Positions 1 to 64,000 of a DNA stretch of 64,000 nucleotides are shown here, piece after piece. A model generated the notes under the pieces. That model ran no database searches. It saw nothing but the letters and a program-made list of their open reading frames with translations, and was not told where the DNA came from. Positions within the stretch are counted from its first letter, which is position 1; each line of letters begins with the position of its first letter. This DNA is from Trueperaceae bacterium (GTDB taxonomy: Bacteria > Deinococcota > Deinococci > Deinococcales > Trueperaceae). A program made the translations under genes and the position numbers. The stretch lies in assembly GCA_965213705.1 (NCBI GenBank), contig OZ243913.1, forward strand, positions 448,001 through 512,000. The letters are read 5' to 3'.

Positions 1-726
1 GCGGTAAAGCTCGCGGTAGCTGCCCACCTGGGCAATCTTGCCCACGTCCATCAGCGCGACGACGTCGGCCAGCAGCAACGCTTCGGTTTGGTCGTGCGTG
101 ACGTACAAGGTGGTAATTCGAAACTCGCTCAAGAGGCGTTTTAAGTTGACGCGGTACTTGTCGCGCAGGTTGGGGTCTAAGTTGCTGAAGGGCTCGTCGA
201 GCAAAAACAGCGCCGGGTTTCGGGTGATGCAGCGCGCCAGGGCGACGCGCTGTTGCTCACCGGGCGACAACCCCTTGGGTTTGCGCCCCAACAGGTGAGC
301 GATGTCGACGCCCATGAGGTCGCTCGTGCGCTGGTAGATGCGCCGCGCCTGTTCGTCTTTGGGCGTCTTGCCGCGAAAAAAGAAATAGGCCAGGATGTTC
401 TTCTCGACCGTGAAGTTCGGGTAGAGCGCGAACGTTTGAAACACCATGCCGACGCGTCTGTCCCGAGCCGGCAACCGCGTGACGTCCTCGCCGCCCACAA
501 AGACCTGCCCGCCGTCCGGCCGCACGAGGCCCGCGACGATTTTTAACAGGGTACTTTTGCCGCAGCCGCTCGGGCCGAGCAGGACGGTCGTGCGGCCGGA
601 CGGCAGCGTCAGGTTGACGGGACCGAGGCCGAACGACGCCGACTCGGTGCTGGGCGGCCGTTTGGGGGTGCGTTCGCCGCGCGCGGCGAACCTTTTTTCT
701 ATGTTTGAGAGCGTGACCGTCGCCAT
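1..726 (-). CDS. MalK-like ABC transporter ATP-binding protein (runs off the window's left edge)
   Basis: Manual translation from ATG at 726: MATVTLSNIEK...GPSGCGKST (Walker A), VFQTFALYP, LSPGEQQRVALAR (signature variant), FLLDEPFSNLD (Walker B), YVTHDQ (H-loop). Not in the ORF track because there is no stop inside the window. Confidence 0.9.
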   Translation of the reverse strand, partial: MATVTLSNIEKRFAARGERTPKRPPSTESASFGLGPVNLTLPSGRTTVLLGPSGCGKSTLLKIVAGLVRPDGGQVFVGGEDVTRLPARDRRVGMVFQTFALYPNFTVEKNILAYFFFRGKTPKDEQARRIYQRTSDLMGVDIAHLLGRKPKGLSPGEQQRVALARCITRNPALFLLDEPFSNLDPNLRDKYRVNLKRLLSEFRITTLYVTHDQTEALLLADVVALMDVGKIAQVGSYRELYR

Positions 727-842
727 TTGAAAAGCTTATACCGGGGGGGCGTGCGCGACGGTTCGGCACCTGCTTTTCGCGCTCGGGTCCAGCCTCCGGC
801 ACACCGCAAAGCGTGCCGGCAAGACCGTCGCTCCAAGCAGGT

Positions 843-1811
843 TTAAGAGGCGACCGGCGAAGCCGCCGCTTCCGCGCTCAACGGGTGAGGGGTCGTCCGG
901 GCGTCGGCGTACATGCGGCGGTCCGCCTCAACGACGACGGCGTCCACGTCGACGACGCCGTCGGTCTTGTAAAGCCCTATCCGGGCCTCGACCACCAGGA
1001 AACCGCTTTTCGTGGTGACGGGTTCTTCGAAAACTCGGCGCAGTCTGGTCTCTAAGTCGGGGGCCGCGCTCGCCGCGATAAACTCGTCGCCGCCGTACCG
1101 AAACAAGACGTCGCCCTGACGGAGCGTGCGTTGGAGGCGCTTGGCCGTAATCGCCAAAACCTCGTCGCCCACCGCGTGGCCGTAGCGGTCGTTCACAGCC
1201 TTGAAGTTGCGCAGGTCGATAAAAGCGAGGGTCAAACCGTCGCGCCCGCCCGCCTGCGCGAGTTCTTCCAAACCGGCCCGGCGCGTTAAAACGCCGGTCA
1301 GGCCGTCGGTACGGTGGTTGCGCCGCTCGAGCACCACCGACAGCGAGACCGCGCTGGCGACCACGACGCTGAGGGTCTGCACTACCGCGTAGGCGAGCGG
1401 CTGACTCGTTTCGCCCGCGTGGGCCATGAGCACCAGCCAAGCGGTGAGGCCGTAAAAAGGCAGAAGAGTGGGTTGGCCCTTGCGCAAGTTGGCGACGGTC
1501 GTCCCGATGAGCCAAACAGGCACCAGGGCTTCGAAAGCCGGAGCGTGCGAGGGCAAATGGACGAGGCCGACGAGGGCGGGCAGGTCGCCCAAGGTGAGTA
1601 AAAAGTCACTCGCCTGTTCGCTGCGCGAGCGCAAACCAAAAGACAAGCCATAAAGTGTGACCGCCGAGACACCGATGAAGCCCGCAAAAAACGCAAAGCT
1701 GTGAGAGAAAAAAAGCGTAACAGCAACGATGACGAGCACACGTAAACCGACGCGGAAAAGGTAGCGGCGGTTCGCTTCACGGCGGATGGAGCTGGCGACG
1801 ACGTTGTTCAC
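843..1811 (-). CDS. Membrane-anchored diguanylate cyclase (GGDEF)
   Basis: Hydrophobic N-terminal half; DGLTGVLTR, FIDLRNFKAVNDRYGHAVGDEVL, RYGGDEF motifs. Confidence 0.9.
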   Translation of the reverse strand: MNNVVASSIRREANRRYLFRVGLRVLVIVAVTLFFSHSFAFFAGFIGVSAVTLYGLSFGLRSRSEQASDFLLTLGDLPALVGLVHLPSHAPAFEALVPVWLIGTTVANLRKGQPTLLPFYGLTAWLVLMAHAGETSQPLAYAVVQTLSVVVASAVSLSVVLERRNHRTDGLTGVLTRRAGLEELAQAGGRDGLTLAFIDLRNFKAVNDRYGHAVGDEVLAITAKRLQRTLRQGDVLFRYGGDEFIAASAAPDLETRLRRVFEEPVTTKSGFLVVEARIGLYKTDGVVDVDAVVVEADRRMYADARTTPHPLSAEAAASPVAS

Positions 1812-2051
1812 GCCACAAGTGTACGATGTTCAACAAAATTCACGAGCTAAAATTGTAACTCAGGCTTTATAAGCGAAAAATAAACAGAAGCCGCGCTTGC
1901 CAGTTCGTCCTAAAACTACCCGAAGTAGAACGTGCGGTTCTACCGTCACGGGCTTCAAAAAGGCAAAAAACCTCTTCCGACCCTGTTCAGCGCGTTGCTG
2001 CGCACGAACGCCGCTGCCTACACATGCCGCTGCGCACAGACACCGCATAAA

Positions 2052-3248
2052 TCATGGAGCGGGCGAAGGTTCAGTGCGTTGCAGCGTTTCCCGCACGCCG
2101 AAGGCGAACGTGGCTGCGGCCGCAGCCCCAACCCCCGCCATCACCACTGCCGCCAGTGACAAACTCAGCACGTCGGCCACCGCCCCGACAATCAGGGGGG
2201 CTCCGGTCGCGCCTCCGTCGCCGATGAGCCGCCACACGCCCAAAAATTCACCCAGCGCGTCCCGCGGCGCGAGGTCCGCGCCGAGCGTCATCATCGTGCC
2301 GGACCCCAAACCGTTGCCGAAGCCGATGAGCGAAGCGGCCAGCAACAGCGGGACGAAACCGGTCGTCACGGGAATGAGCAGCACGCCTACCGCCTGGAGC
2401 GCAAAACAGGGTACGATGGCGAACTTGCGGCCCCAGCGGTCCATGATGACGCCCGCCGGATAAAACATCGCCATGTCGACGAACGACGACACGCTCAACA
2501 CGAGCCCGACCGCCTCGACACCCAAGCCGAGTACGTCCGCTCCGTAGAGCGGGATGAGAATGCGGCGGCTGGCGCGCACCATCTGCGCCAACAGTTGCGC
2601 CGTACCTGCGGCGGCCAGGACGCGCCGCTGCGCTTTCAAAACGTGCCACAGGTTGTGCGTGGGCCGCTCGAGCGCGGAAGTCTCGAGCGGTTCAGCCTTT
2701 TCGATAAACAACAGCGCGAGGACGACCGTTACTCCGGCCAGCACGCCGTAAAGCACAAACGTCGCCCCGAACCCGAACATGCCTGCAAGCACCCCGCCCA
2801 CCGCCGGACCTGCAAACGTGCCCAGACGGTTCGTGCCGCCGAACAGCGCGATGGTGCGGCCGCGCTGGGCGCTGACCGTGGCCTCGGCCAAGTAGGCGTG
2901 CCGGGACAGGTTCCACAGCGCCCCGCCGACCCCGGCCAACAAGCGGTAGCCCAGCACCTCTGCAAGCGTGCTCGCCCACAGCAACGCCAGCACCGACACC
3001 CCGACGAGCGCGACGCCCAAGACCATCACCCACTTACGGTCCATGCGCCGCAGCAGACTTCCGGCGGGCACGTCGGCTAGTAAGGTGCCCAGGGCTTCAC
3101 CCGCCAGGACGAGCCCGATAAGGCTGTAGGCGTCGGTAAACGTGCCCGCGTAAAGAGGCAGGACGGGCAACAACAGCCCGTTGCAAAACGATAAAATGAG
3201 GGTCGGCAGGTAAACGGATAACAAAAGCTTGCTGAGGGTTTGGCGCAC
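2052..3248 (-). CDS. MFS transporter
   Basis: 398 aa, about 12 hydrophobic segments, MFS motif A-like GVIMDRWGRK. Confidence 0.85.
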   Translation of the reverse strand: MRQTLSKLLLSVYLPTLILSFCNGLLLPVLPLYAGTFTDAYSLIGLVLAGEALGTLLADVPAGSLLRRMDRKWVMVLGVALVGVSVLALLWASTLAEVLGYRLLAGVGGALWNLSRHAYLAEATVSAQRGRTIALFGGTNRLGTFAGPAVGGVLAGMFGFGATFVLYGVLAGVTVVLALLFIEKAEPLETSALERPTHNLWHVLKAQRRVLAAAGTAQLLAQMVRASRRILIPLYGADVLGLGVEAVGLVLSVSSFVDMAMFYPAGVIMDRWGRKFAIVPCFALQAVGVLLIPVTTGFVPLLLAASLIGFGNGLGSGTMMTLGADLAPRDALGEFLGVWRLIGDGGATGAPLIVGAVADVLSLSLAAVVMAGVGAAAAATFAFGVRETLQRTEPSPAP

Positions 3249-3328
3249 GGGGTCACTTTAACCTCAGTGAGGCTGAACGGAGCGGCTTAGAATCACCCAG
3301 AACGGTTGAGACGGTTGGGCTCGAGCCC

Positions 3329-4159
3329 CTACTTCAGCGCCCCCGAGGTGAGCCCCTTGACGATTTGCTTGCTCGCGAACAGGTACAGAACGAGCAGCGG
3401 CAGCGCTGTGATGGTCAGTCCCGCAAACAGCAGCGCCCAGTCGCTCTGGTGCTCACCGAAAAAGCTGAACAAGCCCAGTGGCAGCGTCTTGAAGCGTTCC
3501 GCCCGGATAAAGATGAGCGGAAAAAAGAAGTCGTTCCACCACGGGATGAAGTTGAAAATTGCCACGGTAGCGAGCGCCGGGCGCACCAGCGGCAGCATGA
3601 TTTGCCAGTAGATGCGAAACTCGCCCGCGCCGTCCAAACGGGCGGCCTCTTCCAGCTCTTTGGGTAAAGTCTCGAAAAAGTTGGCGAGGACGAAGATGGT
3701 AAAGGGCAGCCCACTCGCCGCGTAGACCAAAATGAGGGACCAGGGCGTGTTGAGCAGCCCTAAGTTTTTCATCAGAAAAAAGAGCGGCAAAATCCCCAAG
3801 CGAATCGGCAACATCAGTCCGGCCAAAAAGTAGATCATGAGCCACTGTTTGCCCCGGAAGCTGTAGCGCCCGAGCGGGTACGCGGCGAGGCTGCCCAAAA
3901 CGAGGACGAGCAGCAGCGACAGCCCCGTCACGAACACGCTGTTGCCGAAGTAGGTCGAAAAGTTGCCGCGGCCCCAAGCTTCGGTGTAGTTGTGAAAACT
4001 CCAGCTTTCGGGCAGGGCGAAAGGGCTGCGGAAAATCTCCCTCGTGCTCTTGAACGACGACAGCACCATTAAAAAAATCGGATAGAGGACGGTCAGGCCG
4101 TAAGCGACGAGCATCGTGTAGATAAGTGTTCCTTTGGTCAGGTTGAGTGCCTTAGTCAC
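3329..4159 (-). CDS. Carbohydrate ABC transporter permease (MalG-like)
   Basis: EAA loop ELEEAARLDGA; WNDFFFPLIF. Confidence 0.92.
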   Translation of the reverse strand: MTKALNLTKGTLIYTMLVAYGLTVLYPIFLMVLSSFKSTREIFRSPFALPESWSFHNYTEAWGRGNFSTYFGNSVFVTGLSLLLVLVLGSLAAYPLGRYSFRGKQWLMIYFLAGLMLPIRLGILPLFFLMKNLGLLNTPWSLILVYAASGLPFTIFVLANFFETLPKELEEAARLDGAGEFRIYWQIMLPLVRPALATVAIFNFIPWWNDFFFPLIFIRAERFKTLPLGLFSFFGEHQSDWALLFAGLTITALPLLVLYLFASKQIVKGLTSGALK

Positions 4160-4177
4160 TCAGTTCACGCGCCTTTC

Positions 4178-4268
4178 TGGAAAGTGGGGAGTGGGGAGTG
4201 GGGTAGTAGGGGCGAAAAGGCTTTTGACCTCACTTTTTACTTTCCACTCGGTACTCGGTACTTTCCCC
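4178..4268. repeat. Heptamer-repeat hairpin (GGGGAGT x3 / ACTCGGT x2)
   Basis: Purine-rich tandem arm followed by a pyrimidine-rich arm, between two permease genes. Confidence 0.7.
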
Positions 4269-4277
4269 GCACCACAA

Positions 4278-5222
4278 TCAGTCATACGTCACCTCGCCGC
4301 GCCGGACGATTCGCAAAAAAATGACCGAGACGAGCGCGATAAAGCCGAACATCGTGACAGCCAGCGTCGAGCCCATGCTGACGGCCTCTTGCCCGGTGCC
4401 GAAGGCGGTGCGGTAGAAAAACGTGCCGAGCACGTCGGTCGCGCCGCCGGGCGAGCCGTCCGAGCCGGCCATCACAAAGATGAGTTCGAAGGCGTTGAAG
4501 TTGCCGATGAAGGTCAGCACCGTGACGATGACGAGCGAGGGCCGGAGCAGCGGGAACTGGATATGCCGGAAAGTTTGCCAGGAACTCGCGCCGTCCAAGC
4601 GAGCAGCCTCCAAGTAACTCTCGGGAATGCTGCCCAAGTTCGCCAGAAAGAGCATCATTGGAAAGCCCAGCCAGGCCCAGGCGTTCACCGCGACGATTGT
4701 GGGCAGCGCGGTCGTCGGCGTGCCCAGCCAGGGCTGCGCCAGCACGCCGAGCCCGAGCGCCTTGAGCCCCTTGTTCAGCGGGCCGAACAGCGGGTTTAAG
4801 ATAAGGTTCCACAAAAAACCGATGAGCACCGTGGCGAGCAGGTGCGGCATGAAAAACAAGTTTTGAAAAAAGCGGCTGAGATACTTGAGGTTGTACAGCA
4901 CGACCGCGAAAAAGAGCGCCACCGTGTTCTGCACGAGCATGGTCAGGCCGAAAAAGACGAGGTTGTGCCAGAACGCCCGCCACAAGTTGCTGCGCCAGGG
5001 TTCCTGGGTGAAGAGCTTGACGAAGTTGTCCAAGCCTGAAAACGCGCCGCGCTGCAAACCCCGCCACTCGAACAGGCTGTAACTCACCGCGTTCAGCAGC
5101 GGCCAGACGATGAACAGGCTGTAGAGGATGAAGGCGGGTAGCCAAAACGGGGCGAAGCGCCAAAAAGGGGAGAGCTTGAAGGCTCTCCCTTTACCGGTTG
5201 CGGTTCGACCTCGAGCAGCCAC
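4278..5222 (-). CDS. Carbohydrate ABC transporter permease (MalF-like)
   Basis: EAA loop YLEAARLDGAS; GLDNF motif. Confidence 0.92.
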   Translation of the reverse strand: MAARGRTATGKGRAFKLSPFWRFAPFWLPAFILYSLFIVWPLLNAVSYSLFEWRGLQRGAFSGLDNFVKLFTQEPWRSNLWRAFWHNLVFFGLTMLVQNTVALFFAVVLYNLKYLSRFFQNLFFMPHLLATVLIGFLWNLILNPLFGPLNKGLKALGLGVLAQPWLGTPTTALPTIVAVNAWAWLGFPMMLFLANLGSIPESYLEAARLDGASSWQTFRHIQFPLLRPSLVIVTVLTFIGNFNAFELIFVMAGSDGSPGGATDVLGTFFYRTAFGTGQEAVSMGSTLAVTMFGFIALVSVIFLRIVRRGEVTYD

Positions 5223-5240
5223 GATGTTAGGGCGTCAAGG

Positions 5241-6464
5241 TTAAGACGTGGGCGTAAACCAGGTCGCCATTTTGGTCTGCAGGTCGGCGGCGACCTCCTC
5301 GGGCGTCATGCTGTCTAAAAACAGCCTTTGGATGTCCTCGCCGATGACGGTTGTCCCCGACGGGTCGCCGTAGCGGAAATGAACGAGCAGCATGTAGGGC
5401 GTAGCGTTTTCTTTCCACATGCCGTCGATTTCGCTCAGCAACGGGTCGGTCGGCGTGACGCCCTCGACCGGCGAGAGGACAAGGAGTTTGTCGCTGTAGG
5501 CTTGTGCGTACTCTTTAGAGCCGAGCCAGTCGGCGAACTCGACGGCGGCGTCCTGGTCTTCGGCGCTGGTCGTCACGGCCCAAGCACCGTCGACAAACCA
5601 GGAGACCATTTTCTCGTCGCTACCCTTGGCCGGAACCGCAAAGACGCCCAACTCCAACTCCGGGTTTTGGGCGCGGAAGTAGGCCGCTTCCCAGGAGCCG
5701 CCCGGAAACATCGCGGCGAGTTCGTTGATAAAGAGGTTTTGGGTGTCGGTGTAGGACACCGCGGTCACGTCGGGCGGCATGAAGGGTTGCAGTTCTTTAA
5801 CTGCTGCCAAGCTCTCGACGAACGCGGGGTCGTCGAAGCTGCGGCTGCCGTTCAAAATCCCTTTGACGAAGTCGTTGCCGCCATAGCTGCCCGCGCCGAC
5901 GATGGAGTGAAAAATTGGCAGCATCCATGCGTCCTTGCCGGTAATCGCCAGCGGGATGTAGCCCGCCTCCAACAGCGTTTCGTTGATGGTGAGAAATTCG
6001 TCCCAGGTTTCGGGTTCGGACAAGCCCAACTCCTCGAAAATCGCCTTGTTGTAGTACATTTGCAGGGTTTGAATGGCGAACGGCACGCCGTAGACTTGGC
6101 CGTTTTCCTGGCTGCGCACCGCGTCGAGGGCGGTGGGGGAGAAGTTGCTCAAATCGACCTTGTCGTCCAGCGGCACGAGGTAGCCGCCGTCTATCCACGG
6201 CTTGACGCCGCCGTAAGAGCGGGTCATCACCACGTCGCCCGCCTCGCCCGCTTGCAGCGAGGTGGCGGTGAGGGTGTTGTATTCGGTGTTGAGAAACGCC
6301 TCGAAATTGATGTCGACGCCCTCGTGCTCGGCCTCGTAAGCGCTGAACAGTTCGTTGTAAGCGTCTACGTCCTCGGTGCGCCAGGACCAGGCGTCCAGGG
6401 TTTGGGCGAAGGCGGCGGAGAGCAGCAACACGGCAAACAAACTAGCGGCCAAACGTGATTTCAT
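5241..6464 (-). CDS. Sugar ABC transporter substrate-binding protein (family 1)
   Basis: Start MKSRLAASL at 6464 with GGAGG RBS; signal peptide; YGVPF, MYYNKAIF, PETWDEF motifs. Confidence 0.9.
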   Translation of the reverse strand: MKSRLAASLFAVLLLSAAFAQTLDAWSWRTEDVDAYNELFSAYEAEHEGVDINFEAFLNTEYNTLTATSLQAGEAGDVVMTRSYGGVKPWIDGGYLVPLDDKVDLSNFSPTALDAVRSQENGQVYGVPFAIQTLQMYYNKAIFEELGLSEPETWDEFLTINETLLEAGYIPLAITGKDAWMLPIFHSIVGAGSYGGNDFVKGILNGSRSFDDPAFVESLAAVKELQPFMPPDVTAVSYTDTQNLFINELAAMFPGGSWEAAYFRAQNPELELGVFAVPAKGSDEKMVSWFVDGAWAVTTSAEDQDAAVEFADWLGSKEYAQAYSDKLLVLSPVEGVTPTDPLLSEIDGMWKENATPYMLLVHFRYGDPSGTTVIGEDIQRLFLDSMTPEEVAADLQTKMATWFTPTS

Positions 6465-6486
6465 AGCAACCTCCCTTGATGGATAG

Positions 6487-6514
6487 AGCATACCAGTTGT
6501 AGACCATTTGTCAA
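6487..6514 (-). promoter_or_regulatory. Sigma70-type promoter (TTGACA-N16-TATGCT) with a TGGT(C/A)T direct-repeat operator in the spacer
   Basis: Minus strand TTGACA AATGGTCTACAACTGG TATGCT, about 20 nt upstream of the SBP start; same spacer motif as at 13210-13238. Confidence 0.7.
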
Positions 6515-6519
6515 CCGGG

Positions 6520-8037
6520 TTACTTTCTCGGTTTGAGAGAAACGGGTGGCGTTCCGCTCGTTGCGGTTCCGGCCAACACTTCGGCGACCGCCCGTAGCGA
6601 CTTAGGACCAAACCCGAAACTTACTACCGCCGGGCCGGGCAAGTCCTCGACGTGGTACGGGTTCCAGAGGGCGACATGAATGAAGTTTTCGGCGGCGCGC
6701 GCGACCTCGAGCCCCCACCCCACTTCCGCTTTTTCCATTCGCGTCCTCGAGGTCGTCACGAAAACCGTGTTGTCGGTTTGTCCAATCTTGGCAAAAACGT
6801 CTTCCTTTTCAAGCCGTTCCCGGTCGTAAAACGCGCGTGTGACTGAAAAGCCTTTGCGCTCGAGTTCGGCCGCAAACGCTCCGGCGGGCGTGTCAACCTT
6901 GTCGCTGGCCGCGCCGCCCACCGCACTGTCGGGGGCGACGAGGGTGAGGCTCGAGCCTTTGGGAAGGGGCTTGAAACCGCCGAGCACCGTCACGGCGCGC
7001 TTTGCGGCGTCTTGCAACATAACTTCGTCACCATCGCGCCAAGCCCCATCGGGGTCGGGTCTCGCAGGGAAACGTCGGGCGAGGTTTTGTAAGCGCTCGA
7101 GTGAAGTTTCAACTTCGTCCGGGTCCAAACGACCTTCGGCAAGCGCCGCGTCGATGCCCTTCAAGATAGCTTCGTGCGTCGAAACAGGCCCGGTATGCAC
7201 GTCGTAGAGCGGCATGTCAATCCCCGCCCGGAGCGCCCGCACCACCGACTCGGCGGGGCTGTGGCGGGCGGCGATGGCCTGCATCTCGAGGGCGTCGGTA
7301 AAGGTCACGCCGTCGAAGCCCAGTTCACCGCGGAGCAGGTCGGTGACGATGTGCCTTGACAGGGTCGCCGGAAGCTCAGGGTCGAGGGCTCTGACAGTGC
7401 CGTGGTAACTCATTACGGCAGCCACGCCCGCTTGAATCGCGGCTTTGAAGGGAACAAGCTCAACGGCGTGCAACCTCTCCAAACTCACGCCCAGAGTGGG
7501 CAGCGCCAGGTGTGAATCCACGCTCGTGTCGCCGTGGCCGGGAAAGTGCTTCACCGTCGCCGCGACGCCCTCGCTTTGCAGCCCCTCCACAAAGGCGACA
7601 ACGTGTTTGGCGACGGGCTCGGGCACGCTACCGAACGACCGCTCGCCGATGACCGGGTTGAGCGGGTTGTTGTTCACGTCGGCGACAGGCGCGAAGTTGA
7701 CGTTGATGCCCATTGCACGGAGGCCTCGAGCCGTAGCCGCGGCAACCTCACGGGTCAAGTCGGCGTCGTCCGCCGCGCCCAACGCCATCGTGCCGGGTGG
7801 GTAGGGCACGTCCCGCGCGCGCACCACCCCGCCGCCTTCCTGGTCGGTGGCGATGAGCAGGTCCGCGCCGAGAAGCGAACGCAACTCGGCGGTAAGGTCG
7901 GCGGCTTGATGGCGGTCAACGAAGTTACGACTAAACAAGCACACGCCGCCAATTCGATAATCCTTGAAAAAAGCCCGCTCGTCGGGGGAGAGCGTCGGGC
8001 CGGATAAGTCGAGCATCAGTAGGCGGTGGGGGGGCAT
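6520..8037 (-). CDS. nagZ: GH3 beta-N-acetylhexosaminidase (NagZ-like)
   Basis: DQEGG, KHFPGHGDTSVDSH (NagZ signature) and TDALEM nucleophile motif; start MPPHRLL at 8037. Confidence 0.85.
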   Translation of the reverse strand: MPPHRLLMLDLSGPTLSPDERAFFKDYRIGGVCLFSRNFVDRHQAADLTAELRSLLGADLLIATDQEGGGVVRARDVPYPPGTMALGAADDADLTREVAAATARGLRAMGINVNFAPVADVNNNPLNPVIGERSFGSVPEPVAKHVVAFVEGLQSEGVAATVKHFPGHGDTSVDSHLALPTLGVSLERLHAVELVPFKAAIQAGVAAVMSYHGTVRALDPELPATLSRHIVTDLLRGELGFDGVTFTDALEMQAIAARHSPAESVVRALRAGIDMPLYDVHTGPVSTHEAILKGIDAALAEGRLDPDEVETSLERLQNLARRFPARPDPDGAWRDGDEVMLQDAAKRAVTVLGGFKPLPKGSSLTLVAPDSAVGGAASDKVDTPAGAFAAELERKGFSVTRAFYDRERLEKEDVFAKIGQTDNTVFVTTSRTRMEKAEVGWGLEVARAAENFIHVALWNPYHVEDLPGPAVVSFGFGPKSLRAVAEVLAGTATSGTPPVSLKPRK

Positions 8038-8321
8038 AGCGTTCCTTCCATAACCAAGTTTTATCGACCTGCAAGTCGTTTGGCTGAACAAGCTGTCAGC
8101 GGCTCGAGTCATAGGTGGAAACGGTCGTCGGACCGCGCTCCTTTTTGCAATCATAACTCATGAAGTTTTCATGCTCATTCGTGTATTTTGAAGTCACAGG
8201 GGAGTAGCCGCCCACACCCAACAACGGGCGTGCGTTGTCGTCAGCACAGGGGTCAAAGACCTCTCGGTAGCGCACACACAAGGCGAGACCTGGAGCGCCG
8301 TCGGCGCCGCAAAGGTCTTTT

Positions 8322-9230
8322 ATGTCTGTCGTGTTGGTTGCTGTGGGCGTCGGTCTTTTGTATTTGGGTGGGGAACTGCTGGTCAGGTTCGCTTCTAGTC
8401 TCGCGTTGCGCTTTCGGCTCAGCCCTCTGGTCGTCGGTTTGACGGTGGTGGCGTTCGGCACGAGCGCGCCCGAACTCGCCGCGACCTTGACGGCAGCTTT
8501 GAATGGCTCTTTTGCCATCGCCGCGGGCAACGTCGTCGGCTCCAACATCGCCAACTTGGGCCTTATCCTGGGTCTGTGTGCTGTGCTGGTGCCCATAAGC
8601 GTCACCAAGGCTGTGCTGAGGCGCGAACTGCCCATCATGTTGCTGGCGAGCGCGCTGCCGGTGCTGTGGTTTACGGACGGCGTGATGAGCCGTACCGAAG
8701 GGGGCGTCACCTTTACGCTGCTGCTTGCCTATCTCGTCTGGGCGCTGCGCCGTCCTAGCGAAGAAGCTGAGGTACCGACCCGGAACGAGCCGCTGTGGCT
8801 CACGCTTTTGGGGATTTTGGGCGGCTTGGTCTTGCTCGTTTTAGGCGCTCAGGTTTTGGTGGAGGGAGCCACGACGCTGGCTCGAGCCTTCGGGGTGCCC
8901 GAACGCGTTATCGGCCTTACGCTCGTGGCCGTGGGCACGAGCCTGCCCGAGCTGGCGAGTTCGCTCGTCGCGGTGGCAAAGCGCCAAACCGACATAGTGC
9001 TCGGCAACCTTATCGGCTCGAACATCTTCAACGTTCTCGGAATCTTGGGTTTGTCGAGTCTCGTTGTTCCTTTTGAACTACCCTTCGTCTCGCTCAGCCT
9101 CGACCTGTACATCATGCTGGCTTTTGGCTTTGTTACCTTAGTTTTCTTGTCAACGCGCAAAAAGCTCGTGCGCTGGGAAGGGTTGGCGCTGGTCACGGCT
9201 TACGGTGTTTACGTCGGCTGGCTGTTTTGA
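8322..9230 (+). CDS. Ca2+/Na+ antiporter (YrbG/CaCA family)
   Basis: Two alpha-repeats: GTSAPE...GNVVGSNIAN and GTSLPE...GNLIGSNIFN. Confidence 0.92.
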   Translation: MSVVLVAVGVGLLYLGGELLVRFASSLALRFRLSPLVVGLTVVAFGTSAPELAATLTAALNGSFAIAAGNVVGSNIANLGLILGLCAVLVPISVTKAVLRRELPIMLLASALPVLWFTDGVMSRTEGGVTFTLLLAYLVWALRRPSEEAEVPTRNEPLWLTLLGILGGLVLLVLGAQVLVEGATTLARAFGVPERVIGLTLVAVGTSLPELASSLVAVAKRQTDIVLGNLIGSNIFNVLGILGLSSLVVPFELPFVSLSLDLYIMLAFGFVTLVFLSTRKKLVRWEGLALVTAYGVYVGWLF

Positions 9231-9236
9231 CGGGTC

Positions 9237-10352
9237 TCACCTCATCTGCGTGTCCGCCGCGTCGCGCAACGCGTCGCCCGCGAAGTTAAAGGCGAGCACC
9301 GCGATGATAATCATCACGCCCGGCGCGAGCAGCCAGGGGTAGAGACTGAGCGTTTGAAAGTTTTGCGCGTCTTTTAAGAGCAGGCCCCAAGAGGTCATCG
9401 GCTCCTTGACGCCCAAACCCAAAAACGACAGCGCGCTTTCGCCGAGGACGTAACCCGGCAGCGCCAGCGTCGCGGCCACGACGAGGTACGAGGTCAGGTT
9501 TGGCAGCAGGTGGCGCAGGATAATTCGGAGGTCGCCGCTGCCGAGGGCTCGAGCGGCCTGCACGTAGTCGGCTTCCCGCGCCGACAAAACCTGCCCCCGC
9601 ACGACCCGCGCCAAACCCGCCCAGCCGATGAGCGCCAGCACCGCGACGATGCCGACGTACACGTAGGTCGAGGGCCAGTTTTGCGGGATGATGGTGGCGA
9701 GCGCCAGCAGAATCGGCAGCCGCGGGAACGACAGCAACACCTCGATAAGCCGCTGGATGACCGAGTCGACAAAGCCGCCGTAGTAACCGCTGACCCCGCC
9801 GACGACGATGCCGATGCTGAACGAAATGAGAATCCCCACGATGCCCACCGTCAGCGACACCTGCGAGCCCACCAGCATCCGACTCAGCAGGTCGCGCCCG
9901 AACTTGTCGGTGCCGAGCGGGAAGTAAACGCCGTCCGCCACGCCGAACAGGTGCCAGTCGGTGGGAACGAAGCCGAACAGCTTGTAGGGTTCACCGCGAA
10001 TGAAAAAGCGCAGCGGCTTCGGTTGAGACTCGTCTTCGGTGTAGGCGAGCTGAAACGTCACCGGGTCGCGCTCGCGGGCCAGGGCGTAGACGAACGGCCG
10101 CACGGGCACGCCGTCGCGCACAAAGTGAAGACTTTGCGGCGGTAGGTAAGGATAGTCGACGTGCTGGACGGTGATGCTGTACGGCGACAAAAAACCCGCG
10201 AACAGCGCGACGAGGTAGAGGACAACGAGGACGACGCCCCCGGTCATGCCGACCTTGGAGCGCCGAAACCGCCGCCACGCCAGGCGCAGCGGCCCGGCGG
10301 AGGATTTGACTCGAGAAGCCGCCGGGCCTCCTGAAACGACAGCCTCAGCCAT
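9237..10352 (-). CDS. Opp/Dpp-family ABC permease (OppC-like)
   Basis: LGTDKFGRDLLSR, YVQAARALG, ESALSFLGLG motifs. Confidence 0.92.
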   Translation of the reverse strand: MAEAVVSGGPAASRVKSSAGPLRLAWRRFRRSKVGMTGGVVLVVLYLVALFAGFLSPYSITVQHVDYPYLPPQSLHFVRDGVPVRPFVYALARERDPVTFQLAYTEDESQPKPLRFFIRGEPYKLFGFVPTDWHLFGVADGVYFPLGTDKFGRDLLSRMLVGSQVSLTVGIVGILISFSIGIVVGGVSGYYGGFVDSVIQRLIEVLLSFPRLPILLALATIIPQNWPSTYVYVGIVAVLALIGWAGLARVVRGQVLSAREADYVQAARALGSGDLRIILRHLLPNLTSYLVVAATLALPGYVLGESALSFLGLGVKEPMTSWGLLLKDAQNFQTLSLYPWLLAPGVMIIIAVLAFNFAGDALRDAADTQMR

Positions 10353-10357
10353 GTTTA

Positions 10358-11329
10358 TCAGCCATAGCGAATGCGCGGGTCGGTCCAGGCGAGGGCGAAG
10401 TCGGCGAGCAGGTTGCCAATCATGAGGAGGAGGCTCGAGAACAGCAGTAGCGTCATTGCCACGTACTGGTCTTTGGCTAGAAGTGAGTCGTACAGCAGCG
10501 GCCCGATGGTCGGCAGGTTGAGCACAATCGCCACGATGATGGTGCCGTTGATGAGTTCGGGCAAACTCAAGCCGGCCAGCGTGATAAGGGGGTTGACGGC
10601 GTTACGCACGGCGTGCCGGTAGGTGACGCGGTGGTCGGTCAGTCCCTTGGCCCTTGCAGTCCGCACGTAGTCCGCACCGAGCACGTCGAGCAAGTTAGCG
10701 CGCATCTGCCGCATCACAAAAGCGATGCCCGCGGTGCCGATGGCGAGGACGGGTATCCACAAGTGGTTGAGCAGGTCGAGCACTTTCGCCAGACTCCACG
10801 GCGCGCCGATGTACTGCGCACTGAACAGCCCGCCCACCTGCGTGCCGCCATAGTTCAACACGAGCGCGACGAGCAGCAGCGCCGCCAAAAAGTCCGGAAT
10901 CGCCAGGCCGATGTACCCAACAAAACTCGCCACCGCGTCGGTAAAACCGTTGCGGTGGACCGCCGTATAAATTCCCAGCGGCACCGCGATAAGCCACGAA
11001 AACAACATGGTGAGGCTGGCGATGACGACCGTCCAGACGAGCCGTTCCCCAATCATGGTCACGACCGGGCGGTTGGCGAAAAACGAATAGCCGAAGTCGC
11101 CGCGCGTGACGATGCCCCAGACCCAGCGCGCGTACTGCTCGTAAGCCGGGCGGTCCAGCCCGAGCTGCGCGCTGATACGGTCGACCGTCGCCTGCGTAAA
11201 ACGCGGGTCTTCCAAGTAGCGGTCGGTAAAGCTGCCCGGCTGCAGTTGGATGACCGTGAAACACACGACCGACACCAGAAACAGCGTCGGAATCACGACC
11301 AGGACGCGGCGAACGAGATAGGTGAACAT
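10358..11329 (-). CDS. Opp/Dpp-family ABC permease (OppB-like)
   Basis: GLDRP..EQY, GDFGYS, YVRTARAKGL, TDPRIR motifs. Confidence 0.92.
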   Translation of the reverse strand: MFTYLVRRVLVVIPTLFLVSVVCFTVIQLQPGSFTDRYLEDPRFTQATVDRISAQLGLDRPAYEQYARWVWGIVTRGDFGYSFFANRPVVTMIGERLVWTVVIASLTMLFSWLIAVPLGIYTAVHRNGFTDAVASFVGYIGLAIPDFLAALLLVALVLNYGGTQVGGLFSAQYIGAPWSLAKVLDLLNHLWIPVLAIGTAGIAFVMRQMRANLLDVLGADYVRTARAKGLTDHRVTYRHAVRNAVNPLITLAGLSLPELINGTIIVAIVLNLPTIGPLLYDSLLAKDQYVAMTLLLFSSLLLMIGNLLADFALAWTDPRIRYG

Positions 11330-11334
11330 GAAAT

Positions 11335-11404
11335 AAAGTACCGAGTACCGAGTGGAAAGTACCGAGTCAAACCACTTTCAACTCGGTACTCAGAACTCGG
11401 TACT
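11335..11404. repeat. Heptamer-repeat hairpin (GTACCGA / TCGGTAC)
   Basis: AAGTACCGAGTACCGAGTGGAAAGTACCGAGT...ACTCGGTACTCAGAACTCGGTACT between the SBP and permease genes. Confidence 0.8.
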
Positions 11405-11411
11405 CTTCTGG

Positions 11412-13178
11412 TTATTGCCCTATAAAGTACAGCGGGACGGGGTTGTAGCCCGGAATGACGCCGAGCGTGTAGACGAAGTTGTTGACTTTGTCGTACACGG
11501 CCGCCGAGTTCGCAGGTTTGGCAATCATGATGACGGGCAGGTTCTCGGCGTTCAAGACTTGCCACTCTTTGTACAACTCGACTCGAGCATCCTGGTCGGT
11601 GAGCCTGGAGCCCTCGTCGAAAATCTCGTAGATGCGGCGTTCCCAGTCGGTCATGGCGTCGAAGTTCGCGCCCGCGCCGTCCTCAGCCGGTTGCGTGCTG
11701 CGGTGCCAGTAGTAGAGCGAGCCGCCCGGCTGCCAGATGGGTTTGCGCAGTTCGGGGTCGGGCTGGTTGCCGAAGGCGAGGATGATCGAGTCGAAGTCGC
11801 CTGCTAAACCGGTACTGAACAGCGCGCTCGCCTGGATGCCGACGAGGTCAACCTTGACGCCGATTTGGGCGAGGTCGTTTTGGAGGATGGTGACGATTGC
11901 GGGTGTGGTCGAAGACTCGACGCTGTAGGTGAGGCCGAACTCGAGTTCTTTCTCAGACGTGATGTTGCGCACCCCGTCGCCGTCGGTGTCGGTCAGGCCC
12001 ATCTCGTCGAGCATGGCCGCGGCGGCGTCTAAGTCGAAGCTGCCCAACAGCTCGGTCGTGTCCTCGTAAAAGGTGCCGTCGACCGGCGCGGTCGGCGTGC
12101 CGGGCAGGGTCGCTAAGCCGTTGTACACGGTCTCGATAATGCGCTGGCGGTCCACGGCCGACTGCATCGCCTGACGAAAGCGCAGGTCGCTGAACACGTT
12201 CGCCAGGTCCGGGTCGCTGGCGTCGAAGTTGAAGGCCAGGTGGGGCGGCGAGCCGAACAGCGCGGTGCTCTGCACCACGCGGAAGTCCGCGCCCGCGACC
12301 TCGCGCGACTTCAGGTCGGGAAACTGCGCGCCGGAAATGTTGAGTTCGTCGATGTTGCCCGCCAAAAACTGCGCCAGTTGCGCCTCGGCCCCGCGGATGA
12401 TGAGGAATTCCAAGGTGTCGATGTAGGGCAGTTGCGTGCCCGTGCTGTCAGTTTTCCAGTAGTTCGGGTTTTTCTGCAGGGTGACTTTTTGCCCCGGCAC
12501 GTAAGCGCTGAGCATGTACGGCCCCGTCCCGACGACATCTGTTACAGGACCGGTAGTCGGCCAGGCATTGTTGATGTCGGCGGCCTGCGCGCCGCCTTCG
12601 ACGCTGAACGACTCCAACTTGTGCTTCGGCATGATGAAAAAGCGCTGCTGCAGCAAAAACGCCGCCGAAGCCGTCGGCAGGGTCATCCGCACGGTCAGGT
12701 CGTCGACTTTCTCGAACATAACCATCTGGTCTTCGCCGTCCACGTTGAAGGTAAAGTTCGCTGCGTCGCCCGACTTGGCCTCGGGGTTAGTGATGATTTG
12801 GTCGTAGGTGAAGACCACGTCGTCGGCGGTAAAGGGTTCGCCGTCCGACCAGGTCACGCCGTCGCGCAGGTTGAAGGTGTAAACCGTGCCGTCCTCGCTT
12901 ATGTCCCAGGACTCGGCCAGACCGGGCTCTAACTCGTAGGTGTCCAGGTTGAATTCTACCAAACTGTCGAACATCTGTTGCGCCAACACGGCCACGTTGT
13001 TGTTGATTTCACCGTAGTAAAAAAAGGTCGAGGGTGAGTCGTCGAGCGGGAGCGTAAGCATTCCGCCGGGCGTGCCGGGTTGAATGTCTAAGCTGCTGTA
13101 GTCGGGCACCGTCTTGGGTTGGGCCAAAACGCCGCCGACCAGCAAGGTGACGAGCAGGGCGATAAAACGTGCTTTCAT
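11412..13178 (-). CDS. Family-5 (Opp-type) substrate-binding protein, possibly oligosaccharide-binding
   Basis: Start MKARFIALL with GGAGG RBS; PGLAESW, LRDGVTWSDGEPFTADDVVFT, VGTGPY, KNPNYWK motifs. Confidence 0.9.
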   Translation of the reverse strand: MKARFIALLVTLLVGGVLAQPKTVPDYSSLDIQPGTPGGMLTLPLDDSPSTFFYYGEINNNVAVLAQQMFDSLVEFNLDTYELEPGLAESWDISEDGTVYTFNLRDGVTWSDGEPFTADDVVFTYDQIITNPEAKSGDAANFTFNVDGEDQMVMFEKVDDLTVRMTLPTASAAFLLQQRFFIMPKHKLESFSVEGGAQAADINNAWPTTGPVTDVVGTGPYMLSAYVPGQKVTLQKNPNYWKTDSTGTQLPYIDTLEFLIIRGAEAQLAQFLAGNIDELNISGAQFPDLKSREVAGADFRVVQSTALFGSPPHLAFNFDASDPDLANVFSDLRFRQAMQSAVDRQRIIETVYNGLATLPGTPTAPVDGTFYEDTTELLGSFDLDAAAAMLDEMGLTDTDGDGVRNITSEKELEFGLTYSVESSTTPAIVTILQNDLAQIGVKVDLVGIQASALFSTGLAGDFDSIILAFGNQPDPELRKPIWQPGGSLYYWHRSTQPAEDGAGANFDAMTDWERRIYEIFDEGSRLTDQDARVELYKEWQVLNAENLPVIMIAKPANSAAVYDKVNNFVYTLGVIPGYNPVPLYFIGQ

Positions 13179-13209
13179 CAAAACCTCCTTGGGTCGTTTG
13201 AGACGGTCA

Positions 13210-13238
13210 AGCATATACCAGTTAGAGACCAATTGCAA
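13210..13238 (-). promoter_or_regulatory. Sigma70-type promoter (TTGCAA-N17-TATGCT) with a TGGT(C/A)T direct-repeat operator
   Basis: Minus strand TTGCAA TTGGTCTCTAACTGGTA TATGCT; near-identical spacer to 6487-6514. Confidence 0.7.
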
Positions 13239-13286
13239 TTCGGGCGGGGGCGGCGGTCTTCATACTTTTGGGGTGGGGGTTTGAGA

Positions 13287-13325
13287 GAAGTACCGAGTAC
13301 CGAGTGAAAAGTACCGAGTGAAAAG
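13287..13325. repeat. GTACCGA tandem repeat
   Basis: AAGTACCGAGTACCGAGTGAAAAGTACCGAGTGAAAA. Confidence 0.75.
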
Positions 13326-13350
13326 CGGTTCTCAGTTTTGTTCTGTCAAC

Positions 13351-15117
13351 TCACGTTCTCACCTCCTCGAGCCATTCGCCCAAACTGGCGGCGGCTGAGG
13401 TCGGAGCGTCTAAAGATAGGGCGAGCACTTCTCTTTCGGTGGGGGAAAGGGGTTTGTCCAGCCCCAGCTCGAGCGATGCAAATCTTTCGCTCTCGGGGGT
13501 CAGGCCGCCCGCCAACACAAAACGCTGCGCGGCTTTGAACAGGGGATGCTCCAAAGGCACGTCCACCGCCCAAGCCAGAAGTGCGCCGCCCGCCAACAGG
13601 CGCGTTTGGAGTTGCTGGGTCAAACCATCACTCTCCCAAACCCGCCGGGGTGTCACTTTGTGCTCGAGACAAAAACTCGCCAACGTCCCCGCCGCCTCGC
13701 CGACCGCCCACTCGACCGGGTGCAAGCGGTACGCACCGTTCGACAGGTGCGTCGTACCGATGTTTTTGCAGGCCGCGAGCAGGTTGCGGGTCGTCTCAGG
13801 GATGAGCGCGCCCAGGGGGATTTGAAACGGCAACGTAGGCGCGAACATCGTCACCTCGTCGTTGCCGACCGACGGGTGAAGGTCCAGCTGATACCAGCCG
13901 ACGCCGACCGAGTTGGGATGGGGGCGGGCTCGAGCGCCCCGATTCGGCCCGGCGGCGACGTCTTGTTCGGTGACGCGCTCGAGGGCTTTAATGCGCCGCG
14001 ACTCGCGGATGTAGGGGTCTTTGGAAAGCCCGTCACGCGTGCCCATCGCGTCTTTGCAAAGTTTGAGTTCGGGGTAGCCGTAGCCGCCTTCGTCGCGTGG
14101 GCACTCGGTCTGGAGCCAGTACAAAAAGCCGAGCGATAGACGTTTGGCCTCGTTCAAAATCCGTTTTTGCTCAGTTTTAGACTTGTCGATGAGGTTGGCG
14201 AAGCGGTAGTCGTTCCCCGCCCAGTTGATTAAGGCGAGGTCGTGGCCCGTGCCCAACAAGCCAGCGTCGAACACGCGCCGGTAGCTCCAAAAGGGCAACT
14301 CGCCTCTCTCGCCGCGCTCGAACATCTTAAAGTGCGTCTCGTTCGGCTGGCCCACGTTCAGGTGCAGCGCGTAGGGTTGGGTGTCTCTGAAATACTCGTA
14401 GCCCGCGGGTTTGGTGACGGTGTGGTTTTCGCCGGAGCGGTACTCGAGCACAAAACCGTAAGTAAAGCTCTGCACCTCGTCCGGCGCGGCCGGCCCGACT
14501 TTAGCGTGAGGTTCACCCGTATCGTCCCGTGACTCTGCGCCCGTCACATAAGCTGTACCGGTGAGCGGCAGCAGGTCGCCCAAATCGGTCGCGTCGAGGA
14601 AATAGCTCGCTGCTAGAGTGACCTCTGCATTTTTGGGGCCGCGCAGCGTGACGGTTTCGACCTTGTTGTTCTCAACCTTCGCCTTGATGGGTCGGTGGCG
14701 CTTCAGGACCGTCAGCTTTCCGCTGAAGAGGTAGGGCTCGAGCATCTCCCTAAGCACCTGCTCGCCCACGCGCGGCTCGAAGCAGAGGCGGCTCACCCAG
14801 CCGTTGCCGGGGTTGAGGGGCGTCAGCCCGTCCGGCATCGTCGGCCCAACGTCATAGCGGTCTCGGTAATGCTCGCGGATGCGTTCTCGTAACTCGCAGT
14901 ACCTCCGCGTCCCGCCGAAGGTTTCGATGTGTAGGTGCTCATCAAAGGCCGACACCCCTTGCGCCGTCATCTGCCCGCCGAGCCAGTCGGTCGCCTCGGT
15001 CAACACGACCTTGTGACCGGCCTCGAGCACTGCCAGCGCCGCCGCCACCCCGCCCATGCTGCCGCCGACGATGGCGATGTCGCAGGTTAGGTCGGTCTCG
15101 AGCCTCACGTTCGTCAT
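13351..15117 (-). CDS. FAD-dependent oxidoreductase (FAD_oxidored-like family)
   Basis: Rossmann motif IVGGSMGGVAAA; LGGQMT, DATDLGDL, YIRESRR, FQIPLGALIP, AYRLHPVEW. Confidence 0.85.
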   Translation of the reverse strand: MTNVRLETDLTCDIAIVGGSMGGVAAALAVLEAGHKVVLTEATDWLGGQMTAQGVSAFDEHLHIETFGGTRRYCELRERIREHYRDRYDVGPTMPDGLTPLNPGNGWVSRLCFEPRVGEQVLREMLEPYLFSGKLTVLKRHRPIKAKVENNKVETVTLRGPKNAEVTLAASYFLDATDLGDLLPLTGTAYVTGAESRDDTGEPHAKVGPAAPDEVQSFTYGFVLEYRSGENHTVTKPAGYEYFRDTQPYALHLNVGQPNETHFKMFERGERGELPFWSYRRVFDAGLLGTGHDLALINWAGNDYRFANLIDKSKTEQKRILNEAKRLSLGFLYWLQTECPRDEGGYGYPELKLCKDAMGTRDGLSKDPYIRESRRIKALERVTEQDVAAGPNRGARARPHPNSVGVGWYQLDLHPSVGNDEVTMFAPTLPFQIPLGALIPETTRNLLAACKNIGTTHLSNGAYRLHPVEWAVGEAAGTLASFCLEHKVTPRRVWESDGLTQQLQTRLLAGGALLAWAVDVPLEHPLFKAAQRFVLAGGLTPESERFASLELGLDKPLSPTEREVLALSLDAPTSAAASLGEWLEEVRT

Positions 15118-16610
15118 TTTTGCTCAACCGTAAAAGGAAACACGCCCGTAAACAGGCGCGGCCAGGCGAGGGTGGGGGTTTGCCAGGAAAGCGTCAAACC
15201 TTCTTCGGCAAAGTATTTTTCCCAGAAGTTGAGCGCCAACGGTTTAATAAACCTGCCGACCAAGTACTTCGCCTCTTCAAGTTGTTCGCCCAGGTCGAAG
15301 GGGCTGGGGTTGTGAAGTTGCTGCCGCACCCCCTCACGCACGCGCGCTTGGTAAAAATAATCATCGACGAAGCGGTTGAAAAGTGTTTCCATCCAAACAG
15401 CGCGGTTCTGAATACGGCTCGAGACCACACCCAGCGCCAGCGCACCGCCCAAGGTGTTTCCCGCCGTGTTCCAGGCACTAAAGCCCGCAAGTTTGCTCAG
15501 CGGGAGGGCGTCCAGCAGCGTCATCAACCTGCGCTCGGCCCCGTTGGCGTAGGCGATGTCGGCGACGGTGACAGGTGTTTCCGCCTCGAGCCTGCGCTGA
15601 ATAAAATCCACAAACGCCGGCAAGTGCCGCGCGGGCGTGTCGACCGTGGCGAAGTCCGGCTGCGCGCCCGCTTGCTTGGTCGCAGGCGTGTTGACGACCA
15701 GCACGAGGTCGGCCTCGGCTAGAGTATCTGTTTGCACACAGCCCGCCGCGCGCAGGTGCGCCGTGACGAGTTCGCCCGCCGGACGGTCTTCGTACAAGAG
15801 TTCTGCCGCCGCGCCGAGCACGCTCGAGTAGCGCACGTACACTTTCGTCGGCGTGTCCTGCAAAACCCGTGCCAGCAGCGTCACCCCCACCTCGTCCGCG
15901 CCGGGGTAGATGTCGACTTTGGACCACAAGCCGAGCGCGTCCGTTCTCGCCTCGAGCCCGCGCCGGTCGTGCGCGGCGAGCCCGTAGGTGCTCGTGTCGT
16001 CGAGGGTGAGGCAGAGGTGGTTGATGACGTTTGCGTGGACAAGCTCGAGCGCGCCCAAGTGCAACTGATGGTTGCGCCGCCGCGTCGCCAGCCAGTCGTC
16101 CAAAATTTTGCTCGGCACGGCGGCGAGGGCGCGTTGCAACCGCGTTTCGTCCTCGGTCGTCCCGTGGCGCTCGAAGCGGTCGAAGGCCTCGCTGTAAAAG
16201 CGCAGCGCGGGGCCGTGCTCGCCGTAGTAGGGCTTTTCTTCCAGAGGGTCGTCGTCGTGGGCCACCCGCACCACCACGCCGCCCGCGAGGATTCTGAGGT
16301 CGGGGTTGAGACGTTTGAGGTCTTGAAGAAGCTCGAGCCGTTCCAGCACGGTTTCCAGCGGCGTGTCCACGATGCGCGCCGGAACCATGCCGCCTAAAGT
16401 GAGGGTCTCGAGGGAGAGGATGAGAACGTCTGAGTTCGAAGTTTGCTCCTCGAGCCAACTCCTGAGCGCCCCAAAGTCGCCGGGACGGTTGAGCCAGTTC
16501 AGCGCCTCGGGCGGCGGAGTTGCAACCTCCACACCCGCCGCGCGCGCCAGCCCGACCGGAAAATCAAGCGTCGGCGGGCGCGTGTCGGGCGGGACGAGGA
16601 GCATTTTCAA
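15114..16610 (-). CDS. DUF4127-like protein
   Basis: TTG start overlapping the upstream TGA; LVPPDTRP, YPGADE, DIAYANG, FSAWNTAGNTLG, RFVDDYFYQ motifs that I associate with DUF4127. The 713-aa ORF call is over-extended at the N-terminus. Confidence 0.75.
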   Translation of the reverse strand: MKMLLVPPDTRPPTLDFPVGLARAAGVEVATPPPEALNWLNRPGDFGALRSWLEEQTSNSDVLILSLETLTLGGMVPARIVDTPLETVLERLELLQDLKRLNPDLRILAGGVVVRVAHDDDPLEEKPYYGEHGPALRFYSEAFDRFERHGTTEDETRLQRALAAVPSKILDDWLATRRRNHQLHLGALELVHANVINHLCLTLDDTSTYGLAAHDRRGLEARTDALGLWSKVDIYPGADEVGVTLLARVLQDTPTKVYVRYSSVLGAAAELLYEDRPAGELVTAHLRAAGCVQTDTLAEADLVLVVNTPATKQAGAQPDFATVDTPARHLPAFVDFIQRRLEAETPVTVADIAYANGAERRLMTLLDALPLSKLAGFSAWNTAGNTLGGALALGVVSSRIQNRAVWMETLFNRFVDDYFYQARVREGVRQQLHNPSPFDLGEQLEEAKYLVGRFIKPLALNFWEKYFAEEGLTLSWQTPTLAWPRLFTGVFPFTVEQK

Positions 16611-17788
16611 GGGTTTGCCTGCAGCGCTGCCGGGTCGTAGGCTCGAGCCACCACCCCGATAGGCAAGCACGAAAAGCCCGGCGGTGTGAAATCGAACCGG
16701 AACGTGCCCGTCTCGCCCTGCTCCACGGCGACTTGCCCGATGGCCGTGCCCAGGTTGTTCACGTCGAGCACGCCCAAATTGTCCTCGGGCAGTTTGAAGG
16801 TGCGGCCGTCCTCGAGTCGCACCGCCCCCGAAATCACGCAGCCGATGTTGACCACGTAAAAACGCACTATCTTGTCCGCGCCGGTCTCGTTCGTCACCGA
16901 GGCGTCGACGTGGTAGAGCATCCCGTAGTTGCCCCGGTTTTGCGCCTCCGCATCGGTCATTCCGTCCACGCCGAAAACCCAGTCCGTTCCCGGCGCGACC
17001 GTGAAACCTTGCTCTTCGTCGCTGTCGAAGGTCAAACCTACTTCGACGTTGCGCTCCGCCCCCGGAAAAGTACCGCGGCCCGCGCCTGTGGTGTTGGCGG
17101 GGATGTCCGGCAAACCTTCGACGCCTTCGGTCCCTTCGTCCAGCGCCACGACGAGGACTTCGACCGGGCCGCTCGTTTCCAGTTCGGCCTGCAACGTCGC
17201 GCCTTCGCGGCGTTCGACCAGGGTTTCGGGAAGCGTGGGCTCGAGCCACGCCCACGCACCGGGCTCTAGTATGAGTGGGTAAGGCTCGAGCGGGCTCAAA
17301 ACCTCGTAAGCCACCTCCTGCCCGCCGTAGCGCAGCCCGTAGCGACCCGCCTTGGCCGTGCCGAGCGCGGTCACAGTAACGCTGACCTCGTCTTTTCCAG
17401 GGTTTCTTACCGCCACGCCGAAGCGCTTCTTTGTTAAGTCGGCGTTAACGTGGTAAAAGTACACGCTGCCCGCGCCGTCCACCACACCCCGGTACAACAC
17501 ACCCTCGCCGGACACGTTCTCGGGCCGGTTGCTCATAACCTGCGTGCGGCCGAGCGGTGTAATTGTCGTTGCCACGGCCGCCGCCTCGAACTCTTTTTTG
17601 GTGTAGCGCCAACCCATCTCGATACTTTGGCCGAGTTCCAACGGCGGCGTGCCGAACACGGCATCCTCCAAAACAACTTTGTCCTGAGCTAAACCGAGTC
17701 CGCCGACGAGCAAGAAAACGATAAAACCGATACAGCGAGCGTGCTCCAACGTTCGATTTGTCCTTTCGAAAGCGTTACTCCTCTTCAC
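16607..17788 (-). CDS. Secreted hypothetical protein
   Basis: Signal-peptide-like segment ending GLAQ; SNRPE, GVLYR, YFYHVN, NRGNYG; coupled within the operon. Confidence 0.7.
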   Translation of the reverse strand: MKRSNAFERTNRTLEHARCIGFIVFLLVGGLGLAQDKVVLEDAVFGTPPLELGQSIEMGWRYTKKEFEAAAVATTITPLGRTQVMSNRPENVSGEGVLYRGVVDGAGSVYFYHVNADLTKKRFGVAVRNPGKDEVSVTVTALGTAKAGRYGLRYGGQEVAYEVLSPLEPYPLILEPGAWAWLEPTLPETLVERREGATLQAELETSGPVEVLVVALDEGTEGVEGLPDIPANTTGAGRGTFPGAERNVEVGLTFDSDEEQGFTVAPGTDWVFGVDGMTDAEAQNRGNYGMLYHVDASVTNETGADKIVRFYVVNIGCVISGAVRLEDGRTFKLPEDNLGVLDVNNLGTAIGQVAVEQGETGTFRFDFTPPGFSCLPIGVVARAYDPAALQANP

Positions 17789-17809
17789 TTTTTCCTTTCT
17801 CCTTTTCCC

Positions 17810-18661
17810 TCAATAATTCCTATCCGTCACCGCCCGCGCCGTCGCCGCCACCGCACTTTCCGCGCCGTCGCGCCTCGCGAGGAGGGCGGCGAACAGGGCG
17901 TCGAGCAGCAGAAGTTGGCCCAGCTTGCTCGGAATCGAGCCGCCGGTCAGCGGTGACTCAGGAAGGGCGGTAAAGAGGGTGAAGTCGGCGACGGCCGCGG
18001 CGGGACTTTTGGCACGCTGGCTCACCGCGACGGTGGTGACGCCGCGCGCGTGCGCAAGTTCCAACGCCCGCACCGTGTCGATGGTCGAGCCCGAGCGCGA
18101 AATGCCTATCATCACTGCGTTCTTCGGCAGCGTGGCGGCGGCCATCGCGGCGAGGTGAGCGTCCTCCAACACGTTCACGTGGTAGCCGAGGCGCAAAAAC
18201 TTGTAGCCGAAGTCGCGCGCCGTGACCCCGGACGCGCCCGCGCCGAAAACGAGAATTTGGTCGGTGTTCAGCAGGGCCGTGACGACCCGCTCGAGCACCC
18301 CCAAGTCAAGCAGCGCCTTGGTTTCCTGAACGGCTTGCAGGGCGCTGGCGGTCACGCTTTCCAAAATGCTCGAGAGGTCGCCCGCATCACCTAAGGCTTC
18401 GGCGCGCGGACTCAGCGCTAAGTCGGCGGCGAGGGCGAGTTTGAAGTCCTGAAACCCTTTGAAGCCCAAGTCGCGGCACAGGCGAATCACGCTCGCCTCG
18501 CCCACCTTGCCAAGCTCGGCGAGTTCGGTGACCGACTGGTAGATGGTTTCTTCGGGAGCCTCGAGCACCACCTTTGCCAAGCGTTTCAGCGCGGGCGTGA
18601 GGTAGTCCAGGCCGGAGCGCAAACGGGCCAAGGCCCCGGTGGAGGGTGCTGTTTGGGTCAA
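17810..18661 (-). CDS. MurR/RpiR-family transcriptional regulator
   Basis: HTH SVTELAE..VGEASVIRLCRDLGFKGFQDFK plus SIS domain (FGAGAS, ISRSGST); TTG start overlaps the nanE stop. Confidence 0.9.
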   Translation of the reverse strand: MTQTAPSTGALARLRSGLDYLTPALKRLAKVVLEAPEETIYQSVTELAELGKVGEASVIRLCRDLGFKGFQDFKLALAADLALSPRAEALGDAGDLSSILESVTASALQAVQETKALLDLGVLERVVTALLNTDQILVFGAGASGVTARDFGYKFLRLGYHVNVLEDAHLAAMAAATLPKNAVMIGISRSGSTIDTVRALELAHARGVTTVAVSQRAKSPAAAVADFTLFTALPESPLTGGSIPSKLGQLLLLDALFAALLARRDGAESAVAATARAVTDRNY

Positions 18662-19329
18662 GGCGCTGTGGCTTGAAGGTTCAGGGCGTCCCGAAACCAG
18701 CCCGTCACCACCTCGGGCCGGGTGATGGCGCTGCCCACGACGACGGCGTGAGCCCCGCGCTCGAGCGCTTGCCTCGCTTCTTCCGGGTTGCGAATGCGTC
18801 CCTCGGCGATGGGCCGAATCCCGAGCGCCGCGAGGTCGCTGATGATTTTCAAGTCGGGACCGTCTTGCTGCGGCGAATAACTCGTGTAGCCCGAGAGCGT
18901 GGTGCTGACATAGTCCGCCCCGGCCTCGAGCGCCCAAACCGCTTCCTGCACGGTCGACACGTCGGCCAGCGCGAGTTTCGAACATCCGTGAACGGCGTCG
19001 ACAAGCTCCTTGACCGTCACGGGCCGTTTCCGCGTGGTGGCGTCGAAAGCGATGATGTCCGCGCCCGCCGCGGCGACTGCCGCAACGTCGTCGAAGTGCG
19101 GCGTGATGTAGATGTCGCCAAACTCGCCACTGCGCCGTTTGGTCAGGCCGATGATGGGTACGTTTTGCTCTGAACGCACCGCGCGGATGTTGGCGGCACC
19201 CTCGAGCCGCAACGCCGACGCCCCGCCGCGCACCGCGGCCTCGGCGAAGGCGGCGATAAACTCCGGCTTGCCGAACGGGCTGCCGGGGTCGGCTTGGCAA
19301 GAGACGACCAGCGCCCCCCCATCAATCAT
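18658..19329 (-). CDS. nanE: N-acetylmannosamine-6-phosphate 2-epimerase
   Basis: LVVSCQA, PIIGLTK, YITP, TTLSGYT, IAEGRI, VVVGSAITRP motifs. Confidence 0.92.
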   Translation of the reverse strand: MIDGGALVVSCQADPGSPFGKPEFIAAFAEAAVRGGASALRLEGAANIRAVRSEQNVPIIGLTKRRSGEFGDIYITPHFDDVAAVAAAGADIIAFDATTRKRPVTVKELVDAVHGCSKLALADVSTVQEAVWALEAGADYVSTTLSGYTSYSPQQDGPDLKIISDLAALGIRPIAEGRIRNPEEARQALERGAHAVVVGSAITRPEVVTGWFRDALNLQATAP

Positions 19330-19339
19330 CTCTCCACCC

Positions 19340-20212
19340 TCATCCCTTGACCGACCCGGCCAAACCCTCGATAAAGTAGCGCTGCAACAGCAAAAAGATG
19401 AGGATGACCGGGATAATCGAAATCACCGTCGCCGCCGCCACGTTGCCGAAACTCAAAGACAACTCGCCGGTCGTCAACCTCGCAATCGCCACCGAGAGTG
19501 GGAACTTGTCGGTGTCTTTTAGTACAATCAGCGGCCACTGGTAGATGTTCCAAAACGCCACGAACTCCAAAATCGTCACGGTGAGCAGGGCGGGCCGCAC
19601 CAGGGGCAGCATGATTCGCCACCACAGCACGAACTCGTTGGCCCCGTCGATGCGCCCGGCGTCCTCCAACTCCTGCGGCACCGACACGAACGCCTGCCGA
19701 ATCAAAAACACGTTGAACACCGTGACCGCGTTCGGCAGCACCACGCCGGTAAAGGTATTGGCGAGGTTCATCTTCACGAGCGTGAGGTAGTTCACCACGA
19801 TGTTGAGCGTCGTCGGCAAGACAAGCGTCGAGACGATGAGGAAAAAGATGATGTCGCGCCCCGGAAAGCGAATCCGCGCCAGCGCGTAACCCGACATCGA
19901 GGCCAGAACGAGGTTGGCGAGCACGCCCCAGGAGGTAATCACAAACGTGTTCCACAAAAAGCGCGGCATGTTCTGCGTTTGCCACACGGTGACAAAACTG
20001 CCGAAGTTGACCGGTTTGGGCAGCAGTTGCGGCGGGTAACTCAGCAAGTTCTGCCCGCTCTTGAGCGAGGTCGAGAGCAGCCACAAAAACGGCCCGATGG
20101 CGACCAAGGCGAAGATTATCAGCAGCGTGTAGAGAAGCAGCATTACCAGCAGACGTTTTACGTTGAACGGCCGGGCTCGAGCTTTCGTCGAAGCTTTCGT
20201 AACGGCCGCCAT
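19340..20212 (-). CDS. Carbohydrate ABC transporter permease (MalG-like)
   Basis: Start MAAVTKAS at 20212; ELEDAGRIDGA; WNIYQWPLI. Confidence 0.9.
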   Translation of the reverse strand: MAAVTKASTKARARPFNVKRLLVMLLLYTLLIIFALVAIGPFLWLLSTSLKSGQNLLSYPPQLLPKPVNFGSFVTVWQTQNMPRFLWNTFVITSWGVLANLVLASMSGYALARIRFPGRDIIFFLIVSTLVLPTTLNIVVNYLTLVKMNLANTFTGVVLPNAVTVFNVFLIRQAFVSVPQELEDAGRIDGANEFVLWWRIMLPLVRPALLTVTILEFVAFWNIYQWPLIVLKDTDKFPLSVAIARLTTGELSLSFGNVAAATVISIIPVILIFLLLQRYFIEGLAGSVKG

Positions 20213-21183
20213 CAGTAGTAGTTCAATCCGCCGCGCCGGTTGAAAATGAACACGCCTACAGACGCTATCAAGACCACAATCCCGAGCGCGATGCCGACCG
20301 CCGCCGCGTAGCCGAACTCGAACTGGCTGAAACCGGTTTTGTAAAGGTAAACGTTCGCCGTCAGCGTCGAGTTGATGGGGCCGCCCGCCGTCATCACCCA
20401 AACCTCGTCGAAAACGCGCAACGCGGCAATGGTCGAGAGGAGGCTGCACAGCAGCACGTAGGGCCGCAGCAGCGGAATCGTCACAAACCACAGCACCCCC
20501 GCCGGACCCGCCCCGTCGATGCGCGCCGCCTCGCCGAGTTCGCTCGGGATACTCTGCAAACCCGCTAAGTAAATCACCATGTAGTAGCCCAGCCCTTTCC
20601 ACAGCGTCACCGCCATGAGCGACCACAGCGCAATGCGTGGGTCGGTCAAAAAGCCTATCGGGTCGAGCGGATGAACCAGGCCGAGCGAGGCCAGCGCGCC
20701 GTTCAAGAGACCCCGGCTTTGAAACAGCCACTTCCAGGTAATCGCCACCGCCACCATCGAGGTGACGACCGGGATGTAGTAGAGCGTGCGGAAAACGCCA
20801 CGTCCGGGGATTTTTTGGTTGACGAGCACGGCTAGAACAATCGACAAAATTTGCAGCGGCGGCACGACCAGAAGGTACAGTAGTGAGTTTTTCATCGCCG
20901 TCCAAAAGTTGCTGTCTCTCATAAGTCGTTGAAAGTGCTCGAGGCCCACGAACGTCGGCTGCAAGGTGAGCGAAATGTCGAAAAACGCGAGCGGGATGCT
21001 CAAAAAAATAGGAAAGATGACGAACACCAGAAAAATAATCAACGTTGGCAGCACGAACAAAAAGCCGAACAGCGCGCGGTTCCGTTTCGAGCGGTTGCGG
21101 CTTGCGGGGATTGCGATGGTTGCGGTTTGCGCAGGAGCGGCCAAGACGGGGCCTCCTTGTGTTTTGGGGTGGGCAAAACTCAC
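20212..21183 (-). CDS. Carbohydrate ABC transporter permease (MalF-like)
   Basis: WKGLGYYMVIYLAGLQSIP, EAARIDGA, GYAAA motifs. Confidence 0.92.
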   Translation of the reverse strand: MSFAHPKTQGGPVLAAPAQTATIAIPASRNRSKRNRALFGFLFVLPTLIIFLVFVIFPIFLSIPLAFFDISLTLQPTFVGLEHFQRLMRDSNFWTAMKNSLLYLLVVPPLQILSIVLAVLVNQKIPGRGVFRTLYYIPVVTSMVAVAITWKWLFQSRGLLNGALASLGLVHPLDPIGFLTDPRIALWSLMAVTLWKGLGYYMVIYLAGLQSIPSELGEAARIDGAGPAGVLWFVTIPLLRPYVLLCSLLSTIAALRVFDEVWVMTAGGPINSTLTANVYLYKTGFSQFEFGYAAAVGIALGIVVLIASVGVFIFNRRGGLNYY

Positions 21184-21210
21184 ACCTACGAGCGTGACGA
21201 CCTTTTGTCA

Positions 21211-21272
21211 GGTAGAGGGGTAGGGAAGAAAAAGCTTCCGACTTTACTTCCCTACCCCTCTACTCCCCTACT
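21211..21272. repeat. Purine/pyrimidine repeat hairpin after the SBP gene
   Basis: GTAGAGGGGTAGGGAAG...CTTCCCTACCCCTCTAC perfect inverted repeat. Confidence 0.75.
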
Positions 21273-21300
21273 TCTTTCTCTTCGCTTTCTGCGTGACGAC

Positions 21301-22524
21301 TTACTCTTTGGCTAAAACGCTCACCGCGGTGGCGGCGTCTTCCAGGGCTTGCTCGGCCGTTTTTTGCCCGATCATGGCCTCGCCGAAAGCCTTGCGGATT
21401 TCGTCCTTGATGTCCTGGCGCACCTGGTTGTCGAAGCTGCGGTCGATGGACTGCGCTTGGATACAGCGCGCCCGGCCCTCCAAGGACTCCTGGTCGCTGC
21501 AGAAAAACTCGTCGCCGGCGGCCTCAACGGTCGAGGGGAAAATCGATACGAGTTTGGCAAACGCGAGCTGGTTGGCGTCGTTGGTGACGAAGTTGGCGAG
21601 TTCGATGGCTAAGTCGACGTTGTCGCTCGCCGCGGGCACGACCATGTTCTGAATCGCATTAGGGATGATGCCGGTCGCGGTTTGCGGGTAGGGCGCTAGG
21701 CCTAAGTTCGCGTAAACGTCGGGGCCATCGGACTCGACCGTGCGCAAAAACTGCGGCCCGGTCACAAGCATGGCGGCCTGGCCGCCCGCGAAGTCGCCGA
21801 TGGCTTTTTGGTAGTCGAAGTTGATGGCGTCTTGGCTCACCGCGCGGTTTTCAACTGCGTCCACGTACGTTTGCAGCGCGGCGACGCCTTCGGGGGTATT
21901 AAAGGCGGGCTCAGTGCCGTCTTCGCTCAGGATGTCCACGCCGTTTTGCACGAGCCAGTCTTCGGGAAAGGGCAGCGGCGCGATGCCTTCTAAAAAAGTC
22001 GCCTCACGAATGGTTTGCGCCAGTTGAATAGCCTCTTCGTAAGTGGTGGGTGCGCTTTCGGAGTCCAGCCCGGCTTGTTCGAAGATGCCCTTGTTGTACA
22101 TGAGAATCGTCGGAGCCTGATACCAGGGGAAGGCGTACACGCTGCCACCTACCGAACTCGAGTCCAGCAAGCTCGGGAAGTAAATCGACAGCTGCTCGGG
22201 CGTGGCGTTCTCACTCAAATTCACGAGCGCGTCTTCTTTCACAGCCAAACGCATCCTCGAGGTGTTCAAGTTCACCACGTCGGGCGCTTGGCCCGCCGCG
22301 ATGGACGCGAAAAACTTGTCCGGAAAGCCGCCGTCGGGCAGGTCGACCCAGTTCACAGTGACGCCGGGGTGGTCGGCTTCAAACTCGGCGACGACCCCGT
22401 TGATGTAGTCGTCAAACGTCGGGGACAGCGCCAGGGTCCACATCTCGAGTTCCTGGGCGACGGCGCTGGACAGGGCGAACAGCGCCAGCAGGGGCAACAA
22501 AAGCGTCAAAAAACGTTTTTTCAT
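21301..22524 (-). CDS. Sugar ABC transporter substrate-binding protein
   Basis: Signal peptide; WTLALSPTFDDYI, APDVVNLN, YAFPWY, MYNKGIF. Confidence 0.9.
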   Translation of the reverse strand: MKKRFLTLLLPLLALFALSSAVAQELEMWTLALSPTFDDYINGVVAEFEADHPGVTVNWVDLPDGGFPDKFFASIAAGQAPDVVNLNTSRMRLAVKEDALVNLSENATPEQLSIYFPSLLDSSSVGGSVYAFPWYQAPTILMYNKGIFEQAGLDSESAPTTYEEAIQLAQTIREATFLEGIAPLPFPEDWLVQNGVDILSEDGTEPAFNTPEGVAALQTYVDAVENRAVSQDAINFDYQKAIGDFAGGQAAMLVTGPQFLRTVESDGPDVYANLGLAPYPQTATGIIPNAIQNMVVPAASDNVDLAIELANFVTNDANQLAFAKLVSIFPSTVEAAGDEFFCSDQESLEGRARCIQAQSIDRSFDNQVRQDIKDEIRKAFGEAMIGQKTAEQALEDAATAVSVLAKE

Positions 22525-22603
22525 AATCCTCCCGTGACAACCTATACGACAAGTGGCCCCTAAGGGTTAGGAGCTTGGAAAGCTGAGGTTGTCCTTCGTG
22601 TTC

Positions 22604-22659
22604 AGTATGACTTTTGGAGTAATGTTTTGTCAAGGGAAAGAATTTTGGAGTATTCCTTC
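22604..22659 (-). promoter_or_regulatory. Promoter (TTGACA-N18-CATACT) with a TTTTGGAGTA direct repeat and GAAAGAAT-N8-ATTCCTTC inverted repeat; candidate RpiR operator for the divergent operons
   Basis: Direct repeat at 22612-22621 and 22643-22652; imperfect palindrome at 22636-22659; lies between divergent operons. Confidence 0.5.
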
Positions 22660-22773
22660 ATTAAGGTTTGTAGCTTGTGGGTTGTAGGTTGTGGGAAAAT
22701 CAAAACCTATAGGCTACAAACTACAGGCTGCCGAAACGGGGTAGGCTGGGTGTCGGCAGAAGTGAGGTGAGAC

Positions 22774-23799
22774 GTGAAACGAGTGGGCATCGTCGGGGCG
22801 GGGTTGATGGGCAACTGGCACGCGGAGAGGTGGCGGGGGTTGCCCGTAGAACTGGCCGGGTTTTACAACCGCTCTCGTCCCGCTGCGGAGGCTTCGGTAG
22901 CGCGCTTCGGGGGCGAGGTGTTCGGGACGCTCGAGGCCCTCGTCGACTCGGTCGACATCGTCGACGTGTGTACCCCGACCCCGGCCCACAAAGAGGGTGT
23001 GCTGGCCGCAGCGGAAGCAGGCAAGCCGGTGGTTTGTGAAAAACCCCTGGCCCGGCACCTGAGCGACGCAGCAGAGATGGTCGCGGCGTGCGAGGCGGCG
23101 GGCGTGCCGCTGTTCGTCGGACACGTGGTGCGCTTTTTCCCGCAGTACGTGGCGGCTAAAAAAGCGCTGGACCGCGGTGACTTGGGCGAGCCCGGCGTCA
23201 TCCGACTCGTGCGGGCGGGCGTGTTTCCGCGCGCGACGCCCGACACCTGGTACAACAGCTTCGAGCAGGGCGGCGGCGTGGTGATGGACTTGTCCATCCA
23301 CGACCTCGACTTCGCTAGGTGGTGTTTCGGTTCGGTCGAACGGGTGTTCGCGCGCGGCCTCACCTTTACGGGCAAAAGTATGCTCGACCACGCGCTCGTC
23401 GCGCTACGCTTCAAAAACGGCGCGCTGGGACACGTCGAAGGAAGTTGGGCCTCGCCGCCGAGCGTGTTCCGCACCGCGCTGGAAATTGCCGGAACCGGGG
23501 GCATTGTCGAGTGGGACGCCACGGACCCCGCCCCGCTGCAAGCCTCACTCAAGGTCACCGACGAGGCCGAGCAAAAAGTTCCCCAGAGCGCCGACAACCC
23601 GCTCGCCCCCGCGGATGACCCGTACCGGCAGGAACTCGAGCACTTCTTACACGTCCTCGAGCACGGCGGACGTTTCCGCGTCACCCCGCAAGACGCGCTC
23701 GCCGCCCTCAAACTATCCCTCGCCACGATAGAGTCGTTGCGCTCCGGCCGTCCGGTCGCCCTCGCCGACTTTGCAGAAACGAAAGAGGTGCGCGCGTGA
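22774..23799 (+). CDS. Gfo/Idh/MocA oxidoreductase
   Basis: GIVGAGLMG, CEKP, GGVVMDLSIHDLD motifs. Confidence 0.92.
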   Translation: MKRVGIVGAGLMGNWHAERWRGLPVELAGFYNRSRPAAEASVARFGGEVFGTLEALVDSVDIVDVCTPTPAHKEGVLAAAEAGKPVVCEKPLARHLSDAAEMVAACEAAGVPLFVGHVVRFFPQYVAAKKALDRGDLGEPGVIRLVRAGVFPRATPDTWYNSFEQGGGVVMDLSIHDLDFARWCFGSVERVFARGLTFTGKSMLDHALVALRFKNGALGHVEGSWASPPSVFRTALEIAGTGGIVEWDATDPAPLQASLKVTDEAEQKVPQSADNPLAPADDPYRQELEHFLHVLEHGGRFRVTPQDALAALKLSLATIESLRSGRPVALADFAETKEVRA

Positions 23800-24794
23800 G
23801 GGTCGGGATGCTGAGCTTCGCCCACATGCACGCCCACAGCTACGCCGCCGCGCTGCTCAAGCTGCCGGACGTGGCGCTGGCAGGAATTTACGACGCGGAC
23901 GGGGCTCGAGGCCAAGCTGCTGCCGACCGCCACAGAACGAAATTTTTTGCTGACCTCGAGGCCCTTTTAGGTATGAACTTGGACGGCGTCGTCGTCTGCT
24001 CCGAAAACGTCCACCACCGCGCGTTGGTCGAACGCGCCGCTGAAAAAGTGCCCTACATCCTCTGCGAAAAACCGTTGGCGACGACCCTTGAAGACGCTTC
24101 CGCCATGATAGAAACCTGCGCCGAGCACGGGACCAAGTTGCAAACTGCCTTCCCGGTACGCTTCGCGCCGCCGGTTCAGAGCCTCAAAAAGATGCTGGAC
24201 GCGGGTGCGCTTGGCAAAGTCATCAGCGCCGTTTGCACCAACCACGGACGGATGCCGGGGGGTTGGTTTGTGGACAAAAGTTTGGCGGGCGGCGGCGCGG
24301 TCATGGACCACACGGTTCACGTCGCCGACCTGCTGCGCTGGTTTTGGGGCACCGAAATCAGCGAGGTCTACGCCGAAGTCGGCCACAGCCTGCTGCACCC
24401 CGACACCGACATCGACGACGCCGGACTGTTGTCGTTCACGCTTCAAAACGGCGTCTACGGCACCCTCGACACGAGTTGGTCGCGGCCTGCAAACTATCCC
24501 GTCTGGGGCGACGTGAAGCTCGAGCTTTTGGGTGAAAAAGGCCTGGTCCGCGTCGACGTGTTTCGGCAACATCTCACCCTGACCTCCCTAAAAAGCGGAA
24601 CGCAGTACCTGAATTGGGGTAGCGACGCCGACCTCGGCCTTATTAAAGACTTCGTCGAAACCATGCGTCACGACCGCACGCCCTCGATTACCGGCGAGGA
24701 CGGCCTGAGGGCGCTCGAGGTCGCGCTGGCGGCCTACGAGTCGGCAAAGACGGGTGAGGTCGTCGAGTTGGGAAGTAGGAAAGCAGGGAAGTAG
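23796..24794 (+). CDS. Gfo/Idh/MocA oxidoreductase
   Basis: LSFAHMHA, LCEKP, GGGAVMDHTVH; GTGA overlap with the upstream gene. Confidence 0.92.
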   Translation: MRVGMLSFAHMHAHSYAAALLKLPDVALAGIYDADGARGQAAADRHRTKFFADLEALLGMNLDGVVVCSENVHHRALVERAAEKVPYILCEKPLATTLEDASAMIETCAEHGTKLQTAFPVRFAPPVQSLKKMLDAGALGKVISAVCTNHGRMPGGWFVDKSLAGGGAVMDHTVHVADLLRWFWGTEISEVYAEVGHSLLHPDTDIDDAGLLSFTLQNGVYGTLDTSWSRPANYPVWGDVKLELLGEKGLVRVDVFRQHLTLTSLKSGTQYLNWGSDADLGLIKDFVETMRHDRTPSITGEDGLRALEVALAAYESAKTGEVVELGSRKAGK

Positions 24795-24859
24795 ACCGAC
24801 ACCACTTTTCACTTTCTACTCGGTACTTTTCAGCAGATAGTTTTGAAAGGATTGTAAAC

Positions 24860-25708
24860 ATGGCAACTCCCCTCCGAATAGGCGTCTCGAGCTATTCCTA
24901 CTGGCACTTCACGCCCGAGAAGGTGCCACTCGAGTTTGTGATTGACCGGGCACACAGTCTTGGGCTGTTCGGGGTCGAAATCCTGCAGGAGCAGTTGGAG
25001 AGCGAGGACAACGGCTACTTGCAACAGCTCAAACGCCACGCGTTTCGCAAGGGCGTCGCGCTGTACAACCTCGGCACGTCGCAGAGTTTCGTGTGGGACG
25101 GAGTTGACAAGCGCCGCGAAAACGTCGAACACACCAAGCGCTGCATCGACCTGGCCCACGCGCTCGGCGTGCCGTCCATCCGCGTCAACGCAGGCACCTG
25201 GCGGCGGGAGGGCTCGGGCAGCTTGCAGGACACGCGCGGTTGGAGCGAACCCTGGCCGGGCGCAACACAAGACGACGGTTTCGACTGGGCTATCGAAGGC
25301 TTGCGCGCTTGCGTAGAGCACGCCGAACAGCGGGGGGTGATGCTTCTTTTGGAAAACCATTGGGGCCTCACCACCACCGCCGCCGGGATGTTGCGGGTGC
25401 TGGAGGGTGTAAACTCCCCGTGGCTCCGCGCCATTCTCGACATGGGCAATTTTTATTATGATGGCGACATGTACACGGCGATGGAAAAAGTCGCGCCCTG
25501 GGTCGATTTAGCCCACGCTAAGACTTACCCCGGCGGTGGCTTAGTATTCACCATTCCCATCGACTTCGAGCGGGTGTTTCGGATGTTGAAGGCGGCGAAT
25601 TTTACGGGTTATGTGTCTATCGAGATGGAAGGCCGTGAGAGTGCTGAGACGGCGGTGCCGAAGAGTATTGAAACGTTACAGAAAGCTTGGAAAGATGCCT
25701 CGAGCTAG
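24860..25708 (+). CDS. Sugar phosphate isomerase/epimerase (AP-endonuclease-2 TIM barrel)
   Basis: LENHWG, LDMGNF, HAK, SIEMEG metal-binding motifs. Confidence 0.88.
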   Translation: MATPLRIGVSSYSYWHFTPEKVPLEFVIDRAHSLGLFGVEILQEQLESEDNGYLQQLKRHAFRKGVALYNLGTSQSFVWDGVDKRRENVEHTKRCIDLAHALGVPSIRVNAGTWRREGSGSLQDTRGWSEPWPGATQDDGFDWAIEGLRACVEHAEQRGVMLLLENHWGLTTTAAGMLRVLEGVNSPWLRAILDMGNFYYDGDMYTAMEKVAPWVDLAHAKTYPGGGLVFTIPIDFERVFRMLKAANFTGYVSIEMEGRESAETAVPKSIETLQKAWKDASS

Positions 25709-26607
25709 CTCTCACTCGTGTTTAGACTGTTTCGTTGGATGGTTTTGAAGTCCGACCAGCTTTTTAGAACCATGCTCTCGAGCGCCTCTGGATACACAAA
25801 TCCGTAGCGTTCGGCGAGGTCGCGTCCTACCTTGGTGACGTGAGCGTTCAAGCGGTCAATGGCCTGGAAAATTTCGTCTCGGTTGCGACTTGGCAGGCCG
25901 AGGGTCTCGAGGAGGTCGGTCTCGTCCAGGGTGCGGCTGACGGGTGTCATACTGTGAATGGTGAGGCGGCTGATGTCGCCGCAATCCCGCCCCGTCTCGC
26001 GGACGTAGAGGAGCCGCATCAGCACGGGGCGGAACCGGTTGAGTCCTTCCCAGGCGAGGGTGTCGAGCCCGCGGTACAAAACTTTCCGATTTTTGTGGGC
26101 GTTCAGCCAAAAGAAGCCGATAAGCTTTTCTAGTTCGTCGGCGTTCGCCTGTGGATAGTCGAGCACCTGTTCCGCTGGAGGTGTGACCAGCTTTTCCGCC
26201 CAGCGCTCGTCGCGACAGCCCAAAACGAGTCGCGCTTCGGGCGTGAGAGACGCCGCGGTGCTCTGCACATAAAGGTCGTAGATGTCGCCGTTGGGGGCGA
26301 GCAGGTGGTGCAGGACGGCTCCCTCCCTAAACTGTAAAACGTGATGGACGAGAGGTGCCGTTTTAAAGACAGCGGTCAGGGTGGGATTTTCCCAAGCGGC
26401 GAAGTTTTCGGGTGTAACCGCCACGCGCAGGTCGATATCGCTGTAAGGGTCGCCCTTGCCACTCCCCAAGCTGCCGCCGAGCCAGACCGCAACAATCTCG
26501 GAGCGTTGCCACAGCTTGCCGACGACCTCTTTCAAAAAAGGCGTTTGTGGCAAGTCGGGAAGGTGGCCTAGAATCAGGTTGCCGTTTCCGGACGTATCAT
26601 GGGTCAT
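25705..26607 (-). CDS. Pol-beta-family nucleotidyltransferase domain protein
   Basis: GGSLGSGKGDPYSDIDL motif plus a helical C-terminal domain. Confidence 0.75.
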   Translation of the reverse strand: MTHDTSGNGNLILGHLPDLPQTPFLKEVVGKLWQRSEIVAVWLGGSLGSGKGDPYSDIDLRVAVTPENFAAWENPTLTAVFKTAPLVHHVLQFREGAVLHHLLAPNGDIYDLYVQSTAASLTPEARLVLGCRDERWAEKLVTPPAEQVLDYPQANADELEKLIGFFWLNAHKNRKVLYRGLDTLAWEGLNRFRPVLMRLLYVRETGRDCGDISRLTIHSMTPVSRTLDETDLLETLGLPSRNRDEIFQAIDRLNAHVTKVGRDLAERYGFVYPEALESMVLKSWSDFKTIQRNSLNTSES

Positions 26608-26655
26608 GTGTTACCTCACTCCTGAGCTTACCCAAAGTCGCCGTGCTGAGTCCTT

Positions 26656-27309
26656 GTGTTGAGCAAAAGCGACCTCCGCGAACTCTACGACGCCTTCGGC
26701 AGCAAGCAGGACCGAGCGGCGCGTTACGAGGAGCCTGCGCTTGACAAGCTGCTCGAGCACGCCCACTTCGGCACAGCTAGGGCCGTGTTCGAACTCGGCC
26801 CCGGCACCGGCCGCTTTGCGCAGAATTTGCTGACGAACTACCTGCCTAAAACCGCGACCTACACCGGCGTCGACCTCAGTTCTACGATGGTTGCGCTGAC
26901 TAAGGAACGCCTCGCTCCTTTTGCAGACAGAGTCGAAGTGCAGCAGTCGGACGGCGCGCTGAAGTTTGACGAGCGAGACGCCTCGGTGGACAGGTTTGTG
27001 TCTACCTACGTCCTCGACCTGTTATCCGAAAACGACATTCACACGGTTCTCGCCGAGGCGCAGCGGCTGCTCGAGCCCGGCGGCTTGTTGTGTCTGGCGG
27101 GGTTGACCTACAGCCCGCAACCGCTGGCGAGGTTGAAAATCACCTTGTGGGAACTCGCCTACCGGGTGAACCCCAAGTGGCTGGGCGGCTGTCGGCCGCT
27201 GCGGATGCTCGAGTTTCTGCCGCAAGACGTGTTCAGGCTCGAGTACCACGGGGTTGTAGTTGCCGCTGCCACGCCGTCGGAAGTCGTGGTGGCAAGAAAG
27301 CTGGGTTGA
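26656..27309 (+). CDS. Class I SAM-dependent methyltransferase
   Basis: VFELGPGTG, GVDLS, LLEPGG motifs. Confidence 0.88.
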   Translation: MLSKSDLRELYDAFGSKQDRAARYEEPALDKLLEHAHFGTARAVFELGPGTGRFAQNLLTNYLPKTATYTGVDLSSTMVALTKERLAPFADRVEVQQSDGALKFDERDASVDRFVSTYVLDLLSENDIHTVLAEAQRLLEPGGLLCLAGLTYSPQPLARLKITLWELAYRVNPKWLGGCRPLRMLEFLPQDVFRLEYHGVVVAAATPSEVVVARKLG

Positions 27310-27396
27310 CCCCTGCCCGCGCTTTGCCGCTACACCAAACCGACTTTCTTTCAGTCAAAATAGGCTAAACTGGGTTTACACTTTTGGGGAGGGGCA

Positions 27397-27906
27397 ATGC
27401 AGTCTGAGAGCGACGAACAGCTTGTTCAGCGCCTGGCGGAGCGGGACGAGTCGGCCCTGTTAAAGCTTCACAGCCGTTACGCTCACCAACTGGTCGCGTT
27501 TATCGGGCGTATCTCGAGCGACTCCGACGAGGTCATGCAGAGCGCCCTGGACACCTTCGCCTACGTTTGGAACCACGCCGGGGAGTTCGAGCCCGAAAAG
27601 ATGAGCGCTCGCGCTTGGTTGGTGACCGTCGCTCAGCGCACCGCCCTCAACCATCGTCGTGGCGGCGACTTAGAGCCTATGCCTTTACGCTGGAACGTGC
27701 CTGCACGCCACCCGGCCGAGCATATTCTGGAGGTTGTCGCCGACCTCAGTCCAGAGGCGCGTGACTATTTAGAGCTTGCCTTTTACCGGGGTCTTTCGCA
27801 GCGTCAGGTTGCTGAGGAAACGGGCAAGCACGTCGACGCCGTGCAGGCCGAGATGCGCCAGGCGCTTCACCAGCTGCGCCAGCGGCGGGCGGGGGGTGAG
27901 CCGTGA
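27397..27906 (+). CDS. ECF sigma factor (SigK-like)
   Basis: SDEQLV..DESAL, AWLVTVA, LELAFYRGLSQRQVAEETG (region 4). Confidence 0.82.
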   Translation: MQSESDEQLVQRLAERDESALLKLHSRYAHQLVAFIGRISSDSDEVMQSALDTFAYVWNHAGEFEPEKMSARAWLVTVAQRTALNHRRGGDLEPMPLRWNVPARHPAEHILEVVADLSPEARDYLELAFYRGLSQRQVAEETGKHVDAVQAEMRQALHQLRQRRAGGEP

Positions 27907-28154
27907 CCCTCGGTGAAGACATCCTTATCAACTACGTGATGGGCGCGCTCTCGAACGCCGAAGAACGTGAAGTCGCCCTTTACCTGAACGACCATCCTGA
28001 AGAGGCGGCCCTGGTTCGCGACTTTTTCGAACTGCTGGCCGTTCTCGCGCTCGACCAGGAGCCCGCCCACCTGCCCCCCGACGTCGAGATGATTTTGCTG
28101 CGGCGCATTCGGCAGGAAAAAGAGGCCGGTCCGGCCGGCGAAGAATCTACATAA
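27903..28154 (+). CDS. Short anti-sigma-like protein
   Basis: GTGA overlap with the sigma gene; YVMGALSNAEEREV resembles RskA N-terminal anti-sigma domains. Confidence 0.6.
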   Translation: MTLGEDILINYVMGALSNAEEREVALYLNDHPEEAALVRDFFELLAVLALDQEPAHLPPDVEMILLRRIRQEKEAGPAGEEST

Positions 28155-28197
28155 AACCTGCGTAGAGACGCGCCCTTCCGCCTCTCGTGAACACCTC

Positions 28198-29280
28198 TCA
28201 CCGCAACGCTTGTAAGAGAGGCGCGGGGCGCTCGCAGGTGCTCTCGAGCACGACGCGTCGCCCCGTTTCCGCCGCGGTGAAAAAGGCTTGCAGCGTCTCG
28301 AGCACGTGGTACGCCAGTTCGCCGCTCGCCCGGTGGGGGCGGTTTTCACGAACGCCCTGCACAAAGTCGGCGAGGGCGAGGCCCCAGTCTCGCGGCAAAT
28401 CGTCGTAAGGGTTGACGAGCGGCAGTTCACGCCAGGTTTCGTCGTTCGCGCCGCGAACGCGCACCGGCCCGGCGAAGTCGTTGGGCGCGCGCAGCGAGAG
28501 CGTGCCTTTTGAACCGTAGACCTCGAATTTGGGCACTTCCGAGTGCCACACGTCGAAGCTCGTTGTCAGGGTGGCGACCGCGCCGCTCGAGAACTCCAAA
28601 AGACCTGCGACGTGCGTAGGTGTGGTGACTTGGAAAGTCTCACCGGCTTTTGCGCCGCTGCCGACGGTGCGCTCCGGGAAAGTAACGCGCGCCGAGCCGA
28701 GCACCCGCTCGACCGGCCCGAGCAGCGTGACCAGGGCCGCGACGTAGTAAGGTCCGATGTCGAGCAGCGGGCCGCCGCCGGGTCCGTAGAAGGGAGCCGG
28801 GTTCGGGTGCCAGCTCTCCATGCCCCGGCTCGCCATAAACGCGCTCGCCGCCACAACCCTCCCGATGAGCCCGTCGTCGACAGCTTTGCGCGCGGTCTGC
28901 ACCGCCGCGCCCAAAAAGGTCGACGGCGCGCAGGCGACACGCAAGTCTCGTTCTCGAGCGACTTTCAAGACTTCCCACGCGTCCTCGAGCCCGGTCGCCA
29001 AAGGCTTTTCGCTGTAGACGTGTTTGCCCGCACGAAGCGCTCGCAACGACACGCCTGCGTGCGCCGCCGGGACGGTCAGGTTGACAATTGTTTCAACCTC
29101 GGGGTGCCTAAGCAGTTCGTCGACGCTTAAAACCAGTGGGACGCCGAACTCTGCGGCTCGAACCCGTGCCAAGTCCAGGTCGAGGTCGCTGCAGGCGACG
29201 AACTTTACGCCTTTGAAAAACTGGGCAGCCCTAAAGTAAAGCGGGCTGATGTTGCCGCAGCCGACGACGCCGAGGTTCAC
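28198..29280 (-). CDS. Gfo/Idh/MocA oxidoreductase
   Basis: GVVGCGNIS, YSEKP, GGGPLLDIGPYY. Confidence 0.92.
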   Translation of the reverse strand: MNLGVVGCGNISPLYFRAAQFFKGVKFVACSDLDLDLARVRAAEFGVPLVLSVDELLRHPEVETIVNLTVPAAHAGVSLRALRAGKHVYSEKPLATGLEDAWEVLKVARERDLRVACAPSTFLGAAVQTARKAVDDGLIGRVVAASAFMASRGMESWHPNPAPFYGPGGGPLLDIGPYYVAALVTLLGPVERVLGSARVTFPERTVGSGAKAGETFQVTTPTHVAGLLEFSSGAVATLTTSFDVWHSEVPKFEVYGSKGTLSLRAPNDFAGPVRVRGANDETWRELPLVNPYDDLPRDWGLALADFVQGVRENRPHRASGELAYHVLETLQAFFTAAETGRRVVLESTCERPAPLLQALR

Positions 29281-29386
29281 GGGACGCAGGAAGCGGGCGG
29301 GAGGAAACTCGGCATGGATATTTCCTCGTCAGGACTTGTAGCTCGTAGCTTGTAAAAACACGAACTACGGACTGTCAAGCTCGAAA

Positions 29387-30973
29387 TCATCGGGACAATA
29401 CCCTTTCGGCGACGCGCTGCAACAGCTCGGGCAAGGTTTCGAACGCGTAGGGTGCGTGGACGCGCTCGAGCCGCTGGTGGTAGTCGTGTCCCCACGGGCC
29501 TAAGTTTACAACCGGGCAGGGTGCCGGGGATGCGGTTTCGACTCGGGCGAAGGGCGTGTGTGCAGCTACGAAGGCTCGAGCCGCCGCGTCGTCCGAAGGA
29601 CTGAAAAAGCTCATGTCGGAGATGCCGTCGAAAAAAGGGCGCACGGCGACGCCGACCTGTTCGACTTCGCGCTTTAGAAGCTCTACGACCTCCCCATGCC
29701 GCTCGCGGTTCACCTCCGAGCGAGGATAGTAGGGCGGCGCGAAACCGACGACGGCGGCGGGTCCGTCAAGACCAACCAAATGCACCAACGCCTGTGCGAC
29801 GGCGTTGCAGCGCTCCACAATCTCGGCACCGGGAAGGGTGTCGCGGAGAACGCGCTCGGTCGCGGCCTCGTCCAGAGACCGAGCGCGTTCCAGCAGCATC
29901 TCGAAAGTCAACACCGTCGGTGACCAAACCGTCGGTGACCAGGGCGGTATATTCGCCTCGGTTCCGCTGCGCTGCGCGTGCTCGGCGTGGCGCTCGTTCA
30001 AAAGAGCGAGGCACCGCGCCAAGCTCTCCCCGGCGAGTGTTTCGAACCCGGCTAAAACCTCACTCGGCGAGCGGTGGTGGGTGAGCACGTTCACGGCGCA
30101 AAACGCCGTGGTGGGCGTGGTCACGTCGTAGTGGGAGCGGTTGTCGCGCTGGTAGAGTACGCTCGGCGGGGCCGGGTAAGCGGCTCGTCCCGCGGCGTCG
30201 CCGTAAGCTGGATTGGCTTCGATGTGCGTCGCAAAGTCGGCTGCTAAAAGTGCCGGGTTGACGCCGCCGAAGGGCGCGCCCACGTGGGTGGGGCGGCCGA
30301 CGAACAACACGAACGGGAGCAGCTTGCCCACGCTGCCTAAAAACAGCGCCGGTTCGGCGGACACGTCCAAGTTGACGGCCAGCTCGAGCCTCAACTCCCG
30401 CTCCCGGCATACCCCCGGCAACTGCCGCACGACCGAGCGCATCCCGTGCGAGGCGACCTCCTCGTCGGGAACGGCGACGAACAGCAGGTTGCCCGGCCGC
30501 TCGGCACGCTCGCTCCAGGCGTGCAACACGCCGAGTCCGGCGGCCAGTCCACTTTTCATGTCGAGTAACCCGCGGCCCGGCAAAAAGTCGGTCTCGAGTT
30601 GCTGTAAAACCTCGTCTTCCTCGCCCCGGCTCGCCGTGCGCAATTCTTTCAAAAGCGCCGCGCGCAGCGCTTCGGGGTTGCAAGCGAGGGGCTCGAGGGG
30701 TCCATAATTTTCCGTACTCACCGTGTCGTAGTGGCCGGTTAAAAGGAGAGTTTGCGGCCCGTCCCCCCGCACCAGCGCGAACAGGCTGTAGCGCTGGTGC
30801 GGGTCGTCCAAGGTGCGCTCTAACCACAAGTTTTCGGGGTGCGCTTGAAGAACGGGCCATCCTGACAAGAGTTTTTTCAAAAACGGCGCGAAGTCGCGTT
30901 CGCCCGGTGTGCCGGTGACGCTTTTGAAGGCGGTAAGCTGAAGGGCTAGAGCCTTTACGGCGTTAGGATGCAC
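29387..30973 (-). CDS. M20-family metallohydrolase (RocB-like)
   Basis: GHYDTV, GRGLLDMKSG, PDEE, GISDMSF, NLGPWGHDYHQRLERV motifs. Confidence 0.8.
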   Translation of the reverse strand: MHPNAVKALALQLTAFKSVTGTPGERDFAPFLKKLLSGWPVLQAHPENLWLERTLDDPHQRYSLFALVRGDGPQTLLLTGHYDTVSTENYGPLEPLACNPEALRAALLKELRTASRGEEDEVLQQLETDFLPGRGLLDMKSGLAAGLGVLHAWSERAERPGNLLFVAVPDEEVASHGMRSVVRQLPGVCRERELRLELAVNLDVSAEPALFLGSVGKLLPFVLFVGRPTHVGAPFGGVNPALLAADFATHIEANPAYGDAAGRAAYPAPPSVLYQRDNRSHYDVTTPTTAFCAVNVLTHHRSPSEVLAGFETLAGESLARCLALLNERHAEHAQRSGTEANIPPWSPTVWSPTVLTFEMLLERARSLDEAATERVLRDTLPGAEIVERCNAVAQALVHLVGLDGPAAVVGFAPPYYPRSEVNRERHGEVVELLKREVEQVGVAVRPFFDGISDMSFFSPSDDAAARAFVAAHTPFARVETASPAPCPVVNLGPWGHDYHQRLERVHAPYAFETLPELLQRVAERVLSR

Positions 30974-31047
30974 GGGACATCCTAGCTGTTTACGACCAGG
31001 CTTGTGCTGGATGAGATTTCTTGAAGGCCCTTTTTAAGCTCGAGCCC

Positions 31048-31446
31048 TCACTCCAACACCTGAAATAACGGGTGCTTACTCGCTCTCCGGTCGAACGTAA
31101 CCGTCGTTTTGCAGCCCTCTTGTTGATTTTTGTGTCCAATTAAGTAGTCTGCGTAGTCAGCGTTTCCCACTTCGAAATCTCGTAAGGCTGCCCAGGCGAC
31201 ATCCGGAGTTTCGACGGTAAACTCGGCGGTGCTGAGCACCTGCTTGAGCACTTCGGCAACCGTGCCTTTTGGGTAGTGGTAGGCGTAGCGCAGCACCCAA
31301 ACAAGCTCGCACAAGACGACGTGGTTGACGTAACCGGGCGTTTCTTTGGTACAGGATGTTTCTAAAAAGGCTGTGGCGACAGGCGTTTGCTCGGGGTCGT
31401 CCTGCGCGATGTAGCGCGCTAAAACATTCGTATCAAGACCGGTCAA
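31048..31446 (-). CDS. vapC: PIN-domain toxin (VapC)
   Basis: LDTNVL, LCELVWVL, DYADYL, TFD. Confidence 0.9.
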   Translation of the reverse strand: MTGLDTNVLARYIAQDDPEQTPVATAFLETSCTKETPGYVNHVVLCELVWVLRYAYHYPKGTVAEVLKQVLSTAEFTVETPDVAWAALRDFEVGNADYADYLIGHKNQQEGCKTTVTFDRRASKHPLFQVLE

Positions 31447-31672
31447 AACCGGCCTCTCGAATAGCTCTGTCCATCTCTTCCAAACTCACGGGTTTGTTCG
31501 GTTTGGGAACCATGCCTTTGAGTTTTGTGAGTGAAGACGTAACCGGGAAGAGTTCGACGGAACCGTTTTCGTGAACAAGAAACTTGAGTTTGTCCCCCGC
31601 CTTTAACCTCAGCTTTTCCCGCACCTTTTTGGGAAGAGTGATTTGACCCTTGCTTGTCAGAGTAGCAATCAT
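31433..31672 (-). CDS. AbrB/MazE-type antitoxin
   Basis: TLTSKGQITLPKKVREKLRLKAGD. Confidence 0.9.
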   Translation of the reverse strand: MIATLTSKGQITLPKKVREKLRLKAGDKLKFLVHENGSVELFPVTSSLTKLKGMVPKPNKPVSLEEMDRAIREAGFDRS

Positions 31673-31782
31673 TCCTTACTATAGCCCTTTTCCCTTACAT
31701 AAGGGTAAGAAGGTTTTCAAACGGCCTTGCAACTCCGGCTCGAGACTTGTGCCCGACGAAGTTTCCGGCGTACAATGTACAC

Positions 31783-32028
31783 ATGGCACGTTACACCGCA
31801 ACCGACGCCCGCCGACATTTCTTCCAACTGCTCGACGCTGCCGAAAGGGGTGAGCAGGTTGTTTTGGAACGCCACGGCGTCCGCTTCAAACTTGTTTTGG
31901 AAGGGGCTGAAGGTGTCGAAACACCCGCAGCCGTTTTGATTGTGAACGACCCCGAAGTCCTGCAAGGCGATTGGACTTGGACGAGCGATAAACAGGGCCA
32001 GCTCCAGTTTCAAGCTCGAGAAGGGTGA
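31783..32028 (+). CDS. Phd/YefM-type antitoxin
   Basis: MARYTATDARRHFFQLLDAAERGEQVVLERHG; TACAAT -10 just upstream (leaderless). Confidence 0.82.
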   Translation: MARYTATDARRHFFQLLDAAERGEQVVLERHGVRFKLVLEGAEGVETPAAVLIVNDPEVLQGDWTWTSDKQGQLQFQAREG

Positions 32029-32396
32029 TTTTACTCGACACGAACGCAGTCATCTGGCTGCTGCACGGACACCGCCGCACGCAAGCCCTAGCCGCAAGCG
32101 GCGAGCGACTTTATCTATCGCCTGTTTCAGTGCTCGAGCTTCAGTTCCTCATCGAAGTGGGGCGAATGCAACTCGCTAAAGACAAAACGCTTCAAGACGT
32201 AGCCAACGACCCGCGCTGGCAACTCGACAGCCCGCCCTCAGACGCCCTGTTCAGCGCTGCTTTGGGCTTGAGTCGGACTCGAGACCCCTTCGACCGCCTC
32301 CTCGTCGCTCACGCTCAGCATCGCCGCTGGACACTGGCGACGGGGGACGGGCAGCTCAAAACTCAGTTGTCGGCGGGGGCGGTCTATGCGTTGTAG
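32025..32396 (+). CDS. vapC: PIN-domain toxin (VapC)
   Basis: LLDTN, SPVSVLE, RDPFDRLL, LATGD. Confidence 0.9.
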   Translation: MILLDTNAVIWLLHGHRRTQALAASGERLYLSPVSVLELQFLIEVGRMQLAKDKTLQDVANDPRWQLDSPPSDALFSAALGLSRTRDPFDRLLVAHAQHRRWTLATGDGQLKTQLSAGAVYAL

Positions 32397-32417
32397 AACA
32401 CGCGTTATAAAACACGT

Positions 32418-33050
32418 TTATAAAATCTCCAGCACCCCCCGCACGTCTTTGACATCCACAGCGTAGTCGGCCGCCTCTTTGAGGATGGGCTTGGCGCAAA
32501 AGGCGATTTTGAGACCCGCGTGCTCGAACAGGCTGAGGTCGTTCGCGCCGTCACCGACGGCCACCGTGTTTTCTTTGGAGATGTTCAAGAGTCTTTGCAA
32601 CCGGGCCAGCATCTGCCCTTTGGCGTCGCTCGTCATCATCTCGCCGCCTACCAAGCCGCTGAGCGCGCCGTCCTTTATGTGCAGAAAGTTGGCGAAGTCG
32701 GCGTCCGCGCCCAAAACCTCGGCGTGGTGCCGCGTCGCCTCGCGAAAGCCGCCCGAGAAAATCACCACGCGGTAGCCTTTTTGTTTGAGGTCTCGGACTG
32801 TTTCTAGCGCGCCCGACATCAGCGGCAGGGTGCGGCACAGCTCGAGCACCCGCTCGTAGTCCAAACCCTTCAAGAGCAGCACCCGCCTCGTCAAAGCCTC
32901 GAAAAAGTCCAGCTCGCCCCGCATCGCGGCTTCGGTGATGGTGGCAATCTCTGGCCCTTTGCCCGCTGCCGCGCCCAGCACGTCGATGGTCTCGCCGTCC
33001 ATCAGGGTCGAGTCGAAGTCGAAGGCGCAGAGTTTTTCGTTCATGGACAC
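32418..33050 (-). CDS. serB: Phosphoserine phosphatase
   Basis: FDFDST, AMRGELDF, SGGF, VGDGANDL HAD motifs. Confidence 0.92.
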   Translation of the reverse strand: MSMNEKLCAFDFDSTLMDGETIDVLGAAAGKGPEIATITEAAMRGELDFFEALTRRVLLLKGLDYERVLELCRTLPLMSGALETVRDLKQKGYRVVIFSGGFREATRHHAEVLGADADFANFLHIKDGALSGLVGGEMMTSDAKGQMLARLQRLLNISKENTVAVGDGANDLSLFEHAGLKIAFCAKPILKEAADYAVDVKDVRGVLEIL

Positions 33051-33094
33051 TATTGTACGCGGCTTGCAGCCCCAGGAAGAGGGTAAACTCGCTC

Positions 33095-34084
33095 ATGGCA
33101 CAAACCATCCGCTGGGGCATCTTGAGCACGGGCAATATCGCGCACCAGTTCGCCAAGGGCTTGAGCGACTTGCCCAACACGGAGCTTGTCGCGGTCGGCT
33201 CGCGCTCGCAAAAGTCGGCGGACGCCTTTGGCGACGAGTTCGGCGTCCGCAACCGGCACCCCAGCTACGAAGCCCTCGCCGCCGACCCCGAGGTGGACGC
33301 GGTCTACGTCGGCACGCCGCACCCGTTCCACAGGGACAACACGCTGCTGTGTTTGGCGGCGGGCAAAGCGGTGTTGTGCGAAAAACCGTTTGCCCTGAAC
33401 CTGGCCCAGGCGCGTGAGATGGTCGCGGCGGCGCGCGCCCACAAAACCTTTTTGATGGAGGCCATGTGGACGCGCTTTTTGCCGCACATGGTCAAACTGC
33501 GCGAGTTGCTTGCCGAGGGCGCTGTCGGCGAAGTGCGGCTGCTCCAGGCCGATTTCGGCTTTCGCACGTCGTTCGACCCCGCGCACCGACTGTTCGACCC
33601 GGCGCTCGGCGGCGGCGCGCTGCTCGACATCGGGGTGTATCCGGTAAGTTTCGCTCACGCGCTGTTCGGGCCGCCCGCGGAGATAAAAAGTTTCGGCAAC
33701 TTGGGCGCGACGGGCGTGGACGAAGAAGCGGCTCTTTTGTTGCGGCACGAACAGGGGCAACTCGCTTTGCTCGCCACCGCGACGCGGTTGCAAACGCCGC
33801 ACTTAGCTGTTCTGAACGGCACCTCGGGGCGCATCGAACTGAAAAACTGGTGGTATCCCACAGACCTGACCTTGTACCGCGACGGCCTCGAGCCCGAAAC
33901 CATTACCGTGCCTTGTCTCCTGAACGGTTACAGCTACGAGGCCATGGAGGTCAACGCGTGTCTGCGCGACGGGCGGCTCGAGTCCGACCTGCTGCCGTTG
34001 AGCGAAACCCTTGAGATTATGACCACGCTCGACGCGGTGCGCGCGCAGTGGGGTTTGCGCTATCCAAGCGAGGAAAAAGCTTAG
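33095..34084 (+). CDS. Gfo/Idh/MocA oxidoreductase (dihydrodiol/xylose dehydrogenase-like)
   Basis: IRWGILSTGNIA, LCEKP, MEAMWTRF, GGGALLDIGVY. Confidence 0.92.
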   Translation: MAQTIRWGILSTGNIAHQFAKGLSDLPNTELVAVGSRSQKSADAFGDEFGVRNRHPSYEALAADPEVDAVYVGTPHPFHRDNTLLCLAAGKAVLCEKPFALNLAQAREMVAAARAHKTFLMEAMWTRFLPHMVKLRELLAEGAVGEVRLLQADFGFRTSFDPAHRLFDPALGGGALLDIGVYPVSFAHALFGPPAEIKSFGNLGATGVDEEAALLLRHEQGQLALLATATRLQTPHLAVLNGTSGRIELKNWWYPTDLTLYRDGLEPETITVPCLLNGYSYEAMEVNACLRDGRLESDLLPLSETLEIMTTLDAVRAQWGLRYPSEEKA

Positions 34085-34223
34085 AGCACAATCCCTGGGG
34101 TGAGGTGTACGCCCTTCCCTCAAACCGACACGCGTCACGGTTAAACCCGCCTGAAAAATGTAAAGTATTTCACACGACGGTTGTGGAGCGTTTTCTACAG
34201 CATTTTCTCAGGAGGTTGACACC

Positions 34224-34448
34224 ATGAGCGGCGGGCGGCAGGTTTTGCGAGGCGTTATCTATCTACTTTTGCTCGTTACTTTTTTTCTGGGCTGGCCTAG
34301 CTTTCACTATACGGTCGCGCTGATGATAGCCGTCATCATCCGCTACAAAGACGAACCCGCGGCTCTGTTCGCGTCTGTAGAACACCCGTTTCGGCCGACG
34401 CGAAAGGGGCTGCTCGAGTCCCTACCCGCCCGCGTGCGTGTCAAGTAA
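34224..34448 (+). CDS. Small hypothetical membrane protein
   Basis: Strong AGGAGG RBS; two hydrophobic segments. Confidence 0.55.
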   Translation: MSGGRQVLRGVIYLLLLVTFFLGWPSFHYTVALMIAVIIRYKDEPAALFASVEHPFRPTRKGLLESLPARVRVK

Positions 34449-34486
34449 AACCCGCTACCGAAACTAGCTGTCGACAGTCGTCTCGT

Positions 34487-34753
34487 TTAGATTTTGGGCT
34501 TGACGAGGACGTTGAAACCGCGACCGTCGGGTAGCGGCGTGATGTCGCCGACGGGTTCGAACAAACAGCCTGCAGACGACGGCCACGCTTCGGTGTGTTG
34601 CAAACGACGGGTGAGGTAACTTTTGTAGGTGTTGAAGGTCGCGGTTGGGGCGACCATCTTGTGTTCGAAGCGGTAAACCCCTTCCGACTCGGTTTTGCTG
34701 AGCTGACCGATGAGGCTGGCGAGTAAGATGGCCCCTTCGTTTACTGTGGGCAC
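34487..34753 (-). CDS. Small hypothetical protein
   Basis: GAGG RBS before GTG; 88 aa with protein-like composition; no recognised family. Confidence 0.45.
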   Translation of the reverse strand: MPTVNEGAILLASLIGQLSKTESEGVYRFEHKMVAPTATFNTYKSYLTRRLQHTEAWPSSAGCLFEPVGDITPLPDGRGFNVLVKPKI

Positions 34754-34985
34754 GGCGAAGCACCTCTTTCTTTTTTCATAAAAACCAGCTTAGCAACCGA
34801 GCCTTACAAAACTCTGACTCGCAACACCGAATGAAGGTTTTGTTAAGGCGCTCGTCCCGAGCCCGACTTCCAGCCTTTACGGTCCCGTCGTTCAGCGGCT
34901 GGTATGCACAAAAGCGAGTCGGTACACTGGGTCGAGACCGGCGCCGTGTTCGGAACCGTGCCGCTTCCATGACCAGGAGTCGACC

Positions 34986-35942
34986 GTGAGGATTTACCGC
35001 TTTGTGCTTCTTTTCGTCCTGACAGGCCACCTGTACGCGCAAACCTGTCCGCCGCCCAGTGACGCGCCCCTGCGCGTCGGTATTTTGCCGGTGCTGAACA
35101 CCCTGCCGGTTTTTGTCGCGCAGCAACAAGGTTTTTTCGACGCGGCCGGTATCCGGGTTGAACTCGTCCCCCTCGAGAGCGCCCGCGACCGCGCCATCGC
35201 CCTGCAGACCGGCCAAATCGACGTGGCGAACAGCGACGTGGTGGCGACCCTGCTGCAAGTCGCGGCGGGCGACAGCTTGAAAATTGTGCGTCACGACGCG
35301 CTCGCACCCGGCTACCGCTTTTTTTCCGTCGTGACCGGCGCGGGTAGCGGTTTAGACACGCCTGAAAAGCTCGTCGCCGCCTTGAGAGAAGACCGGGCGC
35401 AAATCGCCATTTCGACCAACACCGTCATCGAATACTTGGCGACGGCGCTGCTTGAAAGCGTCGGCTACGAGCCGCAGGCCAACGACTATATCGAGGTCAG
35501 CGCGATTCCGGTGCGGCTCGAGCAACTCGCCCAGGGCACCGTCCAGGCGGCGCTGCTGCCCGAGCCGCTGACCACCCTGGCGACCGAGGTGCAGGGCGGC
35601 ACGGCCGTGCTGGACGACAGCGCCCTGGGGTTCGTGCCCGTCGCGCTGAGCGTGACGCAGGCGGCGCTGGACGGACGCCCCGGCGACGTGTGCGCGTTTT
35701 TGCAGGCCTACGACCGGGCGGTCCAGGCCGTCAACGCCGACCCTGAAACGTTCCGGCAAAACGCGCTGCGCGTACCCGACCCGGTGCGCGCCACTTACGT
35801 CGTGCCTAAGTTCGAATCCTCCCGCGTGCCCGCGCCGGAGGAACTTCGAGAGGTCGAAGCCTGGATGTTGAAAACGGGTTTGCTCGAGACCGAAATTCCC
35901 TACGAGGACGTGGTCGACGGTCAATTCGTTCCGAGCCGGTGA
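34986..35942 (+). CDS. NMT1/SsuA-like ABC substrate-binding protein
   Basis: Signal peptide; LRVGILP..LPVFVAQQQGFF; AALLPEPL. Confidence 0.82.
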   Translation: MRIYRFVLLFVLTGHLYAQTCPPPSDAPLRVGILPVLNTLPVFVAQQQGFFDAAGIRVELVPLESARDRAIALQTGQIDVANSDVVATLLQVAAGDSLKIVRHDALAPGYRFFSVVTGAGSGLDTPEKLVAALREDRAQIAISTNTVIEYLATALLESVGYEPQANDYIEVSAIPVRLEQLAQGTVQAALLPEPLTTLATEVQGGTAVLDDSALGFVPVALSVTQAALDGRPGDVCAFLQAYDRAVQAVNADPETFRQNALRVPDPVRATYVVPKFESSRVPAPEELREVEAWMLKTGLLETEIPYEDVVDGQFVPSR

Positions 35943-35966
35943 CGAAGTATCAAACCTGACTTTCTG

Positions 35967-36749
35967 GTGAGTGAGGCTCCACCAAAGGCCGAGACGACAC
36001 CTCTTTTGCTGTTCGAAAACGTCACCTTCGGCTACGACCCGGTCAAACCGATTCTTGAACGCTTCACTTGGCAGGTGAATCAGGGTGAAGTTTGGGCGCT
36101 GCTGGGGCCGTCGGGCTCGGGCAAGACGACGCTGCTGCACCTGGCCGCTGGGTTGCGTCGCCCCGCCGCGGGGCGAGTTTTGCTGGACGGTCAGCCGGTT
36201 ACTAAACCGCGTCAAGACGTCGGCCTGATGCTGCAAAGTTACGGCCTCTTGCCCTGGTACAGCGCTGCGCGCAACGTGCAGGTCGGCCTCGAGATTCGGG
36301 GTTTGAACAAGCGGGAGGCCGCGCGGCGCGGCGACGCGTGGCTGGAGCGGCTCGAGCTTGTGGGGGTCGCCGGGCAATACCCCGGCCAACTCTCGGGCGG
36401 GCAGCGGCAGCGGGTGGCGTTGGCGCGGGTGCTGGCCCTGGAGTCGCGCCTGCTGCTCCTCGACGAGCCGCTCTCAGCAGTGGACGAGCTGGGGCGCGAA
36501 CGCCTGCAACGGCGCCTGTTCGCACTCAGTCGAGAAACGCAAACGACAACCCTGCTCGTCACCCACAGCGTCGAGGAGGCCGCGCTGCTCGCCGACCACG
36601 TCCTGCTCATCAGCGACCACGCGCCCATCCGGCGTTACGACGTGCTCACGCCCACTTTCAAAGAGGCCGCCGAGGTGATGCCGCGCCGCGACGACCCGGC
36701 GTTCATCCACTTCTGCCAGACCGTGCGCGCCAGGGTGGGTTTAGCATGA
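35967..36749 (+). CDS. ABC ATP-binding protein (TauB/SsuB-like)
   Basis: GPSGSGKT, LSGGQRQR, LLDEP, VTHSVEEA. Confidence 0.92.
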   Translation: MSEAPPKAETTPLLLFENVTFGYDPVKPILERFTWQVNQGEVWALLGPSGSGKTTLLHLAAGLRRPAAGRVLLDGQPVTKPRQDVGLMLQSYGLLPWYSAARNVQVGLEIRGLNKREAARRGDAWLERLELVGVAGQYPGQLSGGQRQRVALARVLALESRLLLLDEPLSAVDELGRERLQRRLFALSRETQTTTLLVTHSVEEAALLADHVLLISDHAPIRRYDVLTPTFKEAAEVMPRRDDPAFIHFCQTVRARVGLA

Positions 36750-37492
36750 GGTTGGACCGGCGCACCATTCTCCTCCTGGACATCGCGCTTTTGCTGTTGG
36801 TTTGGTTTGCGGCGGCACAACTTCTCGACAAGAATTACCTGCCCGGCCCCGGCAAGGTCGTGGCTACGTTCGCGCTCGAGCTGCAAGGCGGCTTGCTGCG
36901 GCACGTCTGGGTAAGCACTTGGCGCGTGTTGGTAAGTGTCGCGCTGGGCGGTCTCGTCGCCGCGCCGCTGGCGATTGCGGCGGCGGAGGGCAAAACCCTC
37001 GACCGCTTTTTGTCGCCGCTCATCTATTTTCTTTATCCGGTGCCGAAAATCGTCTTTTTGCCGATTATTATTCTCATCCTGGGGCTCGGCAACCCGTCGA
37101 TTATCTTTTTAATCGCGCTGGTGGTGTTTTTTCAAATTTACGTCATCGTCCGCGACGCGACGGCCGGGGTACCGCTCGAGACGGTCGACTCGGTCAACGC
37201 GCTCGGCGCGAGCCGCTGGCAGCGGTTGCGCTACGTGTACATCCCGGTGAGCTTGCCCGCCGTGGTCACCGCGCTCAAAGTCAGCGTCGGCACGGCGGTC
37301 GCGGTACTCTTTATCGCCGAAACCATCGGCAACAACGTGGGCTTGGGCTACTACATCGTCGTCGAGCAGTGGAACCGCTTTGCCTACGCGAAGGTGTACG
37401 CGGGCATCCTGGCGCTGAGCCTACTGGGGAGCGCGCTGTTTTCGGGCTTGAGTTGGCTCGAGCGGCGGCTGAACCGCTGGCAGCGGCGCTGA
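36746..37492 (+). CDS. ABC permease (TauC/SsuC-like)
   Basis: Start MRLDRR at 36746; YPVPKIVFLP, ALGAS, IAET..GLGY. Confidence 0.88.
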   Translation: MRLDRRTILLLDIALLLLVWFAAAQLLDKNYLPGPGKVVATFALELQGGLLRHVWVSTWRVLVSVALGGLVAAPLAIAAAEGKTLDRFLSPLIYFLYPVPKIVFLPIIILILGLGNPSIIFLIALVVFFQIYVIVRDATAGVPLETVDSVNALGASRWQRLRYVYIPVSLPAVVTALKVSVGTAVAVLFIAETIGNNVGLGYYIVVEQWNRFAYAKVYAGILALSLLGSALFSGLSWLERRLNRWQRR

Positions 37493-37556
37493 GCTGCCTC
37501 GTTGTAGGGTCAATGACTGACGTTAGGCTCACAGGTGCCGCCGAACTCGGTTGAGC

Positions 37557-37634
37557 TTAGAGGCCCGAACAGCCTGCGAAACCGAAGAAGATTAGTCCGA
37601 AGACGATGAGCAAAACAGCAAGAAGACTGATCAT
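37557..37634 (-). CDS. 25-aa small membrane protein (MISLLAVLLIVFGLIFFGFAGCSGL)
   Basis: AAGGAG RBS just upstream of ATG; TATAGT -10-like box further upstream; single hydrophobic helix. Below the ORF-track cutoff. Confidence 0.55.
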   Translation of the reverse strand: MISLLAVLLIVFGLIFFGFAGCSGL

Positions 37635-37775
37635 GTTCACTCCTTATCCATAGGCACTATAACTTTTGACGACGCGACTCGAGCTGCAAATACTCAAATT
37701 TGCAACTGCTCGAACCAACGGTGTGTGCGCTCGAGCTGCAGTCCGAAGCCTAGTCCGCTGCTATACTTTTTCGAC

Positions 37776-38690
37776 GTGACGGCCTCTTTTTCGCTGCGCC
37801 CCTGGCTCCTTGCCGCCCGGCCGAGAACGTTGCTCTTAGCGTTGGCGAACATCGGCATGGGGATTTTTTTGGCGGGCTCTACCGGGCAAGCAGATTTCGG
37901 CGTCGGGCTGCTGTGCCTGCTCACGGCGGCGCTGCTACAAATCTTGTCCAACGTGGCGAACGATTACGGCGACTCGGTTCACGGGGCGGACAGTCATGCA
38001 CGTGTGGGTCCGGCGCGGGCGGTGCAGAGCGGCTTGGTGAGTTCGGCGGCGATGAAAACCGCGGTCGGCGTGGTGGCGCTGCTGGCGGTGACGAGCGGCG
38101 TAGTGCTCGTGGTGCTGGCCTTTGGGCCGGAGCGCTTGTTACTCAGTTTAACGTTCATTGCCCTCGGCGGCGCGGCGGTGTGGGCGGCGGTCGCTTATAC
38201 CGCGACGCGCAACCCTTACGGCTACGTCGGGCTGGGCGACGCGATGGTGTTCGTTTTTTTCGGCCCCGTGGCGGTGCTCGGCAGCTACTACGCGCAAACG
38301 CAAAGCCTGAGTTGGGACCTGCTGCTGCCCGCCACGGCGAGCGGTTTGTTGGCGGTGGCGGTGCTGAACGTGAACAACCTGCGCGACTTAGAAAGCGACC
38401 GGCAGGCGGGCAAGCGCTCGGTGCCGGTGCGCGTCGGGGCGCGGGCGGGGCGGGTTTATCACCTGGCGCTGCTCGTCGGTAGCGCGGTTGCGGCGCTGCT
38501 TTACGTCTTTCTCAACTACGTTTCACCGTGGCAGTTTTTGTTCGTCCTCGCCCTGCCGCTGTTTGTACTGAACGCTGTGAGAGTGTGGCGGGGCAGAAAC
38601 GCGGCCGAACTCGACCCGCTGCTCAAGCAGATGTCGATTGCCACACTTGTCTTCACCCTACTGTTCGGGCTCGGCTTGGTGTTAGGCTGA
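37776..38690 (+). CDS. menA: 1,4-dihydroxy-2-naphthoate polyprenyltransferase
   Basis: AARPRTL, NVANDYGD..GAD, YGYVGLGD, NVNNLRD..SDRQAGKR; TATACT -10 shortly before GTG. Confidence 0.9.
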   Translation: MTASFSLRPWLLAARPRTLLLALANIGMGIFLAGSTGQADFGVGLLCLLTAALLQILSNVANDYGDSVHGADSHARVGPARAVQSGLVSSAAMKTAVGVVALLAVTSGVVLVVLAFGPERLLLSLTFIALGGAAVWAAVAYTATRNPYGYVGLGDAMVFVFFGPVAVLGSYYAQTQSLSWDLLLPATASGLLAVAVLNVNNLRDLESDRQAGKRSVPVRVGARAGRVYHLALLVGSAVAALLYVFLNYVSPWQFLFVLALPLFVLNAVRVWRGRNAAELDPLLKQMSIATLVFTLLFGLGLVLG

Positions 38691-38822
38691 CCCTGAAGTT
38701 GAGTCGAGTCTGAGGCTCGGCTTTGTCGGATTGACTTTGTCACTGACAAACCTGCCCGTTTGGACCATACTGAAATCAACTCTCTTTTCCTGTCAGCCCG
38801 CGCCCCGATGCGCCGAGGTTTT

Positions 38823-41009
<2,187 letters not shown>

Positions 41010-41135
41010 ACGCGCCCTGACACCTCTCTTGCAGCCGTTGCCCATACCGGTTTGGGGGTTCGCCTGTAAATTGCATGAGATGATTGTGTTTGTGACGCTC
41101 GAGGCTGGTTTGTTAGTCGCTTTAGCTCGCCTCTG

Positions 41136-41600
41136 TCACGGATGGTTGTTTGGATTTTCAACCGTCAAATCTTCAGCCTGTGCCGCATTGTTCAGCTCCT
41201 TATCTGCGGAAACTAAAGTCAGCGGCAACAACCCGTATCCAAGTCTTTCACCCTTTGTCTCTAATGCAGCTGCCAACTGGACCGCGTCATAACCGCGTAA
41301 GCTGTAGGTCTCTGCTAGGCGTAGTGCTGTCACAATGACAGATTCGCTTATCGCAATGTGTGTAAAACGGAGCGGAAACTCTCGCCGCAAACGTCGTAAC
41401 GCCTTCGATGTTTGGTCGGCTGAAAGCGTCTTGCCTTTCTGCCTGCGAATCAAAGCCGCACAAACTTCGACTTCCGTTATCCTTGCCGCGTAAAGTCGGT
41501 TTTTCGCCGCTGGGCGTAGCAAATTCAAAACGTATCTGCTGCCGCGTTCCTACGCAAAGCGTTTGACAAAGGCACTGCTTTCAAGAAAATAAGCTGGCAC
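41136..41600 (-). pseudogene. vapC: PIN-domain toxin (VapC) with an in-frame TAG at codon 17
   Basis: GTG at 41600 reads MPAYFLESSAFVKRFA*ERGSRYVLNLL...; TAG at 41550-41552; downstream LRGYDAVQLA and LVSAD PIN motifs are intact. Confidence 0.8.
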
Positions 41601-41881
41601 TAGCGGCGTTCACGAATAATGGTTTCTGACAGTGGCTCGCCTTCGACCTTAATCAGTTCAAACGTGTCGAACTCCGCGTCGGGTTCGCCTCGAGTGGCAA
41701 TGTTACTGGTAACGCCTTTGGATAAAAGGTAACGCTCGAACTCGTCCTCGAGGCGTTCGGCTTCTTCGTCCGGCAGTGCGGCTTCTTTTTCACGCAGGTA
41801 GTTTGCCAACTCATCAGCCACTTGACGCGCGTCGCTCAAGGGCAGTTTTTGAATTTCGTTCAGAACTTCTGTTGGTGTCAT
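41600..41881 (-). CDS. Putative antitoxin
   Basis: 93 aa, acidic, ends GEPLSETIIRERR (VapB-like tail); 1-nt overlap with the PIN gene start. Confidence 0.7.
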   Translation of the reverse strand: MTPTEVLNEIQKLPLSDARQVADELANYLREKEAALPDEEAERLEDEFERYLLSKGVTSNIATRGEPDAEFDTFELIKVEGEPLSETIIRERR

Positions 41882-41909
41882 GAGTCAGCCTATCAAACGG
41901 CAGCTACCT

Positions 41910-44597
41910 TTAGGTGAGCTTTTTCAGAAAAATAGACTCTCTACCCCGCTCCGTTAAGAAGTACAAGTTCTCTCTGGCACGGGTTATTGCCACATAAAAA
42001 AGCCTTTTTTCTTCCTCATAGGCGTCAGCTAAGCTGCGACCAAAAAGTCTATAAAGTTCGTTATCAGGATGAAGAAGTGGGAATTTGTTCTCGGTCACCT
42101 CAAGAATTATGACGACATCAGCCTCTTTACCTTTCATTTTGTGTACTGTCTCTACTCTAATTTTGTCAAAATCAACTTGAAGCCCTTTTTTGACTTCACT
42201 GAGCAAATTTTCCAAGAGCTTGTCCCTAAACTCGGCAAGTGTTACGCCCGAGCCAACGCGTCCTGTTCGGGAAAGGATGTCAAGTGTCGTATCTGGCTTA
42301 GTTTTGAAATGTTCACGGGCAATGTTGAAACAAAGTTTGAGATACTTTGCCTCTGTAGAAAAGTCAATCCTAGCATCCTTCGTTGGACCGCTACCGGAGT
42401 TGTCAGTGTTGAAGCTGAATTTTTTTTCTTCTCCTTTAAGAATCCAAGCGTCGCCATCTTCAATATTCCGAACAATAAATTTACCGGCTGGCTTTGATGG
42501 CAAAGCCCTAGAAGGCGCACCCAATCCTTCCATGAAACGATTGCCCAATTCGACGATTTTTCTTTGGCTTCTAAAATTAGTGCTTAGAAGTGCAATGTCT
42601 GAAGGGGGATAATTGTCGGCAAATTTGTAGAAGTATTTTAGGTCTGACCCAGCAAAGCCGTTAATAGCCTGCCAATCATCGCCAACGGCAACAATTTTCA
42701 GGTCGGGGTTAACATTTCTTACAGACTCAACCAGCTGATAGAAAGCTTTTGAAAAATCTTGAAATTCGTCAATCAGCAGCCACTCGAGTTCTTTGAGATT
42801 GCCGCCCTGATTCTCCTCACCAATCATGCAATCTCCGCGACGCTCATCAACGACGACTTTAGCTTTCAAGAGTAGATCATCAAAATCAATTTGTCCTTCG
42901 GCAATCATCTGTGATTCATAGCGAGAGTAGACATGTTGCGCTACCCACAAAAACGCAGCCTCTCGCTCTTCCGTCGAATGGTAGTCTTCAATTTTCTTAC
43001 GTGCGTCATCTGCTGTCCAACCAAGCTGCTTAGCTTTTTTTATAAAACTTAGAAACATGTCCAAAAGGCGAATTTTGTATTTTCCCTTTGAAATGACAAG
43101 CTTACGGTACAATTCATCAAAGGGTAGCTTCTTACAGGTTACGCCATTTTCTTCCAAACGCGCTTTAAGCTTGTCCTCAAAGTTTTTTCTCCTCTTTTTG
43201 ATATTTTTCTCGTCGTATAAAATATCACGAGGTGAAGTTTCAATTAGGGTATACTCGGGTTTCACGTCACGCCAGTATTCACGTTTCCAGCGCATTTCTT
43301 CAACATATTCTTCGAAGGTTTTGTTCCGCCACGGTGTTGGTTTTGGATCAAACTCATCCACACCCCAATGCTCCAAGACATACTTCTTTTCTGCAACCTT
43401 GAACGTAAAATCAGGATGGTAACCTCTACCTTTACCTTTTGGTAAAAAGTACTGCTCATAAGAATAAGAAATATCGTGCTCGAAAAGGAAGTCCGCAATG
43501 TATTTTTCTGGTTGAGACCTCACTAAATTTCCAAGAAGCGTCGGGTACCTGCGACTGCGTAATATTGCACCAGCATCAACTTCGTTTGCCTGCTCAGAGT
43601 ACAAATGATTGCGTTGTTGTTGATAGCCCTCAGCGCTTTGGTAAGTTGCCAGATTGTCAAACTGATTCGCCGCGGCCCTAAAAAACTCGTACAGTGTTTC
43701 CTTAAATTCAAATGTGTCGCTTTCAAGGTCTCTGATACAGTTTGCTAAGAACAGTTGTTGCCTTTTATTGTTGTCTTCGTCTACCAGCAATTCAAAAGAA
43801 TGCTTTTCTGGTTGAACAATCTTACAAGCTAAACTGTGAAAGGTACGAGCGTTCTTGAACTCTTTATACTTATAGTCTACTGAAATTCTATCAAGTATTT
43901 CCTCTTTGGCTTGCCTATTGAAAGCAAGTATGAGAATGTTGTTGGGGTTAACTCCGTAGCGTTCTATCAAAATGGCAGTTTTGAGAGCTAAAGCCGTAGT
44001 TTTTCCCGAGCCAGCTCGAGCTTTGAGTTGTACGTTTTGAGATATTTTTGCTAGCGCTAATGCTTTTTCATCGTCACTGGCAAAATCTACGTTAAACTTG
44101 CTGAAAAATTTCTTTAGATAATCTGCTTTGAGCTGTTCAAATTTGCCAACTTCAACAAATTCCAAATTGTCAAGGTAAAGCTGGTCTGCCTGAGAAAACT
44201 CACAGGCATCTAGTAACGATTTCACTTGTTCGACGGTGTCCTGCGCTTTTTTGTTTCTATAAACAAACTCTTCTCGCTCTTCTTTGGTTAAAGGTTGATT
44301 GTTTTCGTTCAAGTAGTTAAGCTTCCTAAGCTCGGCAAGTTGATTAGTACGGAGTAACCCGCAGTCTCTAAATACGACATCCGCCTCAGACCAAAGGCCC
44401 TTTTCAAGCAACTCTTTGAGTTTGAAAAATGCTTCGTTTAAAGCATTCTCTAACTGGGAAAGATACATGGTTTTCTCTTCGGCACTCAGCTCTTTTTTTA
44501 GACTTTGAAAGTGTTGCTTTGCTTTATTTATTTCAAGCCTGTCCAGGTGCATTACGATGAATCTGTATGCTACGGTCATTTCAGAAATTCCCCTCAC
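41910..44597 (-). CDS. UvrD/helicase IV-like SF1 helicase with inserted PD-(D/E)XK-like nuclease domain
   Basis: ARAGSGKT, LIDEFQD, VGDDWQAINGFAGS, TNFRS, TVHKMKGKE, EEKRLFYVAITRA; insertion VRSQPE..IADFL..YSYE..PDF..LEHWG; visibly AT-rich. Confidence 0.85.
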   Translation of the reverse strand: MRGISEMTVAYRFIVMHLDRLEINKAKQHFQSLKKELSAEEKTMYLSQLENALNEAFFKLKELLEKGLWSEADVVFRDCGLLRTNQLAELRKLNYLNENNQPLTKEEREEFVYRNKKAQDTVEQVKSLLDACEFSQADQLYLDNLEFVEVGKFEQLKADYLKKFFSKFNVDFASDDEKALALAKISQNVQLKARAGSGKTTALALKTAILIERYGVNPNNILILAFNRQAKEEILDRISVDYKYKEFKNARTFHSLACKIVQPEKHSFELLVDEDNNKRQQLFLANCIRDLESDTFEFKETLYEFFRAAANQFDNLATYQSAEGYQQQRNHLYSEQANEVDAGAILRSRRYPTLLGNLVRSQPEKYIADFLFEHDISYSYEQYFLPKGKGRGYHPDFTFKVAEKKYVLEHWGVDEFDPKPTPWRNKTFEEYVEEMRWKREYWRDVKPEYTLIETSPRDILYDEKNIKKRRKNFEDKLKARLEENGVTCKKLPFDELYRKLVISKGKYKIRLLDMFLSFIKKAKQLGWTADDARKKIEDYHSTEEREAAFLWVAQHVYSRYESQMIAEGQIDFDDLLLKAKVVVDERRGDCMIGEENQGGNLKELEWLLIDEFQDFSKAFYQLVESVRNVNPDLKIVAVGDDWQAINGFAGSDLKYFYKFADNYPPSDIALLSTNFRSQRKIVELGNRFMEGLGAPSRALPSKPAGKFIVRNIEDGDAWILKGEEKKFSFNTDNSGSGPTKDARIDFSTEAKYLKLCFNIAREHFKTKPDTTLDILSRTGRVGSGVTLAEFRDKLLENLLSEVKKGLQVDFDKIRVETVHKMKGKEADVVIILEVTENKFPLLHPDNELYRLFGRSLADAYEEEKRLFYVAITRARENLYFLTERGRESIFLKKLT

Positions 44598-44706
44598 AGT
44601 GAAGACGTTACCTCGAGCCTAAAGTGATAGCTCGAGATACGAAACCCTTCCCGCATGTAAAACTTGTGCGCCCCGAACCGCTGCACGGTCAAGTCGAGAT
44701 GAAGAA
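44594..44706 (-). pseudogene. Duplicated 3' end of the GNAT gene
   Basis: Encodes ILHLDLTVQRFGAHKFYMREGFRISSYHFRLEVT, near-identical in DNA and protein to the C-terminus of the GNAT at 45391-45497. Confidence 0.85.
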
Positions 44707-44720
44707 TCTGAATTGCACAG

Positions 44721-44999
44721 TCAAGCGCTTTTGGGCAGGGCGACAACCTCATCGGGTTCTGCGAGCGCTGTTTCACCGATAGCGTCCCAGTCGATAACGG
44801 CTACCCAAATGTTCTCATCGGGTGAAAACTGGACGCGACCGTCTACCTCTAAGTCTTCGCTGACGAGCGTGAGACACAGCCCTTCTTTTAAGACGATACG
44901 TTGCCGCGCCAAGGCCTGTACCGTGCCGACGCAGTTGAGGCGCAAACGGCCCTTTGCATCGGCGCTGTGAAAGTCGGCGTAAACACGCGGCGCGTTCAT
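44721..44999 (-). CDS. Hypothetical protein, candidate immunity protein/antitoxin
   Basis: 92 aa, acidic C-terminus, 9 nt downstream of the candidate toxin. Confidence 0.6.
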   Translation of the reverse strand: MNAPRVYADFHSADAKGRLRLNCVGTVQALARQRIVLKEGLCLTLVSEDLEVDGRVQFSPDENIWVAVIDWDAIGETALAEPDEVVALPKSA

Positions 45000-45008
45000 G
45001 GACGTAGT

Positions 45009-45335
45009 TTACCATTTCCGCGTCGGATTGACCTGAGTGGGTGTGAGCAGTCGGCTGGCCGCTGTCGGCGTGAGACCTGTCAGGGTGGCGTGATAGGTAC
45101 TTCTACCGGATGTACGAATCACGTCGCCGCCGAGTTCGCGAACACGAGCCACCGTCGTTATACCCAAGCGACCATGAGGAATAGTTTTCGCCAATTCTTC
45201 AACGTTGCCAAGACCACATTCGACGGAAACGCCCGTCACGCCACTCGGATGGGTCGCCGTAGCTCGAGCGATGTCTTCAGGTTGATTCCGCCCGCCCCTG
45301 ACGACAAGTGCTTCGTCAGGAAGCTCACTGTCCAC
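45009..45335 (-). CDS. Hypothetical protein, candidate ART-fold/polymorphic-toxin-like domain
   Basis: LVVRGG...GVSV...TTVARVRELGGDV...HATL pattern that I associate with Rhs C-terminal toxin domains. Confidence 0.55.
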   Translation of the reverse strand: MDSELPDEALVVRGGRNQPEDIARATATHPSGVTGVSVECGLGNVEELAKTIPHGRLGITTVARVRELGGDVIRTSGRSTYHATLTGLTPTAASRLLTPTQVNPTRKW

Positions 45336-45390
45336 GGCTCGCGTTTAACATCACCTCAAAGTTGGTCGGACGATGTTCCCAAGCTCGTTC

Positions 45391-45822
45391 TCACGGCGTC
45401 ACCTCGAGCCCGAAGTGATAGCTCGAGATATGGAACCCTTCCCGCATGTAAAACTTGTGCGCCCCAAAGCGCTGCACGCCCGAGTCGAGGTGGAGGAGGA
45501 TGCAGTTTTGCTCGAGCGCATACGCTTTCAAAAACTCAATCAAAGCTTCGCCGTGTCCCCGCGAGCGGTGCGCTTCGTCGGTTACGAGGTCGTACACGTA
45601 CAGGTTCTTGCCCCAGGCCAGCGCCTCACCGATGTCGAAACCGGCGACAGCGGCGACTTTGCCGTCTGAGAGAGTGTAAGCAAGGCGGTAGCCGCGGGCG
45701 CGCTGACGCTCGAGCTGCGCCAAAAATTCTTCTCGCTTCAAGTGCGGGCGCAACTGGTGCAGCACCGGGAAGCAAGCGAGCCGCTCTTCGTCCGTGTCGG
45801 CCAAGTAAACTTTAGAAACCAC
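45391..45822 (-). CDS. GNAT acetyltransferase
   Basis: LYVYDLVTDEAHRSRGHG, LHLDSGVQRFGAHKFY; overlaps the iolC stop. Confidence 0.88.
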   Translation of the reverse strand: MVSKVYLADTDEERLACFPVLHQLRPHLKREEFLAQLERQRARGYRLAYTLSDGKVAAVAGFDIGEALAWGKNLYVYDLVTDEAHRSRGHGEALIEFLKAYALEQNCILLHLDSGVQRFGAHKFYMREGFHISSYHFGLEVTP

Positions 45823-46834
45823 CACGAGCCTCCACAAAGTCTAAAACCTCGTCTTCATAGCCCATAAAGTTCGCGCAGCCGTGGCGGGTGACGACGATGG
45901 CACCACAGGCGTTGCCCATGCGGGCGCTTTTGAACCAGTCCCAGCCGTTGAGCCGCCCGTAAATAAAGCCGCTGGCAAAGGCGTCCCCCGCGCCAAGGAC
46001 ATTGTAAATCTCGACCGGGAAGCCGGGGACTTCGGTGACTTCGCCGGTTCTGAGGTGGACCGTTGCGCCCTGCGCGCCGCGCTTCACCACCAGGGCTTCG
46101 GGGCCGTTGGGCACGTTCAAAATAGCCTCAATATTGGCGCTCAAATCTCCTTTAATCTCGGGCGCGCTGATTTGCTGGTGTTTGATGACGATGTCGTCGG
46201 CGCTTTGTACCATGCCTGCGTTGACCTCTTCTTCGGTGCCGAGGGCCACGTCGACCAGGGGTAGCAGAGCGCGCACGGTGACGCCGAAGGCGCGCGGGTC
46301 GTGCCACTGGTCAGCGCGAAAGTCGAGGTCTAAAAAGACGGTTTTGCCCGCGCGCTTAGCTTGCTCGGCGGCAAAAAAGGTGGCGCTGCGGCTCGGCTCG
46401 CGGCTCAGGCCGGTGCCGGAGATTTCCAGGGCTCGAGCCTCCGCAATGGGTGCCGCTAAAACATCATCAATCGTCAGCTCGATGTCTGCGCAGTTGTCGC
46501 GGTAATACACCAGCGGAAAGGTGTCCGGCGGCTCGATGCCGAGGACGACGGCGCTCGAGCGCCGCCCCAACTTGACCGGAATATAGTCGGTTACGACGCC
46601 CTCGTTTTTCAAAAAATGCAGGATGAAGTCGCCGACTTTGTCCCGACCCACAGCCGTGAGGAGCGCGACGCTCAACCCTAAACGCTTCGTGCCGACGGCG
46701 ATGTTCGTGGGACTGCCGCCGACGTAAGCGGCGAAGCTCGTAATCTCTTCGAAAGGTGCGCCCACGTCGTTTGAATAGAGGTCGATGGAACTGCGGCCCA
46801 TCGTGATGAGGTCGAGGGGTTCGGCCATGCTCAC
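45812..46834 (-). CDS. iolC: 5-dehydro-2-deoxygluconokinase
   Basis: MGRSSIDLY, YVGGSPTNIAVG, YYRDNCAD, GAGDAF (PfkB). Confidence 0.92.
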   Translation of the reverse strand: MSMAEPLDLITMGRSSIDLYSNDVGAPFEEITSFAAYVGGSPTNIAVGTKRLGLSVALLTAVGRDKVGDFILHFLKNEGVVTDYIPVKLGRRSSAVVLGIEPPDTFPLVYYRDNCADIELTIDDVLAAPIAEARALEISGTGLSREPSRSATFFAAEQAKRAGKTVFLDLDFRADQWHDPRAFGVTVRALLPLVDVALGTEEEVNAGMVQSADDIVIKHQQISAPEIKGDLSANIEAILNVPNGPEALVVKRGAQGATVHLRTGEVTEVPGFPVEIYNVLGAGDAFASGFIYGRLNGWDWFKSARMGNACGAIVVTRHGCANFMGYEDEVLDFVEARGGF

Positions 46835-46883
46835 TCCTGCTCAAACACCTAAATGTTGTCGGGCGTTGCTTTCAAAAAACGTC

Positions 46884-47132
46884 TCAACGTTCATGCAGCT
46901 CGTCGCGTGTCCAGGTGATTTTGCCGTGAGTACCAAGTTCAAAGCCTTTGTCCATGAGTGCCATAGCTTTGCGGCGGGCTTGCTCATATTCATCAGCCTC
47001 GAGCACGATTTCCTCGAGCTTTTCTTTGAGCAATGCCGAAACCGAAGTGCCCCGCTTCGCCGCGATAATTTTCACCTGCTTCAAAAGCTCCTTGGGAAGA
47101 GACAGGGTAATGTTCTGCTTTTCTGCGTTCAC
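46884..47132 (-). CDS. RHH/CopG-type antitoxin (orphan)
   Basis: QNITLSLP..AAKRGTSVS..; WTRDELHER tail typical of PIN-partner antitoxins. Confidence 0.75.
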   Translation of the reverse strand: MNAEKQNITLSLPKELLKQVKIIAAKRGTSVSALLKEKLEEIVLEADEYEQARRKAMALMDKGFELGTHGKITWTRDELHER

Positions 47133-47225
47133 GCAAACGAGGGTAGCACGTTTTTAGGCGCGGGTGGCTGAGGCTCGGGGGCTTCTCGAGCGGCACAGAT
47201 ATACCGTTTGGTGGATTTTCTGATA

Positions 47226-49193
47226 CTACCGCCGAAGGATTGTGTTGTAATCACATTCTGCCTGCGCATATTTTTGAACGGCTTGTTTGAGGTGAGGAAG
47301 GTATAACTCACGGTTCCTCATAAGTTTATCGCGTGTTCCCTCTAATCTGTCGGCACCACCAGCAAGTTCGGAGGCGAGCTTCTGTTTGAGTGTTTGAACT
47401 TCCTGTTCAACGCGCTTTAGGTCTTGTTGCGTGACGGCCAAGGCAGGATTGAAAACAAAGCGACTTTCAACGCGCTTTCTCCACTGCAAAAGTTTGTCGG
47501 TTAGTTTTGGTCCGAATGAAGGCACCCGCTCAACAGCTTTACGGTTGATGTCGGCAGCCGATTCAATACCGAATGACCTTAAGGCGGCAATGCGGGCTGG
47601 ACCAACCCCACTAATATTAGCGTTGTCGATTAAATGATTGTTCAGAAACCGTTTGAATTGCAACTCTTTCGCATTGTCTTTGAGTGCCTGAACTTTCTGG
47701 CCTTTAATTTGATTCAAGTGGTCGTAGTCATACTTTGCCTTATTTAAGCGGTTAAAAGTACCTTCAAAGCTTTCAACTGCACACTCTTTTTCCCACCGCG
47801 ACTGCACCTCATCCCATTTTCTTTTTGCTCCTTCTAAGTTGCTGTTTGCAGTCCGTGTTACTTGTTCTACATCCCTCCTACCTAAAGCTAGGTCAAACCA
47901 AATGACTCCAACCAACCCCCAAAAGATTACAAGTCCCGACAACAAACCGGTGAAGCTCAAAAATAGGAGCAAAACCGTAACCAATACTTTCGTTATCATT
48001 CGGCTTTGACGGCGTCTGTGCGCTTCTAAAACAGGTTTTGAAGTCTGCACCGGAGTAGGCTTGACTGTCGGCAATCCTGGCGGCGGAGATACTTCTGTAA
48101 TCTTACGCCATGCTGCCTCAACATCAATACTGGCCCCGCTAGCGTTAACCTTTATATAACCGACTGTGAAAAATAGGACACCTGGTACAGACTCGAGTTC
48201 GCACCAAGAGCATTTTGGTAAGTGACCGTAGTACAAGTGGTTGGGATTTGCCTTACAAACGACAAGCTGTGATTCTGATTTGGCTAGTGCATCTACCCAC
48301 TGCTTCGGATCAGGACGAGACCAACCTTTGTTTTGGCGATAACCCCCCGCGCCCTCTTTGGAAAAAGCTTGAATAAACAACTGCGCGACCTGGGTTGGCA
48401 CGTCTTTTAACAGCAGAGTATTCGGTGGGGGTTTTATTTGCATCGCCTGTGCGGTACTACCATAAACAAACTTAAATGCGGTTATGGCTTTCTCAATCGG
48501 AACATATTCGGGGCCAAGCGGTGTACCTGAGAATGGATGCCGCCCCATGAACAAAAGGTGAAAGATGAGAACCGCAAGCCCAAAGGCATCGTGATCTTTT
48601 GTGCGCTCCTCATTAGTTAACGTTCTGCCTTGTAACTCGGGCGGAGTGAATGTAGGCACACCTACGGGGCAATAGTGATAAACACCGCCGACATTTACCT
48701 GAAAGCTGTCACAGTCAATAAGTTTGACCATTCCCTTTTCAGACACCATCAAATTGCCCTGGTTGACATCGCCAATTATGTGACCATGCTCGTGAACAGT
48801 AGCAAAAGCCCTAGAAACGTTTGCGGCTACACGAATAAGAAACGCCCAGGTTGCATCAGGGAACTCGTTTATCCGGCTTTTGGGGCCGTAGAGAGTATGT
48901 ATATCCTTGAAGCCACTGGCACGCGACATGATAAATCCCTGAACCGGGCCATCTCGGGTTAAGCGGAGGGTATCCTTCGGCCAAGCGGCGAGTTTGCTTA
49001 AAGCATCAGTTTGACCATCAACCATGTAACGCAATTTCTGCGCCTTGTCGGTAGGTGGGGGAGAATGGTAAAGCTTTGCTACGAACTCAGACGCTCCACT
49101 TACTTCAAAAACCGCGCCCTCGCCGCCTCTACCGAGTTCTGAGCCAAGACTAACGGGATGACCAAGGTGACTAAAAACTTGTTTTGGCGTCAT
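47226..49193 (-). CDS. YegI-like Ser/Thr kinase with TM segments and C-terminal HhH (TerY-P triad)
   Basis: LGRGGEGAVF, VAKLY, IGDVNQGN, LIDCDS, FTPPELQG, GRHPF; ISGVGPARIAALRSFG; AT-rich. Confidence 0.88.
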   Translation of the reverse strand: MTPKQVFSHLGHPVSLGSELGRGGEGAVFEVSGASEFVAKLYHSPPPTDKAQKLRYMVDGQTDALSKLAAWPKDTLRLTRDGPVQGFIMSRASGFKDIHTLYGPKSRINEFPDATWAFLIRVAANVSRAFATVHEHGHIIGDVNQGNLMVSEKGMVKLIDCDSFQVNVGGVYHYCPVGVPTFTPPELQGRTLTNEERTKDHDAFGLAVLIFHLLFMGRHPFSGTPLGPEYVPIEKAITAFKFVYGSTAQAMQIKPPPNTLLLKDVPTQVAQLFIQAFSKEGAGGYRQNKGWSRPDPKQWVDALAKSESQLVVCKANPNHLYYGHLPKCSWCELESVPGVLFFTVGYIKVNASGASIDVEAAWRKITEVSPPPGLPTVKPTPVQTSKPVLEAHRRRQSRMITKVLVTVLLLFLSFTGLLSGLVIFWGLVGVIWFDLALGRRDVEQVTRTANSNLEGAKRKWDEVQSRWEKECAVESFEGTFNRLNKAKYDYDHLNQIKGQKVQALKDNAKELQFKRFLNNHLIDNANISGVGPARIAALRSFGIESAADINRKAVERVPSFGPKLTDKLLQWRKRVESRFVFNPALAVTQQDLKRVEQEVQTLKQKLASELAGGADRLEGTRDKLMRNRELYLPHLKQAVQKYAQAECDYNTILRR

Positions 49194-49986
49194 CCTTGCT
49201 CTCAAAAATCTGGCGTGAAGCTAGCACTAATGTTTTATCGTCATCAGTGCGTTCATTAACCCTATCTGAGTTGAGAAAGTCTGCCAGCAGCAACGTTAGC
49301 TCAACGGAATAACCAGCTTCGGATTTGCCAACAGCGCTTAGCATCGGCTTGAAAAAACGTTGGTGGGGCTCTTTAATATCCATTTGCAGAGCAAGGCTTT
49401 GAATTCCATCGGTAAACATAGTCAGTTCCGTAATCCTCTGTTCCAAGAAGAGATACTCGAGACGAAATCTAGCTTCACTTCCGGTAACGAAGTTGGTTGA
49501 ACTGGCATACTCGCCGCTTTGAGGCCAGAAAGCACATTTATAGACATCGGCTTCCTTGTCCGTGGCATAAACTATCGCCCCATCACCAATTTGAACAAAC
49601 ACTGCTTGACTTTCACTGACAACGGTAGCCAACAGTGTGCAGGCAAATTCACGTAACTCCACACCGCGATCAAGGGCACGCTCACGCAGTTCGTTTTGTA
49701 AGTGTACTACCCAATCTTCGACCAAAGTCCGACTAATATCACTTATTGAGTCACCACATTCAACAAGCTTTACAACCTCGTCTACCCAAAGCTCGCAGGC
49801 AAGAGTTGACCCGTCTGCGGAATGTAGAGCGCTACCCGCACCATCAGCGACAACAGCAACAAGTAACTCTTCGTTCTCGGAATCTTTTAATACAGCACAC
49901 TTACTCGCGTCCTGGCAGTGTGTGCGATTGAGGACGTGAGACGTACCTATAACAGTTGCGAAAGCATAACGCCAGCGCGGCGTCAT
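49171..49986 (-). CDS. PP2C-like phosphatase (YegK-like; TerY-P triad)
   Basis: [30 protein letters not shown]. Confidence 0.9.
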
Positions 49987-50663
49987 TCAACCATAGCCCA
50001 GCCATCAGGTGTAGCCGGGTTTATAAGCTTCACGGCGTCTCCTGGATTCGACTGTGAGACGGAGCTTAGCGAGTTGGAAAGCCAAGAAAAAAGGTCTCTA
50101 AAGCGTAAGCCGTCCAACTTAAGTGGGTCACGTACAGAGATTTGCTTGAGCTTGCTGATGTCCGCACCCTCAACACCTACTGAAAAGAACATAAACGACT
50201 TAGACTCTTCACCTTCGCGCACTTGCTGTGCAGCGCTTTGCCATTCATCGGTAGGACCACCGTCGGTGATAAGAAATATCCACGGGCGATAGTATGAAAC
50301 TCCGTTCTGACGGTACACTTCCTTTCGGTCCCGCAGCATCTCCAAGCCTTTTCTTATAGCTGCACCCATAGGTGTGTCGCCCTGAGAGCTAAGGTGGGGT
50401 GGCTGAAAAATATCCGCCGTTTGAAAGTCAATTTTAACGTCAACCGGTCCAAAAGTAACGATAGCGACTTCGACTCTTTTTGCCGCAAGTGTATCGGCCA
50501 TTAGCTCGTCTTTGAAGGTCTGAATGCCTAAATTGAGTTGGGAGATTGGTTGACCCGACATTGAACCTGAAGTGTCGAGTAGCAGCAAGCACGGGCACCT
50601 TGGTTCAGGGTTTTCTGCAAATTCGGCAGCATCGAAAGGGATTTGGTCATAGTTGTCGAACAC
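49983..50663 (-). CDS. vWA domain protein (TerY/YegL-like)
   Basis: [38 protein letters not shown]. Confidence 0.9.
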
Positions 50664-50781
50664 GCAAGCCTCCTAGAACAACTTTTAGATTTTATCGAGC
50701 ATCCATTGCAAGATTTACAACCAATAGTCACGGATTTGTCGTCTACGCTTTCCTATAACGCCCTTTTTACCACACCTCTTA

Positions 50782-50844
50782 ACGTTTTGGCTCGAGCCAA
50801 CAGCACCCGGTTTTCGTGCCGAATGACGGCTCGAGCCAAAACGT
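50782..50844. repeat. Perfect 17-bp inverted repeat (hairpin) between mmsA and the TerY-P island
   Basis: ACGTTTTGGCTCGAGCC (50782-50798) / GGCTCGAGCCAAAACGT (50828-50844). Confidence 0.85.
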
Positions 50845-50856
50845 GAAACCGAGGCT

Positions 50857-52350
50857 TCAGAACTGCCGACTCCACTCCTTCGGCCACCGCTCGACCACGA
50901 TTTTGGTCTGCGTGTAAAACTCGACCCCGTGCCGCCCCTGCGCGTGCAAATCGCCGAAGAACGAGTCGTTCCAGCCCGAGAACGGGAAAAACGCCATCGG
51001 CGCGGCCACGCCCAAGTTGATGCCGACGTTGCCCGCATCCACCTTGTGGCGGAACTCCCTCGCCGCCGCCCCGGACGAGGTGAACAGGCACGCCTGGTTG
51101 CCGTAAGGCCGGTTGTTGACAAGCTCAATCGCGTCCTCGACCGTTTCGACGTGCATCATGCTCAAAACGGGGCCGAAAATCTCGGTTTTGGCGGTGTTCC
51201 CGTTCGGGTTCACGTCACCCAAAACGGTGGGGTGGACGAAGTAACCGTTGGCGAACTCGTCGCCGGCGACTCGTTTGCCGCGCCCGTCGACCAGCAGCTT
51301 CGCGCCTTCTTGCTCGCCCTTGCCGATGAGACCTTCGATGCGCTCCTTGCTTTCACTGCTGATGACCGGCCCCATCTGCACGCCGTCACCCAAGCCGTAA
51401 CCCGTCTTGCGGGTTTCAGCGTCTTCGACGATGCGCTTGACGAACTCGTCTTTGGCCGCGCCTACCGTCACCGCGACGGAGGTAGCCAAGCAGCGCTGGC
51501 CCGCGCAGCCGAAGGCGCTGTCGGCCAGGATGCGCGTCGCCATGTCCATGTCGGCGTCGGGCAGCACGACGGCAGGGTTTTTCGCGCCGCCCTGGCACTG
51601 GGCGCGCTTGCCGCTCGCTGTGGCGCGGCTGTAGATGTACTTGGCAACCGGCGTCGAGCCGACGAACGAGACCGCCCGCACTAAGCTGTGGTCCAAAATC
51701 GCGTCCACCGTATCCTTGCCGCCGTTGACGAGCGAAATCACACCTTTGGGAAAACCCGCCTCTTCCAACAGTCGGAACAGGTACTGCGTCGTCAGCGGCA
51801 CTTTTTCCGAAGGCTTGAGCAAAAACGTGTTCCCCGTCGCCACCGCGTAGGGCAAAAACCACAGCGGAATCATACCGGGGAAGTTGAAGGGCGTAATCGC
51901 CGCGACCACGCCCAGGGGTTGACGAAACATGTGCTCGTCGATGCCCCTCGCGATGTCCTCGTTGTTGTAGCCCTGCATCAAAATCGGCATTCCGCAGGCG
52001 ACCTCGACGTTTTCCAAGCCGCGCTGCCACTCGCCTTTGGACTCGGCGAAGGTCTTGCCGCACTCGTTCGTAATCGTTTTGGCGAGGTCGTCCAAGTGCT
52101 CCTCTAAAAGCGTCCTCAGCTTGAACAGTGGTTTGATGCGGTCTACGACGGGAACCTGCCGCCACTCGAGAAACGCCTCATGCGCCTTTTTGACCGCCGT
52201 GTCCACCTCGTCTTTCGCCGACATGGGAACCGACGCGATAATTTCCGCCGTGGCGGGGTTGTGAACCTCTAGGTAATCGCCCGCGTCGGAGCGCTGCCAC
52301 TCGCCGCCGACGAAGTTCAAAAGTTGTTCTGTGCCGCTCGCTACTGCCAT
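50857..52350 (-). CDS. mmsA: CoA-acylating (methyl)malonate-semialdehyde dehydrogenase (IolA/MmsA)
   Basis: ITPFNFP, LKPSEK, FVGST, GGAKN, AGQRC, EIFGPV, FFGDLH; start MAVASG with GGAGG RBS. Confidence 0.92.
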
Positions 52351-52381
52351 GTCATCCTCCTGAATGTTACCTGACTGATAC

Positions 52382-53608
52382 CTAATTGAACCAGACGGCG
52401 AAGCCGATAAACTGACCGCCGAACACGTCCCAGATGCGCTGGAGGGTTTCGGCAGAGACGACCTCGCCCGTTTCGACGTAGGGCGCGGCGGCACCGCCTT
52501 GAAGCCAGAGTACCAGGTCGAAGTCTCGTGGCTCTAAAAAGGCACGCGGCAAGTCGATACCCTGTCCTTCCGGCAAACGCCAGTGCGGGACGAGCTTTTC
52601 GCCGCGCCACAGGGCGCGCGTCTCTTCGACGAAGAGCAGCCAGGCATCGACGATGTCTTGCGTCACCTGAACGGGCAGGACGGAGTCTTGAGAAGGATTC
52701 GGAATCCACTCGCGGTCGTTGTCGGTTTCCGCCAGGATAAAGTCCCACATCAGTCCGGCTTGCTCGGTCACGGCTTGAGCGTGTTCTAAAGCTTTTTCCA
52801 GGCGTTCGGGCTCGAGCAGCGGCACGCGCAAAGCCAGGTGGACGAGGGCGATTTGGTCGACCAGTTGGCCGTCGTCCATGTCGAGTAAGTTGCCCTGCTG
52901 GTACAATAGGTCGGTGGCAACCTCGGCCCGCGGGAAAAACAGTTGCGCCGTGTAAGAAAAAAGCGTCTGGCTGTCGTGCGCCAAAATAATTTCGACGAGG
53001 GCCATGAGCAGGTGGCTGTAACCGCGCATCCAGTGGGCGTCGCCGTGGTCGAGCCGCAGTTCCAGGGGCGCGGCGTCCTCGACGAAACGCTGGTTCAACA
53101 CGGCCAGCAGCGTCGTCAGCGACTCGCCCGCGTCGCGTGTCAGGTTGCCGTCGTAGTCGAGATAGGCTTCGCCCAAATCGAGGATGACTGCAGGGTCGCT
53201 CGTGGAATTACCGTCACCAAGACCTGCCAGCGTGTTTTCAGCCCGCCCGAGCTGACCGTTCACCGTCTCGAGTTCAGCGCGGAAGTCTGCATAGGAAATA
53301 CTCTCGGGTTGCGGGTTCGTAGGCACGGGCAAGCGCAAAAAGGGGATGCCCATCTCTTGGCCCACGTCGGACTCGAGCCCGTAGCGGTACCAGGCCTGCC
53401 CGAGCATTTCCGCCGCGCGCAGAAACTGGGTCGTACCCAGCGCAAAACGCAGGTCGGCGTTATCGGGGTCGGTGTCCAGGCGCTCGAGGAAGGTTCGCTC
53501 TTGCTCGAGTAGCGGCGTCTCGAAGTTGAGGGTCTGCTCCTGCGCCCATCCCAACCCGCTGAGCAAACAAAAAAGGCAAATCCAGAGGCGATGCTGTCTC
53601 AAATTCAT
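52382..53608 (-). CDS. Secreted hypothetical protein
   Basis: Signal peptide ending [31 protein letters not shown] overlap with iolE. Confidence 0.7.
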
Positions 53609-54507
53609 AGTCCGATACGTCCTAAATAGGCCCGGTTGCGCTCGGCGTTCTCCGCGGGCGAGCCCATGCCGGGGAGAACGTCTTGTTCGACGACTATCCA
53701 GCCATCATACCCGACCTCGTGCAGGGTTTCTAAAACCTTGGGAAAGTCCACCGCGCCCGTGCCGAGTTCGCAGAACACGCCCGCGCCTATCATCTCCTTG
53801 TAGTTCCAGCCGTTCTCTTTCGCCTGCTCTACGACTGCCGGATTGAAGTCTTTGAAGTGCATCAGTTGGATGCGTTCGCCGTACTTCTTGACGCCTTCAA
53901 CCGGGTCGCCGCCGCCCAGCATGTAGTGCCCGGTATCGAAGACGATGCCCACTTTTTCGGGGTCGGTGCGGCGCAAAAACTCGTCGATTTCGGCGGGCGT
54001 TTCGACAAAGGTCGAGCCGTGTGGGTGTAGGGCGGTACGCAGGCCGGTCTCAGCTCTGACAGCGTTCGCCACACGGTGGATGCCTTTGACGTATGTTTGC
54101 CAGCCCGCCTCGTCTAAACCGTGCTCCACTTGGATGCGCCCAGTGTTGTAAAAGCGCGCCTGCACCGTCGAATGGTCGTCACCGATGTTGACGGTGCAGT
54201 GCGAACCGCCGACCTCGGCTAGAAGTTTTGCGACCCTCACGGCGCGCTCCACGCCCTCTTCGTGATACGCCTCGTCGTACAGCCGCACCGTCACCCACGA
54301 GCCGACGGGCTCGAGCCCCCGCTTATGAAGTTCCTCACGCAGTTTGTCGGGGTCGCTCGGCATGTAGCCCAAGTCGCCGAGTTCGGTGCCGACGAAACCC
54401 GCCGCAGCGAGTTCGTCCAGCATCTGCGCGTAAGGGACGCGCCCGCCCGCCGTGTTCTCGATGGTTCCCCAGGAGCAGGGGGCGTTGGCGAGTTTGTAGT
54501 TGGTCAA
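53605..54507 (-). CDS. iolE: Inosose dehydratase-like TIM barrel
   Basis: ANAPCSWG, GTELG, HPH, FDTGH, HFKD, WIVVEQD; TTG start overlaps the vapC TGA. Confidence 0.8.
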   Translation of the reverse strand: MTNYKLANAPCSWGTIENTAGGRVPYAQMLDELAAAGFVGTELGDLGYMPSDPDKLREELHKRGLEPVGSWVTVRLYDEAYHEEGVERAVRVAKLLAEVGGSHCTVNIGDDHSTVQARFYNTGRIQVEHGLDEAGWQTYVKGIHRVANAVRAETGLRTALHPHGSTFVETPAEIDEFLRRTDPEKVGIVFDTGHYMLGGGDPVEGVKKYGERIQLMHFKDFNPAVVEQAKENGWNYKEMIGAGVFCELGTGAVDFPKVLETLHEVGYDGWIVVEQDVLPGMGSPAENAERNRAYLGRIGL

Positions 54508-54914
54508 AGCGGCTGGCTCCAATCTTGAAGCGCTAATTCTTCGATACGCCCGAAATGTTTTAGGTTGCGCGTCGCCAGTTGCAGGCTGTTGGCGATAGCC
54601 GTTCCAGCAATGAGGAGGTCGATATCGTCCAGGGGCTTTCCCTGTCCGCGGAGTTGTGCGTAAAGTCTAGCTGAGATTGTCGCACTCGTTTTTGTAACAG
54701 GTAAAATAGTGCTACCTCCGGCCAGTGCTTCGAACGTACCTAACCGCTTTTTGGCGTCTCGGTGCCTAAGCCCGCTTAGAATCTCGTAGTAAGTGATAAG
54801 GCTGAAACTCAGCGTCCGGTGGGTTGCTAAGTAAGATTCGGTATTAGCAACGACGGTCGGTTCGCCTTTCATGAAAAGTGAGAGGATATCGGTATCAAGC
54901 AGTGTCGGCAGCAT
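54504..54914 (-). CDS. vapC: PIN-domain toxin (VapC)
   Basis: LLDTDILS, ITYYE, DLLIAGTA, TRNLKHF. Confidence 0.9.
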   Translation of the reverse strand: MLPTLLDTDILSLFMKGEPTVVANTESYLATHRTLSFSLITYYEILSGLRHRDAKKRLGTFEALAGGSTILPVTKTSATISARLYAQLRGQGKPLDDIDLLIAGTAIANSLQLATRNLKHFGRIEELALQDWSQPL

Positions 54915-55143
54915 GACGTTTACGTCTCGAGGTATCCCGCCGCCGCGTTTGCATCTCGTTGAGAAAGTCCTCGAACTCAGCTTCCGGCATGTCTTTCCAG
55001 CACCCGGCGAAGCTCATGATGTCGGGTTTCGAACGGTTTGCCTCGAGGCCGAGCCGAAAATGGTGAATGAGGTTGAAAATATCTTCCAACTGCTCGTCCG
55101 GTAAACGGTTGACTTCCTCTACAACCTTTTCGCGTATCGTCAT
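54895..55143 (-). CDS. Putative antitoxin
   Basis: 82 aa, overlaps the vapC start; FAGCWKDM motif; AGGAAGG RBS. Confidence 0.75.
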   Translation of the reverse strand: MTIREKVVEEVNRLPDEQLEDIFNLIHHFRLGLEANRSKPDIMSFAGCWKDMPEAEFEDFLNEMQTRRRDTSRRKRHAADTA

Positions 55144-55162
55144 GTTGCACCTTCCTGATAAA

Positions 55163-55216
55163 AGTTGTTAGTTTCTGGTTTTCAGTTGAAACTAACAACT
55201 AAAAACTAAGAACCAA
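55163..55216. repeat. AT-rich heptamer hairpin (AACTAAC-type) upstream of the TA pair
   Basis: AGTTGTTAGTTTC / GAAACTAACAACT 13-bp inverted repeat plus AACTAAA, AACTAAG, AACCAAC units. Confidence 0.75.
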
Positions 55217-57097
55217 CTACTCGAAAATCACCTGCTTCTTCTTGGCCTCATCGTACTGCTTCCGCGCCTCCCGCACGCTTTGCTGCCCACTCACCTCCGC
55301 CGGGGGACAGTCCCACCAACCGCCAAAATCGTAACTACCGACACGCTTTTCGGGGTCTACTTCGACCACGACGACGTTCACGCCTTTTCGAGAGCGCGCG
55401 GCCTCGAGCGCCTTTTTATAACTATCCTCCGTATTCGTATAAACCGCGTGCGCGCCCATTGCCTCAGCGTGCTTGGCGTAGTCCACGCGGACGATGTCGC
55501 CGTCGAGCAAACCCTCGTCGTTGCGGTGGCGCAGCTCGAGGCCGAAGTGCGGCGTCCCCGTGCTCCGCTGCAAGCCGTGAATGCTCTGGTAGCCGTGGTT
55601 GTCCACCACGATAATCGTGAGGTCCAAACCTTCAGCGACCGCCGTGACAATTTCCGAATTCATCATGAGGTACGAGCCGTCGCCGATAAAAACGACCACC
55701 TCACGCTCGGGCTCAGCGAGCTTGACGCCTATGCCTGCCGGGATTTCGTAGCCCATGCAGGAGTAGCCGTACTCCAAGTGATAACTGTCCGGCTTCGTGG
55801 GCCGCCAGATTTTGGGGATGTCTCCGGGGATGCTCCCGGCGGCGTTAATGACCACCGCGTCGCCGCCGACGATGTCGTTGGTCATGCCTAGCACCTCACT
55901 CTGGCCCAAGTTGTCCGGTTCTTCGATTTTTTTGATGTCGTCAACCAAAGCATCCCACTCGGCTTTCCAACCCGAGGCCCGTTCGCGGTAGGCAGGACGA
56001 GTCCCCTCGTAACCGGCTTGCGAAAGAGCCTCTTGAAGTGCCGTCAAGCCCCGCCGCGCGTCCGCTACCAGCGGCAGGGCGAACAGCTTGTAGGCGTCCA
56101 GCGGCGTGACGTTGAGGCCGATGAATTTTGCTTGGCCCGAAAAGGCTGTTCTCGAGGCCGTCGTAAAGTCGGCCAGCCGCGTGCCGACGGCGAGAATCAC
56201 GTCGGCCTCGCTCGCTACCCGGCTCGCTGCCGAGCCCGCGAGCGAGCCCACGTTGCCCATGCTCATCGCGTGGTCCCAGCGCAGCGCGCCCTTGCCCGCT
56301 TGCGTCTCGGTCACAGGAATGCCGAAACGCTCGGCGAAAACGGCCAGTTCGTCCGTCGCCAGGCTGTACTTCACGCCGCCGCCTGCGATAATCATGGGTC
56401 GTTCGGCGTTTCTAATCAGCTCGACCGCGTCCGCGATGATTTCGGGCTCAGGGACGGGGCGGCGGATGCGCCAGACGCGCTTTTCGAACATGCCTACCGA
56501 CCACTCGAAAGCCTCGGTCTGCACGTCCTCCGGCAGCGAAATCGTCACCGCGCCCGTCTCAGCCGGGTCGGTGAGGACGCGCATCGCTTCGGGCAGCGCG
56601 TGTAGGAGTTGTTCGGGTCGTGAGATGCGCGTAAAAAAGCGGCTGACCGGCCGGAAAATGTCGTTGATGGACACGTCGTGCTCAGTCGGGTGCTCGAGCT
56701 GTTGCAGCACCGGGTCGGGAATGCGGTTGGCGAAATAGTCCGAGGGGAGCAGCAATACCGGAATCCGGTTGACCGTCGCCAGCGCCGCGCCTGTGACCAT
56801 GTTGCTGCTGCCCGGCCCGACCGAGGCGGTGCAGGCAAACGTCGATAAACGGTTCAGGTGCCGCGCGTAGGCGACCGCCGTGTGAACCTGCGCCTGTTCG
56901 TTTTGCGGACGGTAAAAAGGCAGGCCGCAGTCCAGGCCGTATTCCTGCATTGCTTGCCCCACGCCGGGGACGTTGCCGTGGCCTTGGATGCCCCACATCC
57001 CGGCGATAAGTCGGTGTTCGGTGCCGTCGAGTTCGCTGTACTGCTGTGACAGGAATTTGACGAGGGCTTGGGCGACGGTTAGGCGTTGGGTTTTCAA
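55217..57097 (-). CDS. iolD: 3D-(3,5/4)-trihydroxycyclohexane-1,2-dione acylhydrolase
   Basis: LTVAQALVKFL, GHGNV, PDPVLQQLE, HLEYGYSCMGYEI, GDGSYLM (TPP). Confidence 0.95.
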   Translation of the reverse strand: MKTQRLTVAQALVKFLSQQYSELDGTEHRLIAGMWGIQGHGNVPGVGQAMQEYGLDCGLPFYRPQNEQAQVHTAVAYARHLNRLSTFACTASVGPGSSNMVTGAALATVNRIPVLLLPSDYFANRIPDPVLQQLEHPTEHDVSINDIFRPVSRFFTRISRPEQLLHALPEAMRVLTDPAETGAVTISLPEDVQTEAFEWSVGMFEKRVWRIRRPVPEPEIIADAVELIRNAERPMIIAGGGVKYSLATDELAVFAERFGIPVTETQAGKGALRWDHAMSMGNVGSLAGSAASRVASEADVILAVGTRLADFTTASRTAFSGQAKFIGLNVTPLDAYKLFALPLVADARRGLTALQEALSQAGYEGTRPAYRERASGWKAEWDALVDDIKKIEEPDNLGQSEVLGMTNDIVGGDAVVINAAGSIPGDIPKIWRPTKPDSYHLEYGYSCMGYEIPAGIGVKLAEPEREVVVFIGDGSYLMMNSEIVTAVAEGLDLTIIVVDNHGYQSIHGLQRSTGTPHFGLELRHRNDEGLLDGDIVRVDYAKHAEAMGAHAVYTNTEDSYKKALEAARSRKGVNVVVVEVDPEKRVGSYDFGGWWDCPPAEVSGQQSVREARKQYDEAKKKQVIFE

Positions 57098-57165
57098 AAT
57101 TACCTCCTCTAAAGGGACCTAGCTTATCGCTGACTTGATGTCATGAGGTGGAATTCCTGTCCCAT

Positions 57166-57579
57166 CTATACAAGATTCGGATAAGGATTTGTGACACTCG
57201 ATTGATGCCAAACGGACTTCTCTGCTCGCGACAATTCTCTATAATACTTCCTACTAAGGCGGTCAATCGCTTCCTCCGTCAAAACTTCATCCCCAGAGTA
57301 AATCCTCAGACCGCAATACAGAAAAAGATATAAGGCAGCTAGCTCTTCAAGATACGCGAATTCTGACTTAACTTCGAAGACACTTCCTGAGTCGCTGAGC
57401 AAAGTAATAGTGACTGGCTGATTCTCACTTTCACGGACATGAAGTTCAGTCCAAGAACGACTGTATACTGGATTAGAGTCACCATCGGTGTCTATGTTCG
57501 CATCAATCCCATACAACAAATCCACAAACACTCTGAAATCGGGACGTTCTTTATTTACGAGAACTCTGTGCATCAGCAT
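57166..57579 (-). CDS. Hypothetical protein (AT-rich)
   Basis: 137-aa ORF in a visibly lower-GC segment between iolG and iolD. Confidence 0.65.
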   Translation of the reverse strand: MLMHRVLVNKERPDFRVFVDLLYGIDANIDTDGDSNPVYSRSWTELHVRESENQPVTITLLSDSGSVFEVKSEFAYLEELAALYLFLYCGLRIYSGDEVLTEEAIDRLSRKYYRELSRAEKSVWHQSSVTNPYPNLV

Positions 57580-57607
57580 TTTCCAACACGCAAAGGTTTT
57601 ACAGTTG

Positions 57608-58609
57608 TCATCTCCCGAACTCCTGTACTTTCACAATCTCTCCCGTCTCGAGCGACCGCTGCGCCGCCAACGCCAGGCGGGAACTTTTCAGCGCGTCCTC
57701 CACGTTCGGCGTGACCGGCTCGCCTGCATGAACGTTTTTGGCAAAGGCAACCACCTCGTTGGCGTAGGCTTCGAAAAAGCGCTCCTCGAAGTGCTGTGGG
57801 TAGTCGTGGCTGACGCCGTGCTCACTCCAGACCTCGAGGTTGAGTATTTGACGCTTTTCTAAGTGGTACTTGCCCTTCTCGCCCAAAATGTCGGTGGCGA
57901 TTTCGTAGCCGTAAGCGGTGTTGAGCGCGTTTTCGACGGTGCCGACCGCGCCGTTTTCAAATTTCAGAGTAGCGACGGCTAAGTTGAATAGGCCGAACTC
58001 TTTGAGGCGGTCGTCCCGTACCGCCGTGCCGACGGCGTAGACTTCTGCGACCTCACCGCAGAAGTAGCGCGCCGTGTCGAAGTCGTGGATGCCCATGTCC
58101 ACCAGGATACCGCCCGACGTTTTGAGAAACTCGACGCTCGTTTGAACCGGGTCACGGCTGACGGCGCGAAAGTTTTCGATGCGGCCCAAGTCGCCGTTGT
58201 CCAAGCGCCGTTTGACCTCCAGATAGGCCGGGTCGTAGCGGCGTTGAAAACCAACTTGGCAGGGAACGCCGGTTTTTTGGATGACTTGAACAACCTCGTG
58301 AGCCGCCCTGAGAGTATGTGCGAGCGGCTTCTCGACGAAAATAGCCTTGCCCGCCTCGGCTGCTCTACAAATAAGCTCGGCGTGCGTCGGTGTGGGCGTG
58401 GTGATGAACACGGCGTCTACGTTTTTGTTCTCGAGCACTTGGTCCAAGGCGCTCACCTTCGCCCCCAGCGTCTCGGCGACCTCGGCAGCACTCTCTGGAA
58501 CGAAGTCCACAACATCCGTAATTTGGACTTCGGTCAGAGTTCTCAGCACAGCGGCGTGTGTCCGCGCCATGCGTCCGGCACCGATGAGAGCGATGTAGAG
58601 AGGAGTCAT
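57608..58609 (-). CDS. iolG: Inositol 2-dehydrogenase
   Basis: IGAGRM, FVEKP, GFQRRYDP, SRDP, GGILVDMGIHDFD, YGYE; operon context. Confidence 0.85.
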   Translation of the reverse strand: MTPLYIALIGAGRMARTHAAVLRTLTEVQITDVVDFVPESAAEVAETLGAKVSALDQVLENKNVDAVFITTPTPTHAELICRAAEAGKAIFVEKPLAHTLRAAHEVVQVIQKTGVPCQVGFQRRYDPAYLEVKRRLDNGDLGRIENFRAVSRDPVQTSVEFLKTSGGILVDMGIHDFDTARYFCGEVAEVYAVGTAVRDDRLKEFGLFNLAVATLKFENGAVGTVENALNTAYGYEIATDILGEKGKYHLEKRQILNLEVWSEHGVSHDYPQHFEERFFEAYANEVVAFAKNVHAGEPVTPNVEDALKSSRLALAAQRSLETGEIVKVQEFGR

Positions 58610-58630
58610 GAGGAAAGCCTATCTTTTCTC

Positions 58631-59434
58631 TCAGAGCTTTTCTCTCTGGTCACTGTGGGCGAATTCGGCGAGTTCGGCCTCGAGCGCGTTAAGTTCGTCG
58701 GTGCCCGCCATCATGCCGAGCACGTCCTCACGGCTGACTTCTTCTTTGGCAAACGTCCCGTAGCTCTGCCCGCGCTTGAGAATCGTGAAGCGGTCGGCGA
58801 CCGGGTAGGCGTGGTGGACGTTGTGAGTGATGAAGATGACGCCCAAGCCCTTTGCTTTGGCCTGCGCGATGTATTTGAGGACCACCCCGGCCTGCTTGAC
58901 CCCGAGGGCGGCGGTGGGCTCGTCCAAGATAAGCACTTTCGCGCCGAAGTAGACGGCCCTCGAGATTGCCACACACTGCCGCTCGCCGCCCGACATCGTG
59001 CCGACCGCCTGGTTGGGGTCGCGGATGTCGATGCCCATGTTCGCCATCGCCGCGACGACGGTTTCGGCGGCGAACGTCTGGTCGAAGGTTTGGAACGGCC
59101 CCCAACCCTTCGTCGGCTCCCGGCCTAAAAAGAAGTTGCGCGTCACGCTCATCAGGGGTTGGACGGAGAGGTGCTGATGCACCGTGGCGATGCCGTGGTT
59201 TTGCGCGGCCCTGGGCGAGTCGAACACCACCGGCCGCCCCTGCATCAGAATTTGCCCCGAGGTGGGTTTGTGGACGCCCGAAATCGTCTTGATGAGGGTG
59301 GACTTGCCCGCGCCGTTGTCACCGAGGAGGCACATCACCTCGCCGGGTTGCACCGTCATCGACACACCGTTCAGCGCGATGACCGAGCCGAAGGTCTTGA
59401 CCAAGTCCTGCAGTTCGATGAGTGGGACGCTCAT
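58631..59434 (-). CDS. Monosaccharide/inositol ABC ATP-binding protein
   Basis: [25 protein letters not shown]. Confidence 0.92.
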
Positions 59435-60471
59435 TTCGCCTCCGTCACGCGCTTGCGGATAAATTTGTTGAACACCACCGCGATGAGGAGCATCACGCCC
59501 AAAAACACCTTGAACCAGTCGGTGTTGACGCCGGTAAAGAAAATTCCCTGCTGCACCATCCCGAAAATCAGCGCGCCGAACACCGCGCCGACGACCGAGC
59601 CGTAACCGCCTGTGAGCAAACAGCCGCCGATGACCGCCGCGATTATCGCTTCAAATTCTTTGAGCAACCCGCGGTTCACGTCTGCCGAGCCTAAGTCCAC
59701 GACTTGCAGCGCGGCGAACAGCGTCGCCGTGACCGCCGTGCCCATAAACAGGATGATGCGCACCCGGTTCACCGGCACCCCGGTGTTGCGCGCCGCCTCC
59801 GCGTCGCCGCCGACGCCGAAAATCCAGTTCCCGAACCTCGTGCGTTGCAGCACCCAGGTCGCAAGTACAGCGAGGCCGAGCCACCAGAAAATAGACACCG
59901 GCAATCCAAACAAGTCACCACGAAAAATAGGGGCCAGCCAATCGTTTTCAGCAGCCTCTTTCAGCCCCGACACCTGCGTGCGCCCGGTGACGAGCCGGGT
60001 AAAGCCGATGGCCGCGCCACGCAGAATATATAAAAAAGCCAGCGTGACGATAAACGAGGGCAAGCGCGTGCGGTTGACGATAAAACCATTGATATACCCG
60101 ACGAGAAGCGCGAATGCAAAGGACGCCAAAATAGCAAGCCAAAAAGGCCAGCCGTAAACAGCCACCGGAATCGCCATGACCAGGCCCGCCGCCCCAATCA
60201 TCGAGCCGATGGACAGGTCGAACTCGCCGCCTATCATCAGCAACGCCGCGCCGATGGCGAGGATGCCGAGTTGGGCGGAGACTTCCAACCAGCTAGCAAT
60301 GCCGCGAAAACTCAGGAACCCCTTGTCGCCCGCGACGACGGCGAAGAAAATAAACACGAGCACCGCCCCCGACACCGCGCCGAGTTCGGGCCGCGCCAGC
60401 AAGCGACGCCACAGGCCCAGTTGGCGGACGCGCTCGTCGCCGCTACCTACCTGTGTCGCCATGTCCGTCAC
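59431..60471 (-). CDS. Monosaccharide/inositol ABC permease (RbsC-like)
   Basis: [31 protein letters not shown]. Confidence 0.92.
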
Positions 60472-60500
60472 CTCTCAAGCTCAGCTTATCCAACGCTCTC

Positions 60501-60588
60501 AGTGGGGGAGTTGGGGAGAGAGAGGGAGTAGGGGAGTCAAGTCAAAGGCTTTTACTCCCCTACTCCCTACCCCGATACTCCCCTACTT
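60501..60588. repeat. GGGAGTAG-type repeat hairpin after the inositol SBP gene
   Basis: AGGGAGTAGGGGAGT...ACTCCCCTACTCCCT inverted repeat with extra copies. Confidence 0.75.
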
Positions 60589-60595
60589 TATTTCG

Positions 60596-61540
60596 TTAGC
60601 GAATCCCCTTGCTGCTCAAGTCCACGACCTGCGCGGCGTTCTCCGGCGTGACGAAGCCGGGGCCGGTGAGGATGACGCTCGAGCCCGGCAACAGCCCGTT
60701 TTGAATATACTGCGTCATCAGCACGACGCCCAAATAGCCTTGCAGGTACTGCTGCTGGTCGATGGCGAATGCGGCATTGCCGTCGGCGAGGGTTTGCAGA
60801 ATCGTGGGTGAGAGGTCGAAAAAGCCGAGCTGGACTTGGCCCAAGCTGCCCATTTCCTCGAGTGCGGCGATGGTGGGCTCGCCCCCGACCGGGCCGACGG
60901 CCAGCACGCCCTGAACGTCCGCGTTGGCGCTGAAAGCGGCTGAGACGGCGTTGCGGATTTCGGTGGGGTCGGTCGATACGGCGAGTACGTCTACGTTCGC
61001 GCCCTCACCCAAGCCGTCCTGAAAGCCCTGGCAGCGCAAGTCGAGCGCCACGTTGCCGACCTCGTGGTTGACGCAAATCGCATTTTGGACGCCCTGCTCG
61101 GCCATGCGCTCGCCCGCGCCCAAGCCCGCTTCGTACTCGGTCTGGCCGATGTGGCGCAGGATGCCCAAGTCCTGAAACACGTCGCTGCCCGAGTTGATGG
61201 AAAAGACCGGGATGCCCGCGTCTGTCGCCGCGCGAATCGAGTCGCCGAGCGCGTCGGCGTCGGGTACCGAGACGACGAGGCCGTCGGGCTGCGAGGCGAC
61301 CGCCGCGTCGATGAGCTGCGCCATGCGCGGCATGTCGAAGGTGTCGGGCGCGCGGTACTCGACGTTCACGCCCATGTCCTGCGCGGCCTGGTCGACGCCG
61401 TTTTTGACGACCGACCAAAACGGGTCGGCGGCCCCCCCGTGGACGACCACGACGATGCGGATGTCGCCCCTGGCCGGCGCGTCCTGGCCCCAAACCGTGC
61501 CAAAGGCGAACAGGCTCAGCAGTAGCAAAAGCTTTTTCAT
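60596..61540 (-). CDS. Inositol-type ABC substrate-binding protein
   Basis: Start [33 protein letters not shown]. Confidence 0.9.
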
Positions 61541-61666
61541 GTGTTCCTCCCTAAAACTCTCTGCCGCCACAGCGAACCTAAAGCCTTACTGAACCCCCGA
61601 GGTGTTTCTATTCCGAAGGTGCGTCTATTCAAGGCCAACCGGCCCGGCCACAGATTGAGTGTCTTG

Positions 61667-61695
61667 ACTATAGCCGTGCGTTTTGGGCTTGTCAA
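61667..61695 (-). promoter_or_regulatory. Sigma70 promoter of the iol operon (TTGACA-N17-TATAGT)
   Basis: Near-consensus boxes with 17-nt spacing, about 125 nt upstream of the SBP start. Confidence 0.7.
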
Positions 61696-61954
61696 TCTCG
61701 AGAGTTCAAACGAAAAACGGGACCAAGGGAACGCCTTGCAAAGCTCAAATAGCCACACGGCTGACGCGGTGTCGAAGAGAAGTAAGCCTCTTGAAAAGTT
61801 GGGTGAGAGCGGGCGTGGTTAGGTTCCTTGTCAGTCTCGCCACTGCGGCACTTCGTCTCGGGCAGAAGTTGGTCCGGCGCAAGTCAAGCCGAGGGCGCAG
61901 ACCTTGCTGAACGGTATTGTGAGGGCGTTGACTGTCGCCGCGTTGCCCGCAACC

Positions 61955-61983
61955 TTGCAATGTGCGGCTCTATTCGCTATACT
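61955..61983 (+). promoter_or_regulatory. Sigma70 promoter of rplU-rpmA (TTGCAA-N17-TATACT)
   Basis: Consensus-like boxes with 17-nt spacing. Confidence 0.65.
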
Positions 61984-62103
61984 CACGAGCTGGTCGCGGG
62001 AACTTAGTTGATAGAGCCCGACCGTTTATTTTGGTTTGTTTTAACTGCAGGGCTGTCCCAGCCTGCCCCAACTATTCGCTGGTCAATACTCGGAGGTAAG
62101 TTG

Positions 62104-62409
62104 ATGTTTGCAATCGTTCAAAGTGGCGGTAAGCAGTACCGTGTGGCAGAGGGTGACGTCGTGCGGTTGGAGGGTTTGGCCGCCCAACCCGGCGAGCGCG
62201 TGCAGTTGCCGGTCATGATGGTGGGCGGCGACAGCGTCCGGGTGGGCACGCCGCTCGTCGACGGCGCTTCGGTGCAGGCCGAGGTTTTGGCCCACGGCCG
62301 CGGCGAAAAAATCTACATTTACAAGTTCAAGGCCAAGTCGAACTATCGTCGCAAAAACGGTCACCGTCAGCCGTACACAGAGGTTCGCATCATGGAAATC
62401 AGCGCCTAA
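62104..62409 (+). CDS. rplU: 50S ribosomal protein L21
   Basis: [14 protein letters not shown]...GHRQPYT; GGAGG RBS. Confidence 0.97.
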
Positions 62410-62421
62410 AGGAGAGTTGCA

Positions 62422-62706
62422 ATGGCCCACAAAAAAGGTGTAGGCAGTTCGAAGAACGGTCGTGACAGCGAGTCCAAGCGCTTGGGCGTCAAGCGCTTCG
62501 GCGGTGAGACCGTTTTGGCAGGCAATATTCTGGTGCGTCAGCGCGGCACCAAGTTCAAACCCGGGTTGAACGTCGGTCAGGGCAAGGATTTCACCCTGTT
62601 CGCGCTGCGCGACGGCGTGGTGAACTTTCACGACAAAGGCCGCAAGGGCCGCTTTATCAGCGTCGCCGAGGCCGAAACCGGGTCCGAAGCCGTCGCGGCT
62701 GATTGA
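62422..62706 (+). CDS. rpmA: 50S ribosomal protein L27
   Basis: [29 protein letters not shown]. Confidence 0.98.
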
Positions 62707-62720
62707 GGTTTGCTCAGCGT

Positions 62721-62757
62721 AAAGCGCGGGTCGTTGTCAGGCTCGCGCTTTTTCTTT
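62721..62757 (+). terminator. Intrinsic terminator after rpmA
   Basis: AAAGCGCGGG...CTCGCGCTTT stem followed by a T run. Confidence 0.7.
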
Positions 62758-62916
62758 GCTAAGGAAAGTGCCGAATACCGAGTAAAAAGTTGAAAGTATA
62801 GTCAACAGCTTTTTCTCCCTATCTCCTACGCTCACTTGCTTTTAACTCCCTTTCTTCCCCACCTCTTTCCTCTCTTCTCACCGGGCAGCACCTGAGCCCC
62901 CAGAAAGTTTGTAGCT

Positions 62917-64000
62917 ATGGCGTTTCGCGACATTTTGGACATCACGGTGCAGGGCGGCAAGGGCGGGGACGGCGGCATGTCGTTTTTACGGCTGAAGTAC
63001 GTGCCCAAGGGCGGACCCGACGGCGGGCACGGCGGGGACGGCGGCAACGTGTTTTTAGAAGCCGTCGACGACGTGACTTCGCTCGACCGGTTGGTCGGGC
63101 GGCAACTTCACAGGGCGGGTACGGGCGCGCAAGGCGAAGGGCGTCAAAGAGACGGCGCGCGCGGTGAAGACATGACCCTTACGGTGCCTATCGGCACGAC
63201 GGCTTATGACCGCGACACGGGCGAGGTCTTGGCCGACCTCGTCACCGTCGGGCAAACGGCCCTGGTTGCGGCGGGCGGCTCGGGCGGGCGCGGCAACGCG
63301 GCCTTTGCGAGTTCGACGCGGCGCGCGCCGCGGTTTGCCGAGTACGGCACCAAGGGGGAGCGGCGGCGGGTACGCCTCGAGCTGCGCTCGATTGCCGACA
63401 TCGGCCTGGTGGGCTACCCGAACGCGGGCAAGTCCAGCCTGCTCGCCGCGCTGTCCAACGCCAAGCCCGAGGTCGCTGCTTACCCGTTCACCACGCTCAG
63501 CCCGAACTTGGGCGTGGTCGAGCAGGACATGCAGCGCTTTACGATGGCCGACATTCCCGGCATCATCGAAGACGCGCACAAAGGCAAGGGTTTGGGGCTG
63601 GAGTTTTTGCGCCACATCTCGAGAACGCGGCTGCTCGTTTACGTCCTGGACATCGCCGACGACCCCGCGGCGACGCTCTCAGCCCTACAGCACGAACTGC
63701 GCGAGTACGACCCGAAACTGCTCGAGCTGCCCGCCCTAATTGTGCTCAACAAAATCGACCTGGCGGGCGCAGAGGAGGTTGACGCGGCCGTCGCCGAACT
63801 CACCGAGTTCGGTCTGGCGGTGGTGCCGGTTTCGGCTTCGGAAGGGCTCAACTTAGACGACCTCAAAACCACCTTGTTCGCGCTCCTTCCGGCCAAACCC
63901 GTGCTCGCGCCCGCGGCGCAGACCGCCCGGCGTGTCAAGGTGGAGCCTGTCACCGTCAAACGCGCCATGAGCGGCCAGGGTTGGGTCGTGTCGGGTCCGG
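62917..64000 (+). CDS. obgE: Obg GTPase (runs off the window's right edge)
   Basis: [51 protein letters not shown]. Confidence 0.96.

Follow-up and report, generated by a model that had tools for sequence, protein, structure and literature searches.

The inositol operon and its cargo

The window, a 64,000-nucleotide (nt) stretch of a Trueperaceae genome (G000; its sister genome, G001, is ~90% identical in nucleotide sequence), contains an inositol (iol) operon between positions 41136 and 61540. The gene order, the orientation of all genes on the minus strand, and the coordinates given in a first-pass annotation were borne out, as was its promoter at 61667. The features are as follows:

61667 to 61695, minus strand: sigma70-type promoter, TTGACA-17-TATAGT, 11 of 12 consensus matches
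58631 to 61540, minus strand: sugar ABC transporter, uninterrupted (SBP 60596-61540, permease 59431-60471, ATPase 58631-59434)
57608 to 58609, minus strand: iolG, inositol 2-dehydrogenase (TIGR04380, score 358, cut-off 355)
57166 to 57579, minus strand: orf137, in the iolG-iolD slot; GC 0.43, without a family
55217 to 57097, minus strand: iolD (TIGR04377, score 857, cut-off 715)
54504 to 55143, minus strand: putative antitoxin (54895-55143) and VapC/PIN toxin (54504-54914), in the iolD-iolE slot
53605 to 54507, minus strand: iolE; the vapC 3′ end contains its GGAG site and TTG start
52382 to 53608, minus strand: sec408, predicted secreted protein, in the iolE-mmsA slot; host-like codon use, GC3 0.76
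50857 to 52350, minus strand: mmsA/iolA (MMSDH; TIGR01722, score 579, cut-off 448.5)
50779 to 50847, minus strand: long hairpin 3′ of mmsA, 20-bp arms, z -5.1
47226 to 50663, minus strand: TerY-P-like triad, in the mmsA-iolC slot (vWA 49983-50663, PP2C 49171-49986, Ser/Thr kinase 47226-49205)
46841 to 47132, minus strand: RHH antitoxin (46884-47132) and 17-codon PIN-toxin remnant (46841-46894), in the mmsA-iolC slot
45812 to 46828, minus strand: iolC (TIGR04382, score 388, cut-off 300)
45391 to 45822, minus strand: GNAT acetyltransferase; last ~100-110 nt are repeat copy 1
45009 to 45335, minus strand: tox108, predicted ADP-ribosyltransferase (ART)-like fold, widespread family
44721 to 44999, minus strand: imm92, without a family
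44594 to 44709, minus strand: displaced GNAT 3′ tail, repeat copy 2, 88% over 99 nt
41910 to 44579, minus strand: UvrD/HelIV-like SF1 helicase, GC 0.41; nuclease-like insert, motif read by eye
41136 to 41881, minus strand: putative antitoxin (41600-41881) and vapC pseudogene (41136-41600, in-frame TAG at codon 17), at the distal end

The scores of iolG, iolD, iolC, and mmsA/iolA, genes that an iol operon should contain, exceed their NCBIfam cut-offs. The best match of iolE (TIGR04379, score 210) lies below its cut-off of 290, and syntenic homologues with 47-69% identity were found in other genera. IolB and IolJ are not encoded in the operon; an iolB-like gene (40%) is located at G000:407356-408162, and elsewhere just partial aldolase matches were obtained. 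Every junction between the catabolic genes had been described as filled. This holds for the four junctions of the series iolG-iolD-iolE-mmsA-iolC, all of which carry co-oriented cargo, whereas the series SBP-permease-ATPase-iolG is uninterrupted; a G-rich hairpin (60480-60600) lies within the transporter block. The vapC TGA overlaps the iolE TTG as described (TTGA, 54507-54504), and iolE and sec408 also overlap (ATGA, 53608-53605). The hairpin downstream of mmsA is a possible terminator or processing site. In agreement with the reported lack of integrases and transposases, a scan of 33 ORFs between 37.7 and 64 kb matched no such family.

The description of the cargo as defence genes fits the TerY-P-like triad and the toxin-antitoxin (TA) pairs, whereas orf137, sec408, and the helicase received no defence assignment. 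The vWA-PP2C-kinase group does contain the three domains as an operon, which is the gene content required of a TerY-P triad; PADLOC left vWA and PP2C unmatched, and returned weak, generic matches for the kinase. Both orf137 and sec408 matched only hypothetical clusters, no defence family was matched by sec408, and the sec408 homologues in other genomes are located away from iolD or in genomes without an iolD match. A PADLOC assignment of the helicase as a defence gene was dropped, as it consisted of just generic UvrD matches, and the nuclease-like insert had no Pfam match. The RHH antitoxin, previously called an orphan, is followed by what is left of a PIN toxin, the G001 copy of which is intact; the antitoxin is 59% identical to the G001 allele, and the cassette retains a promoter-like stretch of its own upstream. 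The GNAT tail is a relic and not a gene. Its TGA does overlap a helicase GTG, but the likelier helicase start is the ATG at 44579, behind GAGGGG, a choice that fits the 889-aa database entry. The model of tox108 (pLDDT 92.5) matched KptA best (Z 6.2, rmsd 3.2, 84 aligned), and ART-fold entries made up the majority of the 50 structural matches listed; Foldseek gave no match of any kind at E<=0.001. No delivery domain was evident in tox108; imm92 is its putative partner, as suggested by adjacency.

Variation in the sister genome and in the sequenced sample

That the interleaving is an assembly chimera is virtually out of the question. Although the matching sequenced sample holds several related genomes, public contigs with 0 mismatches cross the joints (helicase-tail, iolC-TerY-P-mmsA end, mmsA-sec408, iolE-TA-iolD, and iolD-orf137-iolG), depth is continuous in 30 of 30 bins, and four cargo modules lie in a synteny common to G001. 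The bridging runs may be the source sample of the assembly itself; the stretch was absent from runs X3 and X4. Minor variants co-occur in the sample at mmsA-iolC (joints 46816-50859, 46829-50827, 47121-50828, and 47188-50856), and at iolD-iolE a variant (joint 54496-55217) replaces the TA pair with 537 other nt. The GNAT site may also occur empty, going by a low-depth joint (41067-45399). The contig sides of these variant joints are short (28-109 nt), and mostly show the two flanks without the letters between them.

The proposal that the iol backbone is constant while the junction cargo varies was supported by these variants and by G001, which keeps the backbone and differs in cargo at three slots: iolG-iolD, mmsA-iolC, and the distal end. 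The iolG-iolD slot, occupied here by orf137, holds a DUF2513 gene in G001 and an AlbA_2 gene in G004. The TerY-P-like triad is missing from mmsA-iolC in G001, and at the distal end a methyltransferase, a MazF-like pair, and a VapBC stand in place of the antitoxin and vapC pseudogene, the latter being absent from G001 by blastn. The antitoxin and VapC between iolD and iolE are common to both genomes, and in G001 the iolD-antitoxin gap is just 45 nt. The displaced GNAT tail is also present in G001, where the GNAT site is filled. On the upstream side the breakpoints coincide with a gene's stop codon, on the downstream side with the next gene's ribosome-binding site, and no recombinase lies nearby. 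Most other relatives have a compact operon.

Genome-wide turnover and the origin of the cargo

Duplicated gene ends were found around TA modules elsewhere in the genome. Among 18 loci with a duplicated gene end, 13 bracket small TA-like modules, one of them at the GNAT tail (a 99-nt repeat, 88% identical, around a 692-nt insert). The copied ends measure 35-200 nt, the repeats are 75-100% identical, and no recombinase was seen at such loci; 7 of the 8 bracketed modules scanned matched TA families, and their inserts contained no integrase or transposase. Flanking repeats occurred at 8 of 57 PIN loci, compared with 3 of 300 control genes (p=3e-5). For the locus at G000:2032080, G001 has an empty, single-copy site; the TA modules at 294854 and 81302 are missing from G001, and the glgX tail in G001 is duplicated around that genome's own VapBC. 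At the four enzyme junctions, no convincing relic duplication was found among 22 alignments (lowest p=0.017), and no attC- or att-like junction repeats were detected. The palindrome CTCGAG was rejected as a recombination signal, being the top over-represented hexamer genome-wide (2.1 per kb); its 7 copies in 16 repeats, versus 2.9 expected, constitute a weak, post hoc excess.

Cargo turnover was found to be a genome-wide property. Compared with G001, different cargo lies at 106 of the 623 co-directional junctions (17%), at 40 of the 130 convergent ones, at 21 of the 119 divergent ones, and at 2 of 12 junctions of the iol operon (entered as 2/13 in the Fisher test of operon against background). 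These counts cover 1.64 of ~4.4 Mb of G001, with genes called by a custom, unvalidated caller. A HicAB pair occupies different junctions in the two genomes. The first-pass annotation had proposed that iol genes anchor a defence hotspot. The conserved backbone, the variable cargo, and the lack of a recombinase agree with this, whereas the same turnover at 17% of co-directional junctions indicates that gene ends generally, and not iol genes specifically, are the anchors. The operon is probably a marker locus rather than a dedicated hotspot or a new system.

A stronger version, in which the operon is an accessory, often transferred, family-wide exchange hotspot whose iol genes anchor recombination even across genera and gather extra cargo, is unlikely. 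Several observations do favor it. The operon ranks first of 1,538 directons; unrelated cargo occurs at iol junctions of six genomes (G000, G001, G004, G017, G024, and G032); and 6 of 18 DUF2513 family matches from 128 genomes lie in iol operons, in three genera and at three different junctions. One DUF2513 slot shows 38-46% identity among four congeners, with a flanking iolG2 that is 74-77% identical to that of G024, and four alternative mmsA-iolC states coexist in one sample, counted for the iol operon alone. However, turnover relative to the sister genome equals the background, and by permutation a directon with three low-GC islands is no more than chance would give (P=0.45). No gene-sized foreign cargo lies between iol genes within 1.5 kb at 23 of 30 iolD loci (six have cargo, and G027 could not be scored), and the genomes with cargo tend to be rich in PIN matches, G000 having the highest number (57) of 61 genomes. 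The DUF2513 tree lacks resolution (5 changes versus a shuffled mean of 5.3; p-AU 0.36). Some local excess is left, which, like the recurrence of DUF2513 in iol operons, counts against the genome-wide explanation: including sec408, 4 of 7 junctions are filled, against 7 of 128 (5.5%) or 6 of 56 (10.7%) in the background, and such filling is expected in ~0.01-0.15 operons per genome (probabilities multiplied by 44 long directons).

Directly observed are the conservation of the backbone, the variability of the cargo, breakpoints at gene ends, modules flanked by repeats, empty sites, and decay. The locus is probably an ordinary inositol operon whose junctions were filled with foreign, recombinase-free cargo, the most interleaved case of a genome-wide scattering of TA and other small genes, for which recombination that uses the ends of neighbouring genes as anchors is the likely driver. 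Incoming DNA with a gene end and new cargo would be captured through homology on one side and an illegitimate joint on the other, leaving a duplicated gene tail such as that of GNAT; because the enzyme junctions lack a detectable repeat relic, this step is documented just at the ends of GNAT and glgX. The cargo of a filled slot could then be swapped or removed by double crossover via the conserved flanking genes, among related strains and species. Against this, the four-fold-site (synonymous) distance of the iol block is only mildly low (11th-14th percentile, two genomes), which does not demonstrate higher recombination at the anchors. Insertions would survive if they are co-oriented and leave stop codons and ribosome-binding sites intact, and addictive TA pairs would persist and decay later. 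Read-through from the iol promoter, if any, would be incidental. ComEC and DprA are present in G000, and since ComEC occurs in 10 of 14 control genomes, gene presence is no demonstration of competence.

The modules might instead be selfish elements that insert without donor homology, a break caused by one of their own products, or in trans by a recombinase, giving rise to a true target duplication. We regard this as quite unlikely. The two copies of one repeat agree at 100% of 92 nt, against 86% identity for the sister's flank, although a same-species donor would yield identical copies too. Inserts are 0.6-1.2 kb in 15 of 16 cases, and one duplicated a tRNA-like 3′ end, but the 16 inserts share no detected end motif or inverted repeat, and their repeats vary from 33 to 198 nt. 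IS-like transposase ORFs were seen by eye elsewhere in the genome, and DNA breakage is invoked for the restriction-modification precedent (PMC2853133); the cargo families here are unrelated, and mostly predicted RNases, not DNases. Very unlikely is the earlier idea that cargo is kept because transcription from the iol promoter runs on into it and ties the expression of defence or toxin genes to the use of inositol. The shared orientation of all cargo, the tight vapC/iolE and iolE/sec408 overlaps, the short iolD-antitoxin gap in G001, and the lack of called intrinsic terminators at the junctions are in its favor. This orientation, however, is a bias seen across the genome (86 same, 45 opposite, 16 mixed), and the cargo is of mixed function, varies between relatives, and is decaying (the toxin remnant, the vapC stop, and the GNAT deletion of G001). 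The strong hairpin between mmsA and the TerY-P triad, together with the promoter-like stretch of the RHH cassette, points to partly independent transcription.

A broader proposition, that TA modules in this lineage move as recombinase-free cassettes on metabolic gene ends, genome-wide and inside operons, with iol as a community-level exchange platform, is doubtful. If true, coexisting relatives, even of other genera, would swap iol cargo such as DUF2513 under a nutrient-responsive promoter. The spread of chromosomal TA pairs in the absence of integrases and transposases still lacks a good explanation. With at least 13 footprints that differ in age, plus empty, filled, and swapped sister states, homology-anchored capture becomes directly testable, with the iol operon as a convenient marker locus. 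A mechanism known for restriction genes would be extended to TA modules. The operon also shows that gene-by-gene insertion can be tolerated in operon interiors, against the usual view. Searches of the openly accessible literature, at title and abstract level, gave no description of such a case, whether for TA systems with target duplication, TA insertion between core genes, Trueperaceae TA, DUF2513, or the CTCGAG palindrome.

Relation to known systems

Like integron arrays, the cargo consists of co-oriented, low-GC, exchangeable small genes that include TA pairs; unlike integrons, there is no integrase (33 ORFs, 37.7 to 64 kb) or repeated attC-like site, and core enzyme genes separate the slots. 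The vWA-PP2C-kinase operon, a putative antiphage system, has the same three domains in the same order as the TerY-P triad described in PMC10542128, whereas the kinase here extends to a predicted membrane segment and a weak HhH match, and no OB-fold was seen.

Insertion with long target duplication, with direct repeats >30 bp, was reported for restriction-modification genes by Furuta et al. 2010 (PMC2853133). In that work, the repeats often span a start or stop codon, the species are mostly competent, and one case lies in an operon-like structure. The present inserts likewise lack an integrase or transposase, are <20 kb, and have direct repeats >30 bp. An empty single-copy site in a relative is seen for the insert at G000:2032080, whereas for GNAT just the low-depth joint hints at one. 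Their cargo, in contrast, is TA pairs and an ART-like toxin rather than restriction genes (PMC2853133 never uses the word "toxin"), at at least 13 loci in one genome.

The GNAT site also resembles T6SS loci at which, according to Kirchberger et al. 2017 (PMC5361080), effector-immunity modules displace one another in sequence through homology-facilitated illegitimate recombination: homology on the upstream side anchors a new toxin-partner module, and the old 3′ end is pushed downstream. The anchors here are metabolic gene ends, not secretion-system genes, and tox108 has no evident delivery domain. According to Oliveira 2017 (PMC5635113), integration of new genes within operons is rare, and such genes are concentrated in ~1% of sites. 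As in its MGE-free hotspots, variable cargo lies between conserved core genes, without mobility genes, and is subject to allelic replacement; unlike those hotspots, the cargo here is small, occurs at ~17% of junctions, and occupies several junctions in a row within a single operon.

Architecture of the interleaved operon

The inositol operon is read from a promoter located in the window as follows.

61695-61667, minus strand: promoter of the operon

From this promoter, the genes run SBP-permease-ATPase-iolG-[orf137]-iolD-[antitoxin, vapC]-iolE-[sec408]-mmsA and then [vWA, PP2C, kinase, RHH, toxin remnant]-iolC-GNAT-[tox108, imm92]-[GNAT tail]-[helicase]-[antitoxin, vapC pseudogene], the last pair being convergent on glgX. 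The interleaving of iol genes with foreign cargo on the minus strand, claimed in the first-pass annotation, was thus borne out along the operon, as was the claimed absence of integrases and transposases (no family match among 33 ORFs). The GC3 of the core genes is 0.72–0.86, and that of the cargo 0.41–0.63, with sec408 (0.76) the exception. An assembly chimera, which the annotation had named as a refuting outcome, is extremely improbable, since public contigs, from runs that may be the assembly's own sample, cross the junctions with 0 mismatches and unbroken depth. Intergenic hairpins of short tandem units lie at 55160–55215 and 60480–60600, and each arm of the former is 14 nt longer in the genome holding the window (G000) than in its sister genome (G001). 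A separate iolG2-iolB-like pair is located ~80 kb away from the operon (G000:407326–409249).

Judged by sequence, the vWA-PP2C-kinase triad corresponds to TerY-P, a system reported to act against phage on its own (PMC10542128). The predicted fold of the putative toxin tox108 is confident (pLDDT 92.5), and the model gave weak but consistent matches to ADP-ribosyltransferase-fold proteins; tox108 is present in 6 of 201 genomes of the order, with 1,319 relatives in the database. Relatives of the helicase are HelIV-like (identity ≤55%), and it matched no specific defence model. Of the 61 genomes, 7 contain sec408, and in three of those 7 iolD was not matched.

Exchange of cargo at the iol junctions

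iolD was matched in 38 of 61 genomes. Reading 1.5 kb to either side of iolD at 30 loci revealed foreign cargo between iol genes at six (G000, G001, G004, G017, G024, and G032) and none at 23, with G027 unscorable; G033 was counted only in the relatives-search tallies. G001 keeps the backbone at ~90% nucleotide identity and has antitoxin-vapC, sec408, tox108-imm92, and the GNAT tail in common with G000, and its cargo differs in three slots:

Slot 1: orf137 in G000, DUF2513 in G001
Slot 2: TerY-P and a decayed pair in G000, an intact RHH-PIN pair in G001 (RHH identity only 59%)
Slot 3: helicase and pseudogene in G000, a methyltransferase, MazF-like pair, and VapBC in G001

Homology between the two genomes ends at the stop codon of the upstream gene and restarts at the ribosome-binding site of the downstream gene. 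Minor variants of the matching sequenced sample, seen as short contig sides with the letters in between mostly not covered, showed four alternative joints at mmsA|iolC, a stretch of 537 other nt in place of the cargo at iolD|iolE, and one joint omitting everything between GNAT and glgX. The expectation that aligned iol loci would show a constant backbone and variable junction cargo held against G001 and the other relatives and, together with the sample variants, this indicates that the cargo is exchangeable, in line with the annotation's proposal.

DUF2513 is rare, with matches in 17 of the 128 genomes of the family, 18 in all. Six of these fall within iol operons (stretches L170, L171, L172, L174, L175, and L177), which belong to three genera and carry the gene at three distinct junctions; alleles sharing one slot are only 38–46% identical. 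The GNAT of G001 (L032:1201–1515) carries an in-frame internal deletion of 132 nt, consistent with short-repeat-mediated loss, and iolG of G004 is frameshift-split (L034:3985–5153), with an AlbA_2 cargo gene of low GC directly downstream. Two more toxin-antitoxin (TA) pairs (MazE-like + PIN; Phd + PIN) lie 9 kb beyond the operon (31048–32396), their PIN genes outside the G001-aligned blocks.

Duplicated gene ends around TA modules

The GNAT tail forms a 99-nt direct repeat (88% identity) flanking tox108-imm92 in both G000 and G001. A self-BLAST of G000 gave 226 local repeats, in which gene-end duplications account for 20 rows, or 18 loci; 13 of the 18 bracket small TA-like modules, and further cases occur elsewhere. 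A family search of 8 modules matched 7 to ParE, PIN, DUF433/DUF5615, or HicAB; all other labels were assigned by eye. Flanking repeats were found at 8 of 57 PIN loci, compared with 3 among 300 host-like genes (p=3e-5), and two of these three are TA genes themselves; when the comparison was limited to unique repeats lying at the ends of host genes, the counts were 2/57 and 3/300 (p=0.18). In G001, the duplicated sites of G000 appear as follows:

2032080: empty site, single copy
294854 and 81302: TA absent
583716: TA at another place
1029758, 1793736, 3164940: common to both genomes
1459532: shared in part

The glgX tail of G001 is duplicated around that genome's own VapBC. Five duplicated-end cases were found in 1.64 Mb of G001, and none in the sampled stretches of G024 and G004 (~0.44 Mb each). 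A HicAB + HTH module at G000:1978850–1979886 (L193) is a very recent insertion, bracketed by two 100% identical copies, 92 nt long, of the 5′ end of a gene together with the region upstream of it. A related HicAB pair occupies a G001 junction where G000 has another pair.

TA genes are also stacked array-like, with several short mutual repeats between them, at G000:683100–686900 and 3620200–3624200, and a CRISPR-like regular array (period ~71 nt) lies at G000:4137600–4140000. No word is more over-represented genome-wide than CTCGAG (GCTCGAGC; 2.1 per kb), and many other palindromes are strongly avoided.

Genome-wide turnover and its possible mechanism

With up to 60 candidates scored, G000 has at least 57 PIN matches, the most of 61 genomes, followed by at least 50 in G001 and 41 in G004. 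With gene calls from our own script, which recovered the window genes and is otherwise unvalidated, and over 1.64 Mb of the ~4.4 Mb of G001, cargo differed at 106/623 co-directional (10 ambiguous), 40/130 convergent (3 ambiguous), and 21/119 divergent junctions (13 ambiguous), compared with 2/12 within the operon. Low-GC islands occupy 82/1,908 junctions; the iol directon, with three internal islands, ranks first among 1,538, whereas random placement put at least three in some directon in 45% of 5,000 trials. In comparisons with genomes less closely related than G001, tight junctions were interrupted in G000 at 6/56 (against G024) and 1/72 (against G004). The probability of four of seven junctions being filled (sec408 counted) is 0.0003–0.0035 per operon, which amounts to ~0.01–0.15 across the 44 long directons. 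The operon therefore stands at the upper end of a process that runs throughout the genome, beyond chance modestly at most. Of the hotspot claim, cargo swapping at iol junctions stood; an iol-specific hotspot is unlikely. Co-orientation of cargo is a genome-wide trait too (86 same, 45 opposite, 16 mixed), and coupling of defence to inositol is quite improbable.

The backbone is conserved and the cargo variable, with breakpoints at gene ends, repeat-flanked modules, empty or swapped sites, and decay. Homology-anchored capture, then swapping through flanking genes, is the somewhat favored overall mechanism. First capture would combine homology at one gene end with an illegitimate joint, and subsequent swapping would proceed by double crossover via the flanking genes; selection may favor co-oriented, non-disruptive inserts, and addictive pairs would be retained. 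ComEC and DprA are present, both being widespread, and synonymous divergence of the iol block is only mildly low. No relic repeat was found at the four iol enzyme junctions. True target duplication, by selfish modules or by a recombinase acting in trans, is also unlikely, slightly more so than the iol-specific hotspot; no end motif or inverted repeat was common to the 16 inserts.

A search of the literature, in main texts, found no paper describing such insertion for TA modules, and the accessible part of PMC2654758 contains no mechanism of insertion. As far as the available portions of these sources go, the repeat footprint agrees with insertion with long target duplication (PMC2853133), although the cargo type differs, cargo swapping agrees with MGE-free hotspots (PMC5635113), and the displaced GNAT tail with the T6SS displacement model (PMC5361080). 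The interleaved locus is real, and is a variant of processes already known.

Follow-up and report, generated by a model that had tools for sequence, protein, structure and literature searches.

A predicted ADP-ribosyltransferase-fold toxin and its small partner form a candidate stand-alone toxin–antitoxin pair bracketed by a duplicated gene end in a Trueperaceae genome

Domains with an ADP-ribosyltransferase (ART)-like fold are found at the C-terminus of Rhs proteins in several described toxin/immunity pairs, i.e., TreX/TriX (PMC11606950), TreThr (PMC13617354), Tne5 (PMC13285283), and RhsP2/RhsI2 (PMC11833690). As far as the accessible parts of these reports go, the gene pair analyzed here resembles them in the fold of the toxin domain and in the small gene directly downstream, the product of which is predicted to occlude the NAD cleft. 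Unlike these pairs, the family studied here is smaller, displays an R-S-H instead of an R-S-E motif, comes with a PUA-like partner, and includes a large clade devoid of any delivery domain. In the R-S-E scheme of the ART superfamily, as given in the accessible part of one of these studies, an arginine on strand 1 and a serine or threonine on strand 2 are combined with a glutamate on strand 5 (PMC13617354).

A further relative is Tse2/Tsi2 of Pseudomonas aeruginosa (PDB 5ako), a small ART-like toxin whose active site is, according to the accessible part of its description (PMC6099711), occluded by the immunity protein as we predict for the present pair, although Tse2 is a T6SS substrate. Stand-alone two-gene modules with an ART-fold toxin are also represented among type II and type IV toxin–antitoxin (TA) systems by DarTG, ParST, MbcTA, and NatRT, which are other families with structural Z-scores of 2.3–3.4 to our toxin. 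Their antitoxins are macrodomain or HTH/Xre proteins, unlike the one described here, and it is a peculiarity of our locus compared to them that the toxin gene comes first. As in type II TA systems in general, two small adjacent genes are strictly linked, patchily distributed, and free of secretion domains, while the partner, unlike that of most such systems, has no DNA-binding domain (an autoregulating antitoxin is usual, though not universal). Regarding the insertion of such gene pairs, the accessible part of a previous study described long target duplications that accompany the insertion of restriction-modification genes (Furuta et al. 2010, PMC2853133).

The locus lies in a 64,000-nt stretch of a Trueperaceae genome (contig OZ243913.1; hereafter the window), and all features named below are on the minus strand. 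A GNAT acetyltransferase gene (45391..45837; Pfam PF00583, Acetyltransf_1, E 1e-12), a host gene outside the cassette and downstream of iolC, is followed by the ORF of a predicted ART-fold toxin of 108 aa with GTG start (45009..45335) and then by the ORF of a predicted antitoxin or immunity protein of 92 aa with ATG start (44721..44999), modeled as a PUA-like barrel with a disordered tail. Both are bracketed by a 99-nt direct repeat of 88% identity (E 5.8e-30 in a genome-wide comparison, with no third copy anywhere in the genome) that represents the final ~33 codons of the GNAT gene: copy 1 (45397..45495) is its present 3′ end and copy 2 (44606..44704) an apparent decaying remnant. The ~690-bp insert and the 99-bp repeat lie within the sizes used to define long target duplications (insert below 20 kb, repeat above 30 bp), and no integrase or transposase was found among the 12 scanned ORFs around the pair. 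These results bear out the initial annotation, which had noted a diverged repeat of ~100 bp around two small ORFs, a duplicated GNAT 3′ end, and the absence of a recombinase. The flanks of the window additionally contain a helicase island of low GC content and a trio of kinase, PP2C, and vWA genes.

Neither ORF matched anything in Pfam, NCBIfam, PADLOC, or PHROGs or, by profile, among PDB sequences and, unlike the Rhs ART pairs, the family thus shows no sequence match to any solved chain. A Foldseek search with models of both proteins, which the initial annotation had suggested as a check, gave nothing at E≤0.001, but its ranking for the 108-aa model (pLDDT 95), like a second structural comparison, repeated the order of ART-fold matches given below. 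In a wide structural search with this model, 28 of the first 30 rows were ART-fold proteins as assigned by titles and recall, led by KptA/Tpt1 at a modest Z of 6.0–6.1 (rmsd 3.0–3.2, 85 residues, 13%), which is below 8 and in a range where matches are common according to the tool. HopF2 (Z 5.3), TreX (Z 4.2), and Tse2 (Z 3.4) followed further down. The 108-aa protein is hence predicted to fold as a minimal ART domain, as had first been suspected from the spacing of its R-S-H motif.

The three residues of this motif, R13, S37, and H82, lie on model strands 10–14, 34–41, and 82–86, and are invariant among 84 close homologs; within a more diverse set of 111, they are retained in 105, 108, and 109 members, respectively. 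Placed by strands and conservation instead of residue-level superposition, R13 and S37 correspond to the arginine and serine/threonine of the R-S-E scheme, whereas its catalytic glutamate is absent: strand 82–86 carries H82, and no acidic residue beyond D71 is conserved. Arg-Ser-His is also the triad of Tse2, though the 108-aa model matches Tse2 only at the low Z given above and none of the 111 members matched the Pfam Tse2 family at E≤0.5. We rejected the idea that the toxin copy of this genome is degenerate in sequence, given that its two departures from conserved columns are family-typical. The “flavoredoxin” label attached to homologs in databases was rejected as well; flavoredoxin is an FMN-binding split barrel, while our family lacks a corresponding Pfam or NCBIfam match and its model is ART-like. 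As a lead only, a cyanobacterial homolog in the Atlas pointed to its own “flavoredoxin” clusters and to DUF6098 at 0.93.

The small downstream ORF had been proposed to sit in the place of an immunity gene, and this was borne out in metagenomes: among the best 80 of 230 loci, which are partly redundant, the toxin is followed by the 92-aa partner family in 78, including all 74 with at least 250 nt of downstream sequence, so that homologs of the two ORFs do co-occur. Their predicted complex scored 0.86 compared to 0.06 for the best of three controls, with a score mark that is reached by 116 of 157 solved pairs and by 2 of 215 mismatched pairs. Contacts agreed by at least 98% between runs (partner pLDDT 91), and the predicted interface includes R13, S37, R78, and H82. 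In these models, the 92-aa protein would cover the active site of the ART-fold toxin. It is net acidic (15 D+E, 9 K+R), has its best fold matches in PUA-like domains of RNA-modifying enzymes, and gave no match to HTH, RHH, or AbrB domains in 99 members of its family. Because the partner lacks a DNA-binding domain, the ratio of toxin to partner is likely set by expression signals. The fold matches of the two chains, Tpt1/KptA for one and RNA-modifying enzymes for the other, together with their strict pairing, would also suit a non-toxic RNA-processing enzyme composed of a split Tpt1/KptA-like ART domain and a PUA-like RNA-binding subunit. We consider this highly improbable since the acidic partner would, according to the model, sit in the catalytic cleft, the ART domain is found at the tip of Rhs proteins, and the distribution is patchy and includes loss of the toxin. 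Furthermore, Tpt1 aligns by its C-terminal lobe alone (residues ~86–180), i.e., our protein resembles its NAD-binding lobe but lacks the N-terminal RNA-binding lobe and is found in a conflict-type context.

As anticipated by the initial annotation, homologs of the toxin occur as C-termini of Rhs proteins: among 57 longer homologs, it forms the C-terminal domain of 52, 19 of the longer ones are named RHS by a source, and RHS repeats are present in L131. That these would be followed by the same partner was seen in one of four full-length fused loci, a 1,459-aa form with the partner family 9 nt downstream (E 9e-23), while a second partner family follows in the other three. The copy studied here is, in accordance with the missing Rhs stalk noted at first, neither fused to nor downstream of a delivery gene, and the genome (98% complete) contains no Rhs core, which is what we searched for as a sign of delivery. 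Stand-alone toxins instead group in a clade of their own (30 of 31 rows, SH-aLRT 93) in a quick, midpoint-drawn tree of 91 of 277 domains from which no direction of origin is readable. A large stand-alone clade exists in many phyla and domestication is not local, so that of the initial proposal of a polymorphic-toxin tip domesticated as a TA-like module, the Rhs-tip kinship, strict pairing, and stand-alone TA-like life stand while the local event does not.

A scan for sigma-70 signals found no promoter and no terminator in the locus, but alignment of family loci identified leaderless-type extended −10 elements for both genes. The one of the partner gene (45006..45014; TG-n-TAAACT) overlaps the toxin stop codon with the ATG 6 nt on and is found in 7/7 family loci, while the one of the toxin gene (45342..45350; TG-n-TAAACG, GTG 6 nt on) has lost its last T in this genome, the only exception among 8 family loci that otherwise show TAnnnT at this place. 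Judged from this change, the toxin promoter is likely weakened here. Many stand-alone toxins start with GTG or TTG or have no standard start 8–19 codons before R13, while partner genes have ATG and often GGAG. These signals, the toxin-first order known from Rhs loci, a relative that retains the partner alone, and Rhs genes elsewhere in two of five pair-bearing relatives would agree with an orphan polymorphic-toxin tip and its immunity gene, kept for immunity or as a silent spare with the toxin hardly expressed. We regard this as quite unlikely given the separate clade, the toxin's own −10 element in most family loci, and the lack of an Rhs core in this genome and three of five relatives. Moreover, 79 of 80 stand-alone toxins (best 80 of 230 loci) begin no more than 93 codons, and most no more than 35, after a stop with no Rhs remnant upstream, the triad is kept in 144, 140, and 142 of 147 stand-alone toxins, and dN/dS of 0.10–0.22 for the toxin and 0.03–0.13 for the partner indicate purifying selection.

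Among 128 genomes of the family, the toxin is present in 8, the partner in 9, and both in 7, with the toxin lost and the partner retained in G269. The cassette was shared recently with the sister genome G001, from which it differs at 14 of 153 synonymous positions compared to 188 of 649 in three flanking genes (p 8e-8). A scan of a genome collection with a single protein found at least two loci, a gene-order search no further ones, and no homolog of the pair was detected on plasmids, phages, or viral contigs. Small TA-like genes are, as judged by eye, recurrent neighbors in the best 80 of 230 loci, and the pair is a widespread stand-alone cassette, often amid TA genes. A role as an anti-phage (abortive infection) module, in which the toxin is released upon host shut-off or by a phage protein, would be compatible with a TA pair and is suggested by ART-fold TA toxins such as DarT that act on phage (PMC9503650, accessible part) as well as by the islands in the window flanks. 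We nevertheless deem it unlikely: no PADLOC model matched, the recurrent neighbors are not defense genes, and, in the accessible part of a recent study, TA loci of Photorhabdus were seldom grouped with anti-phage systems (PMC13617665).

At the GNAT gene, the layout of G001 is identical, with a downstream repeat copy that extends through the stop codon. Copy 2 and the frameshifted G001 remnant have four letters in common that differ from both intact GNAT ends, and none of 87 other loci of the pair has a GNAT neighbor. A possible single-copy GNAT target appeared only as a contig joint in one sample, with a short side of just 25–31 letters. A low-depth joint that goes back 787 in the likely source sample was left out of account, as it could have arisen from an excised circle, from a related strain, or from misplaced repeats. 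The idea that the insertion displaced the old GNAT C-terminus downstream has weak support here, and such displacement is evident at one of four other sites tested. At three of four other sites compared, G001 has a single gene end, and in three of four comparable cases it is the current end, not the remnant, that resembles the sister genome more closely.

The duplication is not specific to the GNAT gene but belongs to a pattern seen around TA pairs across the genome. Of 30 repeat-bracketed regions selected blindly in this genome, 18 contain TA genes, and 17 of 65 TA-like loci are bracketed compared to 3 of 300 random windows; because bracketing repeats are found at just 2 of the 44 TA-like loci that were not in the seed set, the figure of 17/65 is circular and most TA loci have no such scar. 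By a crude ORF test, 3′ ends are no more common among 184 close repeats (15) than in three control placements (15, 16, and 16), and glgX has no duplicated end in this genome despite the PIN pair behind it. The repeats could also have been generated in trans by a site-specific recombinase that acted on a small circle, or by a tandem duplication unrelated to the cassette. Integrative elements typically restore a gene's 3′ end, and CTCGAG occurs in 8 of 17 bracketing repeats where ~2.5 are expected, an excess visible with an order-2 model and hidden with an order-4 model. However, CTCGAG is very common here (2.1 per kb), the repeats share no other att core, and they are unrelated host sequences of 35–198 nt at many loci with differing cargo, leaving this explanation a minority prospect.

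We favor that the flanking gene-end duplication is the likely scar of TA pair insertion. As in the accessible part of the study on restriction-modification genes (PMC2853133), an addictive gene pair with no other mobile genes is bracketed by unique direct repeats of more than 30 bp; there, repeats sometimes overlap a gene's 3′ end and the species are mostly naturally competent. Unlike there, the cargo is TA pairs without their own DNA-cutting enzyme, many sites are affected in one genome, and the repeats are more diverged. We found no description of TA pairs with long target duplication in literature covering few subscription papers and no supplements.

Overall, we find it probable that the locus is a stand-alone TA pair, likely inserted at the GNAT end by recombination with a ~100-bp duplication, whose toxin is predicted to have an ART fold, to use NAD+, and to be blocked by the partner. 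The toxin would transfer ADP-ribose from NAD+ to a cytoplasmic macromolecule. RNA is the leading candidate, short of an outright favorite, because Tpt1/KptA are the closest structural matches and the protein lacks the glutamate that R-S-E toxins have; protein modification and plain NAD+ hydrolysis trail it with equal weight, and an inactive toxin is improbable. The partner would bind over the active site, with the ratio likely adjusted by its own promoter or a Shine-Dalgarno sequence and ATG, whereas most toxin genes have GTG or lack a recognizable standard start, and the module likely persists as an addiction element. Insertion likely involved homologous recombination on one side, where the incoming DNA brought along a copy of the gene end, while the other side was joined illegitimately. 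More tentatively, undescribed R-S-H minimal ART toxins may have left Rhs secretion as one widespread addiction or defense clade that lacks a transcriptional regulator and has a PUA-like antitoxin. The Deinococcota genus studied here may, in turn, take up all TA types without a mobile-element enzyme: insertion driven by transformation would exchange the gene end for a new one, with the old end remaining next to the cassette, and the highly iterated CTCGAG palindrome might serve as a guide.

Within the same literature coverage, no description of the 108-aa family was found, though a nameless family is not searchable by name. These results give a testable function to a family of more than 1,300 clustered proteins that databases list as hypothetical or flavoredoxin, and they add candidate glutamate-free ART chemistry along with two candidate immunity families. 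They also clearly exemplify how the tip of a secreted toxin can exist on a chromosome as a TA-like module. TA entry into chromosomes is still called unclear in the accessible part of a 2026 study (PMC13617665), and through the repeat scars, it can be studied directly how this occurs without integrases or transposases.

ORFs A and B probably represent a real, apparently unnamed family of ADP-ribosyltransferase (ART)-fold toxins with its cognate binding partner, kept as a stand-alone toxin-antitoxin (TA)-like cassette. On the minus strand, an iolC-like kinase gene (45812-46834) is followed by a GNAT acetyltransferase gene (45391-45837), ORF A (45009-45335, 108 aa), ORF B (44721-44999, 92 aa), and a remnant of the GNAT end. 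Beyond this remnant, the GC content drops in an island that encodes a UvrD-like helicase of 895 aa (41910-44597), which has a ca. 230-aa unassigned insert between its motifs, and then a PIN toxin with a 93-aa partner (41136-41881). The same-genus sister genome G001 has the same layout, but the flanking islands differ on either side: it lacks the UvrD/PIN island, and where the window has an RHH antitoxin without PIN partner (46884-47132), located after three genes for a vWA protein, a PP2C-like phosphatase and a kinase that were inserted upstream of iolC (47226-50663), G001 has an RHH-PIN pair. The G001 GNAT gene carries an in-frame internal deletion of 132 bp (L016:9202-9516).

ORF A had no match in Pfam, NCBIfam, PADLOC, or PHROGs, nor did 111 aligned homologs apart from N-terminal extensions, and no motif match was seen among the toxin families tabulated in PMC3482391 or the nine validated families of a bioRxiv toxin screen, as far as the accessible parts of both sources extend. 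Homologs of similar length number 1,319 (637 representatives at 50% identity). Some from cyanobacteria and Poribacteria are labeled "flavoredoxin" (P0019, P0110, P0114, P0116, P0118), a database name unsupported by the fold of the toxin homologs, and DUF6098 of Actinomycetota resembles the toxin in language-model features (0.93). The predicted model of ORF A (pLDDT 95) best matches KptA (Z 6.0, rmsd 3.2, 85 aligned), followed by HopF2 (Z 5.3), TreX (4.2), Scabin (3.9) and, lower, DarT and Tse2 (both 3.4). ART folds, assigned partly by title, make up 28 of the first 30 structural rows, and two other structure comparisons gave the same picture. It is this uniformity, not the modest single scores, that leads us to assign a predicted ART fold as the initial annotation had proposed, and Foldseek returned zero matches for the model at E≤0.001. 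The suspected kinship with Rhs C-terminal toxin domains also held, because the domain forms the C-terminus of 52 of 57 longer homologs, 19 of which a source names RHS repeat-associated.

Residues R13, S37, and H82 each occupy a strand of their own; 105, 108, and 109 of the 111 sequences, respectively, conserve them. The triad of Tse2 is similar to this R-S-H arrangement. The last strand has no glutamate conserved among the 111 sequences, and the residues fit none of the three canonical ART triads in the accessible part of PMC13617354. Rhs ART toxins characterized in the available portions of PMC13617354, PMC13285283, and PMC11606950 target FtsZ, rRNA, EF-Tu, or tRNA, and some hydrolyze NAD; because these targets are so diverse, the substrate of ORF A cannot be read from its fold.

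ORF B has 181 homologs and no family assignment in domain searches. It is modeled at pLDDT 86 and ends in a disordered tail; the closest structures are the PUA-like domain at the N-terminus of RsmE (Z 5.8, rmsd 4.2, 75 aligned) and other PUA domains, all below Z 8 as for ORF A. The position of an immunity gene ascribed to it recurs widely: wherever a metagenome locus extends 250 nt or more past ORF A, ORF B comes next (74 of 74), and it does so at 78 of 80 overall. These 80, all stand-alone forms and partly redundant, are the best of 230 confirmed loci. The predicted A-B complex scored 0.86 (best control 0.06). In the calibration of this score, 116 of 157 solved pairs attained the mark, as did 2 of 215 mismatched ones, which applies only roughly here because own alignments were used. 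At least 98% of contacts agree between runs (partner pLDDT 91), and the invariant D9-x-H11 region of ORF B is predicted to touch R13, S37, R78, and H82 of ORF A; a PDB sequence search found no comparable complex. At 87 loci outside the host genus, zero matches to GNAT or other tested window proteins were found, and the recurring neighbors resemble, by eye, small TA genes.

A search of about 1,000 genomes in the neighborhood of G364 and G609 yielded four full-length fused loci. The expectation that Rhs-type C-termini precede the same partner was borne out at one of them, a DUF6443-led protein of 1,459 aa without RHS repeats detected in a domain scan (ORF B homolog 9 nt downstream, E 9e-23), but not at the other three, which belong to a divergent subclade and are followed by a second partner family with weak Ead/Ea22 similarity. 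Members of this second candidate immunity family (ca. 88 aa, also weakly similar to phrog_1667) come after toxins of the divergent subclade at L124:1229-1492, L129:5637-5912, L130:3970-4263, L039:8612-8878, and L002:2541-2822, the last after a first-partner remnant. A rapid, midpoint-drawn tree built from 91 of 277 domains groups 30 stand-alone rows with one longer ORF on a single branch (SH-aLRT 93), surrounded by fused forms of diverse kinds.

Among the 128 genomes of the host's family, ORF A is present in eight, ORF B in nine, and both in seven, at unrelated sites; at a locus common to G267 and G269, the latter has lost ORF A and retained ORF B. The dN/dS is 0.10-0.22 for ORF A and 0.03-0.13 for ORF B. 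The host genome has no Rhs core anywhere, and two of five pair-bearing relatives have one elsewhere in the genome. A TAnnnT element lies 6 nt upstream of the start at seven of eight ORF A and seven of seven ORF B family loci (outside the family 2/62 and 7/73), the same spacing at which the host genome shows a genome-wide peak (108/1,677 vs. ca. 15). According to the accessible part of PMC12340547, Deinococcus uses such -10 elements to produce leaderless transcripts, and their sixth base is essential. The sole exception among family ORF A loci is the window's toxin, whose element lacks this base. The toxin promoter itself is therefore probably weak, and transcription may read through from GNAT.

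The initial annotation had described a diverged direct repeat of the GNAT 3' end around the pair, and we indeed find 99 nt at 88% identity (E 5.8e-30), spanning the last ca. 33 codons; the 4.25-Mb genome contains just these two copies. Both the host and G001 remnants are decaying (the latter with stop codon kept and a 1-nt deletion), and they share four letters against both intact ends. In contigs of one other sample, the far flank adjoins the GNAT stop in an abundant form that skips 914 nt (short side of the joint 25 and 31 letters), and forms with the cassette are rarer. Two of the letters listed for the joint form match the G001 remnant, three other diagnostic sites not being among those listed. 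This joint form weakly supports a displaced old end at GNAT. Synonymous differences between host and G001 are far fewer in ORFs A and B (14/153) than in three flanking genes (188/649; p 8e-8), which argues that the cassette was either shared after the split of both genomes or recently entered each.

A blind screen of the host genome (G000) gave 184 close direct repeats, of which 55 passed our filter (gap 500-1,400 nt, repeat no longer than 260, identity ≥74%) and 37 lacked a long ORF across the gap, leaving 30 regions without the A-B locus itself (excluded by an antisense ORF). Scanning ORFs chosen by composition score from 28 of these revealed TA families in 18 of the 30 regions, among them ParE, PIN, PemK, HicA, Phd, and MazE, as well as DUF433/DUF5615 and DUF4160/DUF2442, which we take to be TA families. 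At seven of the 18, a long host ORF ends in one of the two repeat copies; other repeats are intergenic, at 5' ends, or array-internal; among all 184 repeats, 3' ends are not enriched over control placements. Repeats bracket 17 of 65 TA-like loci vs. 3 of 300 random windows, but only 2 of the 44 that do not belong to the seed set, which makes the scar a minority feature of TA loci. The cargo is not always TA, since 41-nt direct repeats at L152 (G000:C1:870975-871715) enclose a single gene of the amino-acid-kinase family (UMP-kinase-like). L151 (G000:C1:682922-687966) holds six or more TA-like modules in a row with short, mutually similar repeats in between. The bracketed gene pairs at L164 (G000:C1:2217391-2218490) and L165 (2506901-2507366) have no Pfam match at E≤0.01 and, on visual inspection, resemble TA pairs of the nucleotidyltransferase/HEPN and ParE types. 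CTCGAG, the most over-represented hexamer of the genome (8,868 copies, 3.7 times an order-2 model; GCTCGAGC: 2,879), is reminiscent of the highly iterated palindrome of cyanobacteria and occurs inside 8 of 17 TA-bracketing repeats (ca. 2.5 expected).

Of four TA-bracketing sites compared with G001, one has the cassette in that genome too (96%), and the other three have an unduplicated gene end there. At one site, the uninterrupted end matches the remnant (82/93) better than the current end (70/93), which shows that the C-terminus was replaced. The replacement proposed for GNAT is clear at one of four other sites tested and weakly supported at GNAT itself. At two other sites and at glgX, a nearby G001 gene with copies of its 3' end on both sides of a VapBC pair, the current end is closer, which could also reflect remnant decay.

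The closest known process is the insertion of restriction-modification genes with long target duplication, described mostly from competent species in the accessible part of PMC2853133; for H. pylori, the available text of PMC4615327 proposes duplication through one homologous and one non-homologous junction. TA acquisition in Photorhabdus is instead tied to transposases and resolution sites in the part of PMC13617665 at hand. In the host genome, TA pairs repeatedly lie within long end duplications.
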